Of a stretch of 64,000 bases of DNA, positions 1-64,000 are shown in pieces. Both the position numbers and the translations under genes were made by a program. Origin of the DNA: Bacteroidales bacterium (GTDB lineage Bacteria; Bacteroidota; Bacteroidia; Bacteroidales; UBA932); assembly GCA_015060325.1 (NCBI GenBank), contig SUYQ01000003.1, positions 20,528 through 84,527 on the forward strand. Reading direction: 5' to 3'. How positions within the stretch are numbered: position 1 is the first letter of the stretch; every line of letters starts with the position of its first letter. The notes under the pieces were generated by a model, which was not told where the DNA came from, did not search any database, and was given only the letters and a program-made list of their open reading frames with translations.

Positions 1-280
1 TGATACCGAACAGCTCTCCACCTCCAGCTGGAGACAGAAGATCAATATCGTAAGATTTGAAGAAGTCTTCCAGATACTCCGCAGCGAGCTTCTCACCCTC
101 AGAGCCAGCCTTACGGCCTTCAAACATTGCAGAGGAAATCTCCCTTACATGGGTCTTGAAGGCAGATGTGGTTTCACTATCATAAAGTTCCTCATACGTA
201 TGACCGGTCCGTATCTGCGCACTTGCGACAGTCACGGAAAGCCAGGTAAGAGTTACGGCTATAAATCGAAATATCTTCAT
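1..280 (-). CDS. M28-family peptidase, N-terminal part (runs off window start)
   Basis: Manual translation from ATG at 280: MKIFRFIAVTLTWLSVTVASAQ (signal peptide) ...EGRKAGSEGEKLAAEYL, a typical M28 N-terminal motif. Not in the ORF track. Confidence 0.65.
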   Translation of the reverse strand, partial: MKIFRFIAVTLTWLSVTVASAQIRTGHTYEELYDSETTSAFKTHVREISSAMFEGRKAGSEGEKLAAEYLEDFFKSYDIDLLSPAGGGELFGI

Positions 281-281
281 T

Positions 282-851
282 CTATTCCTGATTGACAAGC
301 ACCCAAGCATCCTTAGGGCAGAATGGCTGTTCCTTCACATATTCAAGCATTTCCGCAATCTCAGACAGTCTGTCACGAGGACAGACACCTACGGCTTCCA
401 TACCTGTACGGAAATGCATCTTCACCGGTTCCATAGCAGAATCCTCTGCTACTCGCGCATAGAACTTATCTGCGTTGGCAGAATCTTTAAACGAGCCCAC
501 TATGATGTAATACTTATGGGAAAGTTCTCCTGATGAAAGTCCTTTGAGACTTTTAAGATTATACATCACGCATTTATATTGCTTCAACACAGCACGAGCA
601 TTCAGCGAATCCTCTACCGACTCTTTTTCAACAGGCACCTCAACTGCAATATCTGCAACAGATGTCATCACCGAATCTTCTTGAGCCTCTGCTGCATCAT
701 ACACGCCTGTTTCCATCTCAGCCTTGGCAATTGCCTCCTTCTTTCTGCGGATATCGTCTGATGTAGGGCGTCCTGCCACCTTACGGAAAAAGTCGCATCC
801 TGACACCATCATCATAATGACGGCAATGAAAATTATATGATTCTTCTTCAT
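282..851 (-). CDS. SPOR-domain lipoprotein
   Basis: Start reassigned to MKKNHII (851), just downstream of a TAAATTTG box at 876-883; lipobox VSGC; C-terminal YYIIVGSFKDSANA SPOR-like motif. Confidence 0.75.
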   Translation of the reverse strand: MKKNHIIFIAVIMMMVSGCDFFRKVAGRPTSDDIRRKKEAIAKAEMETGVYDAAEAQEDSVMTSVADIAVEVPVEKESVEDSLNARAVLKQYKCVMYNLKSLKGLSSGELSHKYYIIVGSFKDSANADKFYARVAEDSAMEPVKMHFRTGMEAVGVCPRDRLSEIAEMLEYVKEQPFCPKDAWVLVNQE

Positions 852-946
852 AGTATACAACAATGCACATTCGTGCAAATTTAACGAATTAATACTCTGA
901 GACAAAATAAAAGTGATATATTTGTAATCCTAAACAGCATTTTATT

Positions 947-2128
947 TTGCAGAAGATTCCATTGTCTACATATAAACATGCCATACTATCCGTATTACTG
1001 ATAATCCTCGGTTGCACAAACGCTTCCGGGCAGGTTTTATTGATTCCGGACAGGTGGAAATCCGAATGGTATGAGCCGCAGCCACTTTTCAATCCTGACA
1101 CCTTGAGCATATGCATACTGGGAGATGTGATGATGCACGGCAAACAAATCGAGAACACCCATAGAGAAGGCGATGTGCATGACTTTTCATCATTTTTCCG
1201 GTTCATCGAAGAGGACATAAGAAACGCAGATCTGTCAGTCGCAAACATGGAGTTCACTCTAGGAGGCAAGCCATATACCGGATATCCAAGCTTTTCAGCC
1301 CCAGACGGTTTTGAGACTTATCTTGCAGAATGCGGATTTGACATCTTTCTTGCAGCCAACAACCATATCTTCGACAAAGCGGCATATGGAGCAAGCAGAA
1401 CTCTTGAGAAATATCGTAATCTGCACCTCACCCACGGTGTAAGCTTTACCGGGCTTGCCGGATCCGAAGAGGAACTTGGCAGAACCACCCCTCTCCTGCT
1501 TCGTCGCAAAGGACTTAAGCTGGCATTCATCAACTTTACATATGGAACTAACCAGAGTTCAGGAAAACTCTGGCCACAGACCAACTGCTTAAGCGAGACA
1601 CTGAAGCTGGACAGCGCATTTGCAAAGTGTGACCAGTCTGGAGCAGATTACATAATTGCACTTCCTCATTGGGGAGTTGAATACAAGCTCAGACACTCAA
1701 AGATCCAGGAAAGCACTGCACAAAGGCTTGTCGGTTCCGGGGCAGATATAGTAATCGGCACCCACCCTCATGTAATACAGGACTGTCAGGATATCGACGG
1801 AGTCCAGATTGCGTACTCACTTGGAAATGCAGTATCAAACATGAGCGCAGCCAATACCCAGCTGGGGCTCATGGCTATAATCAGAATTGCTCGCGACCAA
1901 TACGGTCATACACGTATATTACCTTTGACTTTCAGATATCTATGGTGCTCGCTTCCAGGAGGATATGATAGCTCATACACAGTCATCCCGGTCGCGGAAT
2001 TCCTTGGACGGAAAGATGAATGGCAAGGTACTTGGGACTACGAAAAAATGGTAAGGACATACGAGCATGTCAAAAAAATCACAGGCATACCTGACTGTGG
2101 AAACGAAATGGAATTTAATAATGAGTAG
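947..2128 (+). CDS. CapA-family (PGA_cap) metallophosphoesterase-like protein
   Basis: Motifs GDVMMH, ANMEFT, AANNHIFD, HWGVEY, IGTHPHV, YSLGN. Confidence 0.9.
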   Translation: MQKIPLSTYKHAILSVLLIILGCTNASGQVLLIPDRWKSEWYEPQPLFNPDTLSICILGDVMMHGKQIENTHREGDVHDFSSFFRFIEEDIRNADLSVANMEFTLGGKPYTGYPSFSAPDGFETYLAECGFDIFLAANNHIFDKAAYGASRTLEKYRNLHLTHGVSFTGLAGSEEELGRTTPLLLRRKGLKLAFINFTYGTNQSSGKLWPQTNCLSETLKLDSAFAKCDQSGADYIIALPHWGVEYKLRHSKIQESTAQRLVGSGADIVIGTHPHVIQDCQDIDGVQIAYSLGNAVSNMSAANTQLGLMAIIRIARDQYGHTRILPLTFRYLWCSLPGGYDSSYTVIPVAEFLGRKDEWQGTWDYEKMVRTYEHVKKITGIPDCGNEMEFNNE

Positions 2129-3065
2129 GGAAACCATGAAACTTGAGGCAATGGATCCGGTTGAGATCTATGGGCCTGCTAACAAGAACCTTGAGGCGCT
2201 ATGCAGCTACTTCCCCGAACTGAAGATTGCTGCAAGAGGAAACGAAATAATCCTTGACGGCAATGATGCAGACATCTCAAGATTCAAGAAAAAGATGGAG
2301 CTCCTTATAGAAAGGAGGAACCATAAGATGAACCTGACTCCATACGATGTAGAGGAACTTTTCGATGGTGACGCATCACCAGACAGATACAGACTGCGTG
2401 GAGATGCTGTCATCGTCCACGGCAACGACGGAAAACCGATCAAGGCCCGCAACCGTACCCAGGAGGAAATGGTAAAGGCCTACTTCGAAAACGACCTCAT
2501 CTTTGCAGTGGGACCGGCTGGAACCGGAAAGACATACATCGCCATTGCGTTGGCAGTCAGAGCATTGAAAAACAGAGAAATCAAAAGGATCATCCTCACC
2601 AGGCCAGCTGTAGAGGCCGGTGAAAGACTCGGATTCCTGCCAGGCGACCTGAAAGACAAACTGGACCCGTATCTACAGCCGCTGTATGATGCGCTAGGAG
2701 ATATGATTCCGGCAAAAAGGCTTCAGGAATTCATGAATGACGGTACGATACAGATTGCTCCGCTAGCCTATATGAGAGGCCGTACTCTGGACCGGGCATG
2801 CGTAATACTTGACGAAGCACAGAACACAAACCTAGGTCAATTGAAGATGTTCCTGACCCGAATGGGATGCGATGCAAAATTCATCGTAACAGGAGACGCC
2901 AGCCAGATAGACCTCCCGAACAGACGTGATTCAGGCCTGCTGAAAGGAATAGAGCTCACAAAAGAGATAAAGGGCATCAAGACAATCACCTTCAGAAATG
3001 AAGACATCGTCCGACACCCTTTGGTCGCCAAGATCGTCAAGGCTTTTGACAGCGTCTCTGATTAG
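2121..3065 (+). CDS. phoH: PhoH-family ATPase
   Basis: GPAGTGKTY Walker A, LGFLPGDL, PLAYMRGRTL, ILDEAQN, VRHPLV; start reassigned to MSRETMK. Confidence 0.93.
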   Translation: MSRETMKLEAMDPVEIYGPANKNLEALCSYFPELKIAARGNEIILDGNDADISRFKKKMELLIERRNHKMNLTPYDVEELFDGDASPDRYRLRGDAVIVHGNDGKPIKARNRTQEEMVKAYFENDLIFAVGPAGTGKTYIAIALAVRALKNREIKRIILTRPAVEAGERLGFLPGDLKDKLDPYLQPLYDALGDMIPAKRLQEFMNDGTIQIAPLAYMRGRTLDRACVILDEAQNTNLGQLKMFLTRMGCDAKFIVTGDASQIDLPNRRDSGLLKGIELTKEIKGIKTITFRNEDIVRHPLVAKIVKAFDSVSD

Positions 3066-4414
3066 AGAGGCTTGCCTGCCTTGACTACCTCATTATATTT
3101 ATTGTAGCCTGCCTCATACTCCGGACCTTCTGTATAGAAACGGTAGTAGATATTCTTGAGGTACTCTGCAATATTCACTTTGAGAGCATCATCCTTTGAG
3201 ATGCCGTATGCCTTCTCAAACGGTTCGATGGCATTTTTAAGAGTCTGGGTAAACTGTTCGTTGAGAACATTATACTTCGCATCATCAAGTTCATTTGAAG
3301 CCTTCTCCTGAAGATCAAGTGCGATATTGTAGTACATGATACCCTTGCCGATGTAACCGAACTCATAATCCGGACTGATACTTGAACATGCATCATAAGC
3401 AGCAACAGCCTTCGCAAGATACTCATCAGCATTTTCAGGATCTGCTGCACGAAGTTCATTGTAGATATTGCCCTCAACATAGTAAAGTGAGGCATTATTC
3501 GGCTCATTCTTCTTTGCAAGACCGATAAGATCAAACAGTCTGTTGGAATCCTGCTTGTTCTGGACATAATAGTTGATCAGACCGATAAGAATGTTCTGAC
3601 TCTGAGGGAACTTGGTGAATCCATCCTCAAGAATCTTCACTGCCGCTTCTTTGTCACCGAGATTTGTGTAGATATCCGCAAGTTTCGCAAAGACATCTCC
3701 ACCCTCATGATAATATCCTGTCGCAAGGCATTCCTCAAGATATTTCTTTGCCGAATCATAATCCTTGTTCATCAACGACAGGAAACCGGCATTGTAGAGT
3801 GAGAGGGTATCAATCTGATTGAGAGGCGCAGTTTTGGATGCGTCAGCTGCAAGTGCAAACAGACGGCTTGCTTCATCGAGACGGCCTAAAGAATATGCAT
3901 TGAAAGCATCTGTGTTATATTTGGCATTGATGCTTGAAATACCTGCATTGATATCCTTCAGCTTTGACTGTTTCTCATCAACCTCGTAAGCCTTCTTGTA
4001 TGCCTCAAGAGCCTTTGCAAGAGGTTCTTCGCATACAGGCTTAGTAACTACTATCATCACGAGCTGGGTTGTTGCAGGATCATAATAGAAATCTGCGTGC
4101 TCATATACTTCCTTGAGATACTGTGCTCCATTGAGAGTAACAGCCTCTTCTGACTGAGGTTTCTGTGAGCCCATGAGGAGCATAAGTTCCTGCTTTGAAG
4201 CTCCGACCCATGCATTGCCTGCCGGTGCGTTATATGCATCCATGTAAGCCTCAGCAAGCTTTGTCCATGTAGCGACCTTAGCAGCCTTCTTTGCATCCTG
4301 AGTTGCAGCTACTGCCTTTTCGATTGCCTTAGCGGCAGCCTCTGGAGACTTAACCTGTGCATCAGCAGCCTGCACTGCAGCAAGCATTGCCAACGCGATC
4401 AAAATTCTTTTCAT
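3062..4414 (-). CDS. Exported TPR-repeat protein
   Basis: Signal peptide ending AADA-Q; multiple helical TPR-like repeats (LYNAG..AKKYLEECL). Confidence 0.8.
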   Translation of the reverse strand: MKRILIALAMLAAVQAADAQVKSPEAAAKAIEKAVAATQDAKKAAKVATWTKLAEAYMDAYNAPAGNAWVGASKQELMLLMGSQKPQSEEAVTLNGAQYLKEVYEHADFYYDPATTQLVMIVVTKPVCEEPLAKALEAYKKAYEVDEKQSKLKDINAGISSINAKYNTDAFNAYSLGRLDEASRLFALAADASKTAPLNQIDTLSLYNAGFLSLMNKDYDSAKKYLEECLATGYYHEGGDVFAKLADIYTNLGDKEAAVKILEDGFTKFPQSQNILIGLINYYVQNKQDSNRLFDLIGLAKKNEPNNASLYYVEGNIYNELRAADPENADEYLAKAVAAYDACSSISPDYEFGYIGKGIMYYNIALDLQEKASNELDDAKYNVLNEQFTQTLKNAIEPFEKAYGISKDDALKVNIAEYLKNIYYRFYTEGPEYEAGYNKYNEVVKAGKPL

Positions 4415-4436
4415 AATGTAATAGGTATTAAGTTAT

Positions 4437-6965
4437 TTATTCATTATTCTGTTCTGGAGTCTGTTCTACCGGTTGTTCCGCTGGCTGCTCGGGAGTATCT
4501 TCTTCACTCTTGTTGACTGCCGACACAGCTGCAATGGAATCACCCTCCTTGATGTTGATCAGGCGCACTCCCTGAGTTGCACGACCTGCCACCTTGATTC
4601 CTGAAACCGCCATTCTGATAGTAAGACCAGAGCGATTGATTATCATAAGGTCATTCTCATCCGTAACATTCTTGATTGCAACCAACTCTCCTGTCTTCTC
4701 AGTGATATTGAGTGTCTTGACACCCTTTCCTCCCCTGTTGGTCTTGCGATATTCATCAAAGTCAGAACGCTTTCCATATCCATGTTCGCTGACTACGAGT
4801 ATGCTGTGAGCTGCAGCATCTTCAGCAGAAGGATCATAGGTAATCATACCTACAACTTCATCATCTTCATCAATATTTATGCCACGAACACCTGATGCGG
4901 TCCTTCCGAGAGCCCTTGCATCGGTTTCATCGAAACGGCAGCAGCGTCCCTTGCGTCCTGCAAGGAGGATTTCGCTACGACCGTTTGTCATCACTGCCTC
5001 GAGGAGTTCATCACCATCCCTCACAGTAATCGCTATGACTCCATTTGCACGAGGACGTGAATATGCCTCCAGAGAAGTCTTCTTGATGATACCCTTCTTT
5101 GTTCCGAGAACGATGAAATTGTTGTTCACATAGTCCTCATCCTTAAGGTTCTTGACATTAAGGTATGTCTTGATCTTGTCGTCAGGCTCGATGTTGATCA
5201 CATTCTGGATAGCACGGCCCTTTGAAGCACGTGAGCCCTCAGGGATCTCGTATACCTTCAGCCAATAGCAACGACCGTTCTGAGTGAAGAGAAGCATAGT
5301 GCTATGCATGTTAGCAACATAAATGTGCTCTATGAAGTCCTCATCACGTGTCGCACTTCCCTTCATGCCTACGCCGCCGCGGTTCTGGAGACGGTACTCG
5401 GTAAGAGAAGTCCTCTTGATATATCCGAGGTGCGAGATCGTGATCACGACATCCTCATCAGCATAGAAGTCTTCCGGATTGAACTCTTCAGCTGAGAGTG
5501 CGATTTCCGTTCTTCTTGCATCTCCGTATTTCTCCTTCATCTCAAGAGTCTCATCCTTGATGATGCCAAGCTGCATGCTCTCGTTTGCGAGTACATCCTG
5601 ACAATACTGGATGAACTTCATAAGCTCGTCATACTCGCTCTGGAGCTTCTCCCTCTCGAGTCCGACAAGCTGACGCAGCCTCATCTCGACGATCGCAGTT
5701 GCCTGAAGATCAGAGAATCCGAAGCGCGCCATCAGCTCGGCCTTTGCCTCCTCCACGCTCTTCGAAGCACGGATGATGTTGATCACCTCATCAATGAAAT
5801 CAAGAGCCTTGAGGAGTCCTTCGAGGATATGGGCCCTCTTCTGAGCCTTGTCAAGATCGAACTTTGTCCTTCTGATGATCACCTCATGCCTGTGCTTAAC
5901 GAAGTACTTGATGAGCTGCTTGAGATTGAGGGTACGAGGACGTCCGTTGACAAGAGCGACATTGTTTACCGAGAAGCTTGACTGAAGCGGTGTGTATTTG
6001 AAGAGAGTATTCAGTACCACATTCGAATTCGCATCCTTCTTGAGACGGATCACGATGCGCACCCCCTTCATGGTGGTCTCATCGTTGATGTACGAAATTC
6101 CTTCAATCTTCTTGTTCTCAACGAGTTCCGCAATCTTCTCGATCATCTCCCTCTTGTTGACCATGTAAGGTATCTCTGTAACGACTATAGTCTCGCGGCC
6201 AGAGTCACTTACCTCGATATCTGTCTTCGAACGGATGACGATACGGCCCCTTCCGGTTTCAAATGCATCCTTGATGCCCTGACGGCCCTGGATGATGCCG
6301 CCGGTAGGGAAATCCGGTCCTTTTATATAGTGCATCAGCTCCTCTATGGTAATGTCTGGATTGTCGATATACGCACAGATAGCATCGCAGCACTCAGTCA
6401 GGTTGTGCGGAGCCATGTTTGTAGCCATTCCGACAGCAATGCCAGACGATCCGTTCAGCAAAAGAAGAGGAATCTTGGTCGGCAGAACGGTCGGCTCCTG
6501 GAGAGAGTCGTCAAAGTTGTTCTGAAAATCAACAGTATCCTTTTCAAGGTCAGCCAGGACTTCGTCAGAAAGCTTTGAAAGCTTGGCCTCGGTATAACGC
6601 ATCGCAGCAACAGGGTCACCGTCCATCGAACCGAAGTTACCCTGACCGAACACCAGAGGATATCTGAGGCTCCAGTCCTGTGCCATACGGGCCATTGCAT
6701 CATAAACACTTGAATCGCCATGCGGATGGAACTTACCAAGGACTTCACCGACGATACGGGCAGATTTCTTGGTCTGGCTGGTATGTCTCAAACCAAGACC
6801 GTCCATTCCGAAAAGCACTCTTCTATGTACAGGCTTGAATCCGTCACGCACATCAGGAAGTGCCCTCGACACGATTACAGACATGGAGTAGTCGATATAT
6901 GCACTCCTCATCTGCTGGTCAATGTTCACCTGCTCGATCCTACCTGTCTTTACTTCATTTTCCAT
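4437..6965 (-). CDS. gyrA: DNA gyrase subunit A
   Basis: [34 protein letters not shown] (catalytic Tyr), GyrA box QNRGGVG, C-terminal beta-pinwheel repeats. Confidence 0.98.
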
Positions 6966-7004
6966 ATATGTATTACTCTTTTAATTCTTGATTATACATC
7001 TTGG

Positions 7005-7032
7005 CAAAGTTACAAAAAAAATAGTAATTTTG
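7005..7032. promoter_or_regulatory. Divergent Bacteroidota -7 boxes for gyrA (minus, 7005-7012) and the Clp ATPase (plus, 7025-7032)
   Basis: TAACTTTG on minus and TAATTTTG on plus match TAnnTTTG. Confidence 0.65.
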
Positions 7033-7079
7033 TGCAATCAAATTTGAATTTGTTTCACCCTGAAAACACCTGAGCAGGC

Positions 7080-9422
7080 ATGAAAATAAACATATCCGAC
7101 GAACTGCATTCAATCATAAACTTTTCAAGAGAAGAAGCCCTTAGGACCGGAAGCTACGGGATATCTCCGGACCACCTCTATCTCGGCATGATACGACATC
7201 GTGAAAACACCGCAGTGGACACTCTGAGAGGACTCAGCATCGATATCGACGACATGAAGCAGTTCATAGACAGCAGGATCATGACGAACGAGCACCTTGC
7301 CTACTCGGAGATCGAACGCGTGACATTTTCCAGGGGCTCCCAGAACATCCTGAGCTTTACGATTCTCGAGGCGACAAAGGTACATTGTGCTACCGCCTCG
7401 TCCCAGCACCTTCTTCTGGCGCTGAGCCATCAGCCGGATTCCTACGGAAGCACATACCTCAGAGACCTTGGAACAGACTACAACAGCATCTACAGATATC
7501 TGGACAGCAACGACTTCCTCGATGATGGCGTGGACAGTTTCGGTAAGGATGCTGAAAGCCGGAAGAATGAAGAAGAACCCCAGATACGGTTCCACATCCA
7601 TGAAGAAGAGCCTCAGAAGGAGTCTGAAAACTTCTCACTTGAAGAATTCGGATATGACATAACCAAAGCCGCGAAAGAAGGAAAGCTTGATCCTCTTGTA
7701 GGAAGAGAGGACGAGATACAGAGGGTGATCCAGATCCTTGGACGCAGACGCAAGAACAACCCGATGCTTGTAGGTGACCCGGGAGTAGGAAAATCAGCGA
7801 TAGTCGAAGGCATCGCAATCAAGATCGTCAATGGTGACATCCCGTCATCCCTTGCCGGAAAAAGGCTTATATCGCTGGACCTGGGCTCAGTGGTTGCCGG
7901 CACAAAATACCGTGGAGATTTTGAGAAACGGCTGAAAGCCATAATAAATAAAGTGGCAGAGGATCCCGACATCATCCTTTTCATAGATGAGTTCCACACC
8001 ATAGTTGGCGCCGGTGGGGCATCAGGAAGTCTGGATGCTGCCAATATGCTGAAACCGGCCTTGGCAAGAGGCGACATACAGTGCATAGGTGCAACTACGA
8101 TGGATGAGTTCCGTAAGATCGTGGAAAAGGACAGGGCTCTGGACAGACGTTTCCAGAAGATCATTGTCGAGCACACAGACATCCAGCAGTCAATCTCGAT
8201 CCTGGAAAGCCTGAAGACAAATTACGAAAAGCACCACAATGTGATTTATACTGACGAGGCGCTGGAAGCATGCGTCAGGATGTCGGAAAGATATATAACT
8301 GACCTGTGTCTTCCTGACAAGGCAATCGACGCTATGGACGAGGCCGGTTCCATGGTAAGGCTGAAGAATCCTCATAAAACTGCTGAAGTGACTGCGGACG
8401 ACGTAGCAGAAATCATATCAAAGATGACTGGAATCCCTTCGGGAAAGGTAGCGGAGAGCGAAGGTGGAAGGCTCATCAGGATGAAAGAGAGGCTCAAGGA
8501 ACGCATTATCGGGCAGGACGAAGCGATCGACAACGTTGTACGTTCCATCCAGAGAAACAGAGCCGGGATCAAAGATCCGGGCAAACCTATAGGAACATTC
8601 ATTTTCTTCGGTCCGACTGGTGTGGGAAAGACTCAGCTAGCCAAGTCTCTTGCCGAATACCTGTTTGATTCTGAAGAGAACATGGTCAGGCTGGACATGA
8701 GCGAGTACATGGAGAAGTTCAACGTGACACGTCTTATCGGAGCGCCTCCGGGATATGTCGGCTTTGAAGACGGAGGGCAGCTTAGCGAAAGAGTCCGCCG
8801 CAAGCCATACTGCGTGGTACTGCTGGATGAAATAGAAAAAGCTCATCCGGACGTATACAATCTGCTGCTGCAGGTTATGGATGAAGGACGACTGACTGAC
8901 AGCAACGGAAGGACAGTCAGTTTCAGGAACACGATCCTGATCATGACATCCAACGTCGGCAGCCGTGAACTGGACGAATACGGCAGCGGCGTAGGCTTCA
9001 ATACAGGTGGCAAAAATATTGCAGGCAATAGAAAAGCCGTGCTGGAGAAAGCCGTCAAGAAGGTATTCCCGCCCGAATTCATAAACAGGGTTGACGAACA
9101 GGTGTTCTTCAATCCTCTTGACAAGGAAGATATCGGGAAGATCATTGACATTGAGCTCAAGGAACTCAAGAGAAGGGTGCGCGAAGCCGGCTTTGAACTC
9201 AGCGTGACAACAGGAGCCAAGAGGCTGGTGGCGGACGCCGGTTACGACCCAAGCTATGGCGCAAGACCGCTCAAGAGAGCCGTTCAGCGACTGATAGAGG
9301 ACCCCGTTTCCGAACTGATCATCACAGAGAGGATTCTATCCAAGAAAGGCGTAGATGGGCACAAGAAGATACGTATAAGCCTTTCAAAAGACAAGGAATA
9401 CACCTGCGTGGAATGGGCTTAG
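7080..9422 (+). CDS. clpC: ATP-dependent Clp protease ATP-binding subunit (ClpC/ClpA class)
   Basis: Clp N-domain repeats; two AAA+ modules (GDPGVGKS / LFIDEFH; GPTGVGKT / LLDEIEKAH); YGARPLKRAVQ. Confidence 0.9.
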   Translation: MKINISDELHSIINFSREEALRTGSYGISPDHLYLGMIRHRENTAVDTLRGLSIDIDDMKQFIDSRIMTNEHLAYSEIERVTFSRGSQNILSFTILEATKVHCATASSQHLLLALSHQPDSYGSTYLRDLGTDYNSIYRYLDSNDFLDDGVDSFGKDAESRKNEEEPQIRFHIHEEEPQKESENFSLEEFGYDITKAAKEGKLDPLVGREDEIQRVIQILGRRRKNNPMLVGDPGVGKSAIVEGIAIKIVNGDIPSSLAGKRLISLDLGSVVAGTKYRGDFEKRLKAIINKVAEDPDIILFIDEFHTIVGAGGASGSLDAANMLKPALARGDIQCIGATTMDEFRKIVEKDRALDRRFQKIIVEHTDIQQSISILESLKTNYEKHHNVIYTDEALEACVRMSERYITDLCLPDKAIDAMDEAGSMVRLKNPHKTAEVTADDVAEIISKMTGIPSGKVAESEGGRLIRMKERLKERIIGQDEAIDNVVRSIQRNRAGIKDPGKPIGTFIFFGPTGVGKTQLAKSLAEYLFDSEENMVRLDMSEYMEKFNVTRLIGAPPGYVGFEDGGQLSERVRRKPYCVVLLDEIEKAHPDVYNLLLQVMDEGRLTDSNGRTVSFRNTILIMTSNVGSRELDEYGSGVGFNTGGKNIAGNRKAVLEKAVKKVFPPEFINRVDEQVFFNPLDKEDIGKIIDIELKELKRRVREAGFELSVTTGAKRLVADAGYDPSYGARPLKRAVQRLIEDPVSELIITERILSKKGVDGHKKIRISLSKDKEYTCVEWA

Positions 9423-9541
9423 GACAAGGTTACATCCATCAGTTCAAGATCCATATCGCTTATCATATCGACCAGAGTCTTGTAAGATGCTTCCGACGCG
9501 AACATTGCACTGAGGCTTGAGATTGAAGTTTCTGTATTCAT
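9419..9541 (-). CDS. 40-aa acidic small protein, MNTETSISSLSAMFASEASYKTLVDMISDMDLELMDVTLS
   Basis: Manual translation; own TACCTTTG box at 9580-9587 (minus); stop overlaps the clp stop by 4 nt. Confidence 0.5.
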   Translation of the reverse strand: MNTETSISSLSAMFASEASYKTLVDMISDMDLELMDVTLS

Positions 9542-9636
9542 AACATTCGGTTTTAATGGTTCTTATCATTTAACTGATGCAAAGGTAAAGAGGTAATGTG
9601 CCATTTCACAGCACATGCAAAATAAATATTGATTTT

Positions 9637-10587
9637 ATGAAAAATCTTTTGATAACATTTACATTAGCCGTTCTCGGCATGACAGTCATATCGACATCGG
9701 CGACAGCACAGGCCATGCCTGATGCAGAATACTTGTATGCACAACGGGATACATGCAGCCTGTTCATGGACATATACGAGCCTTCTAAGGAAAAGATGCA
9801 TGACGAAAACGGATTGGAGAAGCCTACAATCATATTCATGTTCGGTGGCGGATTCATACATGGGACAAGAAACGATGCCAGTTACAGCAAATGGTTCCAG
9901 ACCATGAAAGAAGATGGATACAGAATCGTCTCCATCGATTACAGGCTCGGTCTGAAAGGAAGCAATAAAGTAGGAGTGGCTCAGGTGAACGTATTGGACA
10001 AAGCGATCCACATGGCAGTTGAAGACCTGTTCAGCGCAACAAGATTCCTGATTGACAATGCAGAAGAATTGGGTATTGACCCCGGGAACATAGTCATAAG
10101 CGGTTCATCTGCAGGAGCAATAACCGTGATGCAGGCAGAATATGAAATATGCAACAGAACATCGTGGAGCAAGGTTCTGCCGGAGGAATTCAACTATGCA
10201 GGAGTAATGTCATTCTCAGGAGCGATCCTGTCCCGCGAAGGAAAAGTTGACTACAAGGAGCCCCCTTGCCCGACTCTCATGCTGCACGGAACCGCAGACA
10301 AACTCGTCCCATACAAGCAGATAGCATTCTTCAACCTCGGATTCTTCGGGGGAGGAAAACTCGTAAAGAGATTCGAGAAGTTCGGATTCAACTACAACAT
10401 GTATCACTTCATGGACTATGGTCATGAGGTGGCAGGATCAATGGGAACGACCATCGACCTGCAGAAGAAATTCCTTAAATGCAATGTGATGCAGAAGAAG
10501 GAAAGAATCGTAGAAGCCTGGATATCTGACCCTGATGTATACAAGGGGGCCGGGCCACAATCCAGAAAAGAACTATACGGCAAATAA
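9637..10587 (+). CDS. Exported alpha/beta hydrolase (carboxylesterase-like)
   Basis: FGGGF oxyanion motif, GSSAG nucleophile elbow, LHGTAD, GHE; signal peptide; start reassigned to MKNLLI. Confidence 0.88.
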   Translation: MKNLLITFTLAVLGMTVISTSATAQAMPDAEYLYAQRDTCSLFMDIYEPSKEKMHDENGLEKPTIIFMFGGGFIHGTRNDASYSKWFQTMKEDGYRIVSIDYRLGLKGSNKVGVAQVNVLDKAIHMAVEDLFSATRFLIDNAEELGIDPGNIVISGSSAGAITVMQAEYEICNRTSWSKVLPEEFNYAGVMSFSGAILSREGKVDYKEPPCPTLMLHGTADKLVPYKQIAFFNLGFFGGGKLVKRFEKFGFNYNMYHFMDYGHEVAGSMGTTIDLQKKFLKCNVMQKKERIVEAWISDPDVYKGAGPQSRKELYGK

Positions 10588-10589
10588 TG

Positions 10590-10617
10590 AAAAAGCAGGT
10601 CAGTTGACCTGCTTTTT
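10590..10617. terminator. Bidirectional intrinsic terminator
   Basis: AAAAAGCAGGTC-AGTT-GACCTGCTTTTT between convergent genes. Confidence 0.9.
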
Positions 10618-11486
10618 TATTCTGCCAGTTTATCGAGACAGAGCTCGATAAGTTTGCGGACCTGAGCCTTGTAGTCAGGATTGCTTGCCTTGTGGTGGCG
10701 ATGTGCAATGATGCAACATACAGTTCCGGCATTATGCCCAAGGTGAGCTGCGATGCCGGCGATTGCAGATCCTTCCATCTCGAAGTTGGTGACTTTCTCG
10801 TCTCCGAACCTGAAGCTCTCGAATGTATCAAGCATGTCTGGCATGGCCAACGGCATACGAAGGACTCGTCCTTGAGGACCGTAGAATCCGGACGCTGCGA
10901 TCGTCATACCCTTGACAGTACAGTCACGGAACTTCTCTATCATCTTCTCGCCGGCCCGTACAAAGTAAGGATCAGGGAGATGCCTGTTCCATCCGGTATG
11001 TTTCTTAAAGGCCTCCTCCATGTCAAGAAGTGATATCTTGTCTCTGTCTGCATACCAGTTAAGAAGGCCGTCGCAACCTACTGAGATATGTGAGAAGACG
11101 AAAGCTCCGAGAGGGATTTCCGGCTGGATGGCACCGGAAGTGCCGATACGGAGAATATTGAGTGTGCGATGTTCAGGCTTGACCTCTCTTGTCTGGAAGT
11201 CGATATTTGCAAGAGCATCCAGTTCATTCATCACAATATCTATATTATCTGTACCGATACCTGTTGAAAGCGCTGTCATCCTGACCCCTTTGTACTTACC
11301 GGTTACGGAAACAAATTCCCGTGACTGATGTCTGAATTCCTTCTCGTCAAAATATTCTGCAATCATATCGACTCTGCCGGGATCTCCGACCAGGATCACA
11401 TTGTCGGCCAGCTCTTCCGGACGAAGGTGAAGGTGAAATACCGAACCGTCGCCATTGATTATAAGTTCTGATTCTGCGATTTTCAT
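10617..11486 (-). CDS. udp: Nucleoside (uridine/purine) phosphorylase, PNP_UDP_1 family
   Basis: VGDPGRV, STGIG, RIGTSG, FYGPQGR, NFEMEG motifs. Confidence 0.85.
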   Translation of the reverse strand: MKIAESELIINGDGSVFHLHLRPEELADNVILVGDPGRVDMIAEYFDEKEFRHQSREFVSVTGKYKGVRMTALSTGIGTDNIDIVMNELDALANIDFQTREVKPEHRTLNILRIGTSGAIQPEIPLGAFVFSHISVGCDGLLNWYADRDKISLLDMEEAFKKHTGWNRHLPDPYFVRAGEKMIEKFRDCTVKGMTIAASGFYGPQGRVLRMPLAMPDMLDTFESFRFGDEKVTNFEMEGSAIAGIAAHLGHNAGTVCCIIAHRHHKASNPDYKAQVRKLIELCLDKLAE

Positions 11487-11488
11487 AT

Positions 11489-11955
11489 TCTTTTCGTTTA
11501 ATGGTTGTTCGTATGTTGGATCTGACTGGTGCCGATGAGTAGGTCGAGGGGAAAAATATGAAAATCATTACGTTACCCTTTCCCTAAATCCCTTTCCTCA
11601 GGAAAGGGACTTACCATCGCTCCGCTCAAATCTCTTTTCGTTTAATGGTTGTTCGTATGTTGGATCTGACTGGTGCCGATGAGTAGGTCGAGGGGAAAAT
11701 ATGAAAATCATTACGTTACCCTTTCCCTAAATCCCTTTCCTCAGGAAAGGGACTTACCATCGCTCCGCTCAAATCTCTTTTCGTTTAATGGTTGTTCGTA
11801 TGTTGGATCTGACTGGTACCGATGAGTAGGTCGAGGGGGAAAATATGAAAATCATTACGTTACCCTTTCCCTAAATCCCTTTCCTCAGGAAAGGGACTTA
11901 CCATCGCTACGCTCAAATCTCTTTTCGTTTAATGGTTGTTCGTATGTTGGATCTG
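11489..11955. repeat. Tandem repeat: three 143-144 bp units plus a fourth copy of the 36-bp head
   Basis: TCTTTTCGTTTAATGGTTGTTCGTATGTTGGATCTG starts at 11489, 11633, 11776 and 11920; the intervening ~108 bp are near-identical. Confidence 0.97.
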
Positions 11956-11956
11956 T

Positions 11957-11993
11957 CAAATTTAGTTTTTTACTTTGAATTTTCCTATTTTTG
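11957..11993. promoter_or_regulatory. Divergent -7 boxes for udp (minus, 11957-11964) and the DUF4293 gene (plus, 11986-11993)
   Basis: TAAATTTG on minus; TATTTTTG on plus. Confidence 0.65.
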
Positions 11994-12010
11994 CATCAAA
12001 TATAGAATAT

Positions 12011-12445
12011 ATGTGGAAGAGAATACAAAATCTTTACCTTGCCATATCAACGGCATTCATCATATCAATGCTTTTCTGTAAAATAGGCAACATTCCTGCA
12101 GAAACCGGAAACGACTCGATTATCAGATATCATGAGATAAACTCATTTCTTATAATGATCATCATGATACTGGTCGCCAATATAATGGCCATAATATGTC
12201 TCAAAAAACCTCTTTTACAAGGAAGGGTATCTCTTATAAGCGCCCTGCTGATGATCGGATTCCAGATCTGGCTGGGCATTTCATACATAAAATTCAAGGG
12301 ATGGATGGTATTCTCGGTCAGCATGCTGTTTCCTCTGCTCTGCGCCTTCCTTAACTTCATGGCAGCACGCAGTGCGATGATAGACGGACTTACAATACAG
12401 ACCCTGAACAAGAAAAAGAAAGCGTCTCCTAAAAGAAGACGCTGA
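12011..12445 (+). CDS. DUF4293-family membrane protein
   Basis: MWKRIQNLYL N-terminus typical of this Bacteroidota family; four hydrophobic segments. Confidence 0.7.
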   Translation: MWKRIQNLYLAISTAFIISMLFCKIGNIPAETGNDSIIRYHEINSFLIMIIMILVANIMAIICLKKPLLQGRVSLISALLMIGFQIWLGISYIKFKGWMVFSVSMLFPLLCAFLNFMAARSAMIDGLTIQTLNKKKKASPKRRR

Positions 12446-12449
12446 TTCT

Positions 12450-14171
12450 CTATTCTACAAGTTTCGAAGCACGCTCCAGTGCCGGAACTATATGAGGGAA
12501 TATATTCTCCCTTCCGATTTCCTGATCCACCCCAAACTTTACCAAAGTTTCATTCACCTTATCTGTAACACCCGAAAGTATTACGGTAACTCCCCTCTTA
12601 CGGGTACGTTCACACAGGTTTCTCAGGTTATTTACACCTGTAGAGTCAATGAAAGGCACACGGCGCATCCTGATGATACGTACCTTCACCCCCTTGCCCT
12701 TCATACGCTCCAATTCTTCAAAGCGGCTCGCAAGTCCAAAGAAGAATGGGCCATCAATCTCATAGACTTCCACGCCTGACGGGATAGAGAGACGGTCAGT
12801 ATCCTCCATTGAAGCCTTCTCAGGATCTTCTGTCGCAGCCAGACTATTCCCCTGCAATACACTGACATGGGTGGTCTGCATCACTCGACGGACAAAAAGC
12901 ACGATTGCAAGAAGGACTCCGACTTCAATTGCAATAGTCAGGTCAAAAATCACTGTGAGGAAGAATGTCAGAAGAAGTACAGAAACATCAGAGCGATCAC
13001 CTCTGAGAAGATACTTGAATGTCTTCCATTCACTCATGTTATATGCAACCTGAACAAGTATGGCAGCCAGACAAGCCATAGGAACATATGACACATAAGG
13101 CATAAGGAAAAGGAAAATAAGCAATAAGACGACTGCATGAACAAGTCCGGTGACCGGAGACTTTCCTCCGTTATTTATACTTGCCATCGTTCTTGCGAGG
13201 GCACCGGTAGCAGGAATACCGCCAAAAAACGGTGTGACAATGTTAGCCACGCCTTGACCTATCAGCTCTGTATTGGCGTGATGGCGTTTTCCTGTCGCAC
13301 CGTCAGCGACCATTGCTGCCAACAATGATTCCACAGCACAAAGAATCGCAATGGTGAATGCAGGCGACACAAGCGCCGGAAGCTGTGAGAACTGAAAATC
13401 AGCCACACTGAAGGTAACTGCATCTCCAGACGCACTCTGGCCGGAACCGATCGTCGCAAAAGAATAATCTGTAAAATGACTTGTCAACAATGAGACGACA
13501 ACAGCAAAGATCAAGGCTATCAGAGATCCCGGAACCTTCTTGCTGACACGTTTCCATGTAAAGCATATTACCAGGCATGCAATGCTGAGCAATGTCTCCC
13601 ACCAATTTACTGCACCCTCAGTGAAATAGAATATCCACTTTCTGATGAACTCACTCGGCACACCGGAATAGAACTCCTCAGGCATTTCACCAAGACCCAG
13701 TCCAAAGAAATTATTCATCTGGGTTGAAAAGATCGTAAGAGCAATACCACTGGTAAATCCCACCACAATAGGATATGGTATATACTTGAATATCTCACCC
13801 ATCTTGAATACTCCCATCAGGACGAGGAATATACCTGCCATGATAGTAGCAATAAAAAGACCCTGAACACCATAACCGGCTATTATTCCGGTTATTATGA
13901 CAATAAATGCGCCGGTTGGTCCTCCTATGAGGAAATCCGAACCTCCTAGAAAAGAGATTAGGAATCCTGCCACTATAGCAGTGATAAGTCCATTCTGAGG
14001 AGGGACACCACTCGCAGTTGCGAAGGCTATGGCCAATGGCAGAGCAATGATACCGACAATCAGACCGGCCATGAGATCGGAAGCAAAGGTCTTCCTGTCA
14101 TACCGTCCTTTCTTGAACAGCCCGAAAAACTTGGGCTGAAATACTTCATTAAGGTTAAATTTCATATACAC
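12450..14171 (-). CDS. SulP-family anion transporter with STAS domain
   Basis: DLMAGLIVGIIALPLAIAFA, GPTGAF, PATGALART, C-terminal DGPFFFG...IDSTG STAS domain. Confidence 0.93.
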   Translation of the reverse strand: MYMKFNLNEVFQPKFFGLFKKGRYDRKTFASDLMAGLIVGIIALPLAIAFATASGVPPQNGLITAIVAGFLISFLGGSDFLIGGPTGAFIVIITGIIAGYGVQGLFIATIMAGIFLVLMGVFKMGEIFKYIPYPIVVGFTSGIALTIFSTQMNNFFGLGLGEMPEEFYSGVPSEFIRKWIFYFTEGAVNWWETLLSIACLVICFTWKRVSKKVPGSLIALIFAVVVSLLTSHFTDYSFATIGSGQSASGDAVTFSVADFQFSQLPALVSPAFTIAILCAVESLLAAMVADGATGKRHHANTELIGQGVANIVTPFFGGIPATGALARTMASINNGGKSPVTGLVHAVVLLLIFLFLMPYVSYVPMACLAAILVQVAYNMSEWKTFKYLLRGDRSDVSVLLLTFFLTVIFDLTIAIEVGVLLAIVLFVRRVMQTTHVSVLQGNSLAATEDPEKASMEDTDRLSIPSGVEVYEIDGPFFFGLASRFEELERMKGKGVKVRIIRMRRVPFIDSTGVNNLRNLCERTRKRGVTVILSGVTDKVNETLVKFGVDQEIGRENIFPHIVPALERASKLVE

Positions 14172-14195
14172 TAATTAATACACTAACTATAATCA

Positions 14196-15071
14196 TCATC
14201 TTTGCATATACGTTTCAAAACGTTTTGCACTATTGAGTTCCGCCTCTCGGGCTGAGGCTGCAACCACTTTGGTCTGCACCTTGGATGCCGGTTTCGAGAC
14301 TATCCTCACCATATCTTCAGTCTTTTCAACAGAAGGGAAATCCTTTTCCGAATAAAAGAGGCCCGCACCTATAGGAAAAGATTCTTCACCTTCCTTGACC
14401 GGATGGGGTCCCCACACAGAAATGTAACTTTCACCATATGCCACCTTCTGGCCTTGATGGTAATTGACCCCTGTCAGGAAACACACCTTTTTTCCGGACA
14501 GTTCGCGCGCAGTAACAACTGCCAGACGATCCTTGTCAACCACATCGATTCTTATAGAGATATCGACCAGATCATCACAATACTGTACACCATAGGCAAT
14601 CATCTCGGCATATGCTCCTTTTTTTGTCTCTCCGACTCTTGCAGTGCGTCCTTTGGTCGCTACGAGCTTGACTTCGTTCTCTCCGTCCCAAAGGGCAATA
14701 CCTCCCAGCCCCACAGTCTTCCCAACGATATATCCATCTACACCAAGAGACAATGTATCTCTCTGACCGGCAGTAGGATACCAAAGATACTCCATAAGTT
14801 CCATTCCGCGACCTGACTTTGAATACACATCGATTGCACCGCTGTCATTGAAATACAAGCGAAGAGCATAATGGCTGTTTTCGACTGCAGGACCATGATG
14901 GCCTACCTTATTATACTGATTTCCGACCTCAGCTGCAATCTCCTTGACCTGCAGGGAATCACTGCGCCAGAACAGGCTGGACGCAGTCTGCGCCTGCGCA
15001 CACAGCGACAATATGCAAACAGCCGGAACAATCAGCAAAAAAGCAAACAATCTTTTCATATATTCTATCAT
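14196..15071 (-). CDS. Exported DUF4861-like protein
   Basis: GHHGPAVEN, IDVYSK, VGKTVGLGG motifs; signal peptide (start may be Met5 at 15059). Confidence 0.6.
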   Translation of the reverse strand: MIEYMKRLFAFLLIVPAVCILSLCAQAQTASSLFWRSDSLQVKEIAAEVGNQYNKVGHHGPAVENSHYALRLYFNDSGAIDVYSKSGRGMELMEYLWYPTAGQRDTLSLGVDGYIVGKTVGLGGIALWDGENEVKLVATKGRTARVGETKKGAYAEMIAYGVQYCDDLVDISIRIDVVDKDRLAVVTARELSGKKVCFLTGVNYHQGQKVAYGESYISVWGPHPVKEGEESFPIGAGLFYSEKDFPSVEKTEDMVRIVSKPASKVQTKVVAASAREAELNSAKRFETYMQR

Positions 15072-15607
15072 ATAGGTTTCTCAAAGAAGGAAAAATGCAC
15101 GTTTCCATACTTTCTTTCCTTGCAGAAATAAGGGTGAGATGAAAAATCAAATTCCTGCGGATGCTCCAGAATGAAATATGCACCCGGGTGCAGGATATCC
15201 TGCGCAAACACCTTGTCAGGCAAAGAGTCAAGTCCGTCAAGGGCATAAGGAGGATCAGCAAATATGATATCGAACTTTTCCCGGCATATCTCCAGAAATT
15301 CAAACACATTATGCCGGACAGGAGTAAGGTTCTTCATACCGAACTTCGCCGCCTGGGACTTGATGAAATTTGCATGAAGAGGCAGCATCTCCACGCAATA
15401 TACCATTTCAGCACCACGTGATGCGAACTCATAAGATATTGCGCCAGTACCACCGAAAAGGTCCAGAACCTTCAGGCCTTCCATCTCGAACTCATTGTTG
15501 AGTATATTGAACAGTCCCTCCTTGGCAAAATCTGTAGTCGGCCTGGCCTTATAACCTTGCGGAGGTACTATTGTCTTCCCACGAAATTTTCCACCAATTA
15601 TCCTCAT
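15068..15607 (-). CDS. rsmD: 16S rRNA m2G966 methyltransferase
   Basis: MRIIGGKFRG, ARPTTDFAKEGLFN, LDLFGGTG, DPPY. Confidence 0.92.
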   Translation of the reverse strand: MRIIGGKFRGKTIVPPQGYKARPTTDFAKEGLFNILNNEFEMEGLKVLDLFGGTGAISYEFASRGAEMVYCVEMLPLHANFIKSQAAKFGMKNLTPVRHNVFEFLEICREKFDIIFADPPYALDGLDSLPDKVFAQDILHPGAYFILEHPQEFDFSSHPYFCKERKYGNVHFSFFEKPI

Positions 15608-15622
15608 CCCCAGCTGAAAATA

Positions 15623-16333
15623 TTATAACTGCTCAACGTTTCTGAAATATCTGTAAAGTGAAAGTTCCTGATCTTCCTCAAGAGGTGTCCTGAAGAATAT
15701 TGTAGAGATCTCAGGATTGAGCTGCAACTTCTTCAAGGTCATGAAAAGGAAATACTGAGCAGTTGTAAAATCCGAAGCCTTGAAAGTATTGCAGAACAAT
15801 AGGCTCTTTCCTTGGGCGACAACAAGATACAGATAGTCATCCTTATATGCAGCCAGTATCTTATTGTATTCCGGAATCTCCGAAAGGCTCCTGAGCATAT
15901 AATACGTCTCCGGCATCGGCTTAGCCTTGGATCCGTCAGTCATGAGCACCGTTTCTGACATTACGCGCGAAATAGCCCCTACCATTGTGGTCGAATACAG
16001 CAGAACCGCAGCAAATTCCGGTACAGGGACAAACTCCACAGAGTCCTGATCGGTAAGTTCAACCACATCCGACAGCATCTGCCTTGAAATCTCCGGCAAA
16101 TGGAACTGAGCCGGAACCAGTGCACATTTAGGAGTAAACACCGACACACATACATCTGAATAACGTACCTGGAACTCAGGGGTTCCAAAAATCCGTTCTG
16201 CGCTCATCCAACCGGAGGAACGCACAAAACCGTCTGCGTATATCCTAAAAGAATATCCACTCAAGCCGACTTGAATGGATATCCTGTCTTTCATATCTTT
16301 CATAGTCTTCAGACTACTCCCAGTTTCCTGCAT
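15623..16333 (-). CDS. DUF3822-family protein
   Basis: ISIQVGLSGYSF, LVPAQF, NTF...DFTTAQYFL; adjacent to rsmD. Confidence 0.7.
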   Translation of the reverse strand: MQETGSSLKTMKDMKDRISIQVGLSGYSFRIYADGFVRSSGWMSAERIFGTPEFQVRYSDVCVSVFTPKCALVPAQFHLPEISRQMLSDVVELTDQDSVEFVPVPEFAAVLLYSTTMVGAISRVMSETVLMTDGSKAKPMPETYYMLRSLSEIPEYNKILAAYKDDYLYLVVAQGKSLLFCNTFKASDFTTAQYFLFMTLKKLQLNPEISTIFFRTPLEEDQELSLYRYFRNVEQL

Positions 16334-17048
16334 TATTATTAGGTCTCTCCAAATCTCCTATCTTAAGTCCCGGATAACGATCAGAACTGTCTCTTTCTGC
16401 AATGAGATTGACAACAAGCTGCTTGTCAAGTCCCTTAAGAAGTGAGCTGTACGGCATCTTTGCCTCCAGAAGCGGAGTTCTCACATTAGAGACATCAGCA
16501 ACTATAGCTTTCATCTGAACCGAATCACCACCGCTGAAAGGAATGAATGCCAATGAGTCTACACAGAAATTCGCTCTTTCATTGAAGAGAGTATCCTTGA
16601 TAGGCATCTCATGCTCGATAGAGAATACAAGGCTCATATCACCGGCAAGATAACGCTTGTACAACGAATCCGGAATATCAGCATCCTTCACACGCTTTCT
16701 CTTAAGTTCAGCAATAGCCCTATCAGTATTGACAACTGCAAGAGAGTCATCGGTTGATCCTACCCTGAGAATCACAGGAAGCTTGCCTTCTCTGTAGAAC
16801 ATCTGAAGCGAATCCATTGTAGAAACGTAGCGTCCATTGATATTCTTGTATGCTTCCTGAAGCGTACGTATATCCTTCAATCTTTGAATTGCAACTTCTT
16901 CACGTGATTTCCTTGCGCTTTCAAAATTCAGCGGAGCAGTTATAGACATCCAATTCGCGTAAGCCAGATACAAAATTACCAAAGGCAGAACAACATAGGT
17001 TAAAGCTTTCCTGGTGATGTTCATCACTTTTTCGTTATTAAGTTCCAT
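16314..17048 (-). CDS. Conserved membrane-anchored hypothetical protein
   Basis: N-terminal TM helix; IQRLKDIRTLQEAY, GLKIGDLERPNNNAGNWE; operon context. Confidence 0.7.
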   Translation of the reverse strand: MELNNEKVMNITRKALTYVVLPLVILYLAYANWMSITAPLNFESARKSREEVAIQRLKDIRTLQEAYKNINGRYVSTMDSLQMFYREGKLPVILRVGSTDDSLAVVNTDRAIAELKRKRVKDADIPDSLYKRYLAGDMSLVFSIEHEMPIKDTLFNERANFCVDSLAFIPFSGGDSVQMKAIVADVSNVRTPLLEAKMPYSSLLKGLDKQLVVNLIAERDSSDRYPGLKIGDLERPNNNAGNWE

Positions 17049-17162
17049 TATCGTAAATATAATTTATTAATTCATTCCTGAAAATGCCGGACAAAGTTAT
17101 GAAATTCATTTATGAAATGCAATATAATTTTGTAATTTTGCGAAGTCAAAAAAGTATGACAG

Positions 17163-18215
17163 ATGATGATAATCAACAGACAGGAGACAGAACAGCTGAA
17201 TACTATGCTGCTGAACTCGGCCAGAACAGTGATAGTGACCCATATGAGACCCGACGGAGACGCAATGGGAAGCAGCACTGCCATGTACCACTATCTGAAG
17301 CAGCACACTACAGCCGATGTACGCATAGTATTGAACGACAGATTCCAGCATACCCTTGATTTCCTTACGGAAGGACCGCTGGTGCAGGATATGCACATCT
17401 TTATCGAAGACAGCAAGTCAGCAACTGACTCAATCGCAGATGCGGATCTCTTGATATGTCTGGATTTCAATGCATTTCATAGAACTGACAACCTGTGTCC
17501 CTTGCTAGAATCATCTACTGCGGCAAAAGTGCTGATCGATCATCATCTGTATCCTGATACAAGCAGTTTTGACCTGATATTCTCCAATCCGGAGATATCC
17601 TCCACCTGCGAACTGCTGTACCAGATCCTGATGGCGATGCCACAGATCGGGAACGATGCAACAAGGCTGCCCAAGGAAACCGCCACATCCCTGATGACCG
17701 GCATGACAACAGACACCAACAACTTCGCAAACTCCGTATACCCGTCAACCATGCTGATGGTATCTGCACTGCTGGGAGCTGGCGTCGACCGGGACAACAT
17801 CATCGACAAACTGTACAACCAGCATAGCGAGAGCCGGCTCCGCCTGATGGGACACCTCATGAAAGACCTGCTGTCCATCACCCCTGACGGGGCCGCTTAC
17901 ATCATACTTGACAAGAAGACTCAAGACGAATATAACGTCCAGGAGGGTGATACCGAGGGATTCGTCAACATGCCGCTTTCCATTGCGAAGGTAAGGATGA
18001 GCATCCTTATAAAAGAGGACAGCGGCCGTCTGAGAGTTTCCATCAGATCCAGGAAAGGCACTTCCGCAAACAAATGTGCCCGTTTGCACTTCAACGGAGG
18101 AGGACATGAGAATGCAGCAGGAGGAAGACTGGAAATCCCCGTAGAGGCAGCGGCAGAATACATCGAGAAACATGTTCATGACTACCTGATAGAAGAAGAT
18201 GAAAAGAATGATTAA
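17163..18215 (+). CDS. DHH/DHHA1 phosphoesterase (NrnA-like)
   Basis: HMRPDGDAMGS, CLDFN, IDHH, DTNNF, VSIRS, GGGHENAAG. Confidence 0.92.
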   Translation: MMIINRQETEQLNTMLLNSARTVIVTHMRPDGDAMGSSTAMYHYLKQHTTADVRIVLNDRFQHTLDFLTEGPLVQDMHIFIEDSKSATDSIADADLLICLDFNAFHRTDNLCPLLESSTAAKVLIDHHLYPDTSSFDLIFSNPEISSTCELLYQILMAMPQIGNDATRLPKETATSLMTGMTTDTNNFANSVYPSTMLMVSALLGAGVDRDNIIDKLYNQHSESRLRLMGHLMKDLLSITPDGAAYIILDKKTQDEYNVQEGDTEGFVNMPLSIAKVRMSILIKEDSGRLRVSIRSRKGTSANKCARLHFNGGGHENAAGGRLEIPVEAAAEYIEKHVHDYLIEEDEKND

Positions 18216-18804
18216 AGTAACGGTCTTATGCATTCTTGCGTTGGTTACCGCAAGCTCATGCGTAAAGGAAAAACTCGAAACCACATACAAGAAGCAGGAG
18301 ACGCAGATCGACTCCTACCTGAGCAGGAACAACACTGCAAGAAGAGACTCCACCATCATAAACGAAGACGGGACCACGCGCGACACGACATGGACCGACA
18401 CCCTGAAAATAGTTTACAACGGAGGAGCGGCCCGGCTCGTAAAAACCAAGGGACATGGTCCGGAATTATCTTCACATGGAGCTGTATCATTCTATTATGC
18501 AGGATACATCTTCAAGGGGAACAATGTCAGTTCGGCCAATCTTTTTGCCACCAACCATCAGGAAACAGCCGAAAGTTCAAATTTCAGTCTGACAGACCCA
18601 GACTACTCCCTATATGAAATGAACATCGGAGATACGGAAATGCTGGAAGGATTGAAAAAAGGCCTCATCGGCGTTCAGGCTGGAGAAATGTGCGAAATTC
18701 TGTTCACTGCAAAATACGGTTACGGAAAGCGCACTTTCGGCATAATTCCTGCAAACTCCGCACTGCTCTATAAAATTTGGGTGGTCGGTGTTTCCAATGA
18801 ATGA
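18199..18804 (+). CDS. FKBP-type peptidyl-prolyl isomerase lipoprotein
   Basis: Lipobox ASSC; GLKKGLIG, KYGYG, IPANSALLYKI. Confidence 0.82.
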   Translation: MKRMIKVTVLCILALVTASSCVKEKLETTYKKQETQIDSYLSRNNTARRDSTIINEDGTTRDTTWTDTLKIVYNGGAARLVKTKGHGPELSSHGAVSFYYAGYIFKGNNVSSANLFATNHQETAESSNFSLTDPDYSLYEMNIGDTEMLEGLKKGLIGVQAGEMCEILFTAKYGYGKRTFGIIPANSALLYKIWVVGVSNE

Positions 18805-18853
18805 TGCAATCCGGATTTTTATTATCTTTGCGAGTTAATTTTTATTCACGACA

Positions 18854-19951
18854 ATGAAGAAGTCACTTTCAACAGCATTATACATCGCAGCCGCACTTAT
18901 TGCAACCAGCTGCGCCAAGACAGAAAAAACAGGCCCTAACGACGCCTATCAGCGTTATTTTGATGCATGGATGCAGATAAACCATCCTGACGCCATTCCA
19001 ACTGGATTGGGCATATACATCGTTGACGAGACGACAGGAGAAGGAAAGACTGTAGGAGGAGAAGGCTTTGTACTTGTTGACTACAAGATCACAGACCTCG
19101 ATAAAAACATCTCATCATATACTGACGCAGCTACAGCAAAGCAGCTCGGTGAATTCGCAAAGACAAATTACTATGGTCCGAAGTTCTGGACAACAACGGA
19201 AACCACCCTTCCTGCAGGACTGAGGGAAGCCGTTGTAGGATCAACGGTCGGGACATACAGAAAAGTCATCATTCCAAGCTGGCTGATGTCATACAAGAAT
19301 TATGACAGCGAAGAAGACTATCTCAATCCACCTCTCAAGAAAGACGAGGAATATGATGCATCAAGTTTCTCAAACACAATCTACGAATTCACAATCAAGG
19401 ACTATACTGACGATCCTGCTCAGTGGCAGATCGACTCGATCGGCAGATTCTTCAACAACAGCGAGGTACGCGTGGACGGCAAGCCTGCATCCGAAGTATT
19501 CAGGACTGATGCAGGAACTGTGATGACAGCAGCTGACTCAGTATCGACCGGATTCTATTACAAGCAGCTCAGGGCTCCTGAGAACACTGAAAAATTCGCA
19601 AACGACACCACAATCTATATCAACTATGTCGGCAAGCTCCTCAACGGACTGGTGTTTGACACCAATATTGAAAGAGTAGCAAAAGACAACAATCTTTACT
19701 CCGCATCAAGGTCATACGAACCGATGAGGATCAACTGGGGCGAAGAGGTAACCGACCTTACCATGGGCTCGGACAAGAGTTCCATGATCACCGGTTTCGC
19801 AAAGACGCTTTGGGACATGAAGGCAATGGAAAAGGGCGTGGGAGTGTTCTATTCCAATATCGGATATGGCTATTCCGGCAGCGGTTCAAGCATTCCGGGA
19901 TACTCACCGCTTATCTTTGAAATCGAGATCGTAGCAAAGCCGGAGGAGTAA
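18854..19951 (+). CDS. FKBP-type peptidyl-prolyl isomerase lipoprotein (two FKBP-like domains)
   Basis: Lipobox ATSC; YVGKLLNGLVFDTN, GYG..IPGYSPLIFEIEIV. Confidence 0.85.
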   Translation: MKKSLSTALYIAAALIATSCAKTEKTGPNDAYQRYFDAWMQINHPDAIPTGLGIYIVDETTGEGKTVGGEGFVLVDYKITDLDKNISSYTDAATAKQLGEFAKTNYYGPKFWTTTETTLPAGLREAVVGSTVGTYRKVIIPSWLMSYKNYDSEEDYLNPPLKKDEEYDASSFSNTIYEFTIKDYTDDPAQWQIDSIGRFFNNSEVRVDGKPASEVFRTDAGTVMTAADSVSTGFYYKQLRAPENTEKFANDTTIYINYVGKLLNGLVFDTNIERVAKDNNLYSASRSYEPMRINWGEEVTDLTMGSDKSSMITGFAKTLWDMKAMEKGVGVFYSNIGYGYSGSGSSIPGYSPLIFEIEIVAKPEE

Positions 19952-19952
19952 G

Positions 19953-21356
19953 ATGGCAGAAGCTACAGTACAGATTCCAACAGAACTCGGGACCGAAAAT
20001 ATCGGCAGACTGCTGAAACAGTATGCCTTGCCAGCCATCATCGCCCAGATAGCCGCTTCGCTGTACAACATGGTGGACAGCATATATATCGGGCATATGG
20101 ACTCGAATGCGATATCCGGACTGGCCGTCACCTTTCCTTTGATGAACCTCTCGACAGCCTTCGGCACTCTGGTAGGAGCCGGAGCTGCAACCATGGTGTC
20201 CATACTTCTCGGACAGAAACACTATCATATGGGCAACAAAGTTCTGGGTAATGTAGTCAGCCTGAACATAATAATAGGATTTCTGTTCATGGCCGGAACG
20301 CTGGCATTTCTGGATCCCATATTATATTTCTTCGGCGCCAGTGACAATACACTGCCCTATGCCAGGGACTACATCACCATCATCCTGTATGGCAATATAG
20401 TCACCCATCTGTATTTTGGACTCAACGCCGCAATGAGATCGTCAGGCAATCCAAAGAAAGCGATGGGACTTACCATATTCACAGTGATATTCAATGCCAT
20501 ACTTGATCCTATATTCATATTCGGGCTTGATATGGGGATTGCCGGAGCAGCCTGGGCCACAGTGACAGCACAGGTAGTTGCAATGTTTGTCGTACTTCAC
20601 CACTTCAACGATCAGAACAGGGCGATTCATTTTGAAAAAGGCATATTCAGGTTGAACTGGAATGTCGCGAAGAAATCACTGATCATAGGAACAGGTCCAT
20701 TCCTGATGAACCTCGCGGCATGTGCGGTAACACTGTTCATCAACCAGCAGCTCAGAGAATTCAGCGGCAGTGCTGACGCCGGTGACGATTATATCGGAGC
20801 ATATGGCATATGTAACCGGGTCGTCTTCATGTTTATCATGATATGCATGGGACTCAACCAAGGAATGCAGCCTATTGCAGGATACAACTACGGAGCACGT
20901 CTGTATACCAGAGTCAAGGAGGTCTTCTGGAAGACAGCCAAGCTGGCAATGTGCATGACGACACTGTGTTTTGTAATCGGAATGTTTTTTCCACGTATTG
21001 CATGCAGTGCATTCACATCAGATCCGGAGCTGCTCGACATAGCTGAACGCGGAATGAGGCTCATCACCTTGGTATTCCCGATAGTGGGTCTTCAGATGAT
21101 AGGGACCAATTTCTTCCAGAGCCTTGGCCTGGTAAAGAAATCAATCTTCTTGTCATTGTCCAGACAGCTGTTGCTGTTGCTTCCGCTTCTCTACACCCTG
21201 CCATTATGGCTGGGCACAGACGGAGTCTGGCTAAGCTTCCCTATCTCCGATCTTTTATCCACCGTTCTGACAATAATCCTCCTGAAGAGATTGTTCAACA
21301 AATTCAACAGCCTCCATGACGGAGACAGCGCCAATGCGCTGGATGGCCAACTATAA
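19953..21356 (+). CDS. MATE-family efflux transporter
   Basis: ALPAIIAQ..LYNMVDSIYIG, NAILDPIFIF..GIAGAAWAT, QGMQPIAGYNYGA. Confidence 0.93.
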   Translation: MAEATVQIPTELGTENIGRLLKQYALPAIIAQIAASLYNMVDSIYIGHMDSNAISGLAVTFPLMNLSTAFGTLVGAGAATMVSILLGQKHYHMGNKVLGNVVSLNIIIGFLFMAGTLAFLDPILYFFGASDNTLPYARDYITIILYGNIVTHLYFGLNAAMRSSGNPKKAMGLTIFTVIFNAILDPIFIFGLDMGIAGAAWATVTAQVVAMFVVLHHFNDQNRAIHFEKGIFRLNWNVAKKSLIIGTGPFLMNLAACAVTLFINQQLREFSGSADAGDDYIGAYGICNRVVFMFIMICMGLNQGMQPIAGYNYGARLYTRVKEVFWKTAKLAMCMTTLCFVIGMFFPRIACSAFTSDPELLDIAERGMRLITLVFPIVGLQMIGTNFFQSLGLVKKSIFLSLSRQLLLLLPLLYTLPLWLGTDGVWLSFPISDLLSTVLTIILLKRLFNKFNSLHDGDSANALDGQL

Positions 21357-21367
21357 CATCCGGAGTT

Positions 21368-22705
21368 ATGAAAAGAAGAAAAGCAATAAGAAGGATACAG
21401 GCAAAAGGGCTGCTAGGAATCACGCTTCTGCTTGCACTTTTGTTCATCTGTGCCAAAAACATAAACAGCAGTAAAGATGGCAAGAGTGGAAGTCCAGACT
21501 CAGACATGGATGACATTGAAGAAGTTAACATGGAGCATAAGAGTCTGAACAGAAGGATAACCAACGAGATGTCTGCTGTCCCGGAACTGGAAGGTCTTGA
21601 CAAGAAGATAAAGAAATACATCAGGGACTGGCACATAAAGGGAGCGTCGCTTGCAATCGTCCGCAACGACTCACTGGTATATGCCAAGGGTTATGGATGG
21701 GCAGACAAGGAACTGGAGATTCCAATGGAACCGGGGCACATAATGAGGGTGGCATCAGTTTCCAAACTCATCACTGCAGCCGGCATCATGGTGCTTCAGG
21801 ACCAGGGAAAGCTGAACATAAAGGATAAGGTATTCGGCCCCGAAGGAATACTGAATGACGAATTCTTCAACAATCTCACCCAGTGCGACACGAAGTTTTA
21901 TGATCTGACAGTTGAAGACATATTGAGACATCGAAGCAGATTCTATAGCGATCCTGTATTCCGATCAATTCAGGTGCAGGAATATTTGGGACTTGACCAA
22001 CCGCCTACAAAAGAAGACTACTTCACTCTGGTACTCAGGAACGGCCTCCGTGGAGAGCCCGGCACAGCCACAAAATACTCGAATTTCGGCTATCTCGTAC
22101 TGTCCGAGATCATAGAAAAAGTATCCGGCATGCCTTATGAGACATTCATTAACAAATATGTAATGTACCCTGCCGGATGTTACGACATGCACATCGGAGG
22201 GGTCTACTACAAAGACAAGAGGAAAAATGAAGTAAGATATTACACCAATGACGGTGCCGGAAAATTCGTCCCTGACTTCAACAACCCGCAAGATACTGTC
22301 GAGCGTTGCTACGGAGGCAGCAACGTCACACTCCTGTCCGGAGCGGGAGGATGGTGCAGTTCTACTATAGAACTGGCCAGATTCGTATCTTCGATCAATG
22401 GTATCGATGGCGTACACGACATCATCAGCCAGGACAGCTTCGAACTGATGACAGAATACATAGATGACAACACATTTTCTCTCGGATGGAACGACACCCA
22501 TCCTACCAAAGGCTGGAACCGAACCGGAACACTGTCAGGTACAAGTGCACTGATCAGACATTATCCTGACGGAGAGTGCTGGATATTTGTAACCAACACA
22601 TGCACATACAAGGGCCCCAAATTTCCGAAGATCACTGACGCCCTTTTCACAGAATGCCGCAAGCTATACAGCTCTAAGCTACCTTACTGCAACTTGTTTG
22701 AGTAA
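21368..22705 (+). CDS. Serine hydrolase, beta-lactamase (class C-like) family
   Basis: ASVSK (SxxK), YSNFGY, RTG motif; N-terminal TM anchor. Confidence 0.87.
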   Translation: MKRRKAIRRIQAKGLLGITLLLALLFICAKNINSSKDGKSGSPDSDMDDIEEVNMEHKSLNRRITNEMSAVPELEGLDKKIKKYIRDWHIKGASLAIVRNDSLVYAKGYGWADKELEIPMEPGHIMRVASVSKLITAAGIMVLQDQGKLNIKDKVFGPEGILNDEFFNNLTQCDTKFYDLTVEDILRHRSRFYSDPVFRSIQVQEYLGLDQPPTKEDYFTLVLRNGLRGEPGTATKYSNFGYLVLSEIIEKVSGMPYETFINKYVMYPAGCYDMHIGGVYYKDKRKNEVRYYTNDGAGKFVPDFNNPQDTVERCYGGSNVTLLSGAGGWCSSTIELARFVSSINGIDGVHDIISQDSFELMTEYIDDNTFSLGWNDTHPTKGWNRTGTLSGTSALIRHYPDGECWIFVTNTCTYKGPKFPKITDALFTECRKLYSSKLPYCNLFE

Positions 22706-23799
22706 TACTTGATCTCGAACTCTCCTGCAAGGATACCGTATCCGTTTTCCGCCAAGGAAGCAAGCTCATTCTCTCCGGCATAGACCTCCACCGGAGCGAT
22801 GAATCCTACGCGTGACATAATATCCTCTACTATCATCTTGTCATAGGCAATGCCTCCTGTAAGGACGATTGCATCGACCTTTCCTCCGACGACAGTAGCC
22901 AGAGAACCGATATACTTGGCTACAGACACGGCAAAGCCCTTGAGGAAGATGTCGCACTTCTGATCTCCTGCCAGAGCACGTGCGCGTACCTCTCGGATAT
23001 CATTAGTACCGAAATATGCCACTGCACCTCCCTTTCCGACAAGCTTCTTCTTCACCTCATCCTTGGTATACCTGCCGCTGAAGCACATCTCCACAAGCGG
23101 AAAGCCAGGCACAGAGCCAGCACGTTCAGGGCTGATCGGCCCATCACCTCCGAGAGCATCATTGGTATCTATCACCAGACCGTTTCTATGAAGAGAAACA
23201 GAAGCGCCACCACCCATATGGGCAACAATAACAGTAACATCCTTATTGGTCTTGCCTATGCTGCGGGCATACCTGCGTACCATGGCACGAGAATTCAATG
23301 CATGGAAAAGGGTACGGCGCTCAAATTCCGGAAGACCGCCCACCTTCACTTCAGGAAGCATTTCATCTGCCATCGGAGGGTCTGCAATGAATGCCCGGCA
23401 CTTTTCAGCAATACCCTTTGCCTCACGGGCCTTGTTCACCTCTACTGCAATATCATCAGCGATAAGAGCACTCAGGTTGCATGCATGCACTCCATCCTTT
23501 CCTGACATCAAGGCATCACGCATCTCCTGATTGACTTCATAGACACCTGTCTTGATAGGAGTAATGAGACCGCCTCTAGCCATGGAAATGTCAATAGTCT
23601 CCAGAGGAATTCCCTTCTCCTTCAGGAAATCTGTTATGGTATCACGTCGCATATCTCCCTGATCCATTACAGAATGATACTTGGCTACCTCTTCAGCAGA
23701 ATGTGTAAGGTTTTTCTCGAACAGAAGTTCACCGGCATCGTAGACACCGATCTTTGTGGATGTGGAACCGGTATTGACTACCAGTATTCGGCCTTTCAT
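22684..23799 (-). CDS. buk: Butyrate kinase
   Basis: NTGSTSTKIG, ARGG, HALNS, AHMGGGASV, GPISPERAG, LTGGIAY. Confidence 0.92.
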   Translation of the reverse strand: MKGRILVVNTGSTSTKIGVYDAGELLFEKNLTHSAEEVAKYHSVMDQGDMRRDTITDFLKEKGIPLETIDISMARGGLITPIKTGVYEVNQEMRDALMSGKDGVHACNLSALIADDIAVEVNKAREAKGIAEKCRAFIADPPMADEMLPEVKVGGLPEFERRTLFHALNSRAMVRRYARSIGKTNKDVTVIVAHMGGGASVSLHRNGLVIDTNDALGGDGPISPERAGSVPGFPLVEMCFSGRYTKDEVKKKLVGKGGAVAYFGTNDIREVRARALAGDQKCDIFLKGFAVSVAKYIGSLATVVGGKVDAIVLTGGIAYDKMIVEDIMSRVGFIAPVEVYAGENELASLAENGYGILAGEFEIKYYSNKLQ

Positions 23800-23826
23800 A
23801 ATAAATTGGTCTTAGTGTTATTAAAA

Positions 23827-23908
23827 AGATTCTTCGCTGACGCTCAGAATGACAGTGGGAAGCGCTCAGAATGACAGTGGGGAGCGCTCAGAATGACAGT
23901 GGAAAGCG
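23827..23908 (+). repeat. REP-like palindrome AGATTCTTCGCTGACGCTCAGAATGACA plus 22-bp tandem copies of its GTCAT-tagged half
   Basis: CGCTCAGAATGACAGTGG at 23841, 23863 and 23885. Confidence 0.9.
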
Positions 23909-23926
23909 CCCCCAAAGTGGGTGTGG

Positions 23927-24835
23927 TTATTTTACTGACATCGCTGCGATGGCGATTGAATTGAGCTTGGTATCTATGCTGTCAGCGCGGCTGGAAAGCA
24001 CACAAGGAACCTTTGCACCTACAAGTATACCAGCCTGACGGACTCCCTGAACAAGTTTGGAATTGGCCTTATAGAAGACATTCCCGGACTCGATATTAGG
24101 GAAGAGCAGACAGTCTGCATCACCGGCAACAGGACTGACCAGTCCCTTGATCTGGACAGACTCCATGTCAATGGCAACATCCAGAGCGAGAGGGCCATCA
24201 GCAATGCAGCCCTTGATCTGACCACGGTCAACCATCTTTGAAAGCAAGGCAGCCTCAAGAGAAGCCGGCTGACTTGGAAGCACCTGCTCTGTAGCAGCGA
24301 TTATCGCAACCTTCGGAGTCTCAACTCCTACAGCCTTGGCAGTCTTTACAAGACACTCCATGATGGTCTGCTTCTGCTTGAGATCCGGTGCCGGAATAAC
24401 GGCAACGTCCCCCACAAACAGCAGCTTATGGTAAGAAGGAATCTCTAGTGTAGTACAATGGGTCAATGTACCCTTAGGAGGCAGAAGACCTGTCTCCTTG
24501 TTAAGGATTGCACGAAGGAACTTGTCTGTTGAGCAAAGGCCCTTCATAAGGAAGTCACCCTCGCCGTCACGTACCATCTGTACAGCCTGAGCAACCGACG
24601 GAAGTTCTGAAGGATTGTGGACGATTGTGAACCTTGAGATGTCAATTCCCTCTTCCTTGCATGCCTGTGCGATCATAGCCTCGTCACCCACGAGGGTAAC
24701 GTCTGCAAGTCCAAGTTCCACAGCCTTTCCTGCTGCAGCTACTGTATGACCGTCTACAGCCCATGCTGCAACCATTCTTTTTCTTATGCCCCTGCCGCTG
24801 AGCTCGGCATAAATCTGTTCGAAATTCGTAAACAT
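23927..24835 (-). CDS. ptb: Phosphate butyryltransferase
   Basis: LMKG, GPLALDVAI, LFPNIESGNVFYK, LSSRADS; adjacent to buk. Confidence 0.9.
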   Translation of the reverse strand: MFTNFEQIYAELSGRGIRKRMVAAWAVDGHTVAAAGKAVELGLADVTLVGDEAMIAQACKEEGIDISRFTIVHNPSELPSVAQAVQMVRDGEGDFLMKGLCSTDKFLRAILNKETGLLPPKGTLTHCTTLEIPSYHKLLFVGDVAVIPAPDLKQKQTIMECLVKTAKAVGVETPKVAIIAATEQVLPSQPASLEAALLSKMVDRGQIKGCIADGPLALDVAIDMESVQIKGLVSPVAGDADCLLFPNIESGNVFYKANSKLVQGVRQAGILVGAKVPCVLSSRADSIDTKLNSIAIAAMSVK

Positions 24836-24851
24836 ATGCGTATAAACAAAT

Positions 24852-24874
24852 AGTCCCCGGCACAGCCGAGGACT
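24852..24874 (-). terminator. Hairpin between ackA and ptb
   Basis: AGTCCCCGGC-ACA-GCCGAGGACT followed by a T-rich run on minus. Confidence 0.5.
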
Positions 24875-24884
24875 GATGACATGA

Positions 24885-26096
24885 TTATTTTCCGTTCTGA
24901 ACGATATTCATGGTATCGCGTGCAATCATCAGCTCTTCATTTGTAGTGATGAGAGCAACCTTTACCTTCGAATCAGGAAGAGTCAGGATAGTATCGACTC
25001 CCCTTACTGCATTCGCATCGTAATCGAACTTGACACCAAGGTAAGTCAGATTCTCACACACTCTGCGACGCACGCGTGTGTTGTTTTCACCGATTCCACC
25101 TGTAAATACGATGAGATCGACACCGTTCATCGCAGCAGCATAAGCACCGATGTACTTTGTGATCTCATACGTGAGTTTCTTCAAGGTGAGCTTAGCCTTA
25201 GGATTACCGTCGTTTGCAGCAGCATCGAGGTCACGGGCATCTGATGACACGCATGAAAGGCCGAGGAATCCGCTCTTCTTGTTGAGAACCTTGCTCATCT
25301 CAGCAGCAGAAAGGCCTTCCTTTTCCTGGATGTAAGTGACAACCTCCGGGTCGATGCTTCCGCTTCGGGTACCCATGATAAGGCCTTCAAGCGGAGTGAA
25401 TCCCATAGTGGTATCTACAGACTTGCCGTTCTCAACAGCAGTAATGGAGCTGCCGTTTCCGAGGTGACATGTGATGATCTTTGAAGACTCCAGGTCGAGA
25501 CCGGCGAACTTTGCGCCCTTTGCAGAGACGTATTTATGGCTTGTACCATGGAAACCATAACGGCGCACGCCGTATTTCTCATAATACTCATACGGAAGAC
25601 CGTACATATAAGCATATGCAGGCATTGTCTGGTGGAATGCCGTATCAAACACACCTACCTGCGGAACAGACGGAAGGACATCTGAAACCGCCCTGATTCC
25701 GAGGATGTTTGCAGGGTTGTGAAGCGGTGCAAATACAGAGCATTTCTCAAGCTGCTCGACAACCTTGTCGGTGATCAGCTGGCTGCATACAAATTCCTCT
25801 GCGCCATGAACAACACGATGGCCCACTGCATCAATCTCTTCAAGCTTGGAAAGGACGCCATGATCCTTGTCAAGAAGAGCATCAAGGACAGCCTTGATTC
25901 CGACTGTATGATTCTCGATCGGCATTTCCTTCTCAAATTTTTCCTTTCCGCTTGCCTGGTGCTTGAGACAGCCTGTCTCCATACCGATTCTTTCAACGAG
26001 TCCCTTAGCCATGAGATCGTACACCTCATCGTTCTTCATATCAAGAAGCTGATATTTGAGCGAAGAGCTTCCGCAATTAAGTACTAGAATGATCAT
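24885..26096 (-). CDS. ackA: Acetate kinase
   Basis: LNCGSSSLKY, GHRVVHG, FDTAFH, YGFHGTSH, HLGNGSS, FTGGIGEN, TNEEL. Confidence 0.96.
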   Translation of the reverse strand: MIILVLNCGSSSLKYQLLDMKNDEVYDLMAKGLVERIGMETGCLKHQASGKEKFEKEMPIENHTVGIKAVLDALLDKDHGVLSKLEEIDAVGHRVVHGAEEFVCSQLITDKVVEQLEKCSVFAPLHNPANILGIRAVSDVLPSVPQVGVFDTAFHQTMPAYAYMYGLPYEYYEKYGVRRYGFHGTSHKYVSAKGAKFAGLDLESSKIITCHLGNGSSITAVENGKSVDTTMGFTPLEGLIMGTRSGSIDPEVVTYIQEKEGLSAAEMSKVLNKKSGFLGLSCVSSDARDLDAAANDGNPKAKLTLKKLTYEITKYIGAYAAAMNGVDLIVFTGGIGENNTRVRRRVCENLTYLGVKFDYDANAVRGVDTILTLPDSKVKVALITTNEELMIARDTMNIVQNGK

Positions 26097-26191
26097 TTCA
26101 AATATTGTTTTTTATGTTTATTTCAGATTTTCAAGTGCATCTTTGCAAAGTTACAAAAATTATAACTATTTTAGCAAAAAATAGGAACGAA

Positions 26192-27292
26192 ATGAAAGCG
26201 GAGAGAGAGATAGAGGGGATTGCGTTCCCTTTTGCAGCCGGAGTCACGGCCGCAGCACTCTCGGGGATATCCCCCGTCTTTATCAATCCTACATGTCACA
26301 TGCTTGCATTGGGGATGACCGCCTTGTCCTCAATCCTATTGTATTACTCCTCCGCGAGGGGATGGGAGTCACGCATACAATGGCTATTGACCGCCCTCTG
26401 CACACTTTCGTGCGGCATATTCATCGGACTATGCGGGACAGAAATGCAGATAAGCGATCTTCCATCCAAAGGAAGACTTGCAGCTGCAGCCAGAGAAATG
26501 GCTTTTGCGATGGAATCAGCAATAGACAGCATTGATTTCCGGAACGAAGGGACAGGCGGGGTCATAAAGGCACTCCTGACGGGAAACCGGAATGGCATAA
26601 GCCCTGAAACCACGCAGGCATTCCGCGATAGCGGTGCCTCCCACATACTTGCACTATCAGGGCTGCACCTCGGAATAATATACGCCATAATTGCCCGGTT
26701 CCTGTCTTTAGCCGGAAACACAAGGCTGATACGGCGCAGCAGATCGGTGGCAGTCATCATCTTATGCGGACTTTATACCATGGCCACCGGAGCAGGAGCA
26801 TCGATAATGAGGGCATTCATATTCATTGTCCTGAAAGAAGTTGCAGACATGACCGGACGGCACGCAAGCCTGAAAAGCATTCTCGCCGCATCACTGATCA
26901 TCCACCTGACATTCGACCCTACAGGCATTGCAGACATCGGTTTCCAGCTATCTTACGCAGCCATTTTCGGCATTGCATACATATTCCCTTATCTCAGAAA
27001 TCTCTGGCAGAACGACTGGATCGGATTGAAACGGATATGGGAATCTGCGGCACTTTCGATAGCCTGCCAGCTTACTACAGGCCCGCTGGCATACTATTAT
27101 TTCGGAACATTTCCGCAGTATTTCCTGCTGACAAACCTCATTGCAGTGCCATTGGCAGGGTTTATGATTCCGGCGGCACTGCTTACACTGTCCCTGACCT
27201 CTCTCGGCTGCTGTCCGGACTTTCTGATTACAGCAACGGAATCGCTTGTGACAGCACTGACAGAGTCACTGAAAATCATCTCAACAATGTAG
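26192..27292 (+). CDS. comEC: ComEC/Rec2-family membrane protein (competence domain only)
   Basis: SGASHILALSGLHLG, GFQLSY..IFGI, QLTTGPL..YYF, LTNLIAVP; start reassigned to MKAERE. Confidence 0.85.
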   Translation: MKAEREIEGIAFPFAAGVTAAALSGISPVFINPTCHMLALGMTALSSILLYYSSARGWESRIQWLLTALCTLSCGIFIGLCGTEMQISDLPSKGRLAAAAREMAFAMESAIDSIDFRNEGTGGVIKALLTGNRNGISPETTQAFRDSGASHILALSGLHLGIIYAIIARFLSLAGNTRLIRRSRSVAVIILCGLYTMATGAGASIMRAFIFIVLKEVADMTGRHASLKSILAASLIIHLTFDPTGIADIGFQLSYAAIFGIAYIFPYLRNLWQNDWIGLKRIWESAALSIACQLTTGPLAYYYFGTFPQYFLLTNLIAVPLAGFMIPAALLTLSLTSLGCCPDFLITATESLVTALTESLKIISTM

Positions 27293-27299
27293 CCAGATC

Positions 27300-28352
27300 T
27301 TAATCTTCCAGAATGAATCCAGGTGTACACCAGGTCTTGAACTCCCCATCCTGGTCATAGATAAGGCAAGCCTCCATATCGGTACGCCCAGTAAAGAATT
27401 CCTTTGAAGCCTCCAGGCCCATCACCATGCAATAGGTAGCATAGGCATCTGCCAGCATGGCATTCTCAGCGATCACAGTAGCACTGAGCAGAGAATGGTC
27501 AACAGGATATCCTGTGCGAGGATCGATGGTATGGGCATACTTTTTACCGTCCTTTATGTAGAATTTGCGATAATTACCGGATGTCACCACCCCATGAGGC
27601 CCAGACGGCACTTTGAACACTCCCTGAATCTGCGCCCCAAGCTCGTCATTCCCGTCAACAGGCTTATCTATCCCCACCGTCCACGGCTGCCCGGTAGGGT
27701 TCTTGCCATCACAGTATATCTCTCCGATATTGACCAGCATGTCCTTTACGCCGATGGAATACAGATATTCAGCTACAAGATCACAGCTATATCCTTGTGC
27801 TATCGCATTATAGTTAAGCTGCGGCAGGACAGGCTCGTTCTCCACAAGCAGGTCCTGGGCATTGATCTTTTCTGCCGCAAATTTGTCAGACGCATCATAA
27901 CATCTTCCCAGACCACAGTTCCTTCTGGCGATCTCCACCTCGTCATCAGTCGGCATCTCCCCCGTCTTGAATCCGAATCCCCACATATCAAACAAAGGAG
28001 CACAGGCCACATCTACGACACCACCCGTCTCGTCATATATCTGATATCCGATGTCATAAGCATCCATAAAAAGTTGATTCGGCACAATATCCTCACCGGC
28101 ATTGAACCTGCTGAGCAATGAATTCTTATTATAGCCTGACAAAGTACCATCTATCTCATCCAGAATATCCTGGATGGCATTACGGATGTCCTCCGGCTTC
28201 TCCTTCACACCCTTGAGATTCAAAGTAACCGAATATATGCCACCTTGAGCATAGCCTTCGATCGTGATATATTTATCCTTGTCTTTGCGTTGACATGAAG
28301 TCATCAATAGAAACGCAATAATGGCACACGAACAACAAAATAACTTCTTCAT
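27300..28352 (-). CDS. apbE: FAD:protein FMN transferase
   Basis: NAIAQGYSCD, NIGEI, VTSGNYR, HTIDPRTG, ADAYAT; lipobox. Confidence 0.92.
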   Translation of the reverse strand: MKKLFCCSCAIIAFLLMTSCQRKDKDKYITIEGYAQGGIYSVTLNLKGVKEKPEDIRNAIQDILDEIDGTLSGYNKNSLLSRFNAGEDIVPNQLFMDAYDIGYQIYDETGGVVDVACAPLFDMWGFGFKTGEMPTDDEVEIARRNCGLGRCYDASDKFAAEKINAQDLLVENEPVLPQLNYNAIAQGYSCDLVAEYLYSIGVKDMLVNIGEIYCDGKNPTGQPWTVGIDKPVDGNDELGAQIQGVFKVPSGPHGVVTSGNYRKFYIKDGKKYAHTIDPRTGYPVDHSLLSATVIAENAMLADAYATYCMVMGLEASKEFFTGRTDMEACLIYDQDGEFKTWCTPGFILED

Positions 28353-28444
28353 ATATCTAGGGCAAAGTATTTGTGCAAAGGTAGTGGATTTTCAAATTAA
28401 AATATGCATCTTTGCATGTTTATCATTAAAATTTAAAGTATCAA

Positions 28445-29527
28445 ATGGGTCTTAAAAAGCTGAACTCACTTATTCTCTTCGGAGCTATTGTTCTATGTGC
28501 AGTCTCATGTAAAGATGATGATGAGAGCACAACGTATCCATCTCTCAGCGGATATCTGAACTTCGACGTTCCGACATTCGTCAAGCCGAACACAAAGATA
28601 ACAATGACTCCGCGCGGGTTGAACCATCCGGACGGAGAAGAACTGGGGTATTACTGGAAAGTCACTCCTACCATGACAAAATCCGATACCACACGCTTTG
28701 AAAACGGACTGGACAGATATGGAAACCCGTCAGACGGTTCTTTCACCCATACTTTCTCCGACACATTGAAGACATATACCGTATATGCCTATGCTTTTGC
28801 TGACGGATATTCAACATCTTCAGCGAGCAAATACTGCACAGTCGTAAGCGGAGGGCTCAACGAATCCATTACCGGCATAGGAATCTTTGGAGATACGCCT
28901 TACGAAACAATAGACGGCAAGCGCTACTACTATACTCCGATAAACGGCACAGACTGGATGAGATTCAATCTCGACACGCCATCCGCAGGTGCTCCATATG
29001 TCAACTGCACAGCAATGAGCGACGTCTTCGGAAGATACTACAGCTACGAAGAAGCGCTCACTGCATGTCCTGAGGGCTGGACACTTCCAACTGAAGAGGA
29101 CTGGATAGCACTGGCAAAGGCAGCAGGAGCCCCTGAAGACACCGAAAAGTACAGCAACATCCCAGGTATCGCAGCGTCATTGATGGTCAACGCATATTTC
29201 AATGACACAAGACTTTGGGAGTATTGGCCAGAAGTCGGTGACCTGACTGATGCCACAGGAATGTCCATATTGCCGGTCGGCTTCGCGATGCTCGGCAAAA
29301 AAGACCTGAACGCAGACCAGACCGATCCGAACAAAGAGCACACATACCCGAATGCCATCTTCAAAGGCTATAAAGAGTATGCAGCATTCTGGACTGCAGA
29401 CAAAGTTGATGGAGAAGAGGGAATGGCGTACTACAGATACCTCATCAACAAGCAGCCGGACCTGATGATCAACAAAGGCGACACGAAATCATTTGGAGCA
29501 TCCGTAAGATGCGTACGAAAGAAATAG
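28445..29527 (+). CDS. Lipoprotein with FISUMP (Fib_succ_major) domain
   Basis: Lipobox AVSC; WMRFNL, GRYYSY, CPEGWTLPT..DW, FWTA, SVRCVRK. Confidence 0.85.
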   Translation: MGLKKLNSLILFGAIVLCAVSCKDDDESTTYPSLSGYLNFDVPTFVKPNTKITMTPRGLNHPDGEELGYYWKVTPTMTKSDTTRFENGLDRYGNPSDGSFTHTFSDTLKTYTVYAYAFADGYSTSSASKYCTVVSGGLNESITGIGIFGDTPYETIDGKRYYYTPINGTDWMRFNLDTPSAGAPYVNCTAMSDVFGRYYSYEEALTACPEGWTLPTEEDWIALAKAAGAPEDTEKYSNIPGIAASLMVNAYFNDTRLWEYWPEVGDLTDATGMSILPVGFAMLGKKDLNADQTDPNKEHTYPNAIFKGYKEYAAFWTADKVDGEEGMAYYRYLINKQPDLMINKGDTKSFGASVRCVRKK

Positions 29528-29530
29528 AGG

Positions 29531-30139
29531 CTATCTCAGATCTGTAACGACCCAGTCAGAGCTGAACTTATTTTTAGGACTGAAGGAATCCAACGGCATT
29601 TCTTCAGTCTTTTTCATAGTCCTGACCTTGACCGAGAGCACATTGCCATCCTCTAGAGCAAACTCACCGCTGACCATCATTCCATCCGGAGAAAGTACAA
29701 GTATCGCATCAACGATCCCGCAATCAGCCACGGACTTGAGTTCATATTCTGTCAAACCCTTCACTGACTTATGCGACATCACCTTGAAATATCTGTCCAG
29801 ATCAGCCAAAACAAGAACCGGATTACTCATATACAGTTCCGACATATCCGACACAGACTCAACAACGACCTCACGCGCCTGCTCATCAATCGTCCAGACC
29901 GTTTCTCCGTTACAATACAGTTCCAGTCCATTGCCCTTCATATGGTACATATTGCCCTGAACACTGATCTGCATATCTCCGGAAAGGGATGTCTGACGAA
30001 AATCCATCCCGTACAGTGCATCTATTGATACTGCACTCTCTGAAAACATTGCACGAAGTGCGTCCATCGGAGCTTGTGCAAACGACTGCATCGCCACCAA
30101 AGACAATGCAGCCGTCAAAAGAAGTCGCAAAGATTTCAT
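29531..30139 (-). CDS. LolA-like outer-membrane lipoprotein carrier
   Basis: Signal peptide; YCNGETVWTID, NPVLV; directly downstream of ftsK as is usual. Confidence 0.7.
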   Translation of the reverse strand: MKSLRLLLTAALSLVAMQSFAQAPMDALRAMFSESAVSIDALYGMDFRQTSLSGDMQISVQGNMYHMKGNGLELYCNGETVWTIDEQAREVVVESVSDMSELYMSNPVLVLADLDRYFKVMSHKSVKGLTEYELKSVADCGIVDAILVLSPDGMMVSGEFALEDGNVLSVKVRTMKKTEEMPLDSFSPKNKFSSDWVVTDLR

Positions 30140-30144
30140 TTAAA

Positions 30145-32670
30145 TCAATTTAAGTATGACTGAAGGATTTCTTCAAGTTCCTGAAGATCCGCAACCAGTA
30201 CACGCCTTGGTCTTGAGCCATCCTGTGGTCCGACGATACCGGCAGCCTCCAGCTGGTCCATAACCCTTCCAGCTCTTGCATAACCCATACCAAGTTTTCT
30301 CTGTAGGTCTGAAGTCGAACCTTTCTGAGTGGTAACAACCATACGTGCTGCATCCTCGAACATCGCATCAATGTTCTGCATGTCGATGTTACCGCCGCCG
30401 GCCTCACCGTCCTGAGCGACAGGGACAGGCAGATAATATGGAGTATTGCTACACTGCTTATAGTTTGTCTGCTGGCCGATGAAGTTGGTAATATCCTTGA
30501 TTTCCTTCATATCCACAAACGCGCACTGCACTCTTTCCATCGATACACCGGCATAGTAAAGCATATCTCCCTTACCGATCAGATTCTCAGCACCGGTCGT
30601 ATCAAGAATCGTCTTGGAATCCGCACCAGAAAGGACTCTGAAAGCAATTCGTGTCGGGAAGTTGGCCTTGATCAGACCTGTAATCACGTTCACCGAAGGA
30701 CGCTGAGTTGCGATGATCACGTGTATACCGGCTGCCCTACCCTTTTGAGCCAGGCGAATGATGGATGACTCGATATGCTTGGCTGACTTCTTGGCTTCTG
30801 CACCTGAACCACCGGCCATGACCAGATCAGCATACTCATCAATGACTACGACTAGATATGGCATGTATTTGTGACCTTCGGTCGGAAGAAGAAGACGTTT
30901 CTTATACTTCTCATTATAATTCTTGAACCCGTTCACGCCTGCATCAGCAAGAAGCTTATAACGCTCGTCCATCTCTATGCAGAGGGCATTAAGCACCTGC
31001 TCTGCCTGCTGAGGCGTCTTAACGATAGACTTTTTACGTTCATCATCCTCACTCTGAGCAGTAGGGAGCACGGCAAGGTAATGCTTGAGGAGAGATGCGT
31101 ATGCCGTAAATTCAACCATCTTAGGGTCAATGAATACAAATTTCAGCTCTGAAGGATGCTTCGCATACAGCAGAGAAGCAATGATCACGTTCAGACACAC
31201 CGACTTACCCTGCATGGTAGCACCAGCCACAAGAAGGTGCGGAGCCGATGTAAGATCGAAGGTCTTCACTTCTCTGGTAATGGTGTATCCTATAGAAATA
31301 GGCAGTTCCGCCTTTGTGTTACAGAATGATGCAGAGCTGAGCATGGTCTTCAGAGGAACAAGCGACGGCTTGTCATTAGGGACCTCAATACCCACACTGT
31401 CGTGCAGCATCACAACGCGTACACCACTGGTGCCAAGAGCAATCGCAATCTCCCTGTGCAATTTTTCAATTGAGGAAACACGGACTCCGGATGCCGGAAA
31501 GACCTTATACAAAGTAACAGTCGGGCCGACAGATGCATCAATATCAAGAATGTTGATCTTATAATTCTCCAGAGTATTACGGATCCTCCCTTTGTTTATC
31601 TCAAGTTCATTGTCACTGACAACATACTGCTTTCCCGCATAATCTCCCAGAAGATCCAGGGACGGAGCAACAAAACTTTCGAATCCCTCACGATGATCAA
31701 TAGGAGGCAACTCGGCAGTTGAGACAAGCGGATCCAAGACTGTAGCATCTGCTGCAACAGGTTCATCCTGCGGCACGGATGGCACAGGGGGCGCAGGTGG
31801 CACTGGCGGCACAGGTGATACTGGCGGCGCAGGTGATACTGGAGGCGCAGGTGGCACTGGAGGCACAGGTGGTACTGGAGGCGTTGGAGTCACTGGAGGC
31901 GTTGGAGCAGGCTCATCTGCAACAGGAAACACATGGTAGCCATAGCCTCCATCCTGATTTCCACTTTCATCCTTAGCTCCATCTTCCTTATCCTTTGCGT
32001 CCTCCTCGTCAGCATCTGCCGACATAAAGACGTCAAGATCCTTGGACATCTTGCTGCCGACCTTGTCTCCTGCATTGGCAAACCAGCTGGCAAACCGTCC
32101 ATTCACGCATAAAAGCCATACAGCAGCAAGCAGGAAGACCAGAAATCCGGTGATGATATTACCGAATGTGGCTGAAAGCATAGCGATCACAGCATGTCCG
32201 GACGCCCCGCCCAGTCCCCTGCCAAACTCAGATCCGGAACCGAAGAGCGACAGCACCATCGAGACTATAAATGCCAGACTGACAGCAATAAAGGTCAAAC
32301 GAAGAACCTTGATGTCCGATTTCCAGAAAAAGATGCGTATGGCATAGAAACCAAACAACAATATCAGAACCAGACTGCCGATTCCGAGGCAATCGGCAAT
32401 AAGGAAATGAGCCCATTTCAAACCAGCTGCACCAGCTACATTCGCAACATCATCACCTGAAACAGACGAATGGCCTATAAGACTCTGGTCCTCTTTCCAG
32501 GTGAACAGGTAAGAAACTGATGCCACCAGAGAAAAGATGACAAATATAAACAAAGCGACACCCAGACCACGGATAATCAATGCCTTCTTCTCCGGGGTCA
32601 TATTAAAGGAAGAGCCTTTTTGCCTCTTCTTGCTTTTAGCGGTTTTCTTCGTTTGCTTCTTCGCAGCCAT
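30145..32670 (-). CDS. ftsK: DNA translocase FtsK
   Basis: N-terminal 4TM region; PHLLVAGATMQGKS, VIDEYADL, LAQKGRAAGIH, gamma domain LQRKLGMGYARAGR. Confidence 0.95.
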   Translation of the reverse strand: MAAKKQTKKTAKSKKRQKGSSFNMTPEKKALIIRGLGVALFIFVIFSLVASVSYLFTWKEDQSLIGHSSVSGDDVANVAGAAGLKWAHFLIADCLGIGSLVLILLFGFYAIRIFFWKSDIKVLRLTFIAVSLAFIVSMVLSLFGSGSEFGRGLGGASGHAVIAMLSATFGNIITGFLVFLLAAVWLLCVNGRFASWFANAGDKVGSKMSKDLDVFMSADADEEDAKDKEDGAKDESGNQDGGYGYHVFPVADEPAPTPPVTPTPPVPPVPPVPPAPPVSPAPPVSPVPPVPPAPPVPSVPQDEPVAADATVLDPLVSTAELPPIDHREGFESFVAPSLDLLGDYAGKQYVVSDNELEINKGRIRNTLENYKINILDIDASVGPTVTLYKVFPASGVRVSSIEKLHREIAIALGTSGVRVVMLHDSVGIEVPNDKPSLVPLKTMLSSASFCNTKAELPISIGYTITREVKTFDLTSAPHLLVAGATMQGKSVCLNVIIASLLYAKHPSELKFVFIDPKMVEFTAYASLLKHYLAVLPTAQSEDDERKKSIVKTPQQAEQVLNALCIEMDERYKLLADAGVNGFKNYNEKYKKRLLLPTEGHKYMPYLVVVIDEYADLVMAGGSGAEAKKSAKHIESSIIRLAQKGRAAGIHVIIATQRPSVNVITGLIKANFPTRIAFRVLSGADSKTILDTTGAENLIGKGDMLYYAGVSMERVQCAFVDMKEIKDITNFIGQQTNYKQCSNTPYYLPVPVAQDGEAGGGNIDMQNIDAMFEDAARMVVTTQKGSTSDLQRKLGMGYARAGRVMDQLEAAGIVGPQDGSRPRRVLVADLQELEEILQSYLN
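31771..31915 (-). repeat. 9/18-bp coding repeat encoding a Pro-rich FtsK linker (PPVTPTPPVPPVPPVPPAPPVSP...)
   Basis: Repeated GGCACAGGTGG/TACTGG units. Confidence 0.85.
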
Positions 32671-32672
32671 GA

Positions 32673-33341
32673 CTATTTATGCTGTTTTCTGTTTTTCTGA
32701 TTATTCTTCTGTCTCTGATTCTTTCCTCCCTTAGAAGGATTTATGCCCGGACGCGAGTAGCTGGCACCGGAATCTACCTTCGTAAGCTTCAGTCCTTCCG
32801 GAACCTTGATACGGTTATTGGAAAGTCTTTCAATATCCTGAAAAATGGTTTCGTCCGAAACAGAATCCTTGTTCCAGATAAGATACTGCTGTCTCATATA
32901 GACCGCAAGAGAACGCACCATCTCAGTCCTCACATCCTCATCTTCGATAGATGCGGTAAGCTCGATTATGTTTTCAATGTTTCTTCCGTAATGAACTGCC
33001 TTGATCGGACGTTTCTCTATCGGAACCGGCAAAGGACGCTCATTCAGGCTCTCAGGAGCAGGAACCGGATATGGAGAATCCACATCCAGACTGAAATCCG
33101 AGATGATGTGAAGATGGTCCCAGAGCTTATGCTCATAATCTTCCTGAAGCTTTACAGCAGGATTTATGATCTCCATCACGCGGATCACTGCCCTGGCCTG
33201 CTCATTCCTCTTCTGACGGTCCTCTATCGTCTTGAGGTAGTCCACCATCTTCTGGACATTTCTGCCGTACTCCGGAATGTAAAGCCTCACCCTCTCGGTA
33301 TTATACAGAAGCTTACAAGTATCTATTTCCTTATTTTCCAT
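32673..33341 (-). CDS. DUF4290-family protein
   Basis: YNTER..IPEYGRNVQKM, HKLWDHLHIISDF, YLIWNKDSV. Confidence 0.85.
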   Translation of the reverse strand: MENKEIDTCKLLYNTERVRLYIPEYGRNVQKMVDYLKTIEDRQKRNEQARAVIRVMEIINPAVKLQEDYEHKLWDHLHIISDFSLDVDSPYPVPAPESLNERPLPVPIEKRPIKAVHYGRNIENIIELTASIEDEDVRTEMVRSLAVYMRQQYLIWNKDSVSDETIFQDIERLSNNRIKVPEGLKLTKVDSGASYSRPGINPSKGGKNQRQKNNQKNRKQHK

Positions 33342-33398
33342 AATTCATCAAGTATAACCACACAATCTGCAAATATACAAAATTTGCGTCATATATCA

Positions 33399-36300
33399 CT
33401 ATCTGACACTGACAATATCACCACTCTGCACGTACCAAAGATCTGCCGACAGGACATCATATCCCATTCTTTCCCACAAGGAAACATACCGGCTCAGCTG
33501 CCTCTCATACCTGCGATGGTGCCCGCCGAACTTATAATCCACTATCATCACCTTGCCATCTCGTATGACAACCCTGTCCGGACGATAGAGGCATCCGTCA
33601 GCATCAATGATCTCGACCTCGTTGAAAACACGGGAAGCATCCTCTGAAAACCATCCCTTCGCTGAAACTGAGTCAATACGGTCACGCAGCATATCCTTGA
33701 TCCCATCAACATCTTCTACAGAAATATTTCCGGCCAGCAATGCTCCCTCAACGGCAGAATCCAGATCGGAAGGAATCGTTACGGAAGCCAATATATCATG
33801 CAGCACGATTCCTTTCATACGCTGCGAAGCGGCACTTCCGGACTCTCCATCCGCATTGAAGAAATCAGCAGCATCAGCATTTATCCTAAGGCGTCCCCTC
33901 TCCAGAACCGGTCCCTCATCCTCATCTCCGGCCGGATTCAATGCCCATGAGCAGAAACGGGCAGGAAGAGGAATCATCGCAGATTCCTCATTCTCAGCTT
34001 GTCTACGAGGAATCTGCCCATAAACGAAACTCTCTTCGCCATCCTCTACGAACCCCAGCCTCATACCGTCATTCAACGCATACCAATACAGCAGTTCAGA
34101 GAAATCCTTCACCATGCTCCTGTCATACATTTGATTGCGCACAGCCTCACATACATCATCTTCCGGTATCGAAGAAACAATCTCCATACACTCAGCAGCA
34201 CGAGTCAAGGCTACATACAAGACATTGATATTATCCACATACTGCATCAGCATCTCATTTCTGTAATGCGACGAGAACAGCGTTTCCTCGCTCCTGGAAG
34301 AAAGGACCACATCGTATATACCTCCGGCAATCCCGTCGAGAGCCGTACCGCTCACATCAGGACGGCACCATTTCTTATCAAATTTATACAGCTGTATCCC
34401 CTCTGTAAACGGCACTATGACATACGGGAAGTCCAAGCCCTTGGACTTATGTACGGTCATTACCCTGACGGCATCACCAGTCTTCGGAGAACTGATGCTC
34501 TGCTTGTTTCCCTCCCAATCCTTGAGGAAAGAATGAAGGCTGTTGCCGTTCTTGGCCAGATAGTCCTTGAGGATATCCATGAACGACTGGACATACAGGA
34601 CCTCAGAGTCAAACAGGTCCTCATTGTAGTCTCTCAACTTTCTGAGCAGGTCCTCACACAGATCTATAACTGAAGGGCAATGCTCAGGAATGCTCACATC
34701 CAGATGCTCTGCCAGATAACGCGCCATGGTATCATCCGGATTGTCGATGCTCGAAAGCAACGAGACCAGCCTACGAACCGTCAGCGACGAAGAAATCTGA
34801 AGCGAATCATCCGTCACCACACGTACCTTGTTGGCAATCAGATAGGATGCGACCTCTGCTCCGACCTTGTTCCAGCGGACCAATATGGCAATGTCCTTAT
34901 ATGAGTACCCATGTTCCAGCGCAGTATTCACTGAGTTCAGAACAGCCTGCAGCTCGTCTTCCTGACTACAGAAAGTCAGTTTTACGGCACCGTCGGATCT
35001 TTTGGCAACATTCTGAGACACATCTTCATATATTCCCGAAATCACTCCCTCTCCCTTCTCATATCCGAGCTTGCTGTCAAGTACTCCGGATGCAACCTCA
35101 AAAAAGGAATTGTTGAAACGTACGATATTTCCGAAACTGCGCCAGTTGGTCTTCAGAGTATCCTCCTTCACCATGCTTCCGAAACTTCCGGAAACCTCAT
35201 CCCTGAGCAGCTTCCAGTCCGAATTCCTGAAACGGTATATGCTCTGCTTCACATCACCCACTATCAGATTGTAGAACCCGCTGTCAATGCTGTTCTTCAG
35301 CAGCGGTCGGAAATTCTCCCACTGCACATTGGATGTATCCTGGAACTCATCCAAAAGGAAATGCTCATATCTTACACCCAGCTTCTCATAGATGAACGGG
35401 GTTTCAGTCCCGTCTATGATATTCTTCAGAATACTGTTCGAATCATCCAGGCACAGTACATTCTTCTCTTTCATCAATGCTTCGAACTCACGATGAAGTT
35501 CATTGGCAATTCCGAAACCATACACCTGTCCCTTGAGCAGGAGGGCCGTATTATAGACCTTGTATTCATGATCGAACAATGATATGAAGCGGGACAACGC
35601 AGAAGTCATTTCAGAAGTGACCATTCCTTTAAAGTGGGCCTTTGCTTTCGGGAACCACTTTTCAGTATCTTCGGCATTCGCCCTGAAACTTTCAGTAATG
35701 CATGGAATCTGAGCGGAATCGGAGATGGAAAGATACTTGTTCAGGCAGTTGGACATGAAATGACGGGAAGTATCGAAAGGATCTATCCCGGCCTGTCGGA
35801 ATGCAGCACTCACATCCCCGACAGCCTCCTTCAATGCCTTCAGATAATCGTCACACACACGCTCACACCCTTCTGCAAGTCTTTGAAGATTCTCCTCACC
35901 ATATATCACATCCTCGTCCAGTCCTTCGGCCTCGACCATAGTACGATGCTCTTCACTCTTCAGTCTCATGGCTACGTTCTTCAAGAGAAAATCCAACTTA
36001 TAGCCCTCTCCCTTTTCAATCTGAGATATTGAATTATCAGTCAGCCATTTAAGTTTTTTTTCATCCTTCAGCCCGCCGGTCATCGAATCAAGTACCCTGT
36101 CTACGCTCTCGGATATGAGAGAGTTCCTGTCAAGTTCCACCTGATAAGACGCAAACTGTCCGATCTCACGAGAGAATGCCTTCAAGGTCTGCTGGAAGAA
36201 CCTGTCTATGGTACTTACTGCAAAAGCACTGTAATCATGCAGGATATTGCATAGCACAGTCCCGGCAGCCTTTCGTAGCCCGGCAGAATCAGCATAATAT

Positions 36301-36530
36301 GACGGAACGAAATCATTGTAATAGTCAGACTTCTCCGGACTGACCGCCATGGTGTGAAGTTCCTTCAGGATACGGCTCTTCATCTCCTCCGTAGCCTTGT
36401 TGGTGAACGTAACAGCCAGGATATGCCTGTATGCATACCTGTCTTCATTCTGAAGCAGGAGCATTATATATTTTCTTGCAAGAGTAAAGGTCTTGCCCGA
36501 GCCGGCTGATGCCTTAAGTATTTCTATCAT
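33399..36530 (-). CDS. UvrD-like helicase-nuclease (AddA-type)
   Basis: KASAGSGKT, TFTNKAT, LDEFQDT, VGDVKQSIYRFR, TVHKSKGL, YVALTRA; C-terminal RPDRV..IVDYKFG nuclease. Confidence 0.93.
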   Translation of the reverse strand: MIEILKASAGSGKTFTLARKYIMLLLQNEDRYAYRHILAVTFTNKATEEMKSRILKELHTMAVSPEKSDYYNDFVPSYYADSAGLRKAAGTVLCNILHDYSAFAVSTIDRFFQQTLKAFSREIGQFASYQVELDRNSLISESVDRVLDSMTGGLKDEKKLKWLTDNSISQIEKGEGYKLDFLLKNVAMRLKSEEHRTMVEAEGLDEDVIYGEENLQRLAEGCERVCDDYLKALKEAVGDVSAAFRQAGIDPFDTSRHFMSNCLNKYLSISDSAQIPCITESFRANAEDTEKWFPKAKAHFKGMVTSEMTSALSRFISLFDHEYKVYNTALLLKGQVYGFGIANELHREFEALMKEKNVLCLDDSNSILKNIIDGTETPFIYEKLGVRYEHFLLDEFQDTSNVQWENFRPLLKNSIDSGFYNLIVGDVKQSIYRFRNSDWKLLRDEVSGSFGSMVKEDTLKTNWRSFGNIVRFNNSFFEVASGVLDSKLGYEKGEGVISGIYEDVSQNVAKRSDGAVKLTFCSQEDELQAVLNSVNTALEHGYSYKDIAILVRWNKVGAEVASYLIANKVRVVTDDSLQISSSLTVRRLVSLLSSIDNPDDTMARYLAEHLDVSIPEHCPSVIDLCEDLLRKLRDYNEDLFDSEVLYVQSFMDILKDYLAKNGNSLHSFLKDWEGNKQSISSPKTGDAVRVMTVHKSKGLDFPYVIVPFTEGIQLYKFDKKWCRPDVSGTALDGIAGGIYDVVLSSRSEETLFSSHYRNEMLMQYVDNINVLYVALTRAAECMEIVSSIPEDDVCEAVRNQMYDRSMVKDFSELLYWYALNDGMRLGFVEDGEESFVYGQIPRRQAENEESAMIPLPARFCSWALNPAGDEDEGPVLERGRLRINADAADFFNADGESGSAASQRMKGIVLHDILASVTIPSDLDSAVEGALLAGNISVEDVDGIKDMLRDRIDSVSAKGWFSEDASRVFNEVEIIDADGCLYRPDRVVIRDGKVMIVDYKFGGHHRRYERQLSRYVSLWERMGYDVLSADLWYVQSGDIVSVR

Positions 36531-36544
36531 AATCCTCTTACTTT

Positions 36545-39463
36545 TTATCTGCCACAAATCATCCTGAAGTCACACCACTCGCAATTCCTGACATCTTCTG
36601 CCATCGTAAAAGGAACCTCAGGATTCCTGATTTCCGAGATCAGACGCTCAAGCCGCATGTCAAGTTCATCAGCAAAGACCGGATCCAGCGGACATATCTG
36701 CGCCGGAGCAGTAAAAAGTCCCGCTGTCGCATACATGGAATTGGACACATGCTTCATATCCGCTATTCCCTTTTCATGCAGCATCTTATCATAGATGAAG
36801 AACTGAAGGCCAGCCTTCACTTTCTTACGCTTGTCATAAGAGCCGGCAAAAATCGTATCCGCAACATCGGATGCATCCGCTGCCCCTGTCATCAGCACAG
36901 ACGGATCATCCTTACCGCTCTTGTAATCCACCATCCTGACGTCACCCCCCGGTCCCACACGGTCTATGCGGTCAGCCACACCGTAGAACTTCTGGCCATG
37001 AAGTTCCGCAGACAGAGGAATCTCCAGTCCGATTATCTCAAAGCAATCAGCTTGTCTTGATTCCAGAAGCTGCAGATCACGCTTTATCGTCTCCAGCACA
37101 TACCTCACTATAACACTGAGCGTCACAAGGTTACGGCCTACAACCTCATCCGTGCCCAGCTCAGCACACATCAGAGACTCCACCTTCCTGCGCACATCCG
37201 ATTCACGTCCAGACCAAGACCTCAAATATTCCGCAGTAACCTTCGGCATTGGAGACGGTTTCCTGTCACGCTTGTCATAGACCCTGTCACACATCATTTC
37301 CTCCTCAGAGGTAAACAACGCCCACATGGTATTGTGGTATACAGTTCCTATCATGGCAGGATCCAACGACTCGGCCACCTCCTTGTCCTTCGTCAGCCTT
37401 GCTACGGTATGGTAGTAGAAACGCATCGGGCAGTCTATGTAGTTCTGGAGCGCAGAGGCCGACAGACTGCAATCTGCAATACGTTCAAGCATTTCCGGAG
37501 TCTTTTCCACGACATGCCCTTCTTCCGAAGGCAGTCCGGGCTCAGCATCAGACACATATGTACGGACAGGCACCTGGAAATGATAGCGCACCTGCTTGAT
37601 ATACCGGCTTTCCTCCCCGTTCTTAAGTCCCTCCGTACGTGAATCATACAGCATCCATACGTTTTCGGCACGTGCTATCAGTCTATAGAAATAATATGCC
37701 CACACAGCATCCTGATACTCATATGTAGGGAGTCCGAATCCTCTCCTCAGTTCAGGAGGGATAAAAGAAGAACTGACACTCCGATGAGGGAAAACGCCCT
37801 CATTGCATGAAAGTATGACCACATTCCTGAAATCCAACGTCCTGGTCTCAAGAGGGCCCATGATCTGAAGACCCTTCAACGGCTCTCCGGAGAACGGCAC
37901 GGACACTCCTGCCAGAACAGAATCCAGCAGACGCACGTATGTGGCAGGCAGGATTTCAAGATCCATGGCATCCAACCTGTTGACAGCACACCAATATTCC
38001 TTGGCAAAGACCGTTTCCAAGGCAGTTTCTGCACTCTCGGAAAGATAAGGAGCTAGTGCAGACACCACAGTCTTCTGATATCCGGCCATTGCCTTTATCT
38101 GCTCCCTGCTGTTTGAAGACATATCCTTCACGACCGGACGGAAAATGATATCGAACAGCGGAATTCCTGCAAGATCCCGGGTAGAAATATAATATTTCGC
38201 ATCCTGCTTTATCTGAGCCATCCTTTCATGAGCCCCCTCTATACTCACCCTACGGAAAAGAGGGTTGGAGAACACGTTCCAGACATACTTATGATAGAAC
38301 TGGCACTCTTCCCCTTTATATCTCACATGAAGCTGCATCTTCATGATGTCTCCCATCAACGCCCTGAACTCGCTGGCTGACATCGGATATCCCATCGTGA
38401 CATTTATGTCTTCGATCTGCGGAGGAACAGAATTTAGCAGCGGCAAGAGAAGCGTCTCATCAGGAAGGACCACGGCGCAGTCTGACGGGTCGGCAAAAGC
38501 TCCTACCTGAGAAAGGATATCGGGCACATGCTTGACCTGTCCATAAGCAGAAGGGACACAGACAACATTAAATGAGGGCTGCCCGACGCCTTCAGCATCT
38601 ACCTCAAACGCCTGCGGATACTCCTTGACGTTCTGCGACATGAAGAAAGACGACTTGTTAAGCGGGTCCTGAATCATATCACCCGAATAATCCCAGCAGA
38701 ACTCTGCAATGTCGGCATCACGCATCCGTCCCATCACGGTCTTTTCACACTCGTTGAGTGCGTTCAGTCCGATGAACACATATGAGCTGCATCCGAATAT
38801 GCCGGACAACATATCTGCAATGGATCCCTTTCCGGCCTGATCGGCAAAATACCTGTACACCATTCCCTCATAGGCCAGCCCCTTGTCCCACAGAGCCTTG
38901 TTGAAGTCAAGATACAAAGGATACAGGATGTTCCATATATGCATGAACAGACGGCTTGCATCCTTGGCTTTCGGATTGGTGCTCCTGCCTGAGGTGCGCC
39001 CGATAAAGTGACCGGAAAACTTTTCAATCGCCTCCCTCTGCCTTTCTGTCAGATACTCGAACGAATCCTGAATATTCTTGAGATCGGACACATTCGTGAA
39101 AATCTGCTTGGGATCTGCCAGATATTTGTCCACATCATTGAAATCACCAAGCAGAATATCTCCCCAGAAGATGAAATCATCCAGAGGCTCTGCCTGAGGA
39201 TTATGCCTGACATAACTATCGTAAAGGGTCAGGAGAAGCGTAACCCTATCCGCAACCTTCATAGGTGCGGCCTCACAGAAGAAGTCACTCACCGTAAGCA
39301 GCTTAGGCACAATAAGCGGCCTACCGGACACAGCCTCAACAGCTTCAGACAGATATTTCTTGAAGAACACCATAGAACGGCGGTTAGGGAAGATGAAGCA
39401 TCTGTCTTCAATTCCCCCAATCCCATAATAGTGCTCAGCAACCTGTTTCAGAAAAGGTTTCAT
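36545..39463 (-). CDS. PD-(D/E)XK nuclease, AddB-type partner
   Basis: FIFPNRRS N-terminus; SASALQNYIDCP..FY, ADRID..VDYKSG, CEWCDFRMIC Fe-S cysteines; co-transcribed with the AddA-like gene. Confidence 0.88.
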   Translation of the reverse strand: MKPFLKQVAEHYYGIGGIEDRCFIFPNRRSMVFFKKYLSEAVEAVSGRPLIVPKLLTVSDFFCEAAPMKVADRVTLLLTLYDSYVRHNPQAEPLDDFIFWGDILLGDFNDVDKYLADPKQIFTNVSDLKNIQDSFEYLTERQREAIEKFSGHFIGRTSGRSTNPKAKDASRLFMHIWNILYPLYLDFNKALWDKGLAYEGMVYRYFADQAGKGSIADMLSGIFGCSSYVFIGLNALNECEKTVMGRMRDADIAEFCWDYSGDMIQDPLNKSSFFMSQNVKEYPQAFEVDAEGVGQPSFNVVCVPSAYGQVKHVPDILSQVGAFADPSDCAVVLPDETLLLPLLNSVPPQIEDINVTMGYPMSASEFRALMGDIMKMQLHVRYKGEECQFYHKYVWNVFSNPLFRRVSIEGAHERMAQIKQDAKYYISTRDLAGIPLFDIIFRPVVKDMSSNSREQIKAMAGYQKTVVSALAPYLSESAETALETVFAKEYWCAVNRLDAMDLEILPATYVRLLDSVLAGVSVPFSGEPLKGLQIMGPLETRTLDFRNVVILSCNEGVFPHRSVSSSFIPPELRRGFGLPTYEYQDAVWAYYFYRLIARAENVWMLYDSRTEGLKNGEESRYIKQVRYHFQVPVRTYVSDAEPGLPSEEGHVVEKTPEMLERIADCSLSASALQNYIDCPMRFYYHTVARLTKDKEVAESLDPAMIGTVYHNTMWALFTSEEEMMCDRVYDKRDRKPSPMPKVTAEYLRSWSGRESDVRRKVESLMCAELGTDEVVGRNLVTLSVIVRYVLETIKRDLQLLESRQADCFEIIGLEIPLSAELHGQKFYGVADRIDRVGPGGDVRMVDYKSGKDDPSVLMTGAADASDVADTIFAGSYDKRKKVKAGLQFFIYDKMLHEKGIADMKHVSNSMYATAGLFTAPAQICPLDPVFADELDMRLERLISEIRNPEVPFTMAEDVRNCEWCDFRMICGR

Positions 39464-39669
39464 ATAATATCGTTTCTATTTTCAACAGACAAAGGTAGCA
39501 TTCGCTTTTGCCAAATCATAGCACAACACGAAAATAATGAATAAATTAGAATTTTTCTAAATTTTTATGACATAATGTTTGGACATTTCAGTTTTTTTCA
39601 TACCTTTGCATTAGAAACAATTTAGAATTATTCAAAATTACAATTACTAACATCAAAATAATCAAAGTT

Positions 39670-39795
39670 ATGGCAAAGAAATATATATGTCTCGTATGCG
39701 GATACATCCATGAAGGTGAAACAGCTCCTGAGCAGTGTCCTGTCTGCTTTGTAGGTCCGGAAGATTTCAAGGAAGTGACAGAAGACAATGAGTAA
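39670..39795 (+). CDS. 41-aa rubredoxin-like protein, MAKKYICLVCGYIHEGETAPEQCPVCFVGPEDFKEVTEDNE
   Basis: Manual translation; two CxxC motifs; own TACCTTTG box at 39601-39608 and own terminator. Confidence 0.9.
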   Translation: MAKKYICLVCGYIHEGETAPEQCPVCFVGPEDFKEVTEDNE

Positions 39796-39797
39796 CC

Positions 39798-39828
39798 AAA
39801 AAACGCGGGAAAACATCCCGCGTTTTTT
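39798..39828. terminator. Bidirectional intrinsic terminator
   Basis: AAAAAACGCGGGA-AAACA-TCCCGCGTTTTTT. Confidence 0.9.
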
Positions 39829-39831
39829 GTT

Positions 39832-40272
39832 TTATTCGTCCTCAAATCCGAAATCCGAAGCAAAACGTTCTGCAATATCGTCAGGCACATCAAAACTGAG
39901 ATTGCTCCAGAGATCCTCCATCTGACGGCGATCCTTCTTGGTAGGGCGTCCCGCACCTCGGTCTCTTTTAAGAAAGAATGTCTCCACCGGAGCCCTTAGC
40001 TTGTCAAGTTCCTCCTGAGGGGTAAGATTTTCCGCATACAGAGGAACCAGTCTGGCACCCTGACGTTTGTCAATGAGCTGCAGGACCTTATAGGTATATG
40101 TAACTGCACCCTTGCGGGCCACTATCGTATCCCCCACCTTGACTGCCTTGGAAGGCTTGGTATCTGCTCCGTTGACACGGATCTTGCCTCCCTTGCATGC
40201 ATCAGTAGCCTCACTTCTGGTCTTGAACACGCGGATGGACCAAAGATACTTATCTATCCTTACCTCTTCCAT
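39832..40272 (-). CDS. hslR: S4-domain RNA-binding protein (Hsp15)
   Basis: RIDKYLWSIRVFKTRS, GAGRPTKKDRR. Confidence 0.9.
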   Translation of the reverse strand: MEEVRIDKYLWSIRVFKTRSEATDACKGGKIRVNGADTKPSKAVKVGDTIVARKGAVTYTYKVLQLIDKRQGARLVPLYAENLTPQEELDKLRAPVETFFLKRDRGAGRPTKKDRRQMEDLWSNLSFDVPDDIAERFASDFGFEDE

Positions 40273-41588
40273 CAGCTGAAGAAATTAAGCGGAGACGCAC
40301 CCTTCGGAGTTTCCGGCTCATCGTCAAAAGCTCCGTCCTCAAGGCCCTCATAATCCTCTCCCTCAAGGAATGCCTCCGTATCAGGATTGATATAACCGTC
40401 GACCTCCTCTGCAGGACGTGTCACAGCCTCAAGCAGTTTAGTGGACTTATCGCGCGGAACCAGGAAGAAATCAGGCATATCGGCAGGAACAAGCACTGTC
40501 TCACCCTTTGAGAACTCATATGTATCCATACATGCCTGGCCATCTGCATTCCTTGAAGGCACCTGAATGGAAGCCGCACCCTCAAGACATATATATACTA
40601 TGAATGATTCGAACTTTTCGGTGTAGATGTGGAGCGCATCGGTAAGATCTATCTTCGATACGCTGAACTGAGGACATTCCACCAGGTTCTGTATCATCTG
40701 ACCTTCCTGACTCTCCTCATGGCAATGACACTCATGTCCCTCCTCATGGCAGTGACACTCCTCGTCACCGCAATGGCATTCATGCGCCATGCAAGGCACA
40801 TATGAAGCTTCTTCGCCCCAGAGCGGTCCCTTTCTGTAAAGTCCCTGATCGAAAGGACGGTAGTCTATGACGTCAATGGCCTCATCAAGGTGAGTCTTTC
40901 TTGCAGTTGCAGGATTAAACTCACGTCCCCAGTCATAGAGTCTGAATGTCATATCAGACGATTCCTGGATCTCAGCAATCAGAAGACCGCCGTCAGCAGC
41001 ATGTACGGTACCCGGAGTAATGAAGATCACATCCCCCTTCCTTGGCTCCACCACGTTAAGTATCTCCTCGACCGTACCGGCATGGCATCTGTCATAGAAT
41101 TCCTGGGCAGTAACCTCACGGGTGAAGCCGCAGTACATCTTTGCGCCAGGCTTTGCATCCATGACATACCAGATCTCAGCCTTTCCCAAAGAATCATAAC
41201 GCTCAGCAGCCACTTCATCGTCAGGATGGACCTGAACCGACAGCTTGTCATTGATATCAAGGAACTTTATCAGGAGAGGGAACTGACGTCCATAATAGTT
41301 ATAGACATTTTCTCCTACGATTCTTTCAAGGTATGTCTCCATCAGCTCACTGATGGTGTTTCCTGCAAGCCATCCGTTCGCAACTACAGAGTCCTCTATG
41401 CCCATGTCCGCAAGCTCCCAGCTCTCGCCTATCAGGACATCCTCGCCGATGACCGACTCGTTTCCCTCTTCATCACACTCTACGAAATGCTTGTTCAACT
41501 CCTTGACAAGCGCACTGCCACCCCAAGGTCTCCTTGAAGCGACAGGCACAAATTTAAACGGGTATAATTTCTTCTCCATCAATTTCAT
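40272..41588 (-). CDS. manA: Mannose-6-phosphate isomerase, class I
   Basis: PWGG, GESWE, PLLIKFLD..LSVQVHP, KAEIWY, GTVHA, EIQESSD.TFRLYD. Confidence 0.9.
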   Translation of the reverse strand: MKLMEKKLYPFKFVPVASRRPWGGSALVKELNKHFVECDEEGNESVIGEDVLIGESWELADMGIEDSVVANGWLAGNTISELMETYLERIVGENVYNYYGRQFPLLIKFLDINDKLSVQVHPDDEVAAERYDSLGKAEIWYVMDAKPGAKMYCGFTREVTAQEFYDRCHAGTVEEILNVVEPRKGDVIFITPGTVHAADGGLLIAEIQESSDMTFRLYDWGREFNPATARKTHLDEAIDVIDYRPFDQGLYRKGPLWGEEASYVPCMAHECHCGDEECHCHEEGHECHCHEESQEGQMIQNLVECPQFSVSKIDLTDALHIYTEKFESFIVYICLEGAASIQVPSRNADGQACMDTYEFSKGETVLVPADMPDFFLVPRDKSTKLLEAVTRPAEEVDGYINPDTEAFLEGEDYEGLEDGAFDDEPETPKGASPLNFFS

Positions 41589-41651
41589 TTTCTTTATTCT
41601 CCGGCAAAGATAGGCATAAAATCACAATCAACAGCGCCCTGAAAGAAAAAA

Positions 41652-41673
41652 GACGGCGCCATACGGCACCGTC
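41652..41673 (-). terminator. Intrinsic terminator of the acidic-protein gene
   Basis: GACGGTGCC-GTAT-GGCGCCGTC followed by a T-run on minus. Confidence 0.8.
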
Positions 41674-41709
41674 AGAACAAAGTTTAACAATTGAAGAACA
41701 GACTCATCA

Positions 41710-42711
41710 TCAGCAGACATCGTCATCAGCCCCGCCACCGATCGCATCCATTGAAACCTCACCATCATGGAGATCGAAAACTTCATCTGCATCTACCATT
41801 CCATCATCATCCATATCAACTACCTTGTAGTCTGCCATTCCGTCCTCATCAACATCAGCATAGACAGCATCATGTCCGTCAATCTCTCCAGAAACCGCAT
41901 GCACATCAATAGTGTCGGAATCTATAACGGTCACGTTTTCCTCTATGATGACCTGCTGACCTGTTTCAGGATCGGTATATGTCTCCTGCTCACTTACAGT
42001 TACCTCAACTGCAGTCGTATGAGAAACAAGCACATCTTCCCTACCTTCAAGAGATGCTGCAATTTCTGCTTCAGTAGGATCCTCTGCCACTTCCTCGAAC
42101 TCACTCATGTCAGTCCTATAGTACTGCTCCATATACTCACCTCGGTCTTCCTCATCCATATTATCCCACTCCTCCTTGGTATATGTACTGTAGTTATTTC
42201 CGTGCCACTGGAATACTCCGCCAGGGCCTACCTCAGCGCGGGCAGCTGCAAATGCCTCACCAAAAGACATGCTGTCATCAACATCTGCGACCTGAAGCGG
42301 TTCTGGCAGCAATACAGCATCTTCCTCGAGAACTTCATCCTCAGCAACTTCATCAACTATCGCATCAACAGCCTCATCAAGCGTCAGTTCATCTTCAACA
42401 ACTTCAGCCTCAACCTCTGTTTCAGCCTCAACTGCACCTTCTTCTGCTACAACAACATCCTCAGCATCTTTATTGAGTCCCAGAATGTCTTCCGCAGCAT
42501 CCTTCATATCCTCCACAACATCGTCAAAATCATCAGAAGTCGCATACGCAGCAGCCGCAACACCCGCTCCACCGAGCAAGATACCAGGAACGGCTCCCAG
42601 CATTACCACTTTACCGAATCCGGCACCTTTACGACCTTCTGAAGGCAGTACTACATTCACCTGAACTTTTTCAGTTGCATCAGCAACATTCTTTTCTACT
42701 TTTGTTCCCAT
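41710..42711 (-). CDS. Highly acidic hypothetical protein with one TM segment and DxDxDG motifs
   Basis: Gly-rich hydrophobic segment near the N-terminus; SFGEAFAAARAEVGPGGVFQWHGN block; DVDEDG/DMDDDG at the C-terminus. Confidence 0.8.
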   Translation of the reverse strand: MGTKVEKNVADATEKVQVNVVLPSEGRKGAGFGKVVMLGAVPGILLGGAGVAAAAYATSDDFDDVVEDMKDAAEDILGLNKDAEDVVVAEEGAVEAETEVEAEVVEDELTLDEAVDAIVDEVAEDEVLEEDAVLLPEPLQVADVDDSMSFGEAFAAARAEVGPGGVFQWHGNNYSTYTKEEWDNMDEEDRGEYMEQYYRTDMSEFEEVAEDPTEAEIAASLEGREDVLVSHTTAVEVTVSEQETYTDPETGQQVIIEENVTVIDSDTIDVHAVSGEIDGHDAVYADVDEDGMADYKVVDMDDDGMVDADEVFDLHDGEVSMDAIGGGADDDVC

Positions 42712-42781
42712 GGTTATTAAGATTTAAAATGATTATTTCGTTTTAGTGTTACAAAGCTAGAAATATAAAGTTCAATAACAA

Positions 42782-42812
42782 AGGGGTTTCGCGCATTCTA
42801 CACGAAACCCCT
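42782..42812 (-). terminator. Intrinsic terminator after pgi
   Basis: AGGGGTTTCG ... CGAAACCCCT stem. Confidence 0.8.
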
Positions 42813-42834
42813 CGATTTTTGTATGAAATGTCGA

Positions 42835-44175
42835 TTACAGTCTTGATTTCAATGCCTCTGCCTGTGCCTCGTAACCAGGCTTGCCAAGAAGAGCGAACAT
42901 ATTCTTCTTATAAGCCTCGACACCTGGCTGGTCAAACGGATTCACGCCTAGGATGTATCCGCTTATGCCGCAAGCCTTCTCGAAGAAATAGAAGAGAGCT
43001 CCGAGGTTGTACTCATTGATGCACTCAATGCTGAGAGAGAGCTGAGGAACACCGCCGTCGATGTGAGCGAGCTTCGTTCCGAGCTCTGCCATTGCATTGC
43101 ACTCCTCGACATGCTTTCCAGCGAGGAAGTTAAGACCGTCAAGATTCTGAGGGTCGTTCTCTATGAGCATGGAACGCTTGCTCTTCTCAACAGTCACGAC
43201 TGTCTCCATAAGCGTACGCTCGCCGTCCTGGATATACTGACCCATAGAGTGGAGGTCTGTAGTAAAGTTTACAGATGCCGGGAATATTCCAAGACCGTCC
43301 TTGCCTTCAGACTCGCCATAGAGCTGCTTCCACCACTCGCCGAGGTATGTGAGCTTAGGATTGTATGCAACAAGGATCTCGATCTTCTTGCCCTGGGCAT
43401 AAAGAGCGTTACGCATTGCAGCATACTGAACAGCCGGGTTGCACTCGCTCTTCTGGGCGCAAGCCTCCTCCATTGCAAGAGCACCCTCGAGCATAGCCTT
43501 CATATCGAAACCTGCGAGGACGATAGGAAGAATTCCTACCGGAGTGAGGACAGAGAAACGACCTCCTACGTTATCCTCGATCACGAATGTCTTGTAACCC
43601 TCCTGGGTAGAGAGTGACTTGAGGGCACCGCGAGCCTTGTCTGTAACTGCAACGATACGCTCGGCAGCCTCAGCCTTGCCATATGTATCCTCAAGATATT
43701 TCTTCACGAGACGGAATGCGACAGCCGGCTCTGTTGTAGTACCTGACTTTGAAATGACCACGCATGCTGCATTTCTCTCCTGTACGAGATCCATGAGTTC
43801 GCACATATATTCCTCCGAAAGGTTCTGTCCTGCAAATACGATCTCAGGAGCGTCACCCTTGGTCTTCATCTGCTTTGCAAACTGGTGTGAAAGAGCCTCA
43901 AGAGCACACTTTGCACCAAGATAAGAACCTCCGATTCCGATTACAACCACGAGATCGATGTTCTTTGCCTTCCATGCATCCCTGACAGCCTCACACTCAG
44001 AAAGGAGTGAACCTGCGAGAGTTTCAGAAGGAAGGTGCTTCCAACCGAGGAAGTCATTTCCCTTTCCAGTCTCGTTCTCAAGAACCTCAAGTGCGGCGAG
44101 GGCCTTTTCCACATAAGCGTTGTAGTCTGCATCTTTTACAAAGGAGCTGCAGCCTCCCAAATTTACTTTTACCAT
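42835..44175 (-). CDS. pgi: Glucose-6-phosphate isomerase
   Basis: IGIGGSYLG, ISKSGTTTEP, VGGRFSV, QLYGESEGK, NPFDQPGVEAYK. Confidence 0.97.
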   Translation of the reverse strand: MVKVNLGGCSSFVKDADYNAYVEKALAALEVLENETGKGNDFLGWKHLPSETLAGSLLSECEAVRDAWKAKNIDLVVVIGIGGSYLGAKCALEALSHQFAKQMKTKGDAPEIVFAGQNLSEEYMCELMDLVQERNAACVVISKSGTTTEPAVAFRLVKKYLEDTYGKAEAAERIVAVTDKARGALKSLSTQEGYKTFVIEDNVGGRFSVLTPVGILPIVLAGFDMKAMLEGALAMEEACAQKSECNPAVQYAAMRNALYAQGKKIEILVAYNPKLTYLGEWWKQLYGESEGKDGLGIFPASVNFTTDLHSMGQYIQDGERTLMETVVTVEKSKRSMLIENDPQNLDGLNFLAGKHVEECNAMAELGTKLAHIDGGVPQLSLSIECINEYNLGALFYFFEKACGISGYILGVNPFDQPGVEAYKKNMFALLGKPGYEAQAEALKSRL

Positions 44176-44311
44176 AATTATATTATTTAATATACACTAT
44201 CACTATCTGTCACGGCTGTGACATCCCGGCAAAGTTAACATTTTTTGCATTAACGCGTGCAAAATTATTATATTTGTATCGTAAAGCATTATAAACCAAA
44301 ATTTGGAAAAC

Positions 44312-45118
44312 ATGAAGAGAATCATCCTACTGTCGGCCATGATCGCCGGACTATTCCTGTCACAGAACATTTCATATGCCCAGAAGCAGTGCGGCATCGT
44401 CGCTCATCGCGGATTCTGGAACTGCGAGGAAGCCGGCTATGCAAAGAACTCCATAGCGGCCCTCAGATGTGCCCAGGAGCATGGTTTCTGGGGAAGCGAA
44501 TTTGACGTGAACATGACCGAGGATGGAGTGCTCATAGTATATCACGACAGCGACGTAAAGGGCAAGAAGATCGAAAAGCACCCTTACTCCGAATTCAAGG
44601 ATTTCAAGATAAAGAACGGCGAGGTCATTCCTACAATAGACATGTTTCTGGAGCAGGGAAAGAAATATCCGGAGACCATGCTTGTATACGAACTGAAGCC
44701 ACATTCATGCGATGAGGTGGAAGACAGGTTCGTGGAAATAACCATCGAAAAACTCAAGGAGCATGGGCTGCTGGACCCAAGCCGCGTGATGTTCATCTCC
44801 TTCAGCATCCATATCTGTGAGGTGCTGGCTCAGAAGCTGCCTGAATTCACCGTTCAGTTCCTCGGCTCCAGCAAGAGTCCTGAGCAGCTTGCAGAAAAAG
44901 GCATCAATGGAGTCGACTACAACCACGGCGTATATAAAACCCACAAGAAATGGTACAAGCAGGCCCGCAAGAACGGAATGAGCGTAAACGCATGGACAGT
45001 CAACGACGAGAAGGACATGAAGAAGATGCTCAAGATGGGTGTGGACATGCTTACAACAGACAACCCCCTTGGAGCAAGGGGGCTGATGGAAAAGTCTAAG
45101 ATCAACGAGTTGAAATAG
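44312..45118 (+). CDS. Glycerophosphodiester phosphodiesterase
   Basis: AHRG, EFDV, VYHD, YELK, WTVN, GVDMLTTD; signal peptide. Confidence 0.92.
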   Translation: MKRIILLSAMIAGLFLSQNISYAQKQCGIVAHRGFWNCEEAGYAKNSIAALRCAQEHGFWGSEFDVNMTEDGVLIVYHDSDVKGKKIEKHPYSEFKDFKIKNGEVIPTIDMFLEQGKKYPETMLVYELKPHSCDEVEDRFVEITIEKLKEHGLLDPSRVMFISFSIHICEVLAQKLPEFTVQFLGSSKSPEQLAEKGINGVDYNHGVYKTHKKWYKQARKNGMSVNAWTVNDEKDMKKMLKMGVDMLTTDNPLGARGLMEKSKINELK

Positions 45119-45120
45119 GG

Positions 45121-46560
45121 CTATTCTACCTTAATCCAGAACGGGGCCACAGGCATACCCTCGCAGTTCTTGAGATTGCCGGGGTTGAAGTCTCCCCATC
45201 CGTAACGGACCTCACATGGATCCGGAACAAACTCGGACCTCACTCTCAGCACCTTTGGATTCCACTCGAAATAGGCATAAGTCACCGGATAGAAGATGCC
45301 TTCGCTTCCGGCCACTTCCAGACCTTCGATCTCCATCCAACGGCTGAGGCCGTTCCAGCAGTTCGTGAGTTCAACAGCAAGTTCGCTTGGACTCCATCGT
45401 GTACACTTGACAGCCTCCGGGCTGTAGCAAGCCACTTTTGACATACCGTAGTCGCGGTTCAACGCCAGACGCGCAAGCCTGTCGCCCACCTCACGCTTCT
45501 TTGCAGGGTGGATATTGTCCTGCTCATAACTCTCGACCAGGTCGTTGGTAACGACGATGGCGCTGTTCGGAATATTTCTGGCAGCCTCATGCTGTGCCTG
45601 CCTCAGAAGCGACGCATAGCTTACGGCCGAATATGGCTTGTAACGATATGGAGCAATCTCCACCATATAGAACGGAAGTTCGGCATTCTTGTCATCCCAG
45701 CACTCTCTCCAGTGGTTGACCATGTTGGTCATACGCTCGACAAACTGCTCGTGCTTGCCTACATTCGAGCACCCCTGATACCAGATGAAACCCTTGATGG
45801 TATATCCCATTACAGGACAGAGCATGGCATTGTATGCAAGGTATGGACGTGTATAATGGTGAGTTGCCTCTATCTTTTCCCGGCTCAGATCCTCATCAGG
45901 ATAGGTCTCCAGGATCTCCTTCGGGGTCCAGCTCTCAATTCGGGCTCCACCGTATGCACATGATACAATACCGACAGGAAGGTCAAGCACCCTGTTGAGC
46001 TCGCGTGCAAAGAAGAATGCTGTGGCACTCATTTCAGAAACCGTCTCAGAGTCCGCCCCTACCCATTTTGATTCGACCTCGGTCAAAGGCTCATAAGACT
46101 GCTTGATAGGGACAGTGAACATCCTTATCTTCTCCCGCGCAGGAGGGGCAGCGATATAGTCAGCGGCATTCTCGACAGGACAATTGTAGAAACCTCTCAT
46201 CGGCATCTCCATATTGCTCTGACCCGACGCCAGCCACACCTCTCCCACAAGCACATCCTTGATCGTTACGGAAGACCCGTCGCCCTTCACAACGATGTCA
46301 TAGGCCTTGTAGCTTCCCTCGGGAGTCTGGACCATTACTTCCCACCTTCCCTCGGAATCCGCCTTGCAGCGACAGGCCTTTCCGTTCCATGACGGAGTGA
46401 CTGTCACCTGGGCTCCTGCAGAGGCTGTTCCCCAGATCTTCGCCTCCGTATTCTGCTGCAGGACCATCGAGTCGCTGCACAAGCTTGACAAAACAAGCTT
46501 GGCCTCGGACACCATGCTGATGCACAGCGCCAAGGCCAATACTGTAAATATGCGTTTCAT
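45121..46560 (-). CDS. Sialate O-acetylesterase (SASA family)
   Basis: GEVWLASGQSNM, WYQGCSN, IHPAKK. Confidence 0.9.
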   Translation of the reverse strand: MKRIFTVLALALCISMVSEAKLVLSSLCSDSMVLQQNTEAKIWGTASAGAQVTVTPSWNGKACRCKADSEGRWEVMVQTPEGSYKAYDIVVKGDGSSVTIKDVLVGEVWLASGQSNMEMPMRGFYNCPVENAADYIAAPPAREKIRMFTVPIKQSYEPLTEVESKWVGADSETVSEMSATAFFFARELNRVLDLPVGIVSCAYGGARIESWTPKEILETYPDEDLSREKIEATHHYTRPYLAYNAMLCPVMGYTIKGFIWYQGCSNVGKHEQFVERMTNMVNHWRECWDDKNAELPFYMVEIAPYRYKPYSAVSYASLLRQAQHEAARNIPNSAIVVTNDLVESYEQDNIHPAKKREVGDRLARLALNRDYGMSKVACYSPEAVKCTRWSPSELAVELTNCWNGLSRWMEIEGLEVAGSEGIFYPVTYAYFEWNPKVLRVRSEFVPDPCEVRYGWGDFNPGNLKNCEGMPVAPFWIKVE

Positions 46561-46569
46561 ATTGATGAA

Positions 46570-47514
46570 TTATAGTGACTTCAGACAGTCGGTAACATTC
46601 TTCTCGATGCGTGCCGAGATGTTCTCACCCTCAGCCTTTACGAACTTCTCACCGATGATGTTTTCATAGAGCTCGATGTAGCGCTCTGTGATGCCGTCCA
46701 CGATCTCGTCTGTCATCTCAGGCACCTGCTGTCCCTCCTGACCCTGGAAACCGTTGGCCATCAGCCACTCACGAACAAACTCCTTCGAGAGCTGCTTCTG
46801 CTTTTCACCCTTTGCGAGACGCTCCTCATAGCCCTCTGCGTAGAAGTAGCGTGATGAGTCAGGAGTATGGATCTCGTCCATGAGATAGATCTTTCCGTCC
46901 TTCTTTCCGAACTCATATTTCGTATCCACAAGGATAAGCCCCATCTTGGCAGCGATCTCCGTTCCTCTCTGGAAGATGGCTCTTGTGTAGGCTTCGAGCT
47001 GCTCATAATCTTCCTTGCTTACGATACCCTGAGCGATGATCTCCTCCTTTGAGATGTCCTCATCGTGACCTTCTGCGGCCTTGGTAGTAGGAGTGATGAT
47101 AGGCTGAGGGAACTTCTGGTTCTCTACCATTCCTTCCGGCATCTCAACGCCGCATATCGTGCGCTTGCCGGCCTTGTACTCTCTCCAGGCGTGGCCTGAA
47201 AGATATCCACGGATAACCATCTCGACCTTAAAAGGCTCGCACTTGTGACCCACAGTCACCATCGGATCCGGAACTGCTATCTTCCAGTTCGGAAGGATGT
47301 CTGCAGTCGCATCAAGAAACTTGGCAGCAATCTGATTCAGCACCTGTCCCTTGAAAGGGATTCCCTTAGGGAGCACCACATCAAATGCTGAAATACGGTC
47401 AGACACGACCATTACCAGATAATCATCACCGATGCTGTATACGTCACGCACCTTACCTACATAGTGGCCGTTCTGGCCAGGAAAATTAAAATCTGTCTTT
47501 ACGATTGCTTCCAT
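46570..47514 (-). CDS. purC: SAICAR synthase
   Basis: [46 protein letters not shown]; true start MEAIVKT at 47514. Confidence 0.96.
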
Positions 47515-47561
47515 GTCTATATTATTATTTTCTTTTATTTCGGATTCTGTTTCCGGTTCCC

Positions 47562-47666
47562 CACTGTCATTTCGAGCGAGCGAAGCCCCACTGTCATTTC
47601 GAGCGAGCGAAGAGAGTCGAGACAATCGACGAAGTCGCTTGAGCGTCAGCGAAAGAATCTCCAGCC
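47562..47666. repeat. REP-like mosaic: two 27-bp CACTGTCATTTCGAGCGAG units plus an inverted AGATTCTTTCGCTGACGCTC element
   Basis: Units at 47562 and 47589; 47641-47660 is the reverse complement of the 23827 element head. Confidence 0.88.
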
Positions 47667-47681
47667 GCCAAAGATACGAAT

Positions 47682-48704
47682 TTATTCGTACTCCGTAATC
47701 TTCAACCGGTATTTATTGCTACCCAGATTCTGAAAATACCGGGGAACGTCCTGCATCTCCTGTCCGATAATCCCGGTCATCCCCGACCTGACAGTTCCGG
47801 TCATCCCCGGTTTGACATCCCCCGTCATCCCCGGCTTGACCGGGGATCTCCTCCACTGCCCGTCAACACAGAACAGCACCGGATCCTTCACGCCCTCAAG
47901 TTTAAACCCAAGCTGCTCATATACAGCGCCTTCTGACCACTCCAAGTCAGCGTAGCTCATCACATCATCCGGATGCACATCATCTATAAAAGCCTTGAGC
48001 ATCTTGCCCATGCCGCCATTGATCCTCACGCCAGGGAGGGATGCATACCGTGTCCATTCATAAGACCGTATCGTCTTCTCCCCCTTCTGCCACTTTCGGG
48101 CATTGGAAAACGTAGCCACCGCCACCAGACTCCCCGGCTCTACCCAACTGTCATTTCGAGCAAGCGAGTCCACACTGCCATTTCGAACAATCGAGTCCCC
48201 ACGGTCATTTCGAGCGAGAGAGCCTACACTGTCATTTCGAGCGAGCGAAGCGAGTCGAGAAATCTCCAGCCACCTGCCAGTATACCGCTTCAAATACAGC
48301 CCATACCGATACCGGCACGCAGCATCACCATAGCTATGATTTTCACTCAGGAATGCCGCCGCAGTCTCCTTATCGATCTTCCTTACCTCGCAATTGCGGG
48401 CATACATCGATATGAAGATCTCGAGATGCGCCAAAAGCCTGGCTTTCATCATTTCCGGCTGACGCCTCCAGCGATCTTCAGTGATGATCACTGCTGCTGA
48501 TCCTTCTTGACTCAAAACAGCCAGCAAATTATTGATAGTTCTTGCATCCTCGCGAGCCTGCTCCTCATTTTCAGCCTGGACATCCCACGGCACCACACAC
48601 TTCCGTCCTACACTCAGCACTTCCACCCCGCAGCGGGCTTCCGCCACACAGTCAAACGCGTTAGCACAAAGAAAATCACGTATTTCGTCTGCCAAAAGAG
48701 TCAT
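47682..48704 (-). CDS. Hef/Mom-like GNAT-fold protein with a degenerate Vsr/DUF559-like N-terminus and two in-frame repeat insertions
   Basis: IITEDRW; [16 protein letters not shown]; LVAVATFS; YEWTRYAS; [13 protein letters not shown]; [16 protein letters not shown]. Start MTLLAD lies 5 nt after a TAATTTTG box (48710-48717). Confidence 0.65.
47776..47849 (+). repeat. Palindrome GTCATCCCCGGCTTGACCGGGGATCT with two further 24-bp half-copies, in frame within the CDS
   Basis: GTCATCCCCG at 47776, 47800 and 47824; encodes VKPGMTG repeats. Confidence 0.93.
48146..48265 (+). repeat. Palindrome CACTGTCATTTCGAGCGAGCGAAGCGAGTCGAGAAATCT with three further 27-bp half-copies, in frame within the CDS
   Basis: Units at 48146, 48173, 48200 and 48227; 120 nt = 40 codons (SLARNDS repeats). 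Confidence 0.93.
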
Positions 48705-48917
48705 GACCGCAAAATTACACAAAATCTTCGTTTGCCGTTGTATTTGCAGACAAATCCTGCAATCTGTGGCACAGAAAAAATTGAAAATCAGGCAATTGCC
48801 TAGCACTGCGTGCTCCCCTTTGGCGGCACGCAAATGTAGCTATACACCTAACACACAACGAATTACGCGCCACTCTCATTTATATAGTCATCCAACCCTT
48901 TGACCACCAACAACTTG

Positions 48918-48955
48918 ACTACCAACACGGTGGGTCATTTTGCCCCACCGTGTTG
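48918..48955. repeat. Hairpin CAACACGGTGGG-TCATTTTGC-CCCACCGTGTTG; 48918-48949 is a perfect inverted copy of 51191-51222
   Basis: Direct comparison of the two positions. Confidence 0.9.
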
Positions 48956-49058
48956 ATAGTTAATGCGCTGACCGATAGCGCTTTATGTGTCCATCAGATT
49001 GTAGGCATTTCGTTCATCTGGACATTTAGTGGGAGAGATTGGGAAATCAAGTTCAATA

Positions 49059-49185
49059 GTGAACATTTCGGGTGGCAGGGAAGGCAACAGCCAGGCGCGA
49101 GGAGAGCCCTTCAAGGGTAGGGCTCCCCGCAGCGCTTGAGCTGTAGTCGTCGGAGAACGTATATTCCGACGACGGTGCCGTGCAT
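49059..49185 (+). ncRNA. Repeated structured element (predicted four-way junction), copy 1
   Basis: Near-identical to 50948-51074 and to the reverse complement of 59892-59993; four stems predicted by eye. Whether it acts as RNA or DNA is unknown. Confidence 0.45.
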
Positions 49186-49336
49186 ATCGGTATGTAGGCC
49201 ACGATAGACCAATGATACCGGATGGGCAATATTACACATGACAGCGCAATACAACGCGTTAACTGTCAACCACTTACGTCTTTATTATGACATCAAAGCG
49301 CACGGTATCAACAATATAACATCCTGATACTCAGAC

Positions 49337-49750
49337 AGTTATATTGCGCAACCGATGAGACATTTAATATGAAAGAAGCTGACAGCAAGGGAGGTTGAAT
49401 CCTTGTTGTCAGCTTCATGTTATCAGTTCATGTTGCCTGATCATGTTACTTGATCATGTTGCCAGCTCCTGGTGCGAGCTTCATGTTTTTGCAGAACGGT
49501 ATGTTCTAGAAAGACTGGAATGTCGACCATTTCGTGTTGGCCTCGGCTGCTGTCTCAACGCCATCCGGAAGATTCACGAAGAAGTCAAATCCGGTCCAGG
49601 ACTCGATCTGGTCTACTGAGACTGCGTAGTTTGTGTAGGAATCCGAGTAGGTCTTATGCTCGAACCAGAAACCTATAGCACTTACACCCGGCAGTTCAAG
49701 CCAGGACTTGCCAGACACAGCCGGCAGCTGTGCAGCGACAGTCGTGAATG
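49337..49750 (-). repeat. Diverged direct duplicate of 51770-52067 plus 52626-52700 (nuclease 3' end, terminator and downstream flank)
   Basis: Shared CAGTTATATTGCGCAACCGATGAGACATT and AAGAAGCTGACAGCAAGG hairpin; homologous coding segments. Confidence 0.92.
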
Positions 49751-49766
49751 ACACCACCGGGCCCAT
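49506..49766 (-). pseudogene. Orphan endonuclease fragment with an in-frame internal deletion of the catalytic core
   Basis: SWLELPG joined directly to VSAIGFWFEHK; lacks the 186 codons (equivalent to 52068-52625) that include RGH; C-terminal 58 aa are 51/58 identical to the intact copy. Confidence 0.85.
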
Positions 49767-49803
49767 ATCAGTCTTTATAAAACTAACACAGCATGCTGAT
49801 TAC

Positions 49804-50736
49804 TTAAATTCTTGAGATCAATGCCTCAACCTGCTCAACTGTAAGCATAGTCAGCTTCGCCACTTGCTGCACATCCATTCCAGCTGCAAGCATATTAACA
49901 GCCACTTCTGCACGACCCTCAGCACGACCCTCAGCACGACCTTCTGCACGACCTTCTGCAAGTCCCTTCTCACGACCCTCTGCAAGTCCCTTCTCACGAC
50001 CTTCTTCCAGTCCGGTCTTAATCGCATAGGCAAATTGATTTCTCAAATCTCTTTCTGTTGTCATTTTGCTCAATATTAAAGTTCGTAAATCATCACTGCT
50101 CATTATCAGTTCACCTGTATCGAATATCTTATCAAAGACATCATGAGTCAAAGCTTTGGGACGTCCCTGCAACAGATGCATGTTCTTCAAGCAGAAATAC
50201 ATTCCTTCAAGTATATTGCCATCAAGCTCATCTTCGGTCTTCTTAAACTTTGGCAATTCAAGAAAAATGTATGTCAGTCTATTGGATAAAAGTCTATGGT
50301 GTTCTTGTTCCAACAACCTGTATACGGTTTTGACATTCGTCAGGCCCTCATTCTGTTTGAGGGTAAAATCCAAAATACTGATTACATAAATCGGACAAAA
50401 GTCATAACTGTCCTGTGCAGAATCAACTTGTTTCAGAACCTGATGCATAGAATAGTAGAGCATCCTCTCTGCATACCATTCCTGCTTTCGATTCTGAAGT
50501 TCAACAATAATTCTAGAACCATCATCTGTCTTACAGAACAAATCATAGATTGATGTTTTACGGTCACGAATATTCGGATGCATTTCCTTATCCATAAAAT
50601 CAACATCCACAATCTTCCTGTCATCAATCACCTGATTGAGAAACTCAATCATGACAGTCTTCGTAGACTCCTGTCCAAAAACCAGTTTGAAGGCATCATC
50701 GACCATCAAATCCGGATACTTTACATCTTCATGCAT
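49804..50736 (-). CDS. Rpn-family recombination-promoting nuclease / putative transposase (PDDEXK_2)
   Basis: DDAFKLVFG, IYDLFC.TDDG.RIIVELQN, ERMLYY, FLELPKF; C-terminal EGREKG/EGRAEG repeats; AVNML helix. Confidence 0.92.
   Translation of the reverse strand: MHEDVKYPDLMVDDAFKLVFGQESTKTVMIEFLNQVIDDRKIVDVDFMDKEMHPNIRDRKTSIYDLFCKTDDGSRIIVELQNRKQEWYAERMLYYSMHQVLKQVDSAQDSYDFCPIYVISILDFTLKQNEGLTNVKTVYRLLEQEHHRLLSNRLTYIFLELPKFKKTEDELDGNILEGMYFCLKNMHLLQGRPKALTHDVFDKIFDTGELIMSSDDLRTLILSKMTTERDLRNQFAYAIKTGLEEGREKGLAEGREKGLAEGRAEGRAEGRAEGRAEVAVNMLAAGMDVQQVAKLTMLTVEQVEALISRI
49906..50007 (-). repeat. 12/24-bp coding repeats in the Rpn C-terminus
   Basis: EGREKGLA x2, EGRA x4. Confidence 0.9.
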
Positions 50737-50947
50737 AAATTTTAATTTTAGATTAAACACTCCCAATACGGGCTAATAAAAATTTATGCATCCTCCCCTC
50801 AACGATTCCCCACAAATGTGCAAAAAAATCCGCACCAAGTCAACACACTGATACAGATTTTTCTTTTTATTTAACAAACTTTTTCTAAATCTTTAAATTT
50901 TTTCTTTTTTTTAATCTCCTCTGTGGTCTTCATTCCGGGTCACGTTG

Positions 50948-51074
50948 GTGAACATTTCGGGTGGCAGGGAGGGCAGCAGCAAAGTGCGAGGAGAGCCCTT
51001 CAAGGGTAGGGCTCCCCGCAGCGCTTGAGCTGTAGTCGTCGGAGACCGTATATTCCGACGACGGTGCCGTGCAT
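50948..51074 (+). ncRNA. Repeated structured element, copy 2
   Basis: See copy 1; differences are concentrated in the 5' flank and loops. Confidence 0.45.
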
Positions 51075-51148
51075 GTGTTCAGGGACTCTAGGATACGCAA
51101 ATACAACTATTGAACAAGACGACAGATAAGACAGCAGGCAAGATAATG

Positions 51149-51764
51149 GACATGTAAGTAGCTGATGATCAGCAAGATGAGTATTATGAGGGTGGGGCAA
51201 AATGACCCACCGTGTTGGTAGTTAGATAGTTGATAATCAGGAGGTTGCATGACCAAGAGAAGGCATTGAGTTCAACGATAATTTCGGTTGATTGGCTTTC
51301 CCGTCCATGAAAACGGGCAATTTCGTGGACGGGATACATCAAATTGATGGCCCCATCCATGAAAAGGACTGTTTTTGTGGATGGCGAAGTTCTGTTTAAA
51401 GTTCACGTCTATAGAAAGGGTCTATTTTGTGGAGAGAAAGACAGGACATTAGACATGTAGGTAGCTGATAGTCAGCAAGATGAGTACCGAGAGGATGGGG
51501 CAAAATGACCCACCGCATTGGTAGTTAGATAGTTGATAATCAGGAGGTTGCATGACCAAGAAAGGCATTGAGTTCAACGATAATTTCGGTTGATTGAACT
51601 GCGCCCCATCCATGAAAAGGGCTGTTTTTGTGGATGGCGCAGTTCTGTTTAAAGGTCACGCCTATAGAAAGGGTCTATTTTGTAGAGAGAAAGACAGGAT
51701 ATTAGACATGTAGGTAGCTGATAGTCAGCAAGATGAGTACCGAGAGGGTGGGGCAAAATGACCC
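51149..51764 (+). repeat. Non-coding tandem repeat: units of 303 and 253 bp plus a 60-bp partial, each with several hairpins
   Basis: GACATGTA(A/G)GTAGCTGAT starts at 51149, 51452 and 51705. Confidence 0.95.
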
Positions 51765-51806
51765 TCGGCCAGTTATATTGCGCAACCGATGAGACATTCA
51801 ATATGA

Positions 51807-51865
51807 AAGAAGCTGACAGCAAGGGAGGTTAACCTTGTAGGTTAAATCCTTGTTGTCAGCTTCTT
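51807..51865. terminator. Long hairpin downstream of the nuclease ORF (second copy near 49374-49416)
   Basis: AAGAAGCTGACAGCAAGG ... CCTTGTTGTCAGCTTCTT. Confidence 0.75.
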
Positions 51866-51887
51866 GTTTTTTGCAGAACGTTATGTT

Positions 51888-53006
51888 CTAAAAAGACTGG
51901 AATGTCGACCATTCAGCGTTGCTTTCAGCTTCTGCCTCAACAGTATCCGGAAGATTCACGAAGAAGTCAAATCCGGTCCAGGACTCGATCTTGTCTACAG
52001 AGACAGCATAGTTCGTGTAGGAGTCCGAGTAGGTCTTATGCTCGAACCAGAAACCTATAGCACTTGCGCCTGTTACCGTGCTGCCGGACTTATTGACCTT
52101 CAGGACGACCTTGTAGAAGTAGTTCGGAACCGGAACGCTCTTGGTGTCATCCTGGGCAGTCGTGTATGTTATCGACTTCGACTCCCCGACCTTATTGAAG
52201 GCCACACCGGTCACGATGTAGATCTCTTCGCTCTTCGCAATCGACTGGAGAGCGGCTTCAAGGTTCTGCCATACTCCTCCGTTGAAGTTGTTCTGGATCT
52301 GCGGAACAGAGTTGGTCACATAGAAGGTCTGCAGCTGCATCGTCTCGTTGCCGTTACGGGATGCATTCGGAATCATATGACCGCGCGAGTAGCTGTCATT
52401 GTAGCTGCTCGAACGCAGATCCACCTGATAGGACTGATCGATGCTCGGGCTGTAACTCCACTTGCTCGGGCGGCTCAGACTGCCCATATGGGACGAGTTC
52501 AGATGATATGCCGTCCACAACGAAGTGTAGGTCGACTTATCATAACAATGGGTGTAGTTGCGGTTGGCGTCAGTGGTCGAAGATCCATAATAGGTATTAA
52601 CGACGTAATCAGTTCCGCTCACCGCTCCCGGCAGCTCAAGCCAGGACTTTCCTGACACGGCAGGCACCTGTGCAGCGACAGTCTTGAATGACGTCACAGA
52701 GCCCGTGAAGGTCTGACCGCCAACCACAACATAAGACTGGACATAATATGTCGTGCCGGCAGACAGTCCCTCAACATCTGCACTGAATGAAGATGCCGTA
52801 CCGCTGTAATTGTCACATGTAATCGTTTTTGTCAAAGACGAGGAAGAAGTTCCATATCGGAATCCCACCTCCGTGGGCTCAGAAGACGCTTCCGTATACG
52901 AAGCAGACAGGCTGGCGCCTGTCTGCTCTATGTTCGTCACGGTAGTCGTCGTTACTGTTGCACCCACTGCGGGCTCATCACCCCCGACGCCTCCGCCGGA
53001 TGATGG
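51888..53006 (-). CDS. Fn3-like plus DNA/RNA non-specific endonuclease (His-Me finger) module; no signal peptide; in frame behind the upstream UGA
   Basis: SRGHMIPNA, FYVTNSVPQ..FNGGVWQNLE, YIVTG, VPNYFYKV. The frame is open from 53006 (PSSGGGVGGDEP linker); first possible own start is GTG at 52967. Confidence 0.88.
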   Translation of the reverse strand, partial: PSSGGGVGGDEPAVGATVTTTTVTNIEQTGASLSASYTEASSEPTEVGFRYGTSSSSLTKTITCDNYSGTASSFSADVEGLSAGTTYYVQSYVVVGGQTFTGSVTSFKTVAAQVPAVSGKSWLELPGAVSGTDYVVNTYYGSSTTDANRNYTHCYDKSTYTSLWTAYHLNSSHMGSLSRPSKWSYSPSIDQSYQVDLRSSSYNDSYSRGHMIPNASRNGNETMQLQTFYVTNSVPQIQNNFNGGVWQNLEAALQSIAKSEEIYIVTGVAFNKVGESKSITYTTAQDDTKSVPVPNYFYKVVLKVNKSGSTVTGASAIGFWFEHKTYSDSYTNYAVSVDKIESWTGFDFFVNLPDTVEAEAESNAEWSTFQSF

Positions 53007-55721
53007 TCACTGAAGTTTATAGATTGCAATATCTAACTGACCACTTGAATAGCAAGAGAAAATACGGCTTGAGCTATTATATCTCATCCAATTTCTTGTA
53101 TTGGTTCCATTTGCTTTAACAGTGGCAACACCTGCTGACGTAATTGATATAGTCCAAGAACTATTTGCAGACAATGTAGTTTCTGTTCTCAGATAGTTTT
53201 TAGAAGATGACGCAGCGTAAAGGTAACCAGAACCAGTATTAAAAGCATATGTTCCTGTAGTCTTACCAGTTTCAAGAGTCAATATCTGTACGTCACTGCC
53301 GAAAGTAATAGTATTACCACTCTTAGATACAGATGCTTGACCTCTGTTATTGCTATTCTGTGTAGTACTCAATGCATTATTTGAAGCACTTGCAACAATT
53401 ACCACCTGATCTCCAACAGCAAGGTTATTCACATCTGTAACTAAAGTCCAAGTTTTATCTGTCTCAACTACGTCAGATACGGTGATTTGATAAGTCGTTG
53501 TCTTGTCCTCATAGCTGACTGTTACGGTATATGTGTCAGCAACAGACATATTATAACCGTCAAAAGTAGCTGATGCAGTCACATCTTCTTTCGAGCCATC
53601 TGAATATGTTGCTGTAACAGTTGGCTTTACAAACTCCTCACCTACAGTGTATGTTGTCTTTTCACCTGATACAGCTATTGATTCCAAAGTTGCAGGTGCT
53701 TCTTCTCCCTCAACGGCTTTAATCAGATACAGATCCTGTGCCTGGGTACCAGCGTACATCGCAAAATAGTCATTACCTTGAGTACCATTAAGGCTTAAAT
53801 AACGATCTCCAGACACAAAGTTAAACGAGCCATCATCTTGTTTTGTAACAGTAAACTGTAAACCTGTCTCAGACATTACTGCTGAATTACCAGACGTCCA
53901 AGATACATACTCTTCTGATGCTACAGACTGAATTGTATATACTGATCCAGACTTAGAAACATTCCACAGTTTAGACGCAGCGACCTCTACATTATCTTCC
54001 GGCATATTTGCTCCTGCTGATACTGCTGTAAGTCTAACTGTTGAGGTACTTGTTTCTTCATTAGTCAAATAATAGTATAGAGACTCTGAGTTTCTATATG
54101 CCACAATCGCATACTGTCCAGAGTAGTCAGAATCATCAACCACCGTCGCCGAAACAGTTATATTGTAGGATGTAGTCACAGTCACTTCACCCTCAGTATA
54201 GGAAACTGTAACTTCCTTGGTTCCTTCCGACGCCAAATCATTGCCACTAAATGTAGCACCTGTTACTGTTTCAGTGCTTGCATCATCATAAGTAGCCTTA
54301 ACTGTCGGTTCAACAAACTCATCACCTACGGTATATTCGATCTGCGGATTCTCCACAGCAATCGACACCAAAGTTTTAGGTTCTGGCTCTGGAGTCTCGC
54401 CACCCTCGTTTTCGGTATAGTAAACAACAACAGAAGTAAATCCGCATGTACCTCCAATAGTGGCAGTCATCGGCTGAGTTCCGTTCGTTGGAGTAACAGT
54501 TACAGTAGTAGTATTCACTTCAGCTGAAGCATTTGTCCAAGAACTACCCGAAAGAGCAGTTGCATAGTTTGCTGATGTTGCAGTAAAGACAACAGATGTA
54601 ATCTTGTATCCAGTCTTAGAAGCAATGGTCAAGACACTATTTTTGTAGAACCTTGTACTAGTCCTGCTGTCGCTATTACCACCATAATAATTGTTTGTTG
54701 GAGTTGATGCACCACCCTTTTCACAATACATCTCAGCGAAATCACTTGTCCAAGCGATCTTAGTATCAGACACTTCCGATGTCTCATTTATTGACAAATT
54801 CCATGTTACATTTTCTGGTTCTGGTTCTACTACATCAGCCGAAGAAATTGTATATGGAGTAGTGTTATACTTTCCTGCCTCGAATGATATTCCGTTCAAT
54901 GTAACAGTCTTTGTGTAAGTCTTGCCCTCTGCGTCGGTAACCTTGAATGTCACATCTCCCGAGTAATTTGAGAGAGGAGCCATTACAAAGTAAACTGGAA
55001 GAGATTCGCCAGCTGCAACTGTACCATTTGTTACATTTACAGTGATAGCTGATGACTCATTTTGCTTTATAGATATAGATGGTGTTTCGAAAGACTCCAC
55101 ATTAAACACACCCGCGATATCAGCACCTTCAGCTGTCATCTCAAACTTTGCAACCTCAATTTCAGCACCTGTATTATTCTTTACATCTACCTGCATCATT
55201 GTATAGATGTGCGACATCGTTACCTGAGCAGCCTCGGTCATAGGAGTAGTGGCAGTAAAGGTACCTACGAGTGCATCATTTTCCTTGATATGAGCAGTAG
55301 GATTTGCGCAATCCTGTGACTGAGTTGCCTCAAGTTTATGCGTTGTTGATGCTCCACGATGATATGACTTCTGGTTAGCTCTAGCATACATAGCATTAAA
55401 TGTATACTCGCCATCAGATATTGTGGATCCTGTCGTAAACTTTCCATCATTGTATGCATACTCTGCTATTGTAGCAGCCTCTGTATCATTTGCATACGGT
55501 GCCCCCCAAGTACCGTCTGTCGTAACTAGATAGAGTACATCTCCTTCCTCCCACTCAACTGAAAGGCCATCTAGAGTTGTCTTTGTCTGTGCAATCTCTG
55601 CTACAAGTTCAAATGAAGAACCTTCTGCTTTGGCATTTGGGTCTTCGATTTCATTTTTCTGGCATCCTGCAAAATTAACCATAGCAGCAGCCATACCTAA
55701 CAAAAGAACTATTTTTTTCAT
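53007..55721 (-). CDS. Fimbrillin-like (type V pilin, Mfa-like) lipoprotein with two Big_3-type Ig domains and beta-rich C-terminal modules
   Basis: Lipobox FAGC; QTKTTL..VEWEEGDV pilin N-terminus; two repeats of SIAV..YTVG.EF..PTV.ATY.D..VTVSY; AT-rich sequence. Confidence 0.78.
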   Translation of the reverse strand: MKKIVLLLGMAAAMVNFAGCQKNEIEDPNAKAEGSSFELVAEIAQTKTTLDGLSVEWEEGDVLYLVTTDGTWGAPYANDTEAATIAEYAYNDGKFTTGSTISDGEYTFNAMYARANQKSYHRGASTTHKLEATQSQDCANPTAHIKENDALVGTFTATTPMTEAAQVTMSHIYTMMQVDVKNNTGAEIEVAKFEMTAEGADIAGVFNVESFETPSISIKQNESSAITVNVTNGTVAAGESLPVYFVMAPLSNYSGDVTFKVTDAEGKTYTKTVTLNGISFEAGKYNTTPYTISSADVVEPEPENVTWNLSINETSEVSDTKIAWTSDFAEMYCEKGGASTPTNNYYGGNSDSRTSTRFYKNSVLTIASKTGYKITSVVFTATSANYATALSGSSWTNASAEVNTTTVTVTPTNGTQPMTATIGGTCGFTSVVVYYTENEGGETPEPEPKTLVSIAVENPQIEYTVGDEFVEPTVKATYDDASTETVTGATFSGNDLASEGTKEVTVSYTEGEVTVTTSYNITVSATVVDDSDYSGQYAIVAYRNSESLYYYLTNEETSTSTVRLTAVSAGANMPEDNVEVAASKLWNVSKSGSVYTIQSVASEEYVSWTSGNSAVMSETGLQFTVTKQDDGSFNFVSGDRYLSLNGTQGNDYFAMYAGTQAQDLYLIKAVEGEEAPATLESIAVSGEKTTYTVGEEFVKPTVTATYSDGSKEDVTASATFDGYNMSVADTYTVTVSYEDKTTTYQITVSDVVETDKTWTLVTDVNNLAVGDQVVIVASASNNALSTTQNSNNRGQASVSKSGNTITFGSDVQILTLETGKTTGTYAFNTGSGYLYAASSSKNYLRTETTLSANSSWTISITSAGVATVKANGTNTRNWMRYNSSSRIFSCYSSGQLDIAIYKLQ

Positions 55722-55753
55722 CTTTACTTTCCTTTTAGTTGTTTGACTTACTA

Positions 55754-55909
55754 CTATTCGAACCAGTTATTGTTACCGGTTTCCCAATCTTGTGCATCGA
55801 AATCTCCCGATGCACACAGCACTCCTTCGCTCAAAACTTCGAGCGTTTTTACGGAAGGGGTTTCGTATGCTGAAACCTCTCCCATGAATTGTTTCCTTTC
55901 TAGGGTCAT
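55754..55909 (-). CDS. 51-aa small protein, MTLERKQFMGEVSAYETPSVKTLEVLSEGVLCASGDFDAQDWETGNNNWFE
   Basis: Manual translation; ends TAG-TAG-TAA; lies between the TAAATTTG box (55991-55998) and the fimbrillin gene. Confidence 0.75.
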   Translation of the reverse strand: MTLERKQFMGEVSAYETPSVKTLEVLSEGVLCASGDFDAQDWETGNNNWFE

Positions 55910-55990
55910 AATTAATTGATATTTAGTTTGTTAATATTTTCTACACACATTCCACGCGCGCATCGCATGCACAACGCGCACATTAAGCGG

Positions 55991-55998
55991 CAAATTTA
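55991..55998 (-). promoter_or_regulatory. -7 box of the sORF-fimbrillin-nuclease unit
   Basis: TAAATTTGC on minus. Confidence 0.65.
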
Positions 55999-56084
55999 GA
56001 CTATAAATTCCTGATAATCAAGAAAAATCTCCGATAGTTGAAAAACTTTCGGAGATGTCACATAATATGGCACATAGACCGGTA

Positions 56085-57071
56085 TTATTCTGCAAGATAT
56101 TTTTTAAACGAAATCCAGTCGGACGCAGTCTCAGAAACCGTCTCTATCGGGTCAGGCAGACCGGCAAAAAGATCGAGTCCAGTGAGCTTTTCAATATCGT
56201 CGACGGTGACCGTGAATTCAGAATACGAATGTCCCTTGAGGTCTTCGTGTGGGAGAAGAAATCCTATGGTCCTGGCCTCAACCACCCCATCACTTCCCCG
56301 CTCAACCTTAAGCAGAGCCTTCCAATAGCTTTCGGGCACAGGAAGAGTCTTGGAGTCGTTCTTATTGACTATGGTCCTGACGGCACTGAGCTCATCACCC
56401 TGAGAGAAAATGGCTCCCGTCACGACATAGAGCGTATCTTCCGGAGGCACTGCTGAGCGCACCGCTTCCTCCAGTTTAGCCCATATCCCTCCGTTGAATC
56501 CATGCTGGATCTGAGGAGTCATGTTTGTCGAAAAATAGGTCTGAGCCTGCATTTCAGGGACTGCACTGCGGTCTGCATTCGGGATCTGGTGGCCTCGGGC
56601 ATAGAAGTTCTTCGGGTAGTTTGCAGTCGGGACAGATACGCCATAGCCGCTGCGTACATTGGTCTGGATGACCCTGGAAAGCTGCGGATCATACCCCCAG
56701 GTCTCCTCACGTCCCTTGGATGTGTGCGCGCTGCAGAGAGGATATGCCACCCAATGGGCCGCATACAGGTCCTGGTCGTAACAGAGGGTGTAGTTGCGCT
56801 GGAGCGTTCCATTCATATGCGCTCTATGGGTCACGATATGACATCCCTCCATATCCCCCTTTCCCTGAGGCAGTTCCAGCCAGTCAGGAGTTCCGGGGCC
56901 AGCAGATGACGCCATAGCCTTGCGAGCCTTTCCGGCTCCGTCGTCAGACGGACCGTTCCCGGCATCCTGGGCAGAAGCCGATTGTGACTTGCTGCCAAAT
57001 ACGACAAAAAGCAGCAACACCAGGCTCAGGCCTAGTATCACTGCTATAGTTATTCTGGTACTTTTCTTCAT
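56085..57071 (-). CDS. Membrane-anchored DNA/RNA non-specific endonuclease
   Basis: N-terminal TM helix; NYTLCYD..AAHWVAY, YARGHQIPNAD, YFSTNMTPQ..FNGGIWAKLE. Confidence 0.93.
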   Translation of the reverse strand: MKKSTRITIAVILGLSLVLLLFVVFGSKSQSASAQDAGNGPSDDGAGKARKAMASSAGPGTPDWLELPQGKGDMEGCHIVTHRAHMNGTLQRNYTLCYDQDLYAAHWVAYPLCSAHTSKGREETWGYDPQLSRVIQTNVRSGYGVSVPTANYPKNFYARGHQIPNADRSAVPEMQAQTYFSTNMTPQIQHGFNGGIWAKLEEAVRSAVPPEDTLYVVTGAIFSQGDELSAVRTIVNKNDSKTLPVPESYWKALLKVERGSDGVVEARTIGFLLPHEDLKGHSYSEFTVTVDDIEKLTGLDLFAGLPDPIETVSETASDWISFKKYLAE

Positions 57072-57094
57072 ATCAATTTACGAGGCAGGGGTAA

Positions 57095-57195
57095 AGATCC
57101 TTCGCTTCGCTCAGGATGACAGTGAGGGGCTCAGGATGACAGTGAGGGGCTCAGGATGGCAGAGAGGGGGCTCAGGATGACAGTGAGGGGCTAAG
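57095..57195 (+). repeat. REP-like AGATCCTTCGCTTCGCTCAGGATGACA plus 20-bp tandem half-copies
   Basis: GCTCAGGATG(A/G)CAG(T/A)GAGGG at 57109, 57129, 57149 and 57170. Confidence 0.92.
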
Positions 57196-58975
57196 GCTGG
57201 ACAAACGCGAGGATCTCACCCTTGGCAACCATGTCGCCCTGCTTGGCGCATACAGCGATTATGCGTCCGTCAACCGCAGGGACGACCTCCTCCATTCCGT
57301 AGTAGGTCTGGACGTGGCCCATGGCGGTGCCGGCAACAACCTTGGTGCCGGCAACAGGCGCCGTCGAGGCGTCGTCCACGTCGATCTGCCAGAGGATCTG
57401 GCCCTTTACAGGAGCCTGGACAGGAACTGCAGACGGGTATTTCCGTACGATCTCATCCACATCGAACTTCGGCATCTCGACCACAGGGCGCTCGATGACA
57501 ATCGGCGCTCCGGCCTTGGCCTTCGCCGCCTCAAGGTCAGCGCGGAAGCGTTCCTTCGCAACGCCGCTCCTGTAGTCACGATACTGCCTCTCGTGCATAG
57601 CGAACTCGAAGAGTTCTTCTTCGTCCTGTCCGACATCCCATCCCTCTTCCTTCATCATTGCGCGGAACCTGTCGAGCTCGTTCGGGAATGCATCCTGCGG
57701 GTTGCCCGTGTAGAACTCGAGACCCTTCTGCTTTGCGAGCTCCACGATCTCCGGTGCGAGCGGGCCCGGAAGGGTTCCCATCTTGCCGAGGATCATGTTC
57801 CAGGTATCCTTGTCGATGGTTGTCCAGCGAGGCTGGCCCTTTAGGATGTTCATGAGGTTCATCAGTGCGGTGTTCTTGACATACTGGCTGAACGGGGTCA
57901 CGAGCGGCGGATAGCCCAAGCGTGGCCATACATATTCAACTTCCTGGAAGAGCATGACCATCAGCTGGTCGAGGCTGAGCTCGGCCTTGCCCTGGGCGCG
58001 GAGCGAAGCGTTGATCGCGCCGTGGAAGCCCTTGAGGTCGGCCATCATCGAGCCCATCATGCCGCCCGGGAGGCCGCAGCCGACCAGGAGCGAGCTCATG
58101 TGCGAGTTGTTAGGGTCGATCCAGTAGCCGAGGAAGTCGTCCATGAACTTCTGGGTCAGCGCCCTGACTTCCATGTAGGCGTTCATGTTCAGGTCTTTGA
58201 CCGTGAAACCGTCGGCCTTGAGCATCTCGCGGATGGTGATCACGTCAGGATGCACCTTGCCCCATGAAAGAGGCTCTACTGCCACGTCGAGGTAGTCGGC
58301 ACCGGCGCGTGCGACCTCGAGCATCGAGGCCGGAGAGAAGCCGGGGCCACAGTGGCCGTGGTACTGTACTGCTATATGCGGATATTTCTTCTTTATCTGC
58401 CTGGTGAGTTCGCCCAGGAAGGTAGGGCGGCCGATGCCTGCCATGTCCTTGAGGCAGATCTCGTCGCAGCCGTATTCAACTACCTTGTCGACCACGCCCA
58501 TGTAGTATTCGACCGTGTGGACCGGAGAGTTGGTGATCGAGAGGGCTACCTGTGAGATCATGCCGCCTTTCTTGGCGTATTCGACGCTGAGGCGGAGATT
58601 GCGGTGGTCATTCAGACCGCAGAACGATCGCGAGATGTCTGTTCCCTGTGCCTTCTTCACCTTGTACATGAGTTCGCGGACATCGGCCGGAACCGGATTC
58701 ATGCGGAGTGCGTTCAGACCGCGTTCGAGCATGTGCGTCTGGATGCCTGCCTTGTGGAAAGGGGCAGTCCATTCACGGACAGCCCTGTTAGGGTTCTCAC
58801 CGAAGAGGAGGTTGACCTGCTCGAATGCACCTCCGTTGGTCTCAACCCTGTCGAAACATCCCATATCGATGATTGCCGGAGCAACTTCCTTCAACTGACT
58901 GACAGTAGGAACATATCGTCCTGATGACTGCCACATGTCCCTGTACACAAGGGAGAATCTGATTTCTTTTGCCAT
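57191..58975 (-). CDS. Pyruvate carboxylase subunit B / oxaloacetate decarboxylase alpha-like carboxyltransferase with biotinyl-like C-terminus
   Basis: RDMWQS, ETNGGA, CLKDMAG, HGHCG, PGGM, PPLVTPFSQ; start reassigned to MAKEIRF. Confidence 0.88.
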   Translation of the reverse strand: MAKEIRFSLVYRDMWQSSGRYVPTVSQLKEVAPAIIDMGCFDRVETNGGAFEQVNLLFGENPNRAVREWTAPFHKAGIQTHMLERGLNALRMNPVPADVRELMYKVKKAQGTDISRSFCGLNDHRNLRLSVEYAKKGGMISQVALSITNSPVHTVEYYMGVVDKVVEYGCDEICLKDMAGIGRPTFLGELTRQIKKKYPHIAVQYHGHCGPGFSPASMLEVARAGADYLDVAVEPLSWGKVHPDVITIREMLKADGFTVKDLNMNAYMEVRALTQKFMDDFLGYWIDPNNSHMSSLLVGCGLPGGMMGSMMADLKGFHGAINASLRAQGKAELSLDQLMVMLFQEVEYVWPRLGYPPLVTPFSQYVKNTALMNLMNILKGQPRWTTIDKDTWNMILGKMGTLPGPLAPEIVELAKQKGLEFYTGNPQDAFPNELDRFRAMMKEEGWDVGQDEEELFEFAMHERQYRDYRSGVAKERFRADLEAAKAKAGAPIVIERPVVEMPKFDVDEIVRKYPSAVPVQAPVKGQILWQIDVDDASTAPVAGTKVVAGTAMGHVQTYYGMEEVVPAVDGRIIAVCAKQGDMVAKGEILAFVQP

Positions 58976-59130
58976 AATAGTTATAATGAGTGCTAACAAA
59001 GTTATGCAAAAGAATCCTGACAACGCAAGGGATATCGTAGAAAATAAGCGTAATATCAGATTATGGGGTCAAATACTTTACTGTGGTCAAAAATTTCACC
59101 ACACAGTATTGCAGGTTTGAAAATTTTACG

Positions 59131-59138
59131 TATCTTTG
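59131..59138 (+). promoter_or_regulatory. -7 box of the tRNA-His gene
   Basis: TATCTTTG about 19 nt upstream of the tRNA. Confidence 0.65.
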
Positions 59139-59156
59139 CAGTCCTTAAACCAACAT

Positions 59157-59231
59157 GGTGCCCATAGTTCAGTTGGTTAGAGCGTCAGATTGTGGTTCTG
59201 AATGTCGTGGGTTCGAATCCCACTGGGCACC
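59157..59231 (+). tRNA. tRNA-His(GUG), G-1 encoded, CCA not encoded
   Basis: Acceptor GTGCCCA/TGGGCAC; anticodon arm TCAGA-TTGTGGT-TCTGA; T arm GTGGG-TTCGAAT-CCCAC; discriminator C. Confidence 0.97.
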
Positions 59232-59236
59232 CTGGA

Positions 59237-59278
59237 AAACTCCTTATGATCGTCCGTTCATAAGGAGTTTCTTTTTTT
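59237..59278 (+). terminator. Intrinsic terminator after tRNA-His
   Basis: AAACTCCTTATGA-N8-TCATAAGGAGTTT followed by a T-run. Confidence 0.9.
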
Positions 59279-59744
59279 CGCGGTTGTTTTGCATTCTGTC
59301 AGACCGTCCGACATTAAAAATGCGAAAAAGTTGCCGGACGGTGCCCAAAATAGGTGTTTTATGTCAGAAATAGGGACCGTCCGACATGAATTTGGGCATT
59401 TTGATGCCGGACGCTTTTCCGGCCGACATGTGAGACCTGTCGGAATACGGTTTTCCGTAGCATCGCTTGGATGAAGCGATATGGATATGCAACCACCTGG
59501 TAGAGTGCGGCTTACCTATAAACAGATTTGCAGATATGCTGGTCGGAATGCAGCTCTACCCCCACGATACCTTTGGGCTCTACTGAGAATCCACGGATGT
59601 TTTGTCCTCCCGTCCATGGTTTTCCACTTTTCATGGACGGCTGCCACATATATCTACACGACGCCTCACTGCCACACCTCCAGAATGCTCCATTGCCTTT
59701 ATTTCGCCTTGTTCAATCGACTTTGTCGATTTCAACCGAGCCCA

Positions 59745-59881
59745 CCCTGTAATTTCTTTCGCCTTACTTAAGCGGAAAGCCGATTGCGACCGAGCCACCT
59801 TCTTGTGTGCCCCTGTCATTTCTTTCGCTGGCGCTCAAGCGGCAAGCCGATTGCGACCGAGCGGAGCGAGTGGAGAAATCT
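59745..59881 (+). repeat. Extended GTCAT...GAGAAATCT element with a 66-bp upstream partial duplicate
   Basis: CCCTGT(A/C)ATTTCTTTCGC...AAGCCGATTGCGACCGAGC at 59745 and 59811. Confidence 0.8.
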
Positions 59882-59891
59882 GGTATGTTGA

Positions 59892-59993
59892 GCGCGGCAC
59901 CGTCGTCGGAATATACGGTTTCCGACGACTACAGCGCAGGCGCTGCGGGGAGCTCGACCCTGAAGGGCTCTCCTCGTGCCTGGCTGTTGCCTT
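59892..59993 (-). ncRNA. Repeated structured element, copy 3 (inverted, more diverged)
   Basis: Reverse complement matches 49081-49181, with stem-preserving changes. Confidence 0.45.
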
Positions 59994-60203
59994 TTAGCCC
60001 ATATATATGTTTGCGCACGTGCTCGAAGGGCGGTTTGGGTTAATGGAAACGGAGTGCTTGGTCATGAAATGCCTCAAACTCGGCCAAGCGGTGTGGATTT
60101 TATGCTGAAAATGCTTTTTTGTAGTACCGCTTGTGCCTAAATCGCTCGAAACTCGTCCAAGCGGTTTACTTTGCTGACTCGGAGTTCTGCGGGGTATCCG
60201 TAA

Positions 60204-60426
60204 AGATCCTTCGCTGCGCTCAGGATGACAGTGGTGACAAAGCTCAGGATGACAGTGGTGACAAGACTCAGGATGACAGTGGTGACAAAGCTCAGGATGA
60301 CAGTGGTGACAAAGCTCAGGATGACAGTGGTGACAAAGCTCAGAATGACAGTGGTGACAAAACTCAGGACGACAGTGGTGACAAAACGCAGGAGGACAGT
60401 GGTGACAAAACGCAGGATGACAGTGG
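60204..60426 (+). repeat. REP-like AGATCCTTCGCTGCGCTCAGGATGACA plus nine 24-bp tandem units
   Basis: (G/A)CTCAGGATGACAGTGGTGACAAA every 24 bp from 60218 to 60410, degrading distally; a related degenerate element at 60441-60498. Confidence 0.95.
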
Positions 60427-60589
60427 GCGGTCTGTGTTCAAGATCCTCACGTCGCGTCACTCCTCAGGAGAACAGAGAATCGGTCAGGAGGACAGTGATA
60501 AAACAGCTGTCCCGTCGGAGAGGAAAGCGTTTGTTGTTCAGGTTTCTGCTTTCCGACCGACGGGGACCGGTATTTTCAAATGTATTATA

Positions 60590-61243
60590 CTACTTCTTCT
60601 CGCCGTAGGCAAGGTCGCCGGCATCGCCGAGACCTGGGACGATGTATGAATGGCTGGTAAGTTCCTCGTCGATGGCGGCCACCCAGAGGGTCACACCCTC
60701 TTCAGGGAGATGTTTCTGCAGATATTCCACTGCATATGCACTTGATATAGGGCATACAAGGTGGGTATGGAAAGGCTGGCCTTCCTCGCAGAGTCTCTTG
60801 TAGGCAATCTCGAGAGAGGCACCTGTAGCAAGCATGGTATCAGCTAGAATCAATGTCTTTCCTGTAAGGTCAGGAGTGCTGGCATACTCGATCTGGATAT
60901 GGAAGTCTTCGCCCTTGTCATACTTTCTGTACGCTGCCACGAATGCATTCTGAGCATCATCAAAATAGTTCAGGATGCCCTGATGGAGAGGAAGACCAGC
61001 CCTGAGGATGGTAGCTACGACGATCTTCTCGTCGTATGTAGGGATCTGAGCGATGCCGAGAGGTGTGACATATGGCTTCACAGAGTTGTCAAGCGTCTTG
61101 CTGATCTCATAGGCGAAGATCTCGCCGAGCCTTTCAAGGTTTCTACGGAATCGCATGCTGTCCTTCTGGACATCCTTGTCACGCATCTGCGCAACGAACT
61201 TGTTCAGGATGGAATTGTTTTCCCCGAGATTGATGACTTTCAT
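60590..61243 (-). CDS. upp: Uracil phosphoribosyltransferase
   Basis: FRRNLERLG, ILRAGL, ADTMLATGAS, YIVPGLGDAGD. Confidence 0.96.
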   Translation of the reverse strand: MKVINLGENNSILNKFVAQMRDKDVQKDSMRFRRNLERLGEIFAYEISKTLDNSVKPYVTPLGIAQIPTYDEKIVVATILRAGLPLHQGILNYFDDAQNAFVAAYRKYDKGEDFHIQIEYASTPDLTGKTLILADTMLATGASLEIAYKRLCEEGQPFHTHLVCPISSAYAVEYLQKHLPEEGVTLWVAAIDEELTSHSYIVPGLGDAGDLAYGEKK

Positions 61244-61293
61244 TTCAGTGTGGTTTAATTATCAAGGCAAATATATCTTTATTTTTCACCACA

Positions 61294-62019
61294 TCAAAAT
61301 TTTTCAGCCACATGACGCATTCTCCCTGATGCATTTCTCTCGACCACCTGCTCATCCGAGAAGCTGTAATAGGCAGCTCCGGCAACTATCACATGGTCTA
61401 TCAGCTGGAGCCCGCAAGAAGAGAGGGCCTTGTGCAGATCCCTTGTCTGATTGATATCCTCGATGCTGGGCATGGCGTTGCCGGAAGGATGGTTATGCAC
61501 AAGGATCAGCGCTGCCGCCTTGCGTTCGATAGCCCGTCGTATCACAACGCGCTTGTCCAGCATCGTAAAGTCCTGTCCGCCAGTAGTCATCCTCTCCTTG
61601 GCAATCAGCTTGTTGGACCTGTTGAGAAACAAGGCCCAGCACTCTTCATGGTCCAGATCCCGCATCAACGGCAGCATGATCCGATAGACTTTCTGCGGAG
61701 AGTCCAGCCGGCAGGCATCCGCCATGCCGGATTCCACAGAAAGCCGGCGCCCGAGCTCGAAGGCTGCAAGCACGGTGACAGCCTTCCCCGGCCCGACTCC
61801 ATCTATCTGACACAGCCGTTCCACGGGCATGGAGGCGAGATCTCCCAGGCGTTCTTCGCACGCCTTGATGATCTCGCGCGCCACGTCCACTACATTCCTC
61901 TTCCCCGTACCGGTCCTCAACAATATGGCCAGCAGCTCCGCATTGGTAAGAGCTCCGGCTCCTCTGTCCAACATCTTTTCGCGTGGACGTTCTTCCTTGC
62001 ACAGTTCCTTTATCTTCAT
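61294..62019 (-). CDS. radC: RadC (JAB-domain) protein
   Basis: ERPREKML, ELLAILLRTG, HNHPSG..PS.ED, LIDHVIV; start reassigned to MKIKEL. Confidence 0.94.
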   Translation of the reverse strand: MKIKELCKEERPREKMLDRGAGALTNAELLAILLRTGTGKRNVVDVAREIIKACEERLGDLASMPVERLCQIDGVGPGKAVTVLAAFELGRRLSVESGMADACRLDSPQKVYRIMLPLMRDLDHEECWALFLNRSNKLIAKERMTTGGQDFTMLDKRVVIRRAIERKAAALILVHNHPSGNAMPSIEDINQTRDLHKALSSCGLQLIDHVIVAGAAYYSFSDEQVVERNASGRMRHVAEKF

Positions 62020-62120
62020 GCGGCAAATATATGACAGATCGCCGCTCCCGTCCATTAATTGTGACGAAAGCGGCGAAGATTTTTCTTTTTTTTAAAATTA
62101 TTTCTTTTTCTTTAACAGAA

Positions 62121-63533
62121 TCAGAGTTCCTTGCGAAGACGGGCCTTAGGAATACCGAGCTGATCGCGATACTTTGCGATGGTACGGCGGGCAACCTTGT
62201 AGCCTTTCTCTGTCATCTTCACCACAAGTTCGTCGTCCGTGAGCGGACGGCGCTTGTCCTCCGTGTCGACACAGTCCTGAAGAGCCTTCTTGAGTTCGCG
62301 GGTCGAAACCTCTTCTCCTTCCGCATTTTCCAGACCTTCCGAGAAGAAATACTTCAGCGAATAGATTCCGAAATGGGTCTCGATGTATTTGCTGTTGACT
62401 ACTCTGGAAATAGTTGAGATGTCAAATCCGGTCTTCTCGGCAATGTCCTTGAGCACCATCGGCTTGAGGTGGGTCTCATCACCGTCGATGAAATATTCCC
62501 TCTGATAGTCCACAATGGCCTGCATCGTATTGGACAGAGTGTTGTGACGCTGCTTGATAGCCTCGACGAACCACTTCGCCGAATCCATCTTCTTCTTCAC
62601 GAAAGCGGCAGCCTCCTTCTTTTCACGCTCCGACGAGTTCGCCGCATCCACCAGAAGTTCCGCGTATTTCCTGTTAACCCTAAGTTCCGGAATAGAGAAG
62701 CGAGGCATGCTGAGCTTGAGTTCCCCGTCAGTGTATTCAAGGACGAAGTCCGGCACTATCTGCTGGGCCTGGTCGTTGTACGAATCATCTATCTGACCTC
62801 CGGGAGAAGGATTGAGCTTGAGGATCTTCGACATGGCAGCCTTCAGCTGTTCCTCCGTAATGTTCAAACGAGTCATGATCTTCTGGAAGTGCTTGCTGGT
62901 GAAGTCATGGAAATAGTTGTTGAGAATCTTGATAGCAAGCTCCACTTCCGGAGTCTTCCTGCAGTGTCTTATCTGCAGGAGCAGGCACTCGCGAAGGTCA
63001 CGTGCCCCGACGCCGGCAGGCTCAAACTCCTGGATTACCTTCAGCATCTCGAGCACCTCGTCCTCGTCCGTTTCGATGTTTGCACGGAAAGAGATGTCAT
63101 CCACCACGCTGTCTATGCTTCGGCGCAGATATCCGTCATCGTCAAGACTGCCTATTATAAAGGAAGCCACCGCATATTGATGCTCGGTCAGCTGGCGATA
63201 GCCAAGCTGTTCCTGCAGACTTTGAGTAAAGCTCTCCTTGACAGAAAAGGTGTTGTACTGCGGGCGTTCATCCTTTGAATAATTGTCCGCTCGCAGTCGG
63301 TAACTCGGTATGTAGTCGTCATCCTTATATTCGGAAAGCGAAACTTCTCTTGGAGCCTCTCCTTCCTCCTCCTTTTCCTTTGGGAGATCCTCGTCCAGGA
63401 CAGGATTCTCCTCCAGTTCCTTACGTATCCTCTGCTCCAGTTCCTGGATCGGAAGCTCGATGAGCTTGATCGTCTGGATCTGCAAAGGAGACAGCTTCTG
63501 GGTCTGCTTGAGTTCAAGTCCTTGCTTTAGCAT
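62121..63533 (-). CDS. rpoN: RNA polymerase sigma-54 factor
   Basis: Q/L-rich region I, PAGVGARDLRECL, ISTISRVVNSKY, RpoN box ARRTIAKYR. Confidence 0.96.
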   Translation of the reverse strand: MLKQGLELKQTQKLSPLQIQTIKLIELPIQELEQRIRKELEENPVLDEDLPKEKEEEGEAPREVSLSEYKDDDYIPSYRLRADNYSKDERPQYNTFSVKESFTQSLQEQLGYRQLTEHQYAVASFIIGSLDDDGYLRRSIDSVVDDISFRANIETDEDEVLEMLKVIQEFEPAGVGARDLRECLLLQIRHCRKTPEVELAIKILNNYFHDFTSKHFQKIMTRLNITEEQLKAAMSKILKLNPSPGGQIDDSYNDQAQQIVPDFVLEYTDGELKLSMPRFSIPELRVNRKYAELLVDAANSSEREKKEAAAFVKKKMDSAKWFVEAIKQRHNTLSNTMQAIVDYQREYFIDGDETHLKPMVLKDIAEKTGFDISTISRVVNSKYIETHFGIYSLKYFFSEGLENAEGEEVSTRELKKALQDCVDTEDKRRPLTDDELVVKMTEKGYKVARRTIAKYRDQLGIPKARLRKEL

Positions 63534-63563
63534 ACACTACTGATTGAATGAATAAATATAAGA

Positions 63564-64000
63564 CTAGCGTGTCGACATGTCTTCCGGCAATGCCAGAGGG
63601 CGCAACACCTTAACTGTATCTATTTCATATGTAAAGTCCTGGTCCAGCACAGGATAACATATATTTTCCTTCACAACAAAGGCGCTTGGAAAATCTTTCT
63701 TGATCTGTCCCAGCAGCGCCATGGCTTCAGACTTTGTCCTGCAGTCACCTACAGTCACCTTGAAGTAAGGATTGGAGTAAGTTCTATATGCCGGCACACC
63801 TCTGTACATCTCAGTGAATCTTGCCATAGTCTTCTCGGATTCAACTTTCGCCGACTGCTTGTTGTCGAAGAATATCCTGACCCTGAATCCGGCAATCGCA
63901 CGGGAAGGATTTGACTTTATATATTCATTCATCGAACCCGCAAGTTCGGCAGACTGTCTGACATTAAGATCAAAGACTCTCTTTCCGACATATGCCGTAT
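63564..64000 (-). CDS. SPOR-domain protein, C-terminal part (start outside the window)
   Basis: Frame open from the window end; GFRVRIF..YFKVTVGDCRTKSEA SPOR motif. Confidence 0.75.
   Translation of the reverse strand, partial: TAYVGKRVFDLNVRQSAELAGSMNEYIKSNPSRAIAGFRVRIFFDNKQSAKVESEKTMARFTEMYRGVPAYRTYSNPYFKVTVGDCRTKSEAMALLGQIKKDFPSAFVVKENICYPVLDQDFTYEIDTVKVLRPLALPEDMSTR

Follow-up and report, generated by a model that had tools for sequence, protein, structure and literature searches.

The window, by which we mean the whole stretch of 64,000 nucleotides analysed here, contains on its minus strand an ORF (10617..11486) for a 289-aa, uridine-phosphorylase-like nucleoside phosphorylase of the PNP_UDP_1 family (Pfam PF01048, 1e-26), with its ATG at 11486-11484. 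The second codon is AAA in this gene and AGA (start ATGAGAAT) in 53 of 80 orthologous loci. The preliminary description had named the gene udp. The protein belongs to the PNP_UDP_1 nucleoside phosphorylases and falls below the cut-offs of the NCBIfam udp and deoD models, scoring 100.6 bits against the curated uridine phosphorylase equivalogs, whose cut-off is 280.3 bits; udp is thus an approximate name for the host gene.

Upstream of the gene, the minus-strand box TAAATTTG (11957..11964) aligns with TATATTTG of the ortholog leaders. It is of the Bacteroidetes type, and from general knowledge of Bacteroides promoters we take it to be the -7 box of the phosphorylase gene. Judged from the sequence, transcription of the gene probably starts at about 11950-11956, and the leader strand and the start region, lying between the -7 box and the ATG, presumably belong to the same transcript. 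Metatranscriptome contigs (Logan) span the leader, yet they also extend upstream of the predicted start site and therefore prove nothing about its transcription. On the plus strand, a divergent neighbour recognized from the ORF list and a profile match (12011..12445) encodes a DUF4293 membrane protein and has its own TATTTTTG box at 11986-93. The repeat element does not include this neighbour, at which the intergenic region ends.

The entire leader from the -7 box to the ATG is occupied by a tandem array (11489..11955, minus strand), detected by TRF and as a direct-repeat family, which comprises 3.2 units of 143-144 nt with a period of 144 and 98% matches. In gene sense, its segments are ordered A-[E1-antiS-E2-A]x3. 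The A segment, defined by repeat comparison (AUCCAACAUACGAACAACCAUUAAACGAAAAG; 11490..11521, minus strand), is A-rich and lies immediately 5' of the start codon, and its copies, of which the others are at 11634-65, 11777-808 and 11921-52, constitute direct repeats flanking each unit. The E2 segment of unit 1, delimited by family comparison (CUCGACCUACUCAUCGGCACCAGUCAG; 11522..11548, minus strand), recurs at 11666-92 and 11809-35.

The conserved core is composed of a GCGNAGC mini-hairpin, a 12-bp pyrimidine/purine hairpin, a mirror purine tract and GGGTAACGT. In unit 1 (11570..11632, minus strand; 81.9 bits and E 1e-18 with the covariance model R1), the mini-hairpin GAGCGGAGCGA (11617-27) is followed by a 13-bp hairpin, UAAGUCCCUUUCC-UGA-GGAAAGGGAUUUA (11585-11613), which shows covariation, and by the mirror purine tract plus GGGUAACGU (11570-84). 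The minus-strand cores of unit 2 (11713..11775; 81.9 bits) and unit 3 (11857..11919; 81.2 bits) have their hairpins at 11728-11756 and 11872-11900 and their second purine tracts at 11713-27 and 11857-71, respectively, and the mini-hairpin of unit 3 has the loop variant GCGUAGC. The first hairpin covaries across subfamilies. On the gene-sense strand, G.U wobbles are frequent and A.C is rare.

It had been proposed that UCCCUUUCC has two alternative downstream partners, GGAAAGGGA and GGGAAAGGG. Both sequences are present in the unit, but the case for an alternative pairing is weak. Across the family, the pyrimidine (Y) tract pairs with the first partner (the R1 tract) in 98.9% of cells, with four covarying pairs (0/500 shuffles), whereas pairing with the second partner (R2) is barely above composition, at 87.9% against 86.1% in shuffled sequences and 83% after a slide of -1. 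R2 is a mirror copy of the R1 tract, not a direct one, with 90% identity in the mirror register as compared to 67% in the direct register (15 distinct R1/R2 combinations). A small plus-strand ORF (ATGAAAATCATTACGTTACCCTTTCCCTAA, 9 aa) was considered and rejected, since its reading frame is not kept constant with respect to the conserved ACGTTACCC among the other members.

On the plus strand, positions 11478-11489 read GATTTTCATATT and span the ATG of the host gene. Within the 64 kb, the exact reverse complement, AATATGAAAATC, is confined to three sites (11555-11566, 11698-11709 and 11842-11853), so that there are four matches on the two strands, as against 0.00 expected in 100 dinucleotide-preserving shuffles. 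In the mRNA, the former is the start region S (AAUAUGAAAAUC; 11478..11489, minus strand, -3 to +9 around the AUG), located by sequence match as the 3' arm of the proposed helix, and the latter are three inverted-repeat copies of antiS (GAUUUUCAUAUU; copy 1 at 11555..11566, copy 2 at 11698..11709 and copy 3 at 11842..11853, all on the minus strand), one per unit of the 144-nt array. The copy nearest the gene lies 65 nt upstream of S, and there the pairing reaches 15 nt with one non-Watson-Crick position (11478-11492 / 11552-11566, 93%). In RNA, this helix of 12 bp, a G.U and 2 bp has a duplex energy of about -14.6 to -15.0 kcal/mol. The exact 12-nt complement across the AUG, its extension to about 15 nt through a G-U pair and its presence in three copies, all noted in the preliminary description, were borne out by the sequence comparison.

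The orthologous leaders were compared on 80 species-level loci. Of these, 79 have leaders of 25-50 nt that lack the unit; a blastn search with the unit gave no match among the 80 orthologs, and model R1 matched locus L013 only. When 76 leaders were scanned for the longest complement to the start region, most yielded 6-8 nt and a few 9-10, and 12 nt was reached only in the lineage of the window and in L013. The units of these two are homologous, with a local alignment score of 32 as compared to 14.7+-2.3 in shuffles. No homolog of the A segment was found in the leaders of the closest orthologs, and blastn searches with the unit and with E2+A against all compared loci gave no E2+A homolog outside the window's own lineage.

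The array is very probably a member of a large, structured family of leader repeats in the Bacteroidales. The pattern GATTTAGGRRRAGGGTARCGT has matches in more than 120 metagenome stretches, and model R1 gave 121 matches in 100 loci. The copies are always on the strand of the downstream gene, and an ATG often follows 79-94 nt past the core; among 81 unique copies, about 29 have a co-oriented ORF beginning at +79 to +94. The same element precedes asd, purE, dapB, pyrB, lon, P-II-like, ABC-ATPase and folD genes. In one organism, the depth of the core is 230-466 as compared to about 5 in the flanks, and many family loci carry tandem arrays. Direct repeats of variable length (19-62 nt), which include leader and sometimes element sequence, flank the copies, and no terminal inverted repeats were noticed by eye. 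The many dispersed copies and the empty orthologous sites are MITE-like traits; no match to the element was found in the plasmid and phage collections.

The element is apparently undescribed. In Rfam 15, the best match to the window regions 11200-12200 and 11480-11960 at E<=10 was BTnc231, with 16.9 bits against a gathering threshold of 80.4, and this identity was rejected, as the weak match covers a generic hairpin only. For 12 family loci at E<=1, the Rfam 15 models, including FopS, GibS, the BTnc sRNAs, riboswitches and ribozymes, matched nothing on the element. The literature search, including a query with the core sequence itself, retrieved no description of it.

The evidence on the arm comes from a ruminant-gut subfamily of 12 copies located before asd, purE, dapB, pyrB, lon, P-II and udp genes. 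In this subfamily, up to 14 nt of the segment that follows GGGTAACGT are complementary to the gene's own start region, and the ORF starts at +81 to +86 after GGGTAACGT in 10 of the 12 anti-start copies and at +63 in the other two. The arm/start pair is GAUUUUCAUAUU/AAUAUGAAAAUC in the window, AUUCUCAUAUUC/GAAUAUGAGAAU in L177 and L013 (udp), UACUUUCAUAUUAC/GUAAUAUGAAAGUA in L184 (asd) and AAGUUUCAUAUU/AAUAUGAAACUU in L150. The longest complement through the AUG was 10.1 nt for own pairs and 8.4 nt for swapped pairs (p=0.001), with duplex energies of -12.2 and -10.1 kcal/mol, respectively (p=0.005). In a CAT/ATG-anchored alignment, for which the register was picked per member from one or two CAT triplets and which therefore slightly favours pairing, 75% of cells pair as compared to 69.6+-1.5 (1/500) and to 39-53% in slid controls, and ten pairs are changed on both sides as compared to 5.6 (0/500 shuffles). 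One base pair was repaired in opposite directions: in the window, codon 2 is AAA and fits the family-default UUUUCAU, while L177 and L013 keep AGA and have the arm UUCUCAU. An RNAalifold consensus of nine members includes the antiS:S helix. At the sequence level, the compensatory changes support an arm matched to each gene's own start, that is, an upstream strand complementary to the initiation region and kept by compensatory change, as in a start-codon occlusion helix.

The suggestion of a translational switch had coupled two claims. A helix that would occlude the start codon is a reasonable mechanism, given that the complementarity is not due to chance, lies on the mRNA-sense strand of the leader, recurs in homologous elements and covaries with the start regions. 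The specificity for nucleoside salvage did not survive the comparison with other loci. The reading that we favour, with confidence that is about evenly balanced, is a mobile leader element whose host-matched arm would form a long-range helix over the start codon and lower or condition translation. It builds on the observed complementarity, family membership, constant geometry and orientation and on the covariation of the hairpin and of antiS with S; from these we infer the helix in vivo, the translational repression and a role of the unit number.

Each unit of about 110-145 nt begins with the small GCGNAGC hairpin or a longer covarying one, followed by the 12-13 bp pyrimidine/purine hairpin, UUU, a purine tract mirroring the 3' arm of the hairpin, and GGGUAACGU. 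The variable arm, the loosely conserved E2 and an A-rich spacer come next, with the ATG typically about 80-90 nt after GGGUAACGU. Here, three tandem units have taken over the leader of the nucleoside phosphorylase gene. In the proposed mechanism, the element would most likely be transcribed within the mRNA, where the AUG would be masked by the antiS:S helix (12-15 bp) along with the A-rich initiation region. Because the Shine-Dalgarno-less mRNAs of Bacteroidetes need an unpaired initiation region, the gene would be translated less, or on condition that something opens the helix. More units would provide more antiS strands and a long structured leader. Bacteroides mRNAs have no SD, rely on an A-rich sequence around the start and mostly have 5' UTRs of 23-32 nt, and translation in Bacteroides is repressed by sRNAs pairing across the start codon (PMC7366714, PMC11697453).

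Several results weigh against the helix. For the one-unit leader, the MFE fold and the pair probabilities are without antiS:S; S is predicted to pair weakly with the downstream coding sequence, and the z-score of the whole leader is -1.2. The antiS:S helix is AU-rich and closes a loop of 65 nt, of which E2 of unit 1 forms a part. Tested over the whole family, the long-range helix was not significant (median z -0.15) and held in some subfamilies only. The complementarity is for the most part generic, in that the family default UUUCAUAUU fits the very common start AAUAUGAAA, so that even swapped pairs reach 8.4 nt. Three of the 12 members (L103, L162 and L113) pair poorly with their own start, and the variable arm of L192 fits the flank of a tRNA-Leu gene, a place with no translation to control. 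Duplex energies are alike for the sense and the antisense strand, and G.U pairs show a small excess in the helix core (7 vs 2), so that a constraint at the RNA rather than the DNA level is unproven.

A possible, if rather doubtful, alternative is that the complementarity is a by-product of a selfish element, marking its insertion mechanism and having no regulatory role. Here, the 3' arm of an internal helix would resemble a gene start (AAUAUGAAA), and the element would land by microhomology or guide-like pairing, or else the arm would be copied from the flank. The family is high-copy and patchy, occurring before udp in only 2 of 81 lineages (that of the window and L013), and the core depth, the tandem arrays and the direct repeats flanking each copy all fit this account, as does the arm of L192. 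Other subfamilies have a wholly internal, constant helix (GGGCAAUCACCU/AGGUGAUUGCC, at many loci), and one such helix, ATTATTTCAT/ATGAAATAAT, precedes a TPP riboswitch. Moreover, neither the leaders of the nearest orthologs nor that of one empty-site relative, known from Logan contigs, resemble the A segment of the window, suggesting that the array replaced the native leader, in which case the AAA at codon 2 may be a chimeric junction. However, a fixed guide or internal arm leaves the host-specific matches at codons 2-4 in L184, L150, L177 and L105 unexplained, and an RNA role agrees with the strict co-orientation of element and downstream gene and with the G.U pattern of the sense strand. Also against it, no transposase or reverse transcriptase was noticed at the loci inspected, no terminal inverted repeats were seen by eye, and the plasmid and phage collections searched held no copies. 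At the family level, an arm that arose by templating or in connection with insertion is nevertheless a live rival.

Mobility and regulation may also be combined in a mobile, self-retargeting translational silencer, a reading that we consider unlikely. A structured RNA cassette of about 110 nt would spread across Bacteroidales genomes into gene leaders, and either a templated insertion step or rapid co-evolution would match its arm to the sequence about 70 nt downstream, usually the start codon of the host gene. The pyrimidine hairpin would combine with the mirror purine tract into an intramolecular triple helix, a handle shared by all copies for some factor.

As its own alternative, the preliminary description had offered a scar of fold-back template switching, which would here be a single local event followed by threefold amplification. 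The start region does have a short inverted copy beside a tandem duplication, and template switching is established to perfect imperfect inverted repeats (quasipalindrome mutagenesis); the perfect matches may come from templated correction of the arm after insertion. As a local event, however, the scar is very improbable and is refuted by the family data, because it leaves unexplained why the same ATG-centred architecture, at a fixed distance from the conserved 60-nt core (ATG 81-86 nt after GGGTAACGT), recurs at unrelated genes in other genomes, and the remainder of the unit does not derive from local sequence.

A riboswitch or attenuator specific to udp and sensing uridine or nucleosides is scarcely tenable and is largely refuted by the comparative data, even though the array sits in the leader of a nucleoside phosphorylase gene and a second udp lineage (L013/L177) also bears the unit. 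A switch dedicated to nucleoside salvage had been put forward, and both the element and its complementarity are lacking in 79 of the 80 species-level orthologous leaders, whereas the same element stands before asd, purE, dapB, pyrB, lon, P-II, folD, gltX and other genes. Unlike aptamers, copies within a community are near-identical and tandem, and no Rfam family matches. The term attenuator is likewise unsupported, since no terminator-like site, which would be a G+C-rich hairpin with a U run after it, was found in 11300-12200; the core hairpin is followed by UUUAGGG.

It is just as improbable that S and antiS are the inverted repeats of an invertible DNA switch, in which the 65 bp ahead of the start codon would be turned round. 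Invertons are plentiful in Bacteroidales, and the leader segment lies directly between inverted repeats of 12-14 bp. However, the spacer, with its 65 bp, is very short for an inversion by site-specific recombination and has no TAnnTTTG promoter box on either strand, all assemblies show a single orientation, and no strand-changing joints were found in four DNA runs, examined as contigs, which drop rare variants. Chance complementarity in AT-rich sequence can be dismissed, for although A and T predominate in the 12-mer and AAUAUGAAA is frequent as a start context, none of the 100 shuffles contained even one extra match, the longest background complement in an ortholog leader is mostly of 6-8 nt, and the feature recurs with compensatory changes.

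Returning to the mobile leader element with a start-occluding arm, its closest parallels among small repeats co-transcribed in mRNA leaders are Correia/NEMIS of Neisseria, the enterobacterial ERIC/IRU and REP/BIME. These resemble the element in being non-coding and intergenic, roughly 100-150 nt long and present in many genomic copies, in forming stable mRNA hairpins, in differing in presence between close relatives and in being able to alter the expression of neighbouring genes. They differ in being defined by a single palindrome or by inverted repeats at their ends, with target duplications that are short or missing, whereas the element has a fixed gene orientation, flanking direct repeats of 19-62 nt and a mirror purine tract. 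None of them is known to have an arm matched to each host's start codon. The mechanism proposed here is shared with ROSE/fourU RNA thermometers, riboswitch expression platforms and translational operators, in which an upstream strand pairs over the initiation region and blocks the ribosome. Those systems are single-copy, specific to a gene or regulon, conserved in orthologs and equipped with a known sensor, unlike the element, which is a repeat family missing from most orthologs.

Within the phylum, the GibS and FopS sRNAs, a multicopy Bacteroidaceae family that represses translation at or near the start codon, demonstrate that start-codon pairing works on SD-less mRNAs (PMC7366714, PMC11697453). 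They act in trans on susC-like targets, from their own promoters and with a single-stranded 5' seed and a terminator hairpin. Identity of the element with FopS or GibS was rejected, given this different architecture and the absence of matches of their Rfam models to the window or the 12 family loci. The 'BrickBuilt' MITEs of Porphyromonas gingivalis are also non-coding Bacteroidales repeats that contain or form tandem repeats, in their case an internal minisatellite, and their abstract mentions neither start-codon complementarity nor a leader position (PMC4596501).

If the favoured reading is true, a portable module of translational control stands before asd, purE, dapB, pyrB, folD, lon and the nucleoside phosphorylase gene, and under the self-retargeting reading dozens of housekeeping genes would gain the same cis-antisense module. 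Bacteroidetes translate without Shine-Dalgarno pairing, and cis tuning of initiation is poorly known in them. For annotation, the family accounts for the repetitive leaders of unusual length that are seen in Bacteroidales of the gut and rumen, and a covariance model and a search pattern are now supplied for a family missing from Rfam. Two of its structural features, the mirror purine tract and the arm matched to the host, lend themselves to direct testing. As the unit number differs between populations, it would also permit rapid changes of expression between strains. Other assemblies carry one, two or three units of the array; single units in the k141 assemblies may be collapsed repeats, and the unit number therefore rests on the JGI contigs, with two and three units, and on the unit-specific read depth, which is 2.1-4x the flank depth.

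The complementarity over the start of the phosphorylase gene is a real, non-random feature. The 12-mer at 11478–11489, spanning the ATG (start region S), is the exact reverse complement of 11555–11566, 11698–11709 and 11842–11853 and of no other site in the window, while no 12-mer matches are expected in shuffles. With the nearest copy of the leader strand complementary to S (antiS), the pairing reaches 15 bp including one G·U, corresponding to a duplex of about −15 kcal/mol; for the other units the helix has 14 bp. The preliminary description read this as a possible translational switch or attenuator for nucleoside salvage. The kind of mechanism is plausible but the scope was wrong: the anti-start arm is a property of a repeat-element family and not a device for nucleoside salvage.

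The host gene encodes a PNP_UDP_1 nucleoside phosphorylase of 289 aa (10617–11486, minus strand; Pfam 1e-26) that falls short of the curated cut-offs for the uridine phosphorylase and DeoD equivalogs; "udp" is thus an approximate name. The 470-nt leader between the ATG (11486) and the upstream Bacteroidetes-type −7 box TAAATTTG (11957–11964, minus strand) is nearly all tandem array (11489–11955, minus strand; period 144, 3.2 copies, 98% matches), and the divergently oriented gene for a DUF4293 protein begins at 12011. Along the direction of the phosphorylase gene, the array reads A-[E1-antiS-E2-A]x3, immediately followed by AAUAUG. The A segment is 32 nt long and A-rich, and antiS reads GAUUUUCAUAUU. 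E1 contains, besides the tract GGGAAAGGGUAACGU, two hairpins: the mini-hairpin GCGNAGC and one of 13 bp, UAAGUCCCUUUCC-UGA-GGAAAGGGAUUUA. The mini-hairpins (11617–11627, 11760–11770 and 11904–11914; N = G, G and U) are of the GNA-triloop type, known to be exceptionally stable in DNA; N is A or C in relatives, and other subfamilies have longer covarying stems instead. The main difference among the units is how long the U- and C-runs beside antiS are (11550–11554, 11694–11697 and 11837–11841; UUUUUCCCC, UUUUCCCC and UUUUCCCCC in gene sense), so that the helix extension beyond 12 bp differs between them.

The pyrimidine tract and two purine tracts were found as previously described. The purine tracts had been taken for two alternative partners; both are there, but a hairpin accompanied by a mirror purine tract is the more fitting description. 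The tract following the main hairpin (the two together span 11570–11613, 11713–11756 and 11857–11900, minus strand) is the mirror image of the hairpin 3′ arm around UUU, as it is in the family loci L086–L205 (for example GGAAGGGGA-UUU-AGGGGAAGG and GGAGAGGGA-UUU-AGGGAGAGG). Across 15 distinct combinations, the two tracts are 90% identical as mirror images versus 67% as direct repeats. An intramolecular triple helix of the purine motif would be expected to have this layout; an alternative Watson–Crick partner would not.

A metagenome scan with the pattern GATTTAGGRRRAGGGTARCGT matched at least 120 stretches in assemblies of ruminant, pig and human guts. A covariance model built on the 63-nt conserved core found nothing but the three copies in the window, and it gave 121 matches in 100 metagenome loci from those listed, several of which carry two or three dispersed copies or arrays. 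Rfam 15 holds no family for the element, plasmid and phage collections did not contain it, and literature searches, also with the core sequence as the query, turned up no account of it. The core behaves as a folded strand: pairing in its main hairpin is 98.9% complete, as compared to 33–72% in slid controls, and four positions alternate between C-G and U-A; no shuffle reached this level. The first hairpin is kept while its sequence is wholly replaced between subfamilies (GCCC-GCGA-GGGC, CACCGC-UU-GCGGUG, GGUC-GUA-GACC and others). Mismatches on the gene-sense strand are much more commonly G·U than A·C. In one locus (L123, 5130–5310; runs X37–X40, one organism), the depth of core words is 230–466 versus ~5 for the single-copy flanks, so that either each genome has tens of copies or expression is very high; tiled contigs in these runs lead from the element into the gene downstream of it.

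Element copies share the strand of the downstream gene, and about 29 of 81 unique copies among the matches listed have a co-oriented ORF start 79–94 nt past GGGTAACGT. The hosts are unrelated housekeeping genes, identified with Pfam as asd, purE, dapB, pyrB, folD and genes for a P-II-like protein, an ABC ATPase and a class-V aminotransferase; gltX, lpd, uvrA and others are read as putative further hosts from N-terminal sequence alone.

Twelve non-redundant copies from the window and the matches listed form an anti-start subfamily, with a CAT-containing arm 3–15 nt past GGGTAACGT; a single metagenome assembly supplied many of them, yet they lie before different genes. The host ATG is at +81 to +86 in 10 of the 12 and at +63 in L105 and L141. 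Arm and start are complementary over 14 nt in L184, 12 nt in the window, L177, L150 and L141, and 9–10 nt in L168, L170, L113, L097 and L162; the match is interrupted in L105 (UUGGaCAUACU versus AGUAUGgCCAA) and weak in L103. Much of this complementarity is generic, since UUUCAUAUU, the default of the family, already fits the widespread AAUAUGAAA. There is a locus-specific component on top of it. Own pairs outdo swapped ones, the longest complement through the AUG being 10.1 versus 8.4 nt (p=0.001) and the duplex energy −12.2 versus −10.1 kcal/mol (p=0.005). In a CAT/ATG-anchored alignment, two-sided changes occur in 10 of 17 pairs versus 5.6±1.4 when shuffled (0/500), and 75% of cells are paired versus 69.6% (1/500), with slid controls at 39–53%. 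One base pair is adjusted from opposite sides, the window combining codon 2 AAA with the default UUUUCAU, and L177 and L013 combining codon 2 AGA with UUCUCAU. The RNAalifold consensus of nine members contains the antiS:S helix.

The ortholog set comprised 80 species-level loci (69–94% protein identity) from Candidatus Cryptobacteroides and other Bacteroidales MAGs, mostly of ruminant guts. No match to the unit was found in them by blastn. Their leaders are 25–50 nt long and follow a TATATTTG box, and the longest start-region complement is mostly 6–8 nt. The sole exception, and the only ortholog locus matched by the core model, is L013, a cow MAG with a separate tandem repeat of 82 nt (2.3 copies); it carries AUUCUCAUAUUC, which exactly complements the L013 start GAAUAUGAGAAU. 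Its units and those of the window are homologous across GAUUUAGGRRRAGGGUARCGU and the anti-start strand (score 32 versus 14.7±2.3 shuffled). This udp-leader array (2787–2975) is an element derivative that has lost the main hairpin but retains the purine tract, GGGTAGCGT and the anti-start strand; the metagenome contig L177 has an intact version before the same gene.

Contigs encoding an identical phosphorylase carry 1, 2 or 3 units, the single-unit ones being k141 assemblies that possibly collapsed repeats. Unit-specific unitigs have 2.1–2.7x (X1, X2) and about 3.5–4x (X5) the depth of the flanks, and multi-copy arrays of differing length are therefore real. In one metatranscriptome contig of a relative the site is empty, with a 24-nt insert between ATG and −7 box and a leader of ~26 nt (AGGAUUAUUGAUAAC...); the window A segment is dissimilar to this leader and to those of the nearest orthologs. 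Codon 2 of the phosphorylase (11481–11483) is AAA (Lys), found in one of the 80 orthologs, 53 of which have AGA (Arg). AAA fits the start region to the family-default anti-start strand; it may stem from selection or templated correction, or the element may have left a chimeric junction here.

Bacteroides mRNAs have mostly 23–32-nt 5′ UTRs and lack Shine–Dalgarno pairing, requiring instead an A-rich start region that is taken to need an unpaired state, and trans sRNAs pairing across the start codon repress translation (PMC7366714, PMC11697453). An upstream strand pairing from −6 to +9 is thus a plausible cis repressor. The antiS:S helix would be the element's means of hiding the start codon, with the conserved core as a handle for some factor or condition. 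We consider this regulatory reading about evenly poised; a thermodynamic model of the one-unit leader does not favour the helix. Metatranscriptome contigs span the leader, and they extend upstream of the predicted transcription start as well. Leader-borne repeat elements and start-site occlusion are known kinds, and the unusual part is the host-matched arm.

The main rival, conceivable if rather unlikely, is that the arm is instead a by-product of the way in which a mobile element inserts at its target or copies sequence from it, in which case the AAA codon may be a chimeric junction. The element looks mobile. Direct repeats of 19–62 nt flank each copy, the window A segment is foreign to its locus, and the corresponding helix is internal and constant in other subfamilies; however, no mobilising enzyme was noticed, the matching of host-specific codons is not something that a fixed arm could account for, and element orientation and wobble pattern point to the transcript. 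In L192 (~1886–1988), a copy is convergent with a tRNA-Leu gene (1821–1903), and its arm GGAGTCCCCCCA is complementary to sequence ~71 nt downstream, the antisense of the tRNA 3′ part, where there is no start codon. This case, a single one and of borderline significance, speaks for an arm that arose by templating or targeting. The remaining rivals each seem very improbable: a riboswitch specific to udp, a fold-back scar of local origin, an inverton, and chance.

A Bacteroides-type subfamily on human-gut contigs (L104, L183, L201, L095, L121, L132 and L167) repeats the module of hairpin, purine tract and GGGTAACGT in ~70-nt units, separated by a spacer with a GCGCGAAGCGC hairpin, in arrays upstream of a full element. 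In L143 (2940–3194), a copy lies immediately upstream of a TPP riboswitch (RF00059, 55.3 bits, 3097–3194), followed by a gene whose N-terminal sequence looks like that of a TonB-dependent receptor; the pairing partner of its arm ATTATTTCAT is ATGAAATAAT, which forms a mini-frame (Met-Lys-stop) immediately 5′ of the aptamer.

Follow-up and report, generated by a model that had tools for sequence, protein, structure and literature searches.

Polar tag-side arrays of half-units at CGTC-type REP elements in a gut Bacteroidales genome

The closest described relatives of the elements analysed here are the CGTC-tagged REPs, a superfamily to which Neisseria dRS3 and Rickettsia RPE-4 and RPE-6 belong (Di Nocera, De Gregorio and Rocco 2013, PMC3733652). 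Its members carry a CGTC tag (variants TGTC, CCTC), two A-T pairs at the start of an 8-9 bp stem, a loop of 4-5 nt and a CCA tail; they have been reported as single copies, as head-to-head dimers and, rarely, as clusters of whole units, and a transposase was not found (PMC3733652). CGTC-tagged REPs are common in many phyla, near-identical 25-mers recurring in unrelated bacteria, and since 2013 they have stood without a known mobilising enzyme or mode of formation. A second group, the GTAG-tagged REPs with their BIMEs and REPINs, is associated with the RAYT proteins (Nunvar 2010, PMC2817692; Bertels and Rainey 2011, PMC3116915); according to the summary in PMC3733652, a tag-reading RAYT cuts these REPs. 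In BIMEs, complete REPs alternate in orientation; RAYT genes have their own REPs on either side, and a proposal exists that BIME dynamics are driven by RAYT action.

Elements and arrays in the window

The window, by which we mean the whole 64-kb stretch of DNA analysed, comes from the genome of a gut Bacteroidales close to Candidatus Cryptobacteroides. Each of its eight recognisable elements (8/8, one density figure being eight sites per 64 kb) is a (T/C)GTC-tagged hairpin repeat, with truncated copies lined up head to tail on its tag side and not on the other; neither solo elements nor tail-side arrays were found in the 64 kb. Read on the GTCAT strand, every site follows one plan, in which n units of leader, (T/C)GTC and AT-arm, with the loop in some, precede one complete element ending ...AT-CT. 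The family, CGTC-tagged REPs, is a known though unexplained one. It is very probable that the elements of the window are members of the (T/C)GTC-tagged REP superfamily and that their tag-side arrays are hypervariable and minisatellite-like, with turnover concentrated beside the complete hairpin.

Tandem Repeats Finder (TRF) called six of the arrays, and a 66-bp pair at 59745-59880 and a degenerate pair at 60441-60499 were recognised in the sequence itself, so that the arrays listed in the preliminary description are all present. Between buk (22684-23799) and ptb (23927-24835), on the minus strand, the array at 23828..23912 comprises the complete element GTCATTCTGAGCGTCAGCGAAGAATC (23828-23853) and two more tag-side units of 22 nt (TRF 23841-23909, period 22, 3.1 copies), with 2 or 3 units across strains. 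Immediately upstream of purC (46570-47514, minus strand), the plus-strand array at 47559..47662 has two exact 27-nt units (TRF 47559-47612, period 27, 2.0 copies), the second running into a mosaic complete element ending GAAAGAATCTCC; the same site holds a simple ATTTC-type element with two units in L122, and an untagged solo element with a different insertion in L124. Two further plus-strand arrays follow: at 47772..47848, two 24-nt units and then the complete perfect hairpin GTCATCCCCGGCTTGACCGGGGATC (47824-47848; TRF 47772-47840, period 24, 2.9 copies), and at 48146..48264, three 27-nt units and then the complete element GTCATTTCGAGCGAGCGAAGCGAGTCGAGAAATC (48231-48264; TRF 48147-48248, period 27, 3.8 copies).

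The minus-strand array at 57096..57200, consisting of the complete element GTCATCCTGAGCGAAGCGAAGGATC (57096-57120) and three more units of 20-21 nt (TRF 57109-57200, period 20, 4.3 copies), begins right after the stop codon of a carboxylase gene (57191-58975) and lies upstream of an Endonuclease_NS gene (56085-57071); strains have 1, 3, 4 and 4 units there, in differing variant order. Downstream of tRNA-His (59158-59232), the only match of an Rfam scan, the plus-strand array at 59724..59880 ends in a mosaic complete element of 66 nt (59815-59880); ahead of this come one 66-nt unit, its tag mutated to GTAAT, and a short unit that is older, TGTCGATTTCAACCGAGC. At this site L119 has the complete element and the short unit only, and in L120 a short complete element is accompanied by one long and one short unit. 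The longest array, at 60205..60433 (minus strand, downstream of upp at 60590-61243), contains the complete element GTCATCCTGAGCGCAGCGAAGGATC (60205-60229) and about eight more 24-nt units (TRF 60218-60426, period 24, 8.7 copies), and has 4, 8 or 9 units depending on the strain. Next to it, at 60441..60499 on the minus strand, lie a degenerate complete element (60441-60475) and one degenerate 20-nt tag-side unit. Several arrays start directly behind stop codons.

The element plan, an unpaired 5' tag, a stem starting AT and a short CT tail, was examined in a set of 225 elements anchored only on the central core, from which arms, tag and tail were then read off. Complementary arms are present in 220/225, with at least six different arm pairs; the tag is NGTC in 220/225 (TGTC 183, CGTC 26), and the tail begins with C in 219/225. 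In the window the tags are TGTC, CGTC or GGTC and no others. The first two stem pairs are A-T, every element reading GTC-AT...AT-C. The NGTC tag, the AT-start stem and the many copies fit the CGTC superfamily (PMC3733652), which the preliminary description had brought up; element k-mers reach ~80-150x flanking depth in gut metagenome contigs. Also shared with that superfamily are near-identical sequences in distant phyla, intragenic in-frame copies and the lack of an associated transposase. A short unpaired 3' tail is present here too, but the elements differ from the superfamily in its sequence, CTN here (CTC, CTT or CTG in 175/225, CCN in 41/225) against a CCA consensus, and in the stem of the commonest type (GAGCG-N-AGCGA), which has five pairs, two G.A positions and two pairs around a loop of 3-4 nt against 8-9 bp and 4-5 nt. 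The ATCCCCGG-CTTGA-CCGGGGAT type, with an 8-bp stem and a 5-nt loop, falls within the superfamily sizes, and the mosaic elements of 34-66 nt fall outside them. Tandem tag-side half-unit arrays go unmentioned in PMC3733652; in a keyword search they were not described in known REP papers, and a literature search with four 12-mers returned unrelated primer matches only.

Arm subfamilies are ATCCT, ATTCT, ATTTC and ATCCCCGG. Four palindrome cores had been reported, of which the ATCCCCGG type is the sole strong hairpin (-9.3 kcal/mol, z -3.3, nearest-neighbour DNA energies); the other three are weak, with five Watson-Crick pairs, two G.A and two pairs (-2.7 kcal/mol, z about 0). What had been taken for a few flanking bases in each unit is largely a leader, CCCACT, which is conserved in the source genome and also precedes the most distal unit.

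One-sidedness and turnover

The claim that amplification always lies on the GTCAT side holds at 8/8 window sites as well as in other genomes, in other phyla and at perfect palindromes. Among 218 non-ascertained elements at other loci, 57 tag-side arrays were counted against at most 3 tail-side duplications; 118 perfect-palindrome elements, ascertained by the whole element, gave 26 against 1, with arrays at ~22% of the elements; 80 related Bacteroidales loci, fetched through a protein, gave 5 against 0, and complete scans of viral contigs 24 against 0. Four 'right-half' matches in the viral-contig scans are an unrelated coding repeat. The strict tag-side bias extends over many phyla, and isolate genomes and complete chromosomes (Edaphobacter aggregans DSM 19364, Roseibium, Kaistia, E. 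coli) have this architecture too. Four of the window sites have their tagged strand on the plus strand and four on the minus strand; GC skew, from which alone the replication direction was inferred, does not change sign beyond about 12 kb. Relative to neighbouring genes, some elements run sense and others antisense. Moreover, the ATCCCCGG hairpin folds at -9.3 and -9.4 kcal/mol on its two strands and its arrays are still one-sided. The polarity is intrinsic to the element, and independent of its orientation in the window and of hairpin strand asymmetry. This orientation-independent bias of ~25 to 1 towards the tagged half offers a concrete handle on how CGTC-tagged REPs are mobilised and formed, pointing to something that reads the tag and acts directionally.

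Unit edges are less regular. Units start 0-16 nt upstream of the tag, and their 3' break varies from inside the left arm to just beyond the loop; because unit boundaries vary in this way among loci, a precise nick at the unit edge is unlikely. At L008, L228 and L005, units of unequal length share the tag-adjacent spacer end and differ in their reach into the element, which we read as repeated independent events with a common 5' edge. Within units, GTCAT positions mismatch at 2-6% and leader positions at 22-30%, a count that carries detection bias.

Copy number varies between strains at every site examined, a comparison of strains for unit gain having been suggested in the preliminary description; a between-strain difference at the same locus is what defines a variable-number tandem repeat, or minisatellite. 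The closest allele pairs differ beside the complete hairpin. One proximal unit separates the window from L118; alleles P0129, P0004 and P0124 share three distal units and are set apart by 0, 1 and 2 proximal ones, and P0131 equals P0005 with a block of three units duplicated proximally; the distal-most units are common to nearly all alleles. In 28 arrays from many genomes, mismatch to the consensus was 0.036, 0.038, 0.064, 0.125 and 0.162 for units 0 to 4 from the hairpin, and divergence increased with distance from it (Spearman 0.28, p 0.003, distal-most unit excluded). The gradient described earlier for the two longest arrays is clear at 60218-60426 and not monotonic at 48146-48265, but is significant over the 28 arrays. 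Rather than extending equally to both sides with no gradient, the outcome named beforehand as telling against polar amplification, the arrays are one-sided and the gradient is present. Two metagenome pattern scans for extra strain alleles gave 0 and 1 matches; Logan unitigs and contigs break at the elements, hiding within-sample variation.

Growth from a fixed end, as first proposed, agrees with the hairpin-adjacent differences and the diverged distal units, but does not cover all changes. Variant order at 57095 is A A A' B in one allele and A B' A A in another, and P0003 contains two-unit higher-order repeats within the array, so that intra-array recombination or slippage is needed beyond one-end addition; in some strains the whole array has been lost by deletion between GGAGATG and GGGGATG. 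Human minisatellites, reportedly described by Jeffreys et al. in 1994 as showing polar mutation beside a flanking initiation site, likewise change copy number and reshuffle variants at one end, beside a fixed flanking feature; theirs is a process of eukaryotic meiotic recombination, whereas here the flanking feature is the complete hairpin, itself the source of the units. The earlier comparison with leader-polarised arrays is formal only, the newest units of CRISPR and integron arrays also lying beside a fixed end: no spacer acquisition is seen, spacers within an array copy one another, units copy neighbouring sequence rather than foreign spacers or cassettes, and cas and intI genes are absent. 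These arrays provide strain-level hypervariable markers in uncultured gut Bacteroidales.

Possible modes of array formation

Taken together, the one-sidedness, the divergence gradient and the turnover beside the hairpin point to a directional, tag-tied process rather than symmetric slippage. The mechanism that we tentatively favour, while holding it short of probable, is that the tag directs a break or stall on one specific strand at the hairpin, and that a short stretch is then resynthesised and rejoined out of alignment. A factor would read the folded tagged strand (tag and hairpin) and make a strand-specific discontinuity 5' of the hairpin, possibly through nicking by a HUH/RAYT-like single-strand nuclease that binds hairpins, or through a polar stall. 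The free 3' end would then be extended briefly, over a variable length, into the element, usually reaching the loop, and the old strand would be rejoined or realigned out of register, leaving one extra copy of the stretch from break point to stall point next to the hairpin. With two copies present, repeated events at the same end, together with ordinary misalignment of units, could gain or lose units, and therefore the youngest units would adjoin the hairpin and the oldest would be distal. Within genes, only arrays with a period that is a multiple of three would survive.

The preliminary description, whose interpretation as a whole is partly supported, had an enzyme nicking or priming at the tag. 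A directional, tag-tied action fits, but a fixed nick at the unit edge is unlikely given the varying boundaries, and no enzyme was found: the 64-kb window contains no candidate, as stated before, and none recurs in 236 loci. When 895 ORFs within 400 bp of elements were clustered, no neighbour gene recurred beyond orthologous contexts, and no gene family had elements on both flanks (236 loci). A RAYT gene flanked by the elements, which had been suggested as a thing to look for, was not seen, RAYT (IS200-like Y1 HUH) genes being absent from the window and none recurring in 1.7 Mb of element-bearing loci. A PDDEXK_2 (Rpn-like) ORF (49804-50766) and two secreted Endonuclease_NS genes in the window were considered and show no link to the elements. 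Like GTAG REPs, these repeats are hairpins with a conserved 5' tetranucleotide, read there by a HUH tyrosine nuclease, and form strain-variable arrays; unlike BIMEs they are made of directly oriented half elements that lie on one side, and unlike RAYT systems they have no linked RAYT-like gene. GTAG REPs, with their tag-reading RAYT and their rare half-plus-full duplications, offer an analogy for the favoured mechanism. HUH nucleases cut defined sites, so that the variable edges must be put down to locus-specific cleavage sites and a variable polymerase run. It is a possible but doubtful proposal that a widely conserved enzyme still to be found, not a linked RAYT, reads (T/C)GTC on the folded single strand and repeatedly adds templated half-copies beside the hairpin. 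If so, that enzyme would both supply the propagation machinery that is missing for CGTC-type REPs and represent a new route to polar DNA arrays, with in-frame variation in protein length as a side effect. Unit gain beside the hairpin gives a cheap readout for genetic screens and biochemical fishing.

Ordinary replication slippage, in which a polymerase pauses in or at the hairpin and realigns on microhomology, normal repeat instability doing the rest with no sequence-specific factor, would explain the variable unit edges, the shuffled strain alleles, the internal block repeats and the whole-array deletion. It is consistent with microhomology at some junctions (AGC at the 57095 site, GCG at the distal junction of the 23827 site) and with L285, where GTCATCCCC occurs three times between CCCC runs and the 9-nt units are plain short-repeat slippage. 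Slippage at a palindrome should, however, follow the side of polymerase entry, and the tag side prevails by ~25 to 1 even at perfect palindromes that fold equally, with window arrays in both orientations to GC skew and to transcription. GTAG (E. coli-type) REPs do show the same half-plus-full architecture, but rarely, at only 9 half-tandem loci in a whole genome collection against ~22% of CGTC-type elements with arrays; we consider slippage by itself unlikely.

Rather less likely still is a polar roadblock, a protein on tag and hairpin, in duplex or folded form, that stalls forks or repair synthesis from one side in a Tus-Ter-like manner, with template switching and no nick. It would account for tag-tied polarity and variable unit edges without a fixed cut site, and for turnover beside the hairpin, but the stall should then lie outside the element, and units enter the left arm and the loop; a one-sided barrier also predicts dependence on fork direction, of which the eight window sites suggest none. 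To our knowledge no binding protein is known for the CGTC-tagged repeat family, which speaks against a roadblock, although known REPs bind gyrase, Pol I and IHF (PMC2817692).

That the arrays are selected functional units, tandem protein-binding sites or RNA motifs with the hairpin as terminator or anchor, appears improbable. The complementary strand CAGGAUG resembles CsrA-binding repeats, tag and arm are better conserved than the spacer (with the detection bias mentioned), and several arrays come directly after stop codons; against this, copy number varies among near-identical strains, down to 0 or 1 unit, the arrays occur in either orientation to genes and also within coding sequence, and the arms differ by subfamily with no single motif kept. 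A terminator function was rejected, since a simple terminator scan does not pick the elements. An artefact of short-read metagenome assembly at repeats, suggested by an N gap inside the array on one scaffold (L127) and by Logan unitigs ending at elements, can practically be dismissed, as the architecture is also present in isolate genomes and complete chromosomes, recurs at the same locus in independent assemblies and keeps the frame in many protein alleles.

Several narrower schemes were set aside. SbcCD-type cleavage 5' of the loop fits the commonest 3' break but is insufficient, predicting symmetry for perfect palindromes against the observed 26 to 1, and the same ratio rules out strand asymmetry through G.A pairs or a GCGAAGC mini-hairpin. 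Nesting of a new element in the loop of a resident one should leave an orphan right half behind the complete element, of which there is one case only (L292). Excision footprints with reinsertion are ruled out for most arrays, in which the spacers are mutual copies. A CsrA-like GGA motif, a resemblance to the IncP nick site (ATCCTG) and a primase start at GTC run against the arm variation between subfamilies or would require a single fork orientation.

In-frame arrays in a conserved gene

Two of the arrays lie in frame within a conserved protein-coding gene on the minus strand (47682..48704; 340 aa, 2053 homologues), the product of which matches no Pfam family. In homologues without the insert at 48146..48264 the protein reads YTGKRGESG-ISPGTLVAVATF; with it, a loop of the protein carries (xxSLARNDS)n, alleles having 3 to 8 units. 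The array at 47772..47848 is in the C-terminal part of the gene and encodes ...PVKPGMT(GxVxxGMT)n, its alleles having 0 to 10 extra units with the frame always kept. Rickettsia palindromic elements, reportedly found by Ogata et al. in 2000 to be inserted in frame in genes, are similar in placing a palindromic repeat within a conserved protein, where it adds a stretch of peptide to a loop or close to a terminus; unlike them, the insert here is itself an array, and its unit number (3-8 and 0-10) changes from strain to strain. Such elements can therefore make variable-length peptide inserts in conserved proteins.

Half-element arrays beside tagged hairpins

At every site in the window, read on the GTCAT strand, head-to-tail copies of a truncated unit (a short leader, the tag (T/C)GTC and the left arm beginning AT, with or without the loop) are followed by one complete element ending ...AT-CT. 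Six of these arrays were called by Tandem Repeats Finder at the periods first assigned to them, and the 66-bp pair and the degenerate pair were recognised by direct sequence inspection; neither a solo element nor an array on the tail side was found in the 64-kb window. The sites lie between ptb and buk (23827), immediately upstream of purC (47559), within the 340-aa minus-strand gene 47682-48704 (47776 and 48146), between a carboxylase gene and a secreted nuclease gene (57095), downstream of tRNA-His (59745) and downstream of upp (60204 and 60441). The window has a G+C content of 45-55% and carries most genes on the minus strand; its proteins share up to 95% identity with proteins from MAGs of goat, sheep and other herbivore guts labelled Bacteroidales or Candidatus Cryptobacteroides, and its sequence is present in faecal and gut metagenome runs.

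Of 225 elements anchored on the central core only, 220 have complementary arms, representing no fewer than six arm pairs, and this covariation supports the family structure; the tag reads NGTC in 220 and the tail starts with C in 219. In the tag, the AT-first stem, the presence of a tail, the cross-phylum similarity, the intragenic copies and the lack of a transposase, the elements agree with the CGTC-tagged REP superfamily, whose members have been described as singletons, head-to-head dimers and rare whole-unit clusters (PMC3733652). In contrast, half-unit arrays such as those found here are not reported for CGTC-tagged REPs in PMC3733652, and nothing on them was found in the literature searched by sequence and by keyword. 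The one-sided arrays offer an experimental handle on this unexplained repeat family.

The same architecture was found at E. coli-type GTAG REPs at only nine loci across the entire genome collection, where a single half unit precedes a complete REP in every case, and half-unit duplication is therefore not restricted to the GTC family; it appears to be far rarer at GTAG REPs, as judged against a denominator that is our own estimate and with the left-half layout counted. These loci (L413-L421) belong to E. coli, Shigella, Escherichia sp., Citrobacter, Kluyvera and others, and the E. coli/Shigella locus carries a duplication of the right half (GCATCCGGCAATCA) as well.

One-sidedness across genomes

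A search pattern of two left halves in tandem matched more than 117 loci from Acidobacteriota, Eremiobacterota, Chloroflexota, Firmicutes, Bacteroidales, Gemmatimonadota, Proteobacteria and other groups, with a complete hairpin as the final unit at nearly all of them. Since this search favours tag-side arrays by design, four checks without such selection were added. Among 218 other complete elements in the scanned loci, 57 had a tag-side array and at most three a genuine tail-side duplication; 80 related Bacteroidales loci, fetched via the carboxylase protein and holding about eight true elements, gave five and none, respectively. Perfect-palindrome elements from many phyla, 118 in number and fetched by whole element, yielded 26 tag-side arrays and one genuine tail-side duplication (L292), a whole-element tandem (L219) being counted apart, and a set of 2.9 million viral contigs, scanned in full, returned 24 tag-side matches in 16 loci and no genuine tail-side match. 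The polarity is therefore real and strong, and it spans phyla; the tagged one-sided arrays of the preliminary description are confirmed, over a broader range than was then known. The right-half pattern matched four loci in the viral scan, all of them an unrelated 18-nt coding repeat lacking a hairpin.

The polarity is tied to the tag and is independent of hairpin asymmetry. By nearest-neighbour DNA energies, GAGCG-type hairpins are weak on either strand (-2.7 kcal/mol, z about 0) and the ATCCCCGG-type hairpin folds strongly and equally well from each strand (-9.3 and -9.4 kcal/mol, z -3.3); strand-asymmetric folding is not needed for polarity. Within the window, polarity is independent of orientation as well. 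The tagged strand is plus at four sites and minus at four, under a GC skew of single sign from about 12 kb on, and both sense and antisense placements relative to neighbouring genes occur among the elements, so that, on this evidence, polarity tracks neither fork direction (judged by window GC skew) nor transcription direction.

Unit edges and turnover

The edges of the units are variable. The periodicity most often stops where the loop begins on its 5' side (position 12-13 in the 25-nt element), but its 3' end varies widely between the interior of the left arm and the first one or two bases of the right arm (positions 17-18); among loci from other genomes, short units of 9 nt and 8 nt occur in L285 and L228, and whole-element tandems in L021, L050, L093 and L219. 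At their 5' edge, units start 0-16 nt ahead of the tag. In the sequence preceding solo elements, conservation is limited to position -1 (T 60%, C 25%), beyond which there is a weak bias towards C, and in the source genome of the window the leader CCCACT stands ahead of even the distal-most unit. Junction microhomology of 2-3 nt is present at some sites (AGC at 57095, GCG at 23827) and absent at the junction of the 27-nt pair at 47559. Units of unequal length in L008, L005 and L228 have the tag-adjacent spacer end in common and differ in their reach into the element.

Copy number differs at every site between independent assemblies of the same species, with 1, 3, 4 and 4 units at 57095, 4, 8 and 9 at 60204, 2 and 3 at 23827, and differing mixes of long and short units at 59745. 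The gene 47682-48704 (minus strand) belongs to a conserved family of 2053 homologues with no Pfam domain. Insert-free homologues read YTGKRGESG-ISPGTLVAVATF; at the place of the insert the window protein has 13 residues (letters not shown) followed by (xxSLARNDS)n, and near the C terminus PVKPGMT(GxVxxGMT)n, the hairpin-coded PVKPGMT segment being retained in homologues as distant as about 65% identity. Within the species cluster, sixteen protein alleles have 3-8 units in the array at 48146 and 0-10 in that at 47776, in frame throughout; in-frame filtering acts on arrays within genes.

Turnover and the youngest units are concentrated next to the hairpin. The most similar alleles are told apart by proximal units, those beside the complete hairpin. 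L118 and the window are one such unit apart at 57095; alleles P0129, P0004 and P0124 have the same three distal units with 0, 1 and 2 extra proximal ones, and P0131 corresponds to P0005 with three units duplicated as a block proximally. The distal-most units are common to nearly all alleles, and divergence increases with distance from the hairpin in 28 arrays of at least four units. Strict growth from one end is argued against by the order of variants at 57095, shuffled between strains, by two-unit higher-order repeats in P0003, by loss of a whole array via recombination between short repeats (L124) and by elements that are mosaics of halves from different subfamilies.

Mosaics joining left and right halves of different subfamilies are seen at 47566-47662 and 59815-59880 in the window and in L119, L120, L122 and L124; those at the same site differ by strain, and a module TTTCGCTGRCGCTCAAGCG...CGATTG is found inside ATTTC-type elements in either orientation. 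In one strain (L119), at a place just after tRNA-His that corresponds to window 59340-59690, about 330 bp are replaced by a second copy, in the same orientation, of the 60204-type module with three units and the degenerate element; whole array modules can thus be copied elsewhere.

Proposed mechanism, alternatives and other repeats

We tentatively propose that the arrays may arise by a tag-directed, strand-specific break or stall followed by resynthesis and rejoining or realignment. A putative factor would read the tag on the folded strand and cause the break or stall on the 5' side of the hairpin; short resynthesis would proceed into the element, and rejoining or realignment would leave an extra copy of the stretch from break to stall next to the hairpin, the array being reshaped by more rounds and by ordinary unit misalignment. 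The preliminary description had an enzyme nicking or priming at the tag. That interpretation is supported in part: directionality and tag dependence hold, a fixed nick finds no support in the variable unit edges, and no gene recurs among the neighbours of element-bearing loci that would point to an enzyme.

Plain slippage would account for the variable unit edges but leaves the 25 to 1 bias at symmetric palindromes unexplained, and is an unlikely source of the arrays. It is quite unlikely that a polar protein roadblock, a near variant of the tag-directed mechanism that dispenses with the nick, is responsible. A selected function of the arrays is improbable, being a poor fit to their strain-level variability and intragenic copies, and an artefact is excluded by the isolate genomes and the in-frame alleles.

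Several other repeats were observed. On the IMG/VR contig 3300037258_000931 (132 kb, labelled viral; L394-L407), a larger composite repeat is present in nine or more copies, each with the same two-unit array and a long complete element flanked by CAGGGATCAG-type short tandem repeats; larger repeats can therefore carry arrays along as they spread. A further small palindromic family (ACCGTCCGACA ... TGTCGGACGGT), whose presence varies between strains, occurs at window 59300-59480 and, in L124, upstream of purC. Window 48900-52700 is a patchwork of long dispersed repeats (segments 89-95% identical) with a PDDEXK_2 (Rpn-like) ORF at 49804-50766, which contains a coding repeat of 12 bp, (AEGR)n, at 49905-50013, and with duplicated Endonuclease_NS gene fragments (49486-49766 versus 51868-52704); related strains have two PDDEXK_2 genes in this region. 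At 11489-11955 there is a tandem repeat with a 144-bp period (3.2 copies, 98% identical), which includes a palindrome of its own, CCCTTTCCTCAGGAAAGGG, and has no relation to the tagged arrays, and a 9/18/54-bp coding tandem repeat (GGxGGxGG-like) lies at 31770-31907 in the 841-aa ORF 30145-32670.

Follow-up and report, generated by a model that had tools for sequence, protein, structure and literature searches.

A minus-strand gene on a Bacteroidales contig encodes a 340-residue protein in which a restriction-endonuclease fold of the EDxHD/Vsr type, its catalytic residues lost, precedes a GNAT domain of the clade to which phage Mu Mom and the phage Hef-type homing endonucleases belong. (The term 'window' is used here for the whole 64,000-nucleotide stretch of that contig that was analysed.) The architecture and homology of the protein are secure, and from them we infer its function: the reading favoured here, with a probability of roughly 45%, is that of a housekeeping two-domain enzyme, a Mom-clade nucleic-acid acyltransferase that carries a dead nuclease relic and for which a tRNA-linked role would be preferred. 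Present in single copy and inherited vertically, it belongs to a large family of Bacteroidota that is as yet unnamed.

Gene, promoter and neighbourhood

In an alignment of 17 homologues, conservation begins only at an internal ATG (48704) of a longer minus-strand open reading frame (47682..48833 in the ORF list), and the gene is therefore placed at 47682..48704. A start at the upstream TTG (48833) was discarded, since nothing is conserved before M44 and the extended frame would take in the -7 box. The locus comprises the following elements:

46570..47514, minus strand: purC (SAICAR synthase; Pfam SAICAR_synt on the called gene), the conserved downstream neighbour
47559..47612, minus strand: two more units of the 27-nt repeat, in the spacer between the gene and purC, with a flanking AATCTCCAGCC block as at the intragenic copy
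47669..47676, minus strand: TATCTTTG box just past the stop codon, probably the purC promoter
47682..48704, minus strand: coding sequence of the dead EDxHD/Vsr-fold domain and the Mom/Hef-clade GNAT domain, 340 aa and stop
48710..48717, minus strand: Bacteroidetes -7 box TAATTTTG, followed by CGGTC and the ATG, and ending 5 nt before the start
48831..48838, minus strand: second TAnnTTTG box TACATTTG, found by pattern search 127 nt upstream of the ATG, a possible alternative promoter

All of the motifs listed in the initial annotation were recovered in the 340-residue frame: IITEDRW (aa 73-79), FLSENH (118-123), LVAVATFS (193-200), SYADLEWS (250-257) and YEQLGF (262-267), together with two further 10-residue motifs at aa 101-110 and aa 227-236. 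A search of a collection of 5.8 billion proteins returned 1747 homologues of the window protein, and a profile search against representatives at 50% identity returned 12148 clusters at E <= 1e-3, with 253 at E <= 1e-30; homologues range from 251 to 399 aa in length. No Pfam domain was found on the family homologues, which, where they are named, are called 'hypothetical protein'. Searches of Pfam and NCBIfam with the window protein itself likewise gave no match, PADLOC gave no match to a defence model at E-values up to 10 for either the window protein or orthologue P0077, and Rfam gave no RNA family over the gene and its spacers. The exact window protein was found on 24 contigs of other samples, and the nearest named genomes are those of Candidatus Cryptobacteroides and other Bacteroidales MAGs from ruminant and other guts.

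The window contains 57 copies of the promoter motif TAnnTTTG where 29 would be expected, and in none of 100 shuffles was the observed number reached. Of 66 orthologous loci in other species, whose flanks differ, 44 have such a box 4-10 nt (in most cases 5-7 nt) ahead of the ATG. The near-leaderless promoter proposed in the initial annotation, with its -7 box 5 nt from the ATG, is upheld by these observations, the 5' end of the box (48717) being the point to which that annotation had drawn the feature. The position of the box predicts an mRNA that is leaderless or has a 1-nt leader, and its retention across species supports the proposal that transcription from it would yield a conserved leaderless or near-leaderless transcript. 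The gene is represented at low depth in metatranscriptome contigs, for which DNA carry-over is possible. They reach 48837-48884, and because this is 130-180 nt ahead of the start codon, the leaderless transcript stands as a prediction. A scan for sigma-70 promoters was set aside as irrelevant for Bacteroidetes.

The gene is directly followed by purC in 74 of 80 related species, usually at a distance of 40-200 nt, and the local order runs from the GNAT gene through purC, SASA, GDPD, PGI, PMI, S4 and an AddB-like gene to UvrD. Upstream of it lie an Endonuclease_NS fragment, an Rpn-like PDDEXK_2 gene, two Endonuclease_NS genes and a gene for a Big_3 protein. The initial annotation had placed the gene at the edge of a nuclease-rich island, a description that found no support in comparison with other species: of the 80, 7 have an Endonuclease_NS gene at a distance of up to 4 kb and none has the Rpn-like gene, and the GC content of the gene is like that of its neighbours. 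Recent horizontal transfer was ruled out on the grounds of this normal GC content and of purC synteny, and the ORF is intact, at a fixed chromosomal position, in hundreds of species. Domestication, which the initial annotation proposed, is one candidate direction of exchange beside a passage from cell to phage, in a bacterial family that is large and transmitted vertically.

A different partner is found in one deeply diverged Cytophagales clade (Dyadobacter, Pseudarcicella), to which linkage with miaA is limited; miaA encodes the tRNA A37 N6-isopentenyltransferase. The two genes overlap by 17 nt in Pseudarcicella, where purH is also nearby, by 14 nt on a JGI contig and by 1 nt in Dyadobacter chenwenxiniae. 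Of the 61 metagenome loci whose sequence runs far enough past the gene, 25 have miaA directly downstream with a gap of -28 to +55 nt; the miaA-linked proteins form 17 clusters at 70% identity, with pairwise identities down to 33%, and the MiaA proteins of these loci are 42-65% identical to the Pseudarcicella reference. In a third group of the family the gene lies between gyrA and clpB. The window itself contains no miaA, the partner in its own clade being purC.

Domain architecture and relatives

A model of the protein made with AlphaFold2 from a 73-sequence alignment (pLDDT 87.9, pTM 0.83) consists of two domains, with low confidence limited to two repeat loops. Its parts are encoded as follows:

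48414..48704, minus strand: restriction-endonuclease fold of EDxHD/Vsr type (alpha-beta-beta-beta-alpha-beta), aa 1-97, catalytic residues lost
47685..48413, minus strand: GNAT acyltransferase domain of the Mom/Hef clade, aa 98-340
48147..48248, minus strand: 27-nt minisatellite, 3.8 copies (TRF), in frame, SLARNDS-type units, aa 153-186, in the GNAT beta2-beta3 loop
47997..48026, minus strand: motif-A-like loop at the beta4-alpha3 junction, aa 227-236
47772..47840, minus strand: 24-nt minisatellite, 2.9 copies (TRF), in frame, VKPGMTG units, aa 289-311, in the loop that holds the HTH-like insertion in Mom

When residues 1-97 were modelled alone (pLDDT 91), their top match in the PDB was 3r3p, the catalytic domain of I-Bth0305I (probability 1.00, TM 0.65/0.66, rmsd 3.4 A), and Vsr (1cw0) was matched with a TMq of 0.71. 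At the level of sequence, no nuclease family matched this domain above any threshold, and orthologue P0077 gave a weak match to Pfam MTES_1575; HMMER profiles searched against PDB sequences returned CTCF zinc-finger matches only (E >= 0.02), which were dismissed as compositional. The Hef proteins of phages RaK2, AR9 and Paride carry the motifs ELD... and IEY[DN]G.YWH and a downstream H..D/K. In an alignment of these three with 20 bacterial sequences and the window protein, the ELD and IEY[DN]G.YWH motifs have no counterpart in the bacterial proteins, which show a gap or a hydrophobic residue at the phage catalytic positions, and the E.[DN]G..WH motif was found in none of 80 further metagenomic ORFs. 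Equivalents of the EDxHD catalytic set of Vsr (E25, D51, H64/H69, D97) are absent from the bacterial proteins; the remnants are a Glu in helix 1 (E7) and, in the last strand, E76-D77-x-W79, which runs into the inter-domain helix. The decay of the nuclease suspected in the initial annotation is thus seen throughout the bacterial homologues. The domain is also acidic (pI 4.7, net charge -6) and fast-evolving, with a median identity of 36% among 74 related species, and is probably a structural or regulatory relic packed on the catalytic domain, with no nuclease function.

The GNAT fold of the second domain was confirmed by Foldseek, in which Ard1, Eis, Naa50, SpeG and others were the top PDB matches (probability 1.00); the longest PDB alignment was that to Mom, 8bv8_A (250 columns, E 3.4e-4, TMt 0.56-0.58), and a Salmonella phage Mom model in BFVD was matched at E 6e-7 and TMt 0.65. 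Structure prediction, which the initial annotation had named as a check on its assignment, led in this way from the AlphaFold2 model to GNAT, Mom and Hef-type matches. Across 73 sequences with a mean column identity of 26%, residues R103, F118, H123, S200, R219, G230, G231, F239, D253, W256, S257, Y262, F267 and others are invariant or nearly so. The core of the domain is 72-74% identical across 80 species, as compared with 74% for the neighbouring SASA and 93% for purC, and is under ordinary purifying selection; the domain is likely to be active, as a putative acyltransferase. Motif A of GNAT proteins, at the junction of beta4 and alpha3, binds pyrophosphate. The resemblance to this motif that had been noted at aa 227-236 is consistent with the model, in which these residues form the beta4-alpha3 loop, G230 and G231 are invariant among the 73 sequences, and helix 231-243 comes next; the stretch R227-I-N-G-G-M-G233-K occupies the place of motif A, but is one residue longer than the canonical Q/R-x-x-G-x-G/A, and the loop aligns with PRNSES(124)R of Mom.

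Mu Mom (PDB 8bv8, PF25680) is a tRNA-dependent N6-adenine DNA glycyl/carbamoylmethyl transferase. Matches to the Pfam Mom profile PF25680, for which the gathering cut-off is 27.1 bits, were sub-threshold in 9 of 17 orthologues (best 21.1 bits, E 2.6e-4), and the window protein, after removal of its repeats, also scored below the cut-off, at 14.4 bits (E 0.03). The silence of this profile on the intact window protein is attributed to the repeat inserts and to divergence, since repeat-free orthologues do match Mom. Of the outcome that the initial annotation had expected from profile searches, the Hef match stood (PHROG, 6e-28), the Mom match was sub-threshold only, and Pfam and NCBIfam gave none.

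A single-sequence comparison with Mu Mom in hhalign proved too weak, and a profile of 30 Mom-family members was built. The alignment to that profile is itself weak (E 0.025, probability 2%) and is colinear across 165 columns; it pairs H123, E216, R219, D253 and Y262 of the window protein with H58, E108, R111, D149 and Y159 of Mom, and sets G233 and E255 opposite Mom S124 and R151. The position of S124 is occupied by Ser, within GGASK, in the phage Hef relatives. In Mom, R111, S124, D149 and R151 are required (PMC13219725; PMC7261163), and R111 is specific to Mom rather than GNAT-wide (PMC7261163); H58 and Y159 likewise count among its essential or important residues. Mom takes Gly-tRNA(Gly), and an HTH-like insertion (175-209), a proposed DNA binder, is needed for its activity (PMC13219725). 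This insertion has no counterpart in the present family: repeat-free orthologues have a short loop at that place, and in the window protein the loop is filled by the 24-nt repeats. The weakness of the sequence similarity to Mom, and the presence of G233 and E255 at the positions of the essential S124 and R151, count against the main reading.

Phage relatives were recovered by several routes. Through aa 191-283, the protein matched the PHROGs 'homing endonuclease' (phrog_3339, 6e-28) and 'HNH endonuclease' (phrog_559, 6e-23). A tblastn search hit 343 phage records with an identity of about 32%, the aligned part being the GNAT half together with the final strand and helix of the nuclease half. 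Among these records are annotated Hef-like genes from Bacillus phages AR9 and PBS1, the hef gene of Klebsiella phage RaK2, and Pseudomonas phage PA5oct with five copies. In Foldseek comparisons with the viral models of BFVD, the best 20 matches were phage proteins named 'homing endonuclease' or 'endonuclease-like' with both domains aligned (E 1e-22 to 1e-13, TMq 0.53-0.68), followed by Mom at 6e-7. The claim that the motif series is of phage Hef type is well borne out by the PHROG and tblastn results and by two-domain Foldseek matches at E 1e-22 to 1e-15. The same holds for the domain order given in the initial annotation, a Vsr-type nuclease before a Mom-related GNAT domain: RaK2 Hef matches DUF7487, MTES_1575 (2e-6) and Mom (5.7e-5), in that order, and its nuclease part aligns with 3r3p, in agreement with Taylor et al., who assign Hef-type enzymes to the EDxHD/Vsr family (PMC3239194), and with Iyer et al., who describe Mom domains of jumbo phages fused to REase domains (PMC7824862).

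The repeats reported in the initial annotation were verified as two arrays, both in frame. Model confidence is low at aa 172-183, in the loop of the 27-nt array, and at aa 299-307, in that of the 24-nt array. The copy number of the 27-nt array varies between near-identical orthologues, and the 24-nt array ranges from 1 to about 10 units across orthologues, its core unit, across 1.25 Mb of loci, being almost restricted to this position in members of the family. In the model, the minisatellites extend surface loops and leave the core untouched.

Proposed function and competing readings

The GNAT domain would move an acyl or aminoacyl group onto the exocyclic amine of an adenine in nucleic acid. 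A nucleic-acid base acyltransferase is proposed because of the Mom-type residues, in particular the Arg of Mom's substrate cleft, and because the relatives of the protein are all nucleic-acid-related. Candidate donors are acyl-CoA and aminoacyl-tRNA, the former being still possible because motif A is near-canonical. A tRNA-linked role, with tRNA as the target or aminoacyl-tRNA as the donor, would be preferred to a Mom-style protection of genomic DNA, given that Mom's DNA-binding insertion and the zinc-ribbon and nuclease functions of Hef are missing and that the Cytophagales gene would be translationally coupled to miaA; the acidic relic, the lack of a restriction partner and the tRNA dependence of Mom also place it at least on a par with DNA protection. 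Several observations count against a tRNA role: the motif-A-like loop points to acyl-CoA and offers no reason for a tRNA link, the linkage to miaA is confined to one clade, and Mom and Hef, whose activity is known, act on DNA.

An enzyme that (amino)acylates adenine N6 in the cell's own DNA in the manner of Mom, whether to mark it epigenetically or to shield it from nucleases, is the idea of the initial annotation and is judged rather unlikely. It would agree with the action of Mom, the nearest characterised relative, on double-stranded DNA, with retention of the substrate-facing Arg (R219, equivalent to Mom R111), with the DNA-endonuclease fold of the fused domain, and with the interpretation by Iyer et al. 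of phage REase-Mom fusions as units resembling restriction-modification systems (PMC7824862). Yet the essential HTH-like insertion by which Mom is proposed to bind DNA is missing, the relic domain is acidic and poorly conserved, the conserved partners are purC or miaA, with nuclease and restriction genes outside the conserved synteny, and PADLOC was without a match. It appears unlikely, too, that the protein is an ordinary GNAT whose acceptor is a protein or a small molecule (for example, a metabolite of the purine pathway or another metabolite), with its likeness to Mom and Hef reflecting ancestry only. Conservation of the Mom-specific Arg (PMC7261163), the miaA coupling, and detectable relatives that are all nucleic-acid enzymes argue against that explanation, and the isoelectric points can be read either way, the window protein having an overall pI of 6.1 that would suit it and the most distant family members being basic (pI about 9); in its favour are the near-canonical motif-A-like loop, an alpha4 Tyr typical of acetyl-CoA-dependent GNATs, and the adjoining purC in Bacteroidales and nearby purH in Pseudarcicella.

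That the gene is a functionless, decaying remnant of a homing endonuclease is scarcely credible, and this reading was considered to be effectively refuted by conservation. The loss of the nuclease active site, the growth of minisatellites inside the ORF and the fast evolution of the N-terminal domain would all be expected of such a remnant, but the ORF is intact at its fixed position in hundreds of species, dozens of GNAT columns are invariant, the core diverges at the pace of an ordinary neighbouring gene, the repeats keep the reading frame in every case and occur in loops only, and the promoter is conserved.

The preferred reading, that of a housekeeping acyltransferase with a tRNA-linked role, may be extended to a more speculative and, in our estimate, improbable proposal: that the family is the cellular Bacteroidota counterpart, and possibly the ancestor, of the phage Mom/Hef GNATs, and adds an undescribed N6-acyl or N6-aminoacyl adenine mark either to tRNA, perhaps at A37 or close to it and in company with MiaA, or to chromosomal DNA in abundant bacteria of gut and soil. 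Mom was established as a tRNA-dependent DNA-modifying GNAT only in 2026, and we know of no cellular Mom relative with an assigned function. Hundreds of species of Bacteroidota, cultured Dyadobacter among them, carry the present family under the annotation 'hypothetical protein' and with no Pfam domain, and the family gives good experimental access to what may be a new nucleic-acid modification in bacteria that are dominant in gut and soil. It further provides what appears to be a clear case of a nuclease domain of homing-endonuclease type retained as an inactive scaffold, and a promoter of leaderless type that different species have conserved, in a phylum whose translation initiation is unusual. 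Should the protein prove to be an ordinary acetyltransferase, the gain would be a useful annotation only.

Comparison with known systems

With Mu Mom, the window protein shares the GNAT fold and, by the weak profile alignment, has candidate counterparts of H58, E108, R111, D149 and Y159; it differs in scoring below the gathering threshold, in lacking the HTH-like insertion, and in carrying an N-terminal nuclease-fold domain, and whereas Mom is a late phage gene, the gene in the window is chromosomal and housekeeping. With I-Bth0305I (3r3p), Vsr (1cw0) and restriction endonucleases of the MTES_1575/DUF559 type, the N-terminal domain has its fold and strand order in common (TM 0.65-0.71); unlike these enzymes, it is acidic and lacks the catalytic Asp, Glu and His.

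The prototype of the Hef-type EDxHD homing endonucleases is Hef of phage U5. That enzyme cleaves nrdB (PMC2988022). Hef-type proteins (AR9 g265, RaK2 hef, PA5oct) have the same succession as the window protein of an EDxHD/Vsr-fold domain, a connecting helix with EDxW...RL..L, and a GNAT domain; the identity is about 32% over aa 69-279, the TMq reaches 0.68 over approximately 350 columns, and all of the GNAT motifs are common to both. The phage proteins are larger, however, at 500-580 aa, and bear N-terminal zinc-ribbon/DUF7487 modules (matches to DUF4379 and DUF7487), while the 340-residue window protein begins at the nuclease-fold domain and is without zinc ribbons, DUF7487 or NUMOD. The phage enzymes retain their catalytic residues and are present in 3-5 copies per phage genome, in contrast to the dead active site and the single-copy, syntenic gene described here.

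Fusions of REase and Mom domains were reportedly described in silico by Iyer and Aravind in Cell Cycle in 2009. Such fusions are already known from in-silico work (PMC7824862); a nuclease-dead, core-chromosomal, purC- or miaA-linked and putatively leaderless version was not found described in the part of the literature covered, outside which the papers by Iyer of 2009 and 2013 fall. The domain combination of these REase-Mom 'momylation' fusions (Iyer/Aravind, PMC7824862) is equal to that of the window protein. They are read as restriction-modification-like systems with an active endonuclease, in contrast to the version in the window, which is nuclease-dead, resides in the core genome, and belongs to a family linked to purC or miaA.

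Tandem repeats within the GNAT gene

Two minisatellites lie in frame within the gene for the Mom/Hef-clade GNAT protein, and the opposite strand of the same gene carries long open reading frames:

47772-47840, 24-nt minisatellite, in frame, unit encoding VKPGMTG
48147-48248, 27-nt minisatellite, in frame, unit encoding SLARNDS
47973-48500 (+), antisense ORF of 175 aa with VISSERS-type repeats, one example of several long + strand ORFs over the gene

Copy number varies between otherwise near-identical orthologues, from 3 to 5 units in the 27-nt array and from 1 to about 10 units in the 24-nt array, and both arrays map to surface loops of low model confidence. A single VKPGMTG unit is the ancestral state of the family, and the 24-nt array is therefore a local expansion. 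The long + strand ORFs are not genes; they arise as a side effect of the repeats and of the sequence that codes on the other strand.

Further copies of the 27-nt unit and the likely purC leader

The spacer ahead of the downstream neighbour, purC, was found to harbor two more copies of the 27-nt unit (window 47558-47669 compared with 48196-48274), whose flanks are those of the intragenic copy (GAGTCGAGA ... AATCTCCAGCC). The unit and its flanks look like a small dispersed element that has also landed in frame inside the GNAT gene. Metatranscriptome contigs stack to more than 1000x at 48227-48265, 47620-47657 and 47820-47840, and break off at those same positions with many differing flanks; the repeat units are therefore present in multiple copies in the community.

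47669-47676, likely purC promoter box

Measured from this likely box, the purC leader would span about 155 nt, with the 27-nt repeats lying within it, and no Rfam family matches that leader. The product of purC, which occupies 46570-47514 on the minus strand, is itself unusually conserved across the related species that carry an orthologue of the GNAT gene (L005-L084), with a median protein identity of 93%, whereas its SASA neighbour is 74% identical across the same species.

The upstream region and miaA-linked relatives

48915-48963, inverted repeat of 23 nt that is 87% complementary and encloses a loop of 3 nt, some 210 nt upstream of the GNAT gene
49506-49766 (-), 86-aa ORF whose match to Endonuclease_NS covers just positions 179-222 out of 223, at the C-terminal end of that family
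49804-50766 (-), Rpn-like PD-(D/E)XK 'transposase' gene (PDDEXK_2, 1.8e-47)

The inverted repeat may be REP-like, or may serve as the terminator for the unit that lies upstream. The Rpn-like gene, whose product ends in a C-terminal EGREKGLA/EGRA tandem repeat, is low in GC (0.38, versus about 0.50), and is probably a recent insertion, because it is missing from the corresponding position in all 80 related species. The 86-aa ORF is probably a gene fragment left adjoining that insertion.

In Cytophagales-type relatives, comprising Dyadobacter, Pseudarcicella and many soil and freshwater metagenome contigs (L091, L174 and L098-L163), the family gene overlaps miaA, the tRNA A37 N6-isopentenyltransferase gene, by 1-28 nt. 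Ahead of this pair there often lie two further genes, one Ada-like (AraC/MGMT) and one for a small outer-membrane beta-barrel.

Follow-up and report, generated by a model that had tools for sequence, protein, structure and literature searches.

A Y-shaped, multi-copy repeat of uncultured gut Bacteroidales, most likely an atypical REP-like DNA element

The window, which is the whole 64,000-nucleotide stretch of Bacteroidales DNA analysed here, holds three genuine copies of an element of about 105 nt. Copy 1 is located at 49079..49183 on the + strand (117.5 bits against model R1). Copy 2, at 50968..51072 on the + strand, shares 95% identity with copy 1 and lies within a segmental duplication, and copy 3, at 59892..59995 on the - strand (119 bits), has tRNA-His and upp on either side. 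The three copies described in the initial annotation, an observation that was partly confirmed overall, were borne out by repeat matches between all three: 49059-49185 and 50948-51074 are 95% identical in the repeat comparison of the window, and 59892-59993, on the opposite strand, is 90-94% identical to both. The bases quoted at the time were found where they had been placed. Even with up to three mismatches allowed, the window contains the P4 hairpin pattern three times and no more, with 0 occurrences expected from shuffles, and a covariance model search of the window returned no fourth copy. The module GTGAACATTTCGGGTGGCAGG, immediately upstream of copy 1 (49059..49078, + strand), is common to copies 1 and 2 and to many homologues, and is a separate repeat unit of a mosaic.

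Copies 1 and 2 do flank an Rpn gene, as had been noted, and the cause is a strain-variable duplication of 2382 bp, with no functional pairing. Besides the Rpn gene and copy 2, this segment (49486..51867) contains a 3' fragment of an endonuclease gene and further repeats; copies 1 and 2 arose by segmental duplication, not by transposition. Rpn-family genes adjoin the element in the window and L001 and also in loci L018, L023, L121 and L126, and L077 has a fragment of one. This could suggest that the element has a functional tie to this PD-(D/E)XK nuclease gene, either acting in cis or serving as substrate. However, the side and orientation of Rpn vary among loci, the flanking pair of the window is a segmental duplication missing from some strains, and an Rpn neighbour is absent at most copies. 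PDDEXK_2 genes are abundant in Bacteroidales, so that an Rpn adjacency of about 6% would be near chance. We regard such a tie as highly improbable.

The element folds as a Y-shaped three-way junction. A closing stem of 4 bp joins two hairpins, the first of them long and imperfect, with a core that hardly varies (GAGGAGAGCC...GCTCCCCGCAG). Roughly 100 homologues, drawn from gut metagenomes and from MAGs of Cryptobacteroides and other Bacteroidales, support this fold. On two alignments, both of which were fitted to the Y model and are hence biased towards it, 93.9% and 96.0% of the pair cells are paired, and compensatory changes are observed at 22 of 32 pairs in one alignment and at 27 of 32 in the other, a separate set of 76 distinct copies. 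The raw sequences already show two-sided deletions of the lower P2 stem, both strands of the lower stems being lost together in four loci (L007, L009, L012 and L015), as well as wholesale stem swaps in two others (L004 and L023). The Y is the minimum-free-energy structure in all three copies, and is the minimum-free-energy fold under RNA and DNA parameters alike. The pairing is also asymmetric between strands (76 G.U against 24 A.C, the loop-closing pair being excluded), and the folding strand is the + strand for copies 1 and 2.

In copy 1, the 5' strand of the closing stem P1 (GGCA, 49083..49086, + strand) pairs with TGCC at 49176-49179, with compensatory changes in three of its four pairs in the first alignment and in all four in the second set. 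The lower stems of the long hairpin (5' strand ACAGC and CAGGCGC, 49087..49098, + strand) pair with 49132-49144, which reads GCGCTTG, a bulged A, and GCTGT; their compensatory changes amount to 8 of 12 pairs and 12 of 12 pairs, respectively. The near-invariant core (49099..49131, + strand) comprises a GA/GCA internal loop, GG/CC pairs, an A.C mismatch, the apical stem GAGC/GCTC, and a variable loop that comes after CCTTC. This core of about 30 nt is nearly identical across hosts of 45-64% GC. The second hairpin, GTCGTCGGAG/TTCCGACGAC (49146..49173, + strand), is identified from the fold and from covariation, and is preceded by a junction A (49145) and followed by a junction GG (49174-49175).

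The element had initially been drawn as a four-way junction, which is unsupported. Two of its four helices are wrong: P1 (GGCGC/GTGCC) and P3 (GCAGC/GCTGT) can be drawn, but among 24 homologues neither has a compensatory pair, with 87% and 71% of their cells paired, respectively. P2 stands for its four inner pairs GAGC/GCTC, which are backed by covariation, as is P4. For copy 1, the Y has an energy of -58.3 kcal/mol and the four-way junction one of -43.3 kcal/mol, a gap of 15 kcal/mol.

Beyond the window, the element represents a family of hairpin-forming repeats that is present in many copies in uncultured gut Bacteroidales (Cryptobacteroides). Gut metagenomes and Bacteroidales MAGs yielded about 120 copies in total, including at least 13 copies spread over 9 contigs in the MAG JADILW01 and 4-11 copies in each of several further MAGs. 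In metagenomes, the depth of the element is 10-50 times that of its flanks, and many copies are located at contig ends. All copies examined are intergenic, and their neighbour genes and orientation differ widely between loci, with no fixed orientation relative to genes. Some loci exhibit clusters with alternating orientation, or the core hairpin by itself, and the element is also found among other repeat modules in mosaic clusters. No target-site duplication could be seen on inspecting the borders of about 20 copies. In eight metagenome runs, no precise empty site or excision joint was found for copies 1-3; the only differences seen in these runs were the polymorphic 2382-bp duplication and larger replacements. 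The element had no match in viral contigs, plasmid records or phage records, and the literature searched on Bacteroidales repeats, RAYT or Rpn yielded nothing specific to it beyond the RAYT papers cited below.

Two alternatives had been offered for the nature of the element: a structured ncRNA, or a non-autonomous mobile element folding as ssDNA. The claim that it is not a known RNA family withstood an Rfam check. With Rfam 15, the sole match in the window at gathering score is a tRNA, and no match with E<=10 overlaps copies 1 or 2. Several motifs were also considered and rejected by eye: the K-turn, integron attC sites, group II intron domain V and RNase P all mismatch, and their Rfam models are silent. 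A peptide reading of the core was discarded as well, since the apical-loop lengths differ by non-multiples of three. As an ncRNA, which would then be new, the element would be either a small RNA present in many copies or an RNA module acting in cis, and its repeat nature would be secondary. The three-way junction and its invariant loops would then form a tertiary motif of the RNA or a motif bound by protein. The strong covariation, the invariant nucleotides in the internal loop and the junction, the excess of G.U over A.C on one strand, and the presence of the element sequence in gut metatranscriptome assemblies are consistent with this. However, the excess depth in RNA assemblies is about 4-fold in two runs, and larger in a third run with patchy flank coverage; it is broadly as predicted by DNA copy number, and the contigs are unstranded. 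Furthermore, inspection of the flanks by eye revealed no conserved promoter or terminator, the element has no consistent orientation with respect to the genes beside it, and copies that are truncated, clustered or have swapped modules are characteristic of repeat DNA. The adjacency to RAYT genes described below is also left unexplained by this reading. The ncRNA gene is without positive support and appears rather unlikely, whereas the mobile-element alternative fits the dispersal, the mosaic clusters, the variable orientation, the flanks and the RAYT adjacency.

Among 90 loci (0.57 Mb) fetched by the core motif alone, seven encode homologues of the Y1/HUH protein of locus L017, and six of these seven RAYT-like genes are located 17-356 nt from the element. 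Two of these proteins pass the own cut-off of Pfam Y1_Tnp, and four proteins of the family match NCBIfam REP_Tyr_transpos with E about 1e-5. The protein exhibits the motifs NHVH and Y-x3-NP, and is about 280-330 aa long, with an extended C terminus. In two further lineages, copies flank the RAYT-like gene. Copies are present on both sides of the gene in L017/L026 and L029, adjacency being otherwise usually one-sided. In the syntenic locus AsnA-RAYT-TerB-UvrA, the position of the element differs between two lineages whose proteins are 60% identical. As the Y1 gene is in conserved synteny across species, it behaves as a single-copy resident and not as an insertion sequence. No element was found near the RAYT homologues of six other lineages (L025, L027, L031-L038), including the near relatives L025 and L027 and proteins 48-56% identical, and the 64-kb window has no RAYT gene. 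The first tests of the RAYT link were mixed, and the link became convincing only once loci fetched by the element were screened for RAYT-like genes.

The element could also represent the end or ends of another transposon type, either a fused-hairpin IS200/IS605 miniature or a larger non-coding composite with two inverted Y-type modules as termini. Two different hairpins are indeed present within one unit of about 100 nt, and a transposase-like gene is flanked by direct copies in L017 and in the window. In addition, seven loci of other MAGs contain composites in which a Y copy faces a diverged, Y-like one in convergent orientation, with 300-700 nt of conserved non-coding modules between them; such composites are multi-copy per genome, and no Rfam match at gathering score overlaps them. 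However, the ends of the composites are undefined because repeat similarity continues past them, no Y-like partner copy is present in the window, the syntenic Y1 gene is a single-copy resident, and neither a conserved flanking tetranucleotide nor a target duplication was found. These observations make a transposon end decidedly unlikely.

The closest known systems are the 'REPtrons' of E. coli and Pseudomonas, in which REP/BIME sequences are associated with a RAYT (TnpA-REP) gene (PMC6006769, PMC3733652, PMC3116915). REPtrons and the element have in common short extragenic repeats with a single-stranded fold, present in tens of copies per genome, an organisation in singles, alternating-orientation clusters and mixtures with other modules, a resident single-copy Y1/HUH gene alongside, and stems that co-vary around fixed recognition features. 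In contrast to REPtrons, the element joins two unrelated hairpins in a three-way junction and is neither a plain hairpin nor a REPIN doublet, its core is nearly identical across many species, and the partner protein is of about 280-330 aa with its long extension, with mostly one-sided adjacency. As in REPs, a short hairpin-forming extragenic repeat has many dispersed copies per genome and flanks a resident Y1/HUH gene, the six homologue lineages mentioned above being exceptions. The GT[AG]G foot of REPs is not conserved: of 95 copies, 32 have GTAG before hairpin 2, and the general foot is AG (83 of 95), the GT being part of a co-varying stem. The element also departs from the REPIN form, its arms being unrelated hairpins closed by a third stem; from MITEs, the closing stem being merely 4-6 bp, with no target-site duplication visible at the borders inspected; and from PATEs, since the left flanks differ between copies and the Y1 gene is syntenic. 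With IS200/IS605 ends and PATEs it shares strand-specific hairpins, for which recognition by Y1/HUH would hold by analogy, and structures directly oriented on either side of the gene. In contrast to IS200/IS605, the gene is a syntenic resident, the borders are without a conserved cleavage tetranucleotide, and the hairpins are unrelated in sequence.

Within the same phylum, the available text of Quentin et al. 2018 (PMC6006769) describes atypical secondary structures that flank Bacteroidetes tnpA-REP genes, with copies elsewhere in the genome. Its subclass 2.6 resembles the present case in having structured repeats without a GTAG foot beside a class-2 TnpA-Y1 gene. As described there, the structures of subclass 2.6 are weaker, were found by manual inspection, and are given no Y-shaped consensus, and the protein described here is longer than the 179-aa median of that subclass (PMC6006769). 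The protein could instead belong to subclass 2.1, for which the available text reports no repeats (PMC6006769).

The Y fold, the multi-copy nature and the frequent RAYT-like neighbours thus make the element most likely an unusual REP-like DNA element. We hold, with slightly better than even confidence, that it is atypically REP/BIME-like and handled as folded single-stranded DNA, and not a new RNA gene. It would be one module of the interspersed, structure-forming extragenic repeats of Cryptobacteroides-like Bacteroidales. One strand of the element folds into the three-way junction, with its short closing stem, its long hairpin with nearly fixed internal loops and apical stem, and its GC-rich second hairpin. 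A single-copy RAYT-like Y1/HUH enzyme would recognise the folded ssDNA, for example at the replication fork, and would cut and rejoin it, so that copies spread and are maintained. Added to the fold, covariation, dispersal, strand asymmetry and RAYT-like adjacency observed here, this putative recognition, cleavage and mobility is modelled on E. coli TnpA-REP and IS200/IS605 TnpA. Copies within neighbouring messages may act as stable RNA structures, although the data can be explained without this. The core is more strongly conserved than typical REPs, as would equally suit a functional RNA or a site bound by a host protein. We know of no cognate repeat defined for long, C-terminally extended class-2 Y1/HUH proteins. 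The Y module might constitute a new class of substrate or cofactor for such proteins in Bacteroidales, with the core as a three-dimensional recognition motif, which we consider unlikely; the motif could then also act as RNA, for instance in a domesticated regulatory or protective role, and would be more than a selfish repeat.

To our knowledge, almost all work on REP/RAYT systems has concerned Proteobacteria, and the Bacteroidetes literature, as far as the available text of the Bacteroidetes survey goes, has offered just 'atypical secondary structures' near tnpA-REP genes. The present analysis provides a concrete, covariation-supported three-way-junction consensus, with a near-invariant core, for a repeat of an abundant uncultured gut lineage. 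The covariance model and the candidate partner enzymes also make binding and cleavage experiments feasible. In practical terms, these repeats break short-read assemblies of Cryptobacteroides MAGs, and they mark variable regions with defence genes such as Rpn.

The Y element, a repeat of about 105 nt, is present three times in the window, at 49079-49183 (copy 1, + strand), 50968-51072 (copy 2, + strand) and 59892-59995 (copy 3, - strand). The three copies listed in the initial annotation are confirmed by alignment identity (95% across 127 nt between 49059-49185 and 50948-51074 for copies 1 and 2, to which copy 3 is 90-94% complementary), by a scan with the second-hairpin pattern at up to three mismatches (three matches in the window vs zero expected) and by a covariance model, and the bases it quoted were found where it had placed them. 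The covariance-model scan detected no fourth copy in the 64-kb window. The G+C content of the element is 64%, vs 47.7% for the window. A tRNA-His gene (59158-59232) is located 660 nt from copy 3.

The three copies are much more stable than shuffled sequence (RNA folding z-scores of -6.5, -4.8 and -3.6), and the minimum-free-energy structure of each is a Y. In copy 1, a closing stem GGCA/TGCC (49083-86 with 49176-79) leads into a long imperfect hairpin, which comprises the lower stems ACAGC and CAGGCGC (49087-98 with 49132-44, bulged A included) and an apical core (49099-49131) with an internal loop GA/GCA, GG/CC, an A.C mismatch and a stem GAGC/GCTC. At the junction, one A separates it from the second hairpin (49146-73), after which come GG and the TGCC strand of the closing stem. 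With DNA energy parameters, both strands likewise fold into a Y. G.U pairs outnumber A.C pairs by 76 to 24 when one loop-closing pair is left out, which indicates that a single strand folds, namely the sense strand of the initial annotation.

A covariance model seeded with 10 copies recovered 24 distinct copies and then 76 further ones. In the first set, 93.9% of cells are paired in the Y fold, with compensatory changes in 22 of 32 pairs; in the second, these values are 96.0% and 27 of 32, including 12/12 pairs in the lower stems of the long hairpin and 4/4 in the closing stem, in alignments that were fitted to the Y model and are hence biased towards it. Support independent of these alignments comes from the raw sequence, where both lower-stem strands are missing in four loci from other MAGs or metagenomes (L007, L009, L012 and L015) and both stems are swapped for different complementary sequences in two others (L004 and L023). 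On a plain MAFFT alignment, the partner that RNAalifold assigns to GGCGC is GCGCY, not GTGCC. The four-way junction (P1-P4) initially proposed is therefore wrong: besides the Y covariation, the Y is 15 kcal/mol lower for copy 1 (-58.3 vs -43.3 kcal/mol), and P1 and P3, which are 87% and 71% paired, respectively, show no compensatory pairs. Its P4 and the four inner pairs of its apical stem also belong to the Y fold and are supported.

Exact-pattern scans revealed the element in Candidatus Cryptobacteroides, other Bacteroidales MAGs, and gut and rumen metagenomes, with no match in viral contigs, plasmids or phages. No Rfam family matches it, in agreement with the earlier statement that it is not a known RNA family. 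The fragmented MAG JADILW01 carries at least 13 copies across 9 contigs and other MAGs carry 4-11, many copies lying at contig ends; in DNA metagenomes containing the organism, the element is covered 10-50 times as deeply as its single-copy flanks. Its neighbours are housekeeping genes of unrelated kinds (truB, recR, tRNA methyltransferase, upp, melibiase and others), placement follows no rule (upstream, downstream, co-directional and antisense all occur), and no conserved promoter or terminator was seen in flanks read by eye. Variants include a truncated copy (L002), copies with a different second hairpin (L011, L022 and L006 at 3666), the core hairpin without the rest of the Y (L004, L029 and L116) and a cluster with alternating orientations (L004). 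In all this, the copies resemble a dispersed repeat, although neither a target duplication nor an empty site or an excision joint was detected for them.

The element sits within a mosaic of further repeat modules, in the window and elsewhere. A second family, the perfect hairpin CAACACGGTGGG-TCATTTTGC-CCCACCGTGTTG (48901-48962), has inverted copies at 51163-51224, 51466-51527 and about 51724-51764; its metagenome depth, 10-25 times that of the flanks, exceeds that of the Y element. Intergenic tandem arrays of 20-27-nt units (60194-60457, 57106-57200, 47558-47622, 48142-48260, 47754-47840 and 23841-23926) share a TGTCAT(CC/TT) motif, as in GCTCAGGATGACAGTGGTGACAAA with about 10 units; in one metagenome, depth over 60180-60233 rises to about 300 times the single-copy level, and related motifs (GACATTTCGGGTGA) occur immediately upstream of many Y copies. 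Other Bacteroidales MAGs contain composites, several per genome, in which a Y copy faces a diverged Y-like copy (core GGAGCGAGCC..GGAGCTCGCGCAG) with 300-700 nt between them (L051 741-1412, L060 2947-3838, L065 5430-5929, L079 44-826, L105 5962-6557, L109 900-1418 and L114 413-1290). The spacer holds a long-hairpin module of about 190 nt (CTCGTGACATTCATCTG...CAGATGAATGTCACGAG), and repeat similarity runs past both ends. Several Y-containing clusters adjoin tRNA genes (L109 1-299, L114 55-219, L051 1538-1623 and L065 3743-3898); in L109, the cluster follows a 16S rRNA 3' end and two tRNAs.

Copies 1 and 2 do flank the Rpn/PDDEXK_2 protein gene (49804-50766, - strand), as initially annotated, but this is owed to a larger duplication that holds both copies, 49059-49764 paralleling 50948-52704, including a truncated Endonuclease_NS gene. 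A 2382-bp segment (49486-51867) comprises the endonuclease 3' fragment, Rpn, copy 2 and other repeats and has 203-nt direct repeats at its borders (49486-49688 and 51868-52070). It is missing from the strains in metagenome runs X9 and X10, and looks as if it had been integrated by homologous recombination or had arisen as a tandem duplication around Rpn. Only one Y copy is present at the syntenic locus L001. Rpn genes adjoin the element in about six contexts, with variable side and orientation, and we treat this proximity as co-occurrence in variable regions. The Rpn gene contains a tandem array of 12-nt (four-amino-acid) repeats (49881-50012), with a strain difference of one unit at 49910, resembling the hypervariable four-residue repeats that PMC10400941 describes for Rpn toxin/intragenic antitoxin pairs. 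The - strand Endonuclease_NS paralogues, full at 51888-52967 and 56085-57071 and truncated at 49506-49766, all lie within 8 kb and are adjoined by a 904-aa Big_3-domain protein.

In L017, L006 and L026, two direct Y copies bracket a gene for a 284-aa protein with NHVH and Y-x3-NP motifs, which matches NCBIfam REP_Tyr_transpos (E=7.6e-6). Around an orthologue with 60% identity, found within the same AsnA-RAYT-TerB-UvrA neighbourhood, the Y copies occupy different positions and hence do not derive from a single inherited insertion; six other homologue lineages have no Y copy nearby. The decisive evidence was a reverse screen of 90 loci (0.57 Mb) fetched solely by the core motif. Homologues of the 284-aa protein (23-33% identity) are present in seven, and in six of these (L104, L070, L116, L088, L082 and L074) the RAYT-like gene is 17-356 nt away from the element. 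Two of the proteins score above the Y1_Tnp threshold set by Pfam itself, and another three have matches to REP_Tyr_transpos. With an assumed one to a few RAYT-like genes per genome, this adjacency is well beyond chance. There is precedent in Bacteroidetes, where atypical secondary structures with copies elsewhere in the genome are reported on the flanks of tnpA-REP genes (PMC6006769). GTAG-tagged REPs are not reported in this phylum (PMC3733652), and only 32 of 95 copies of the Y element carry GTAG ahead of the second hairpin.

Based on the dispersed-repeat behaviour, the RAYT-like adjacency and the Bacteroidetes precedent, we consider the Y element an atypical module of the REP/BIME-like kind. 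One strand folds into the Y, and the invariant loops in the long hairpin, together with the fixed bases of the junction, probably form the surface that the RAYT-like enzyme recognises. If it acts like E. coli TnpA-REP and IS608 TnpA, this enzyme would cut and rejoin single-stranded DNA, and the element may be mobile. What was observed is the fold with its covariation and strand bias, the dispersal and the proximity to RAYT-like genes; recognition, cleavage and mobility are inferred. A function at the RNA level or through a host protein is possible, as the conservation of the core is unusually deep. Between the two initial alternatives, dispersal and RAYT-like adjacency favour the ssDNA-folding element, read as REP-like: the Y element is real and well structured, and it is best taken as a REP-like repeat associated with Y1/HUH genes, not as a new class of RNA.
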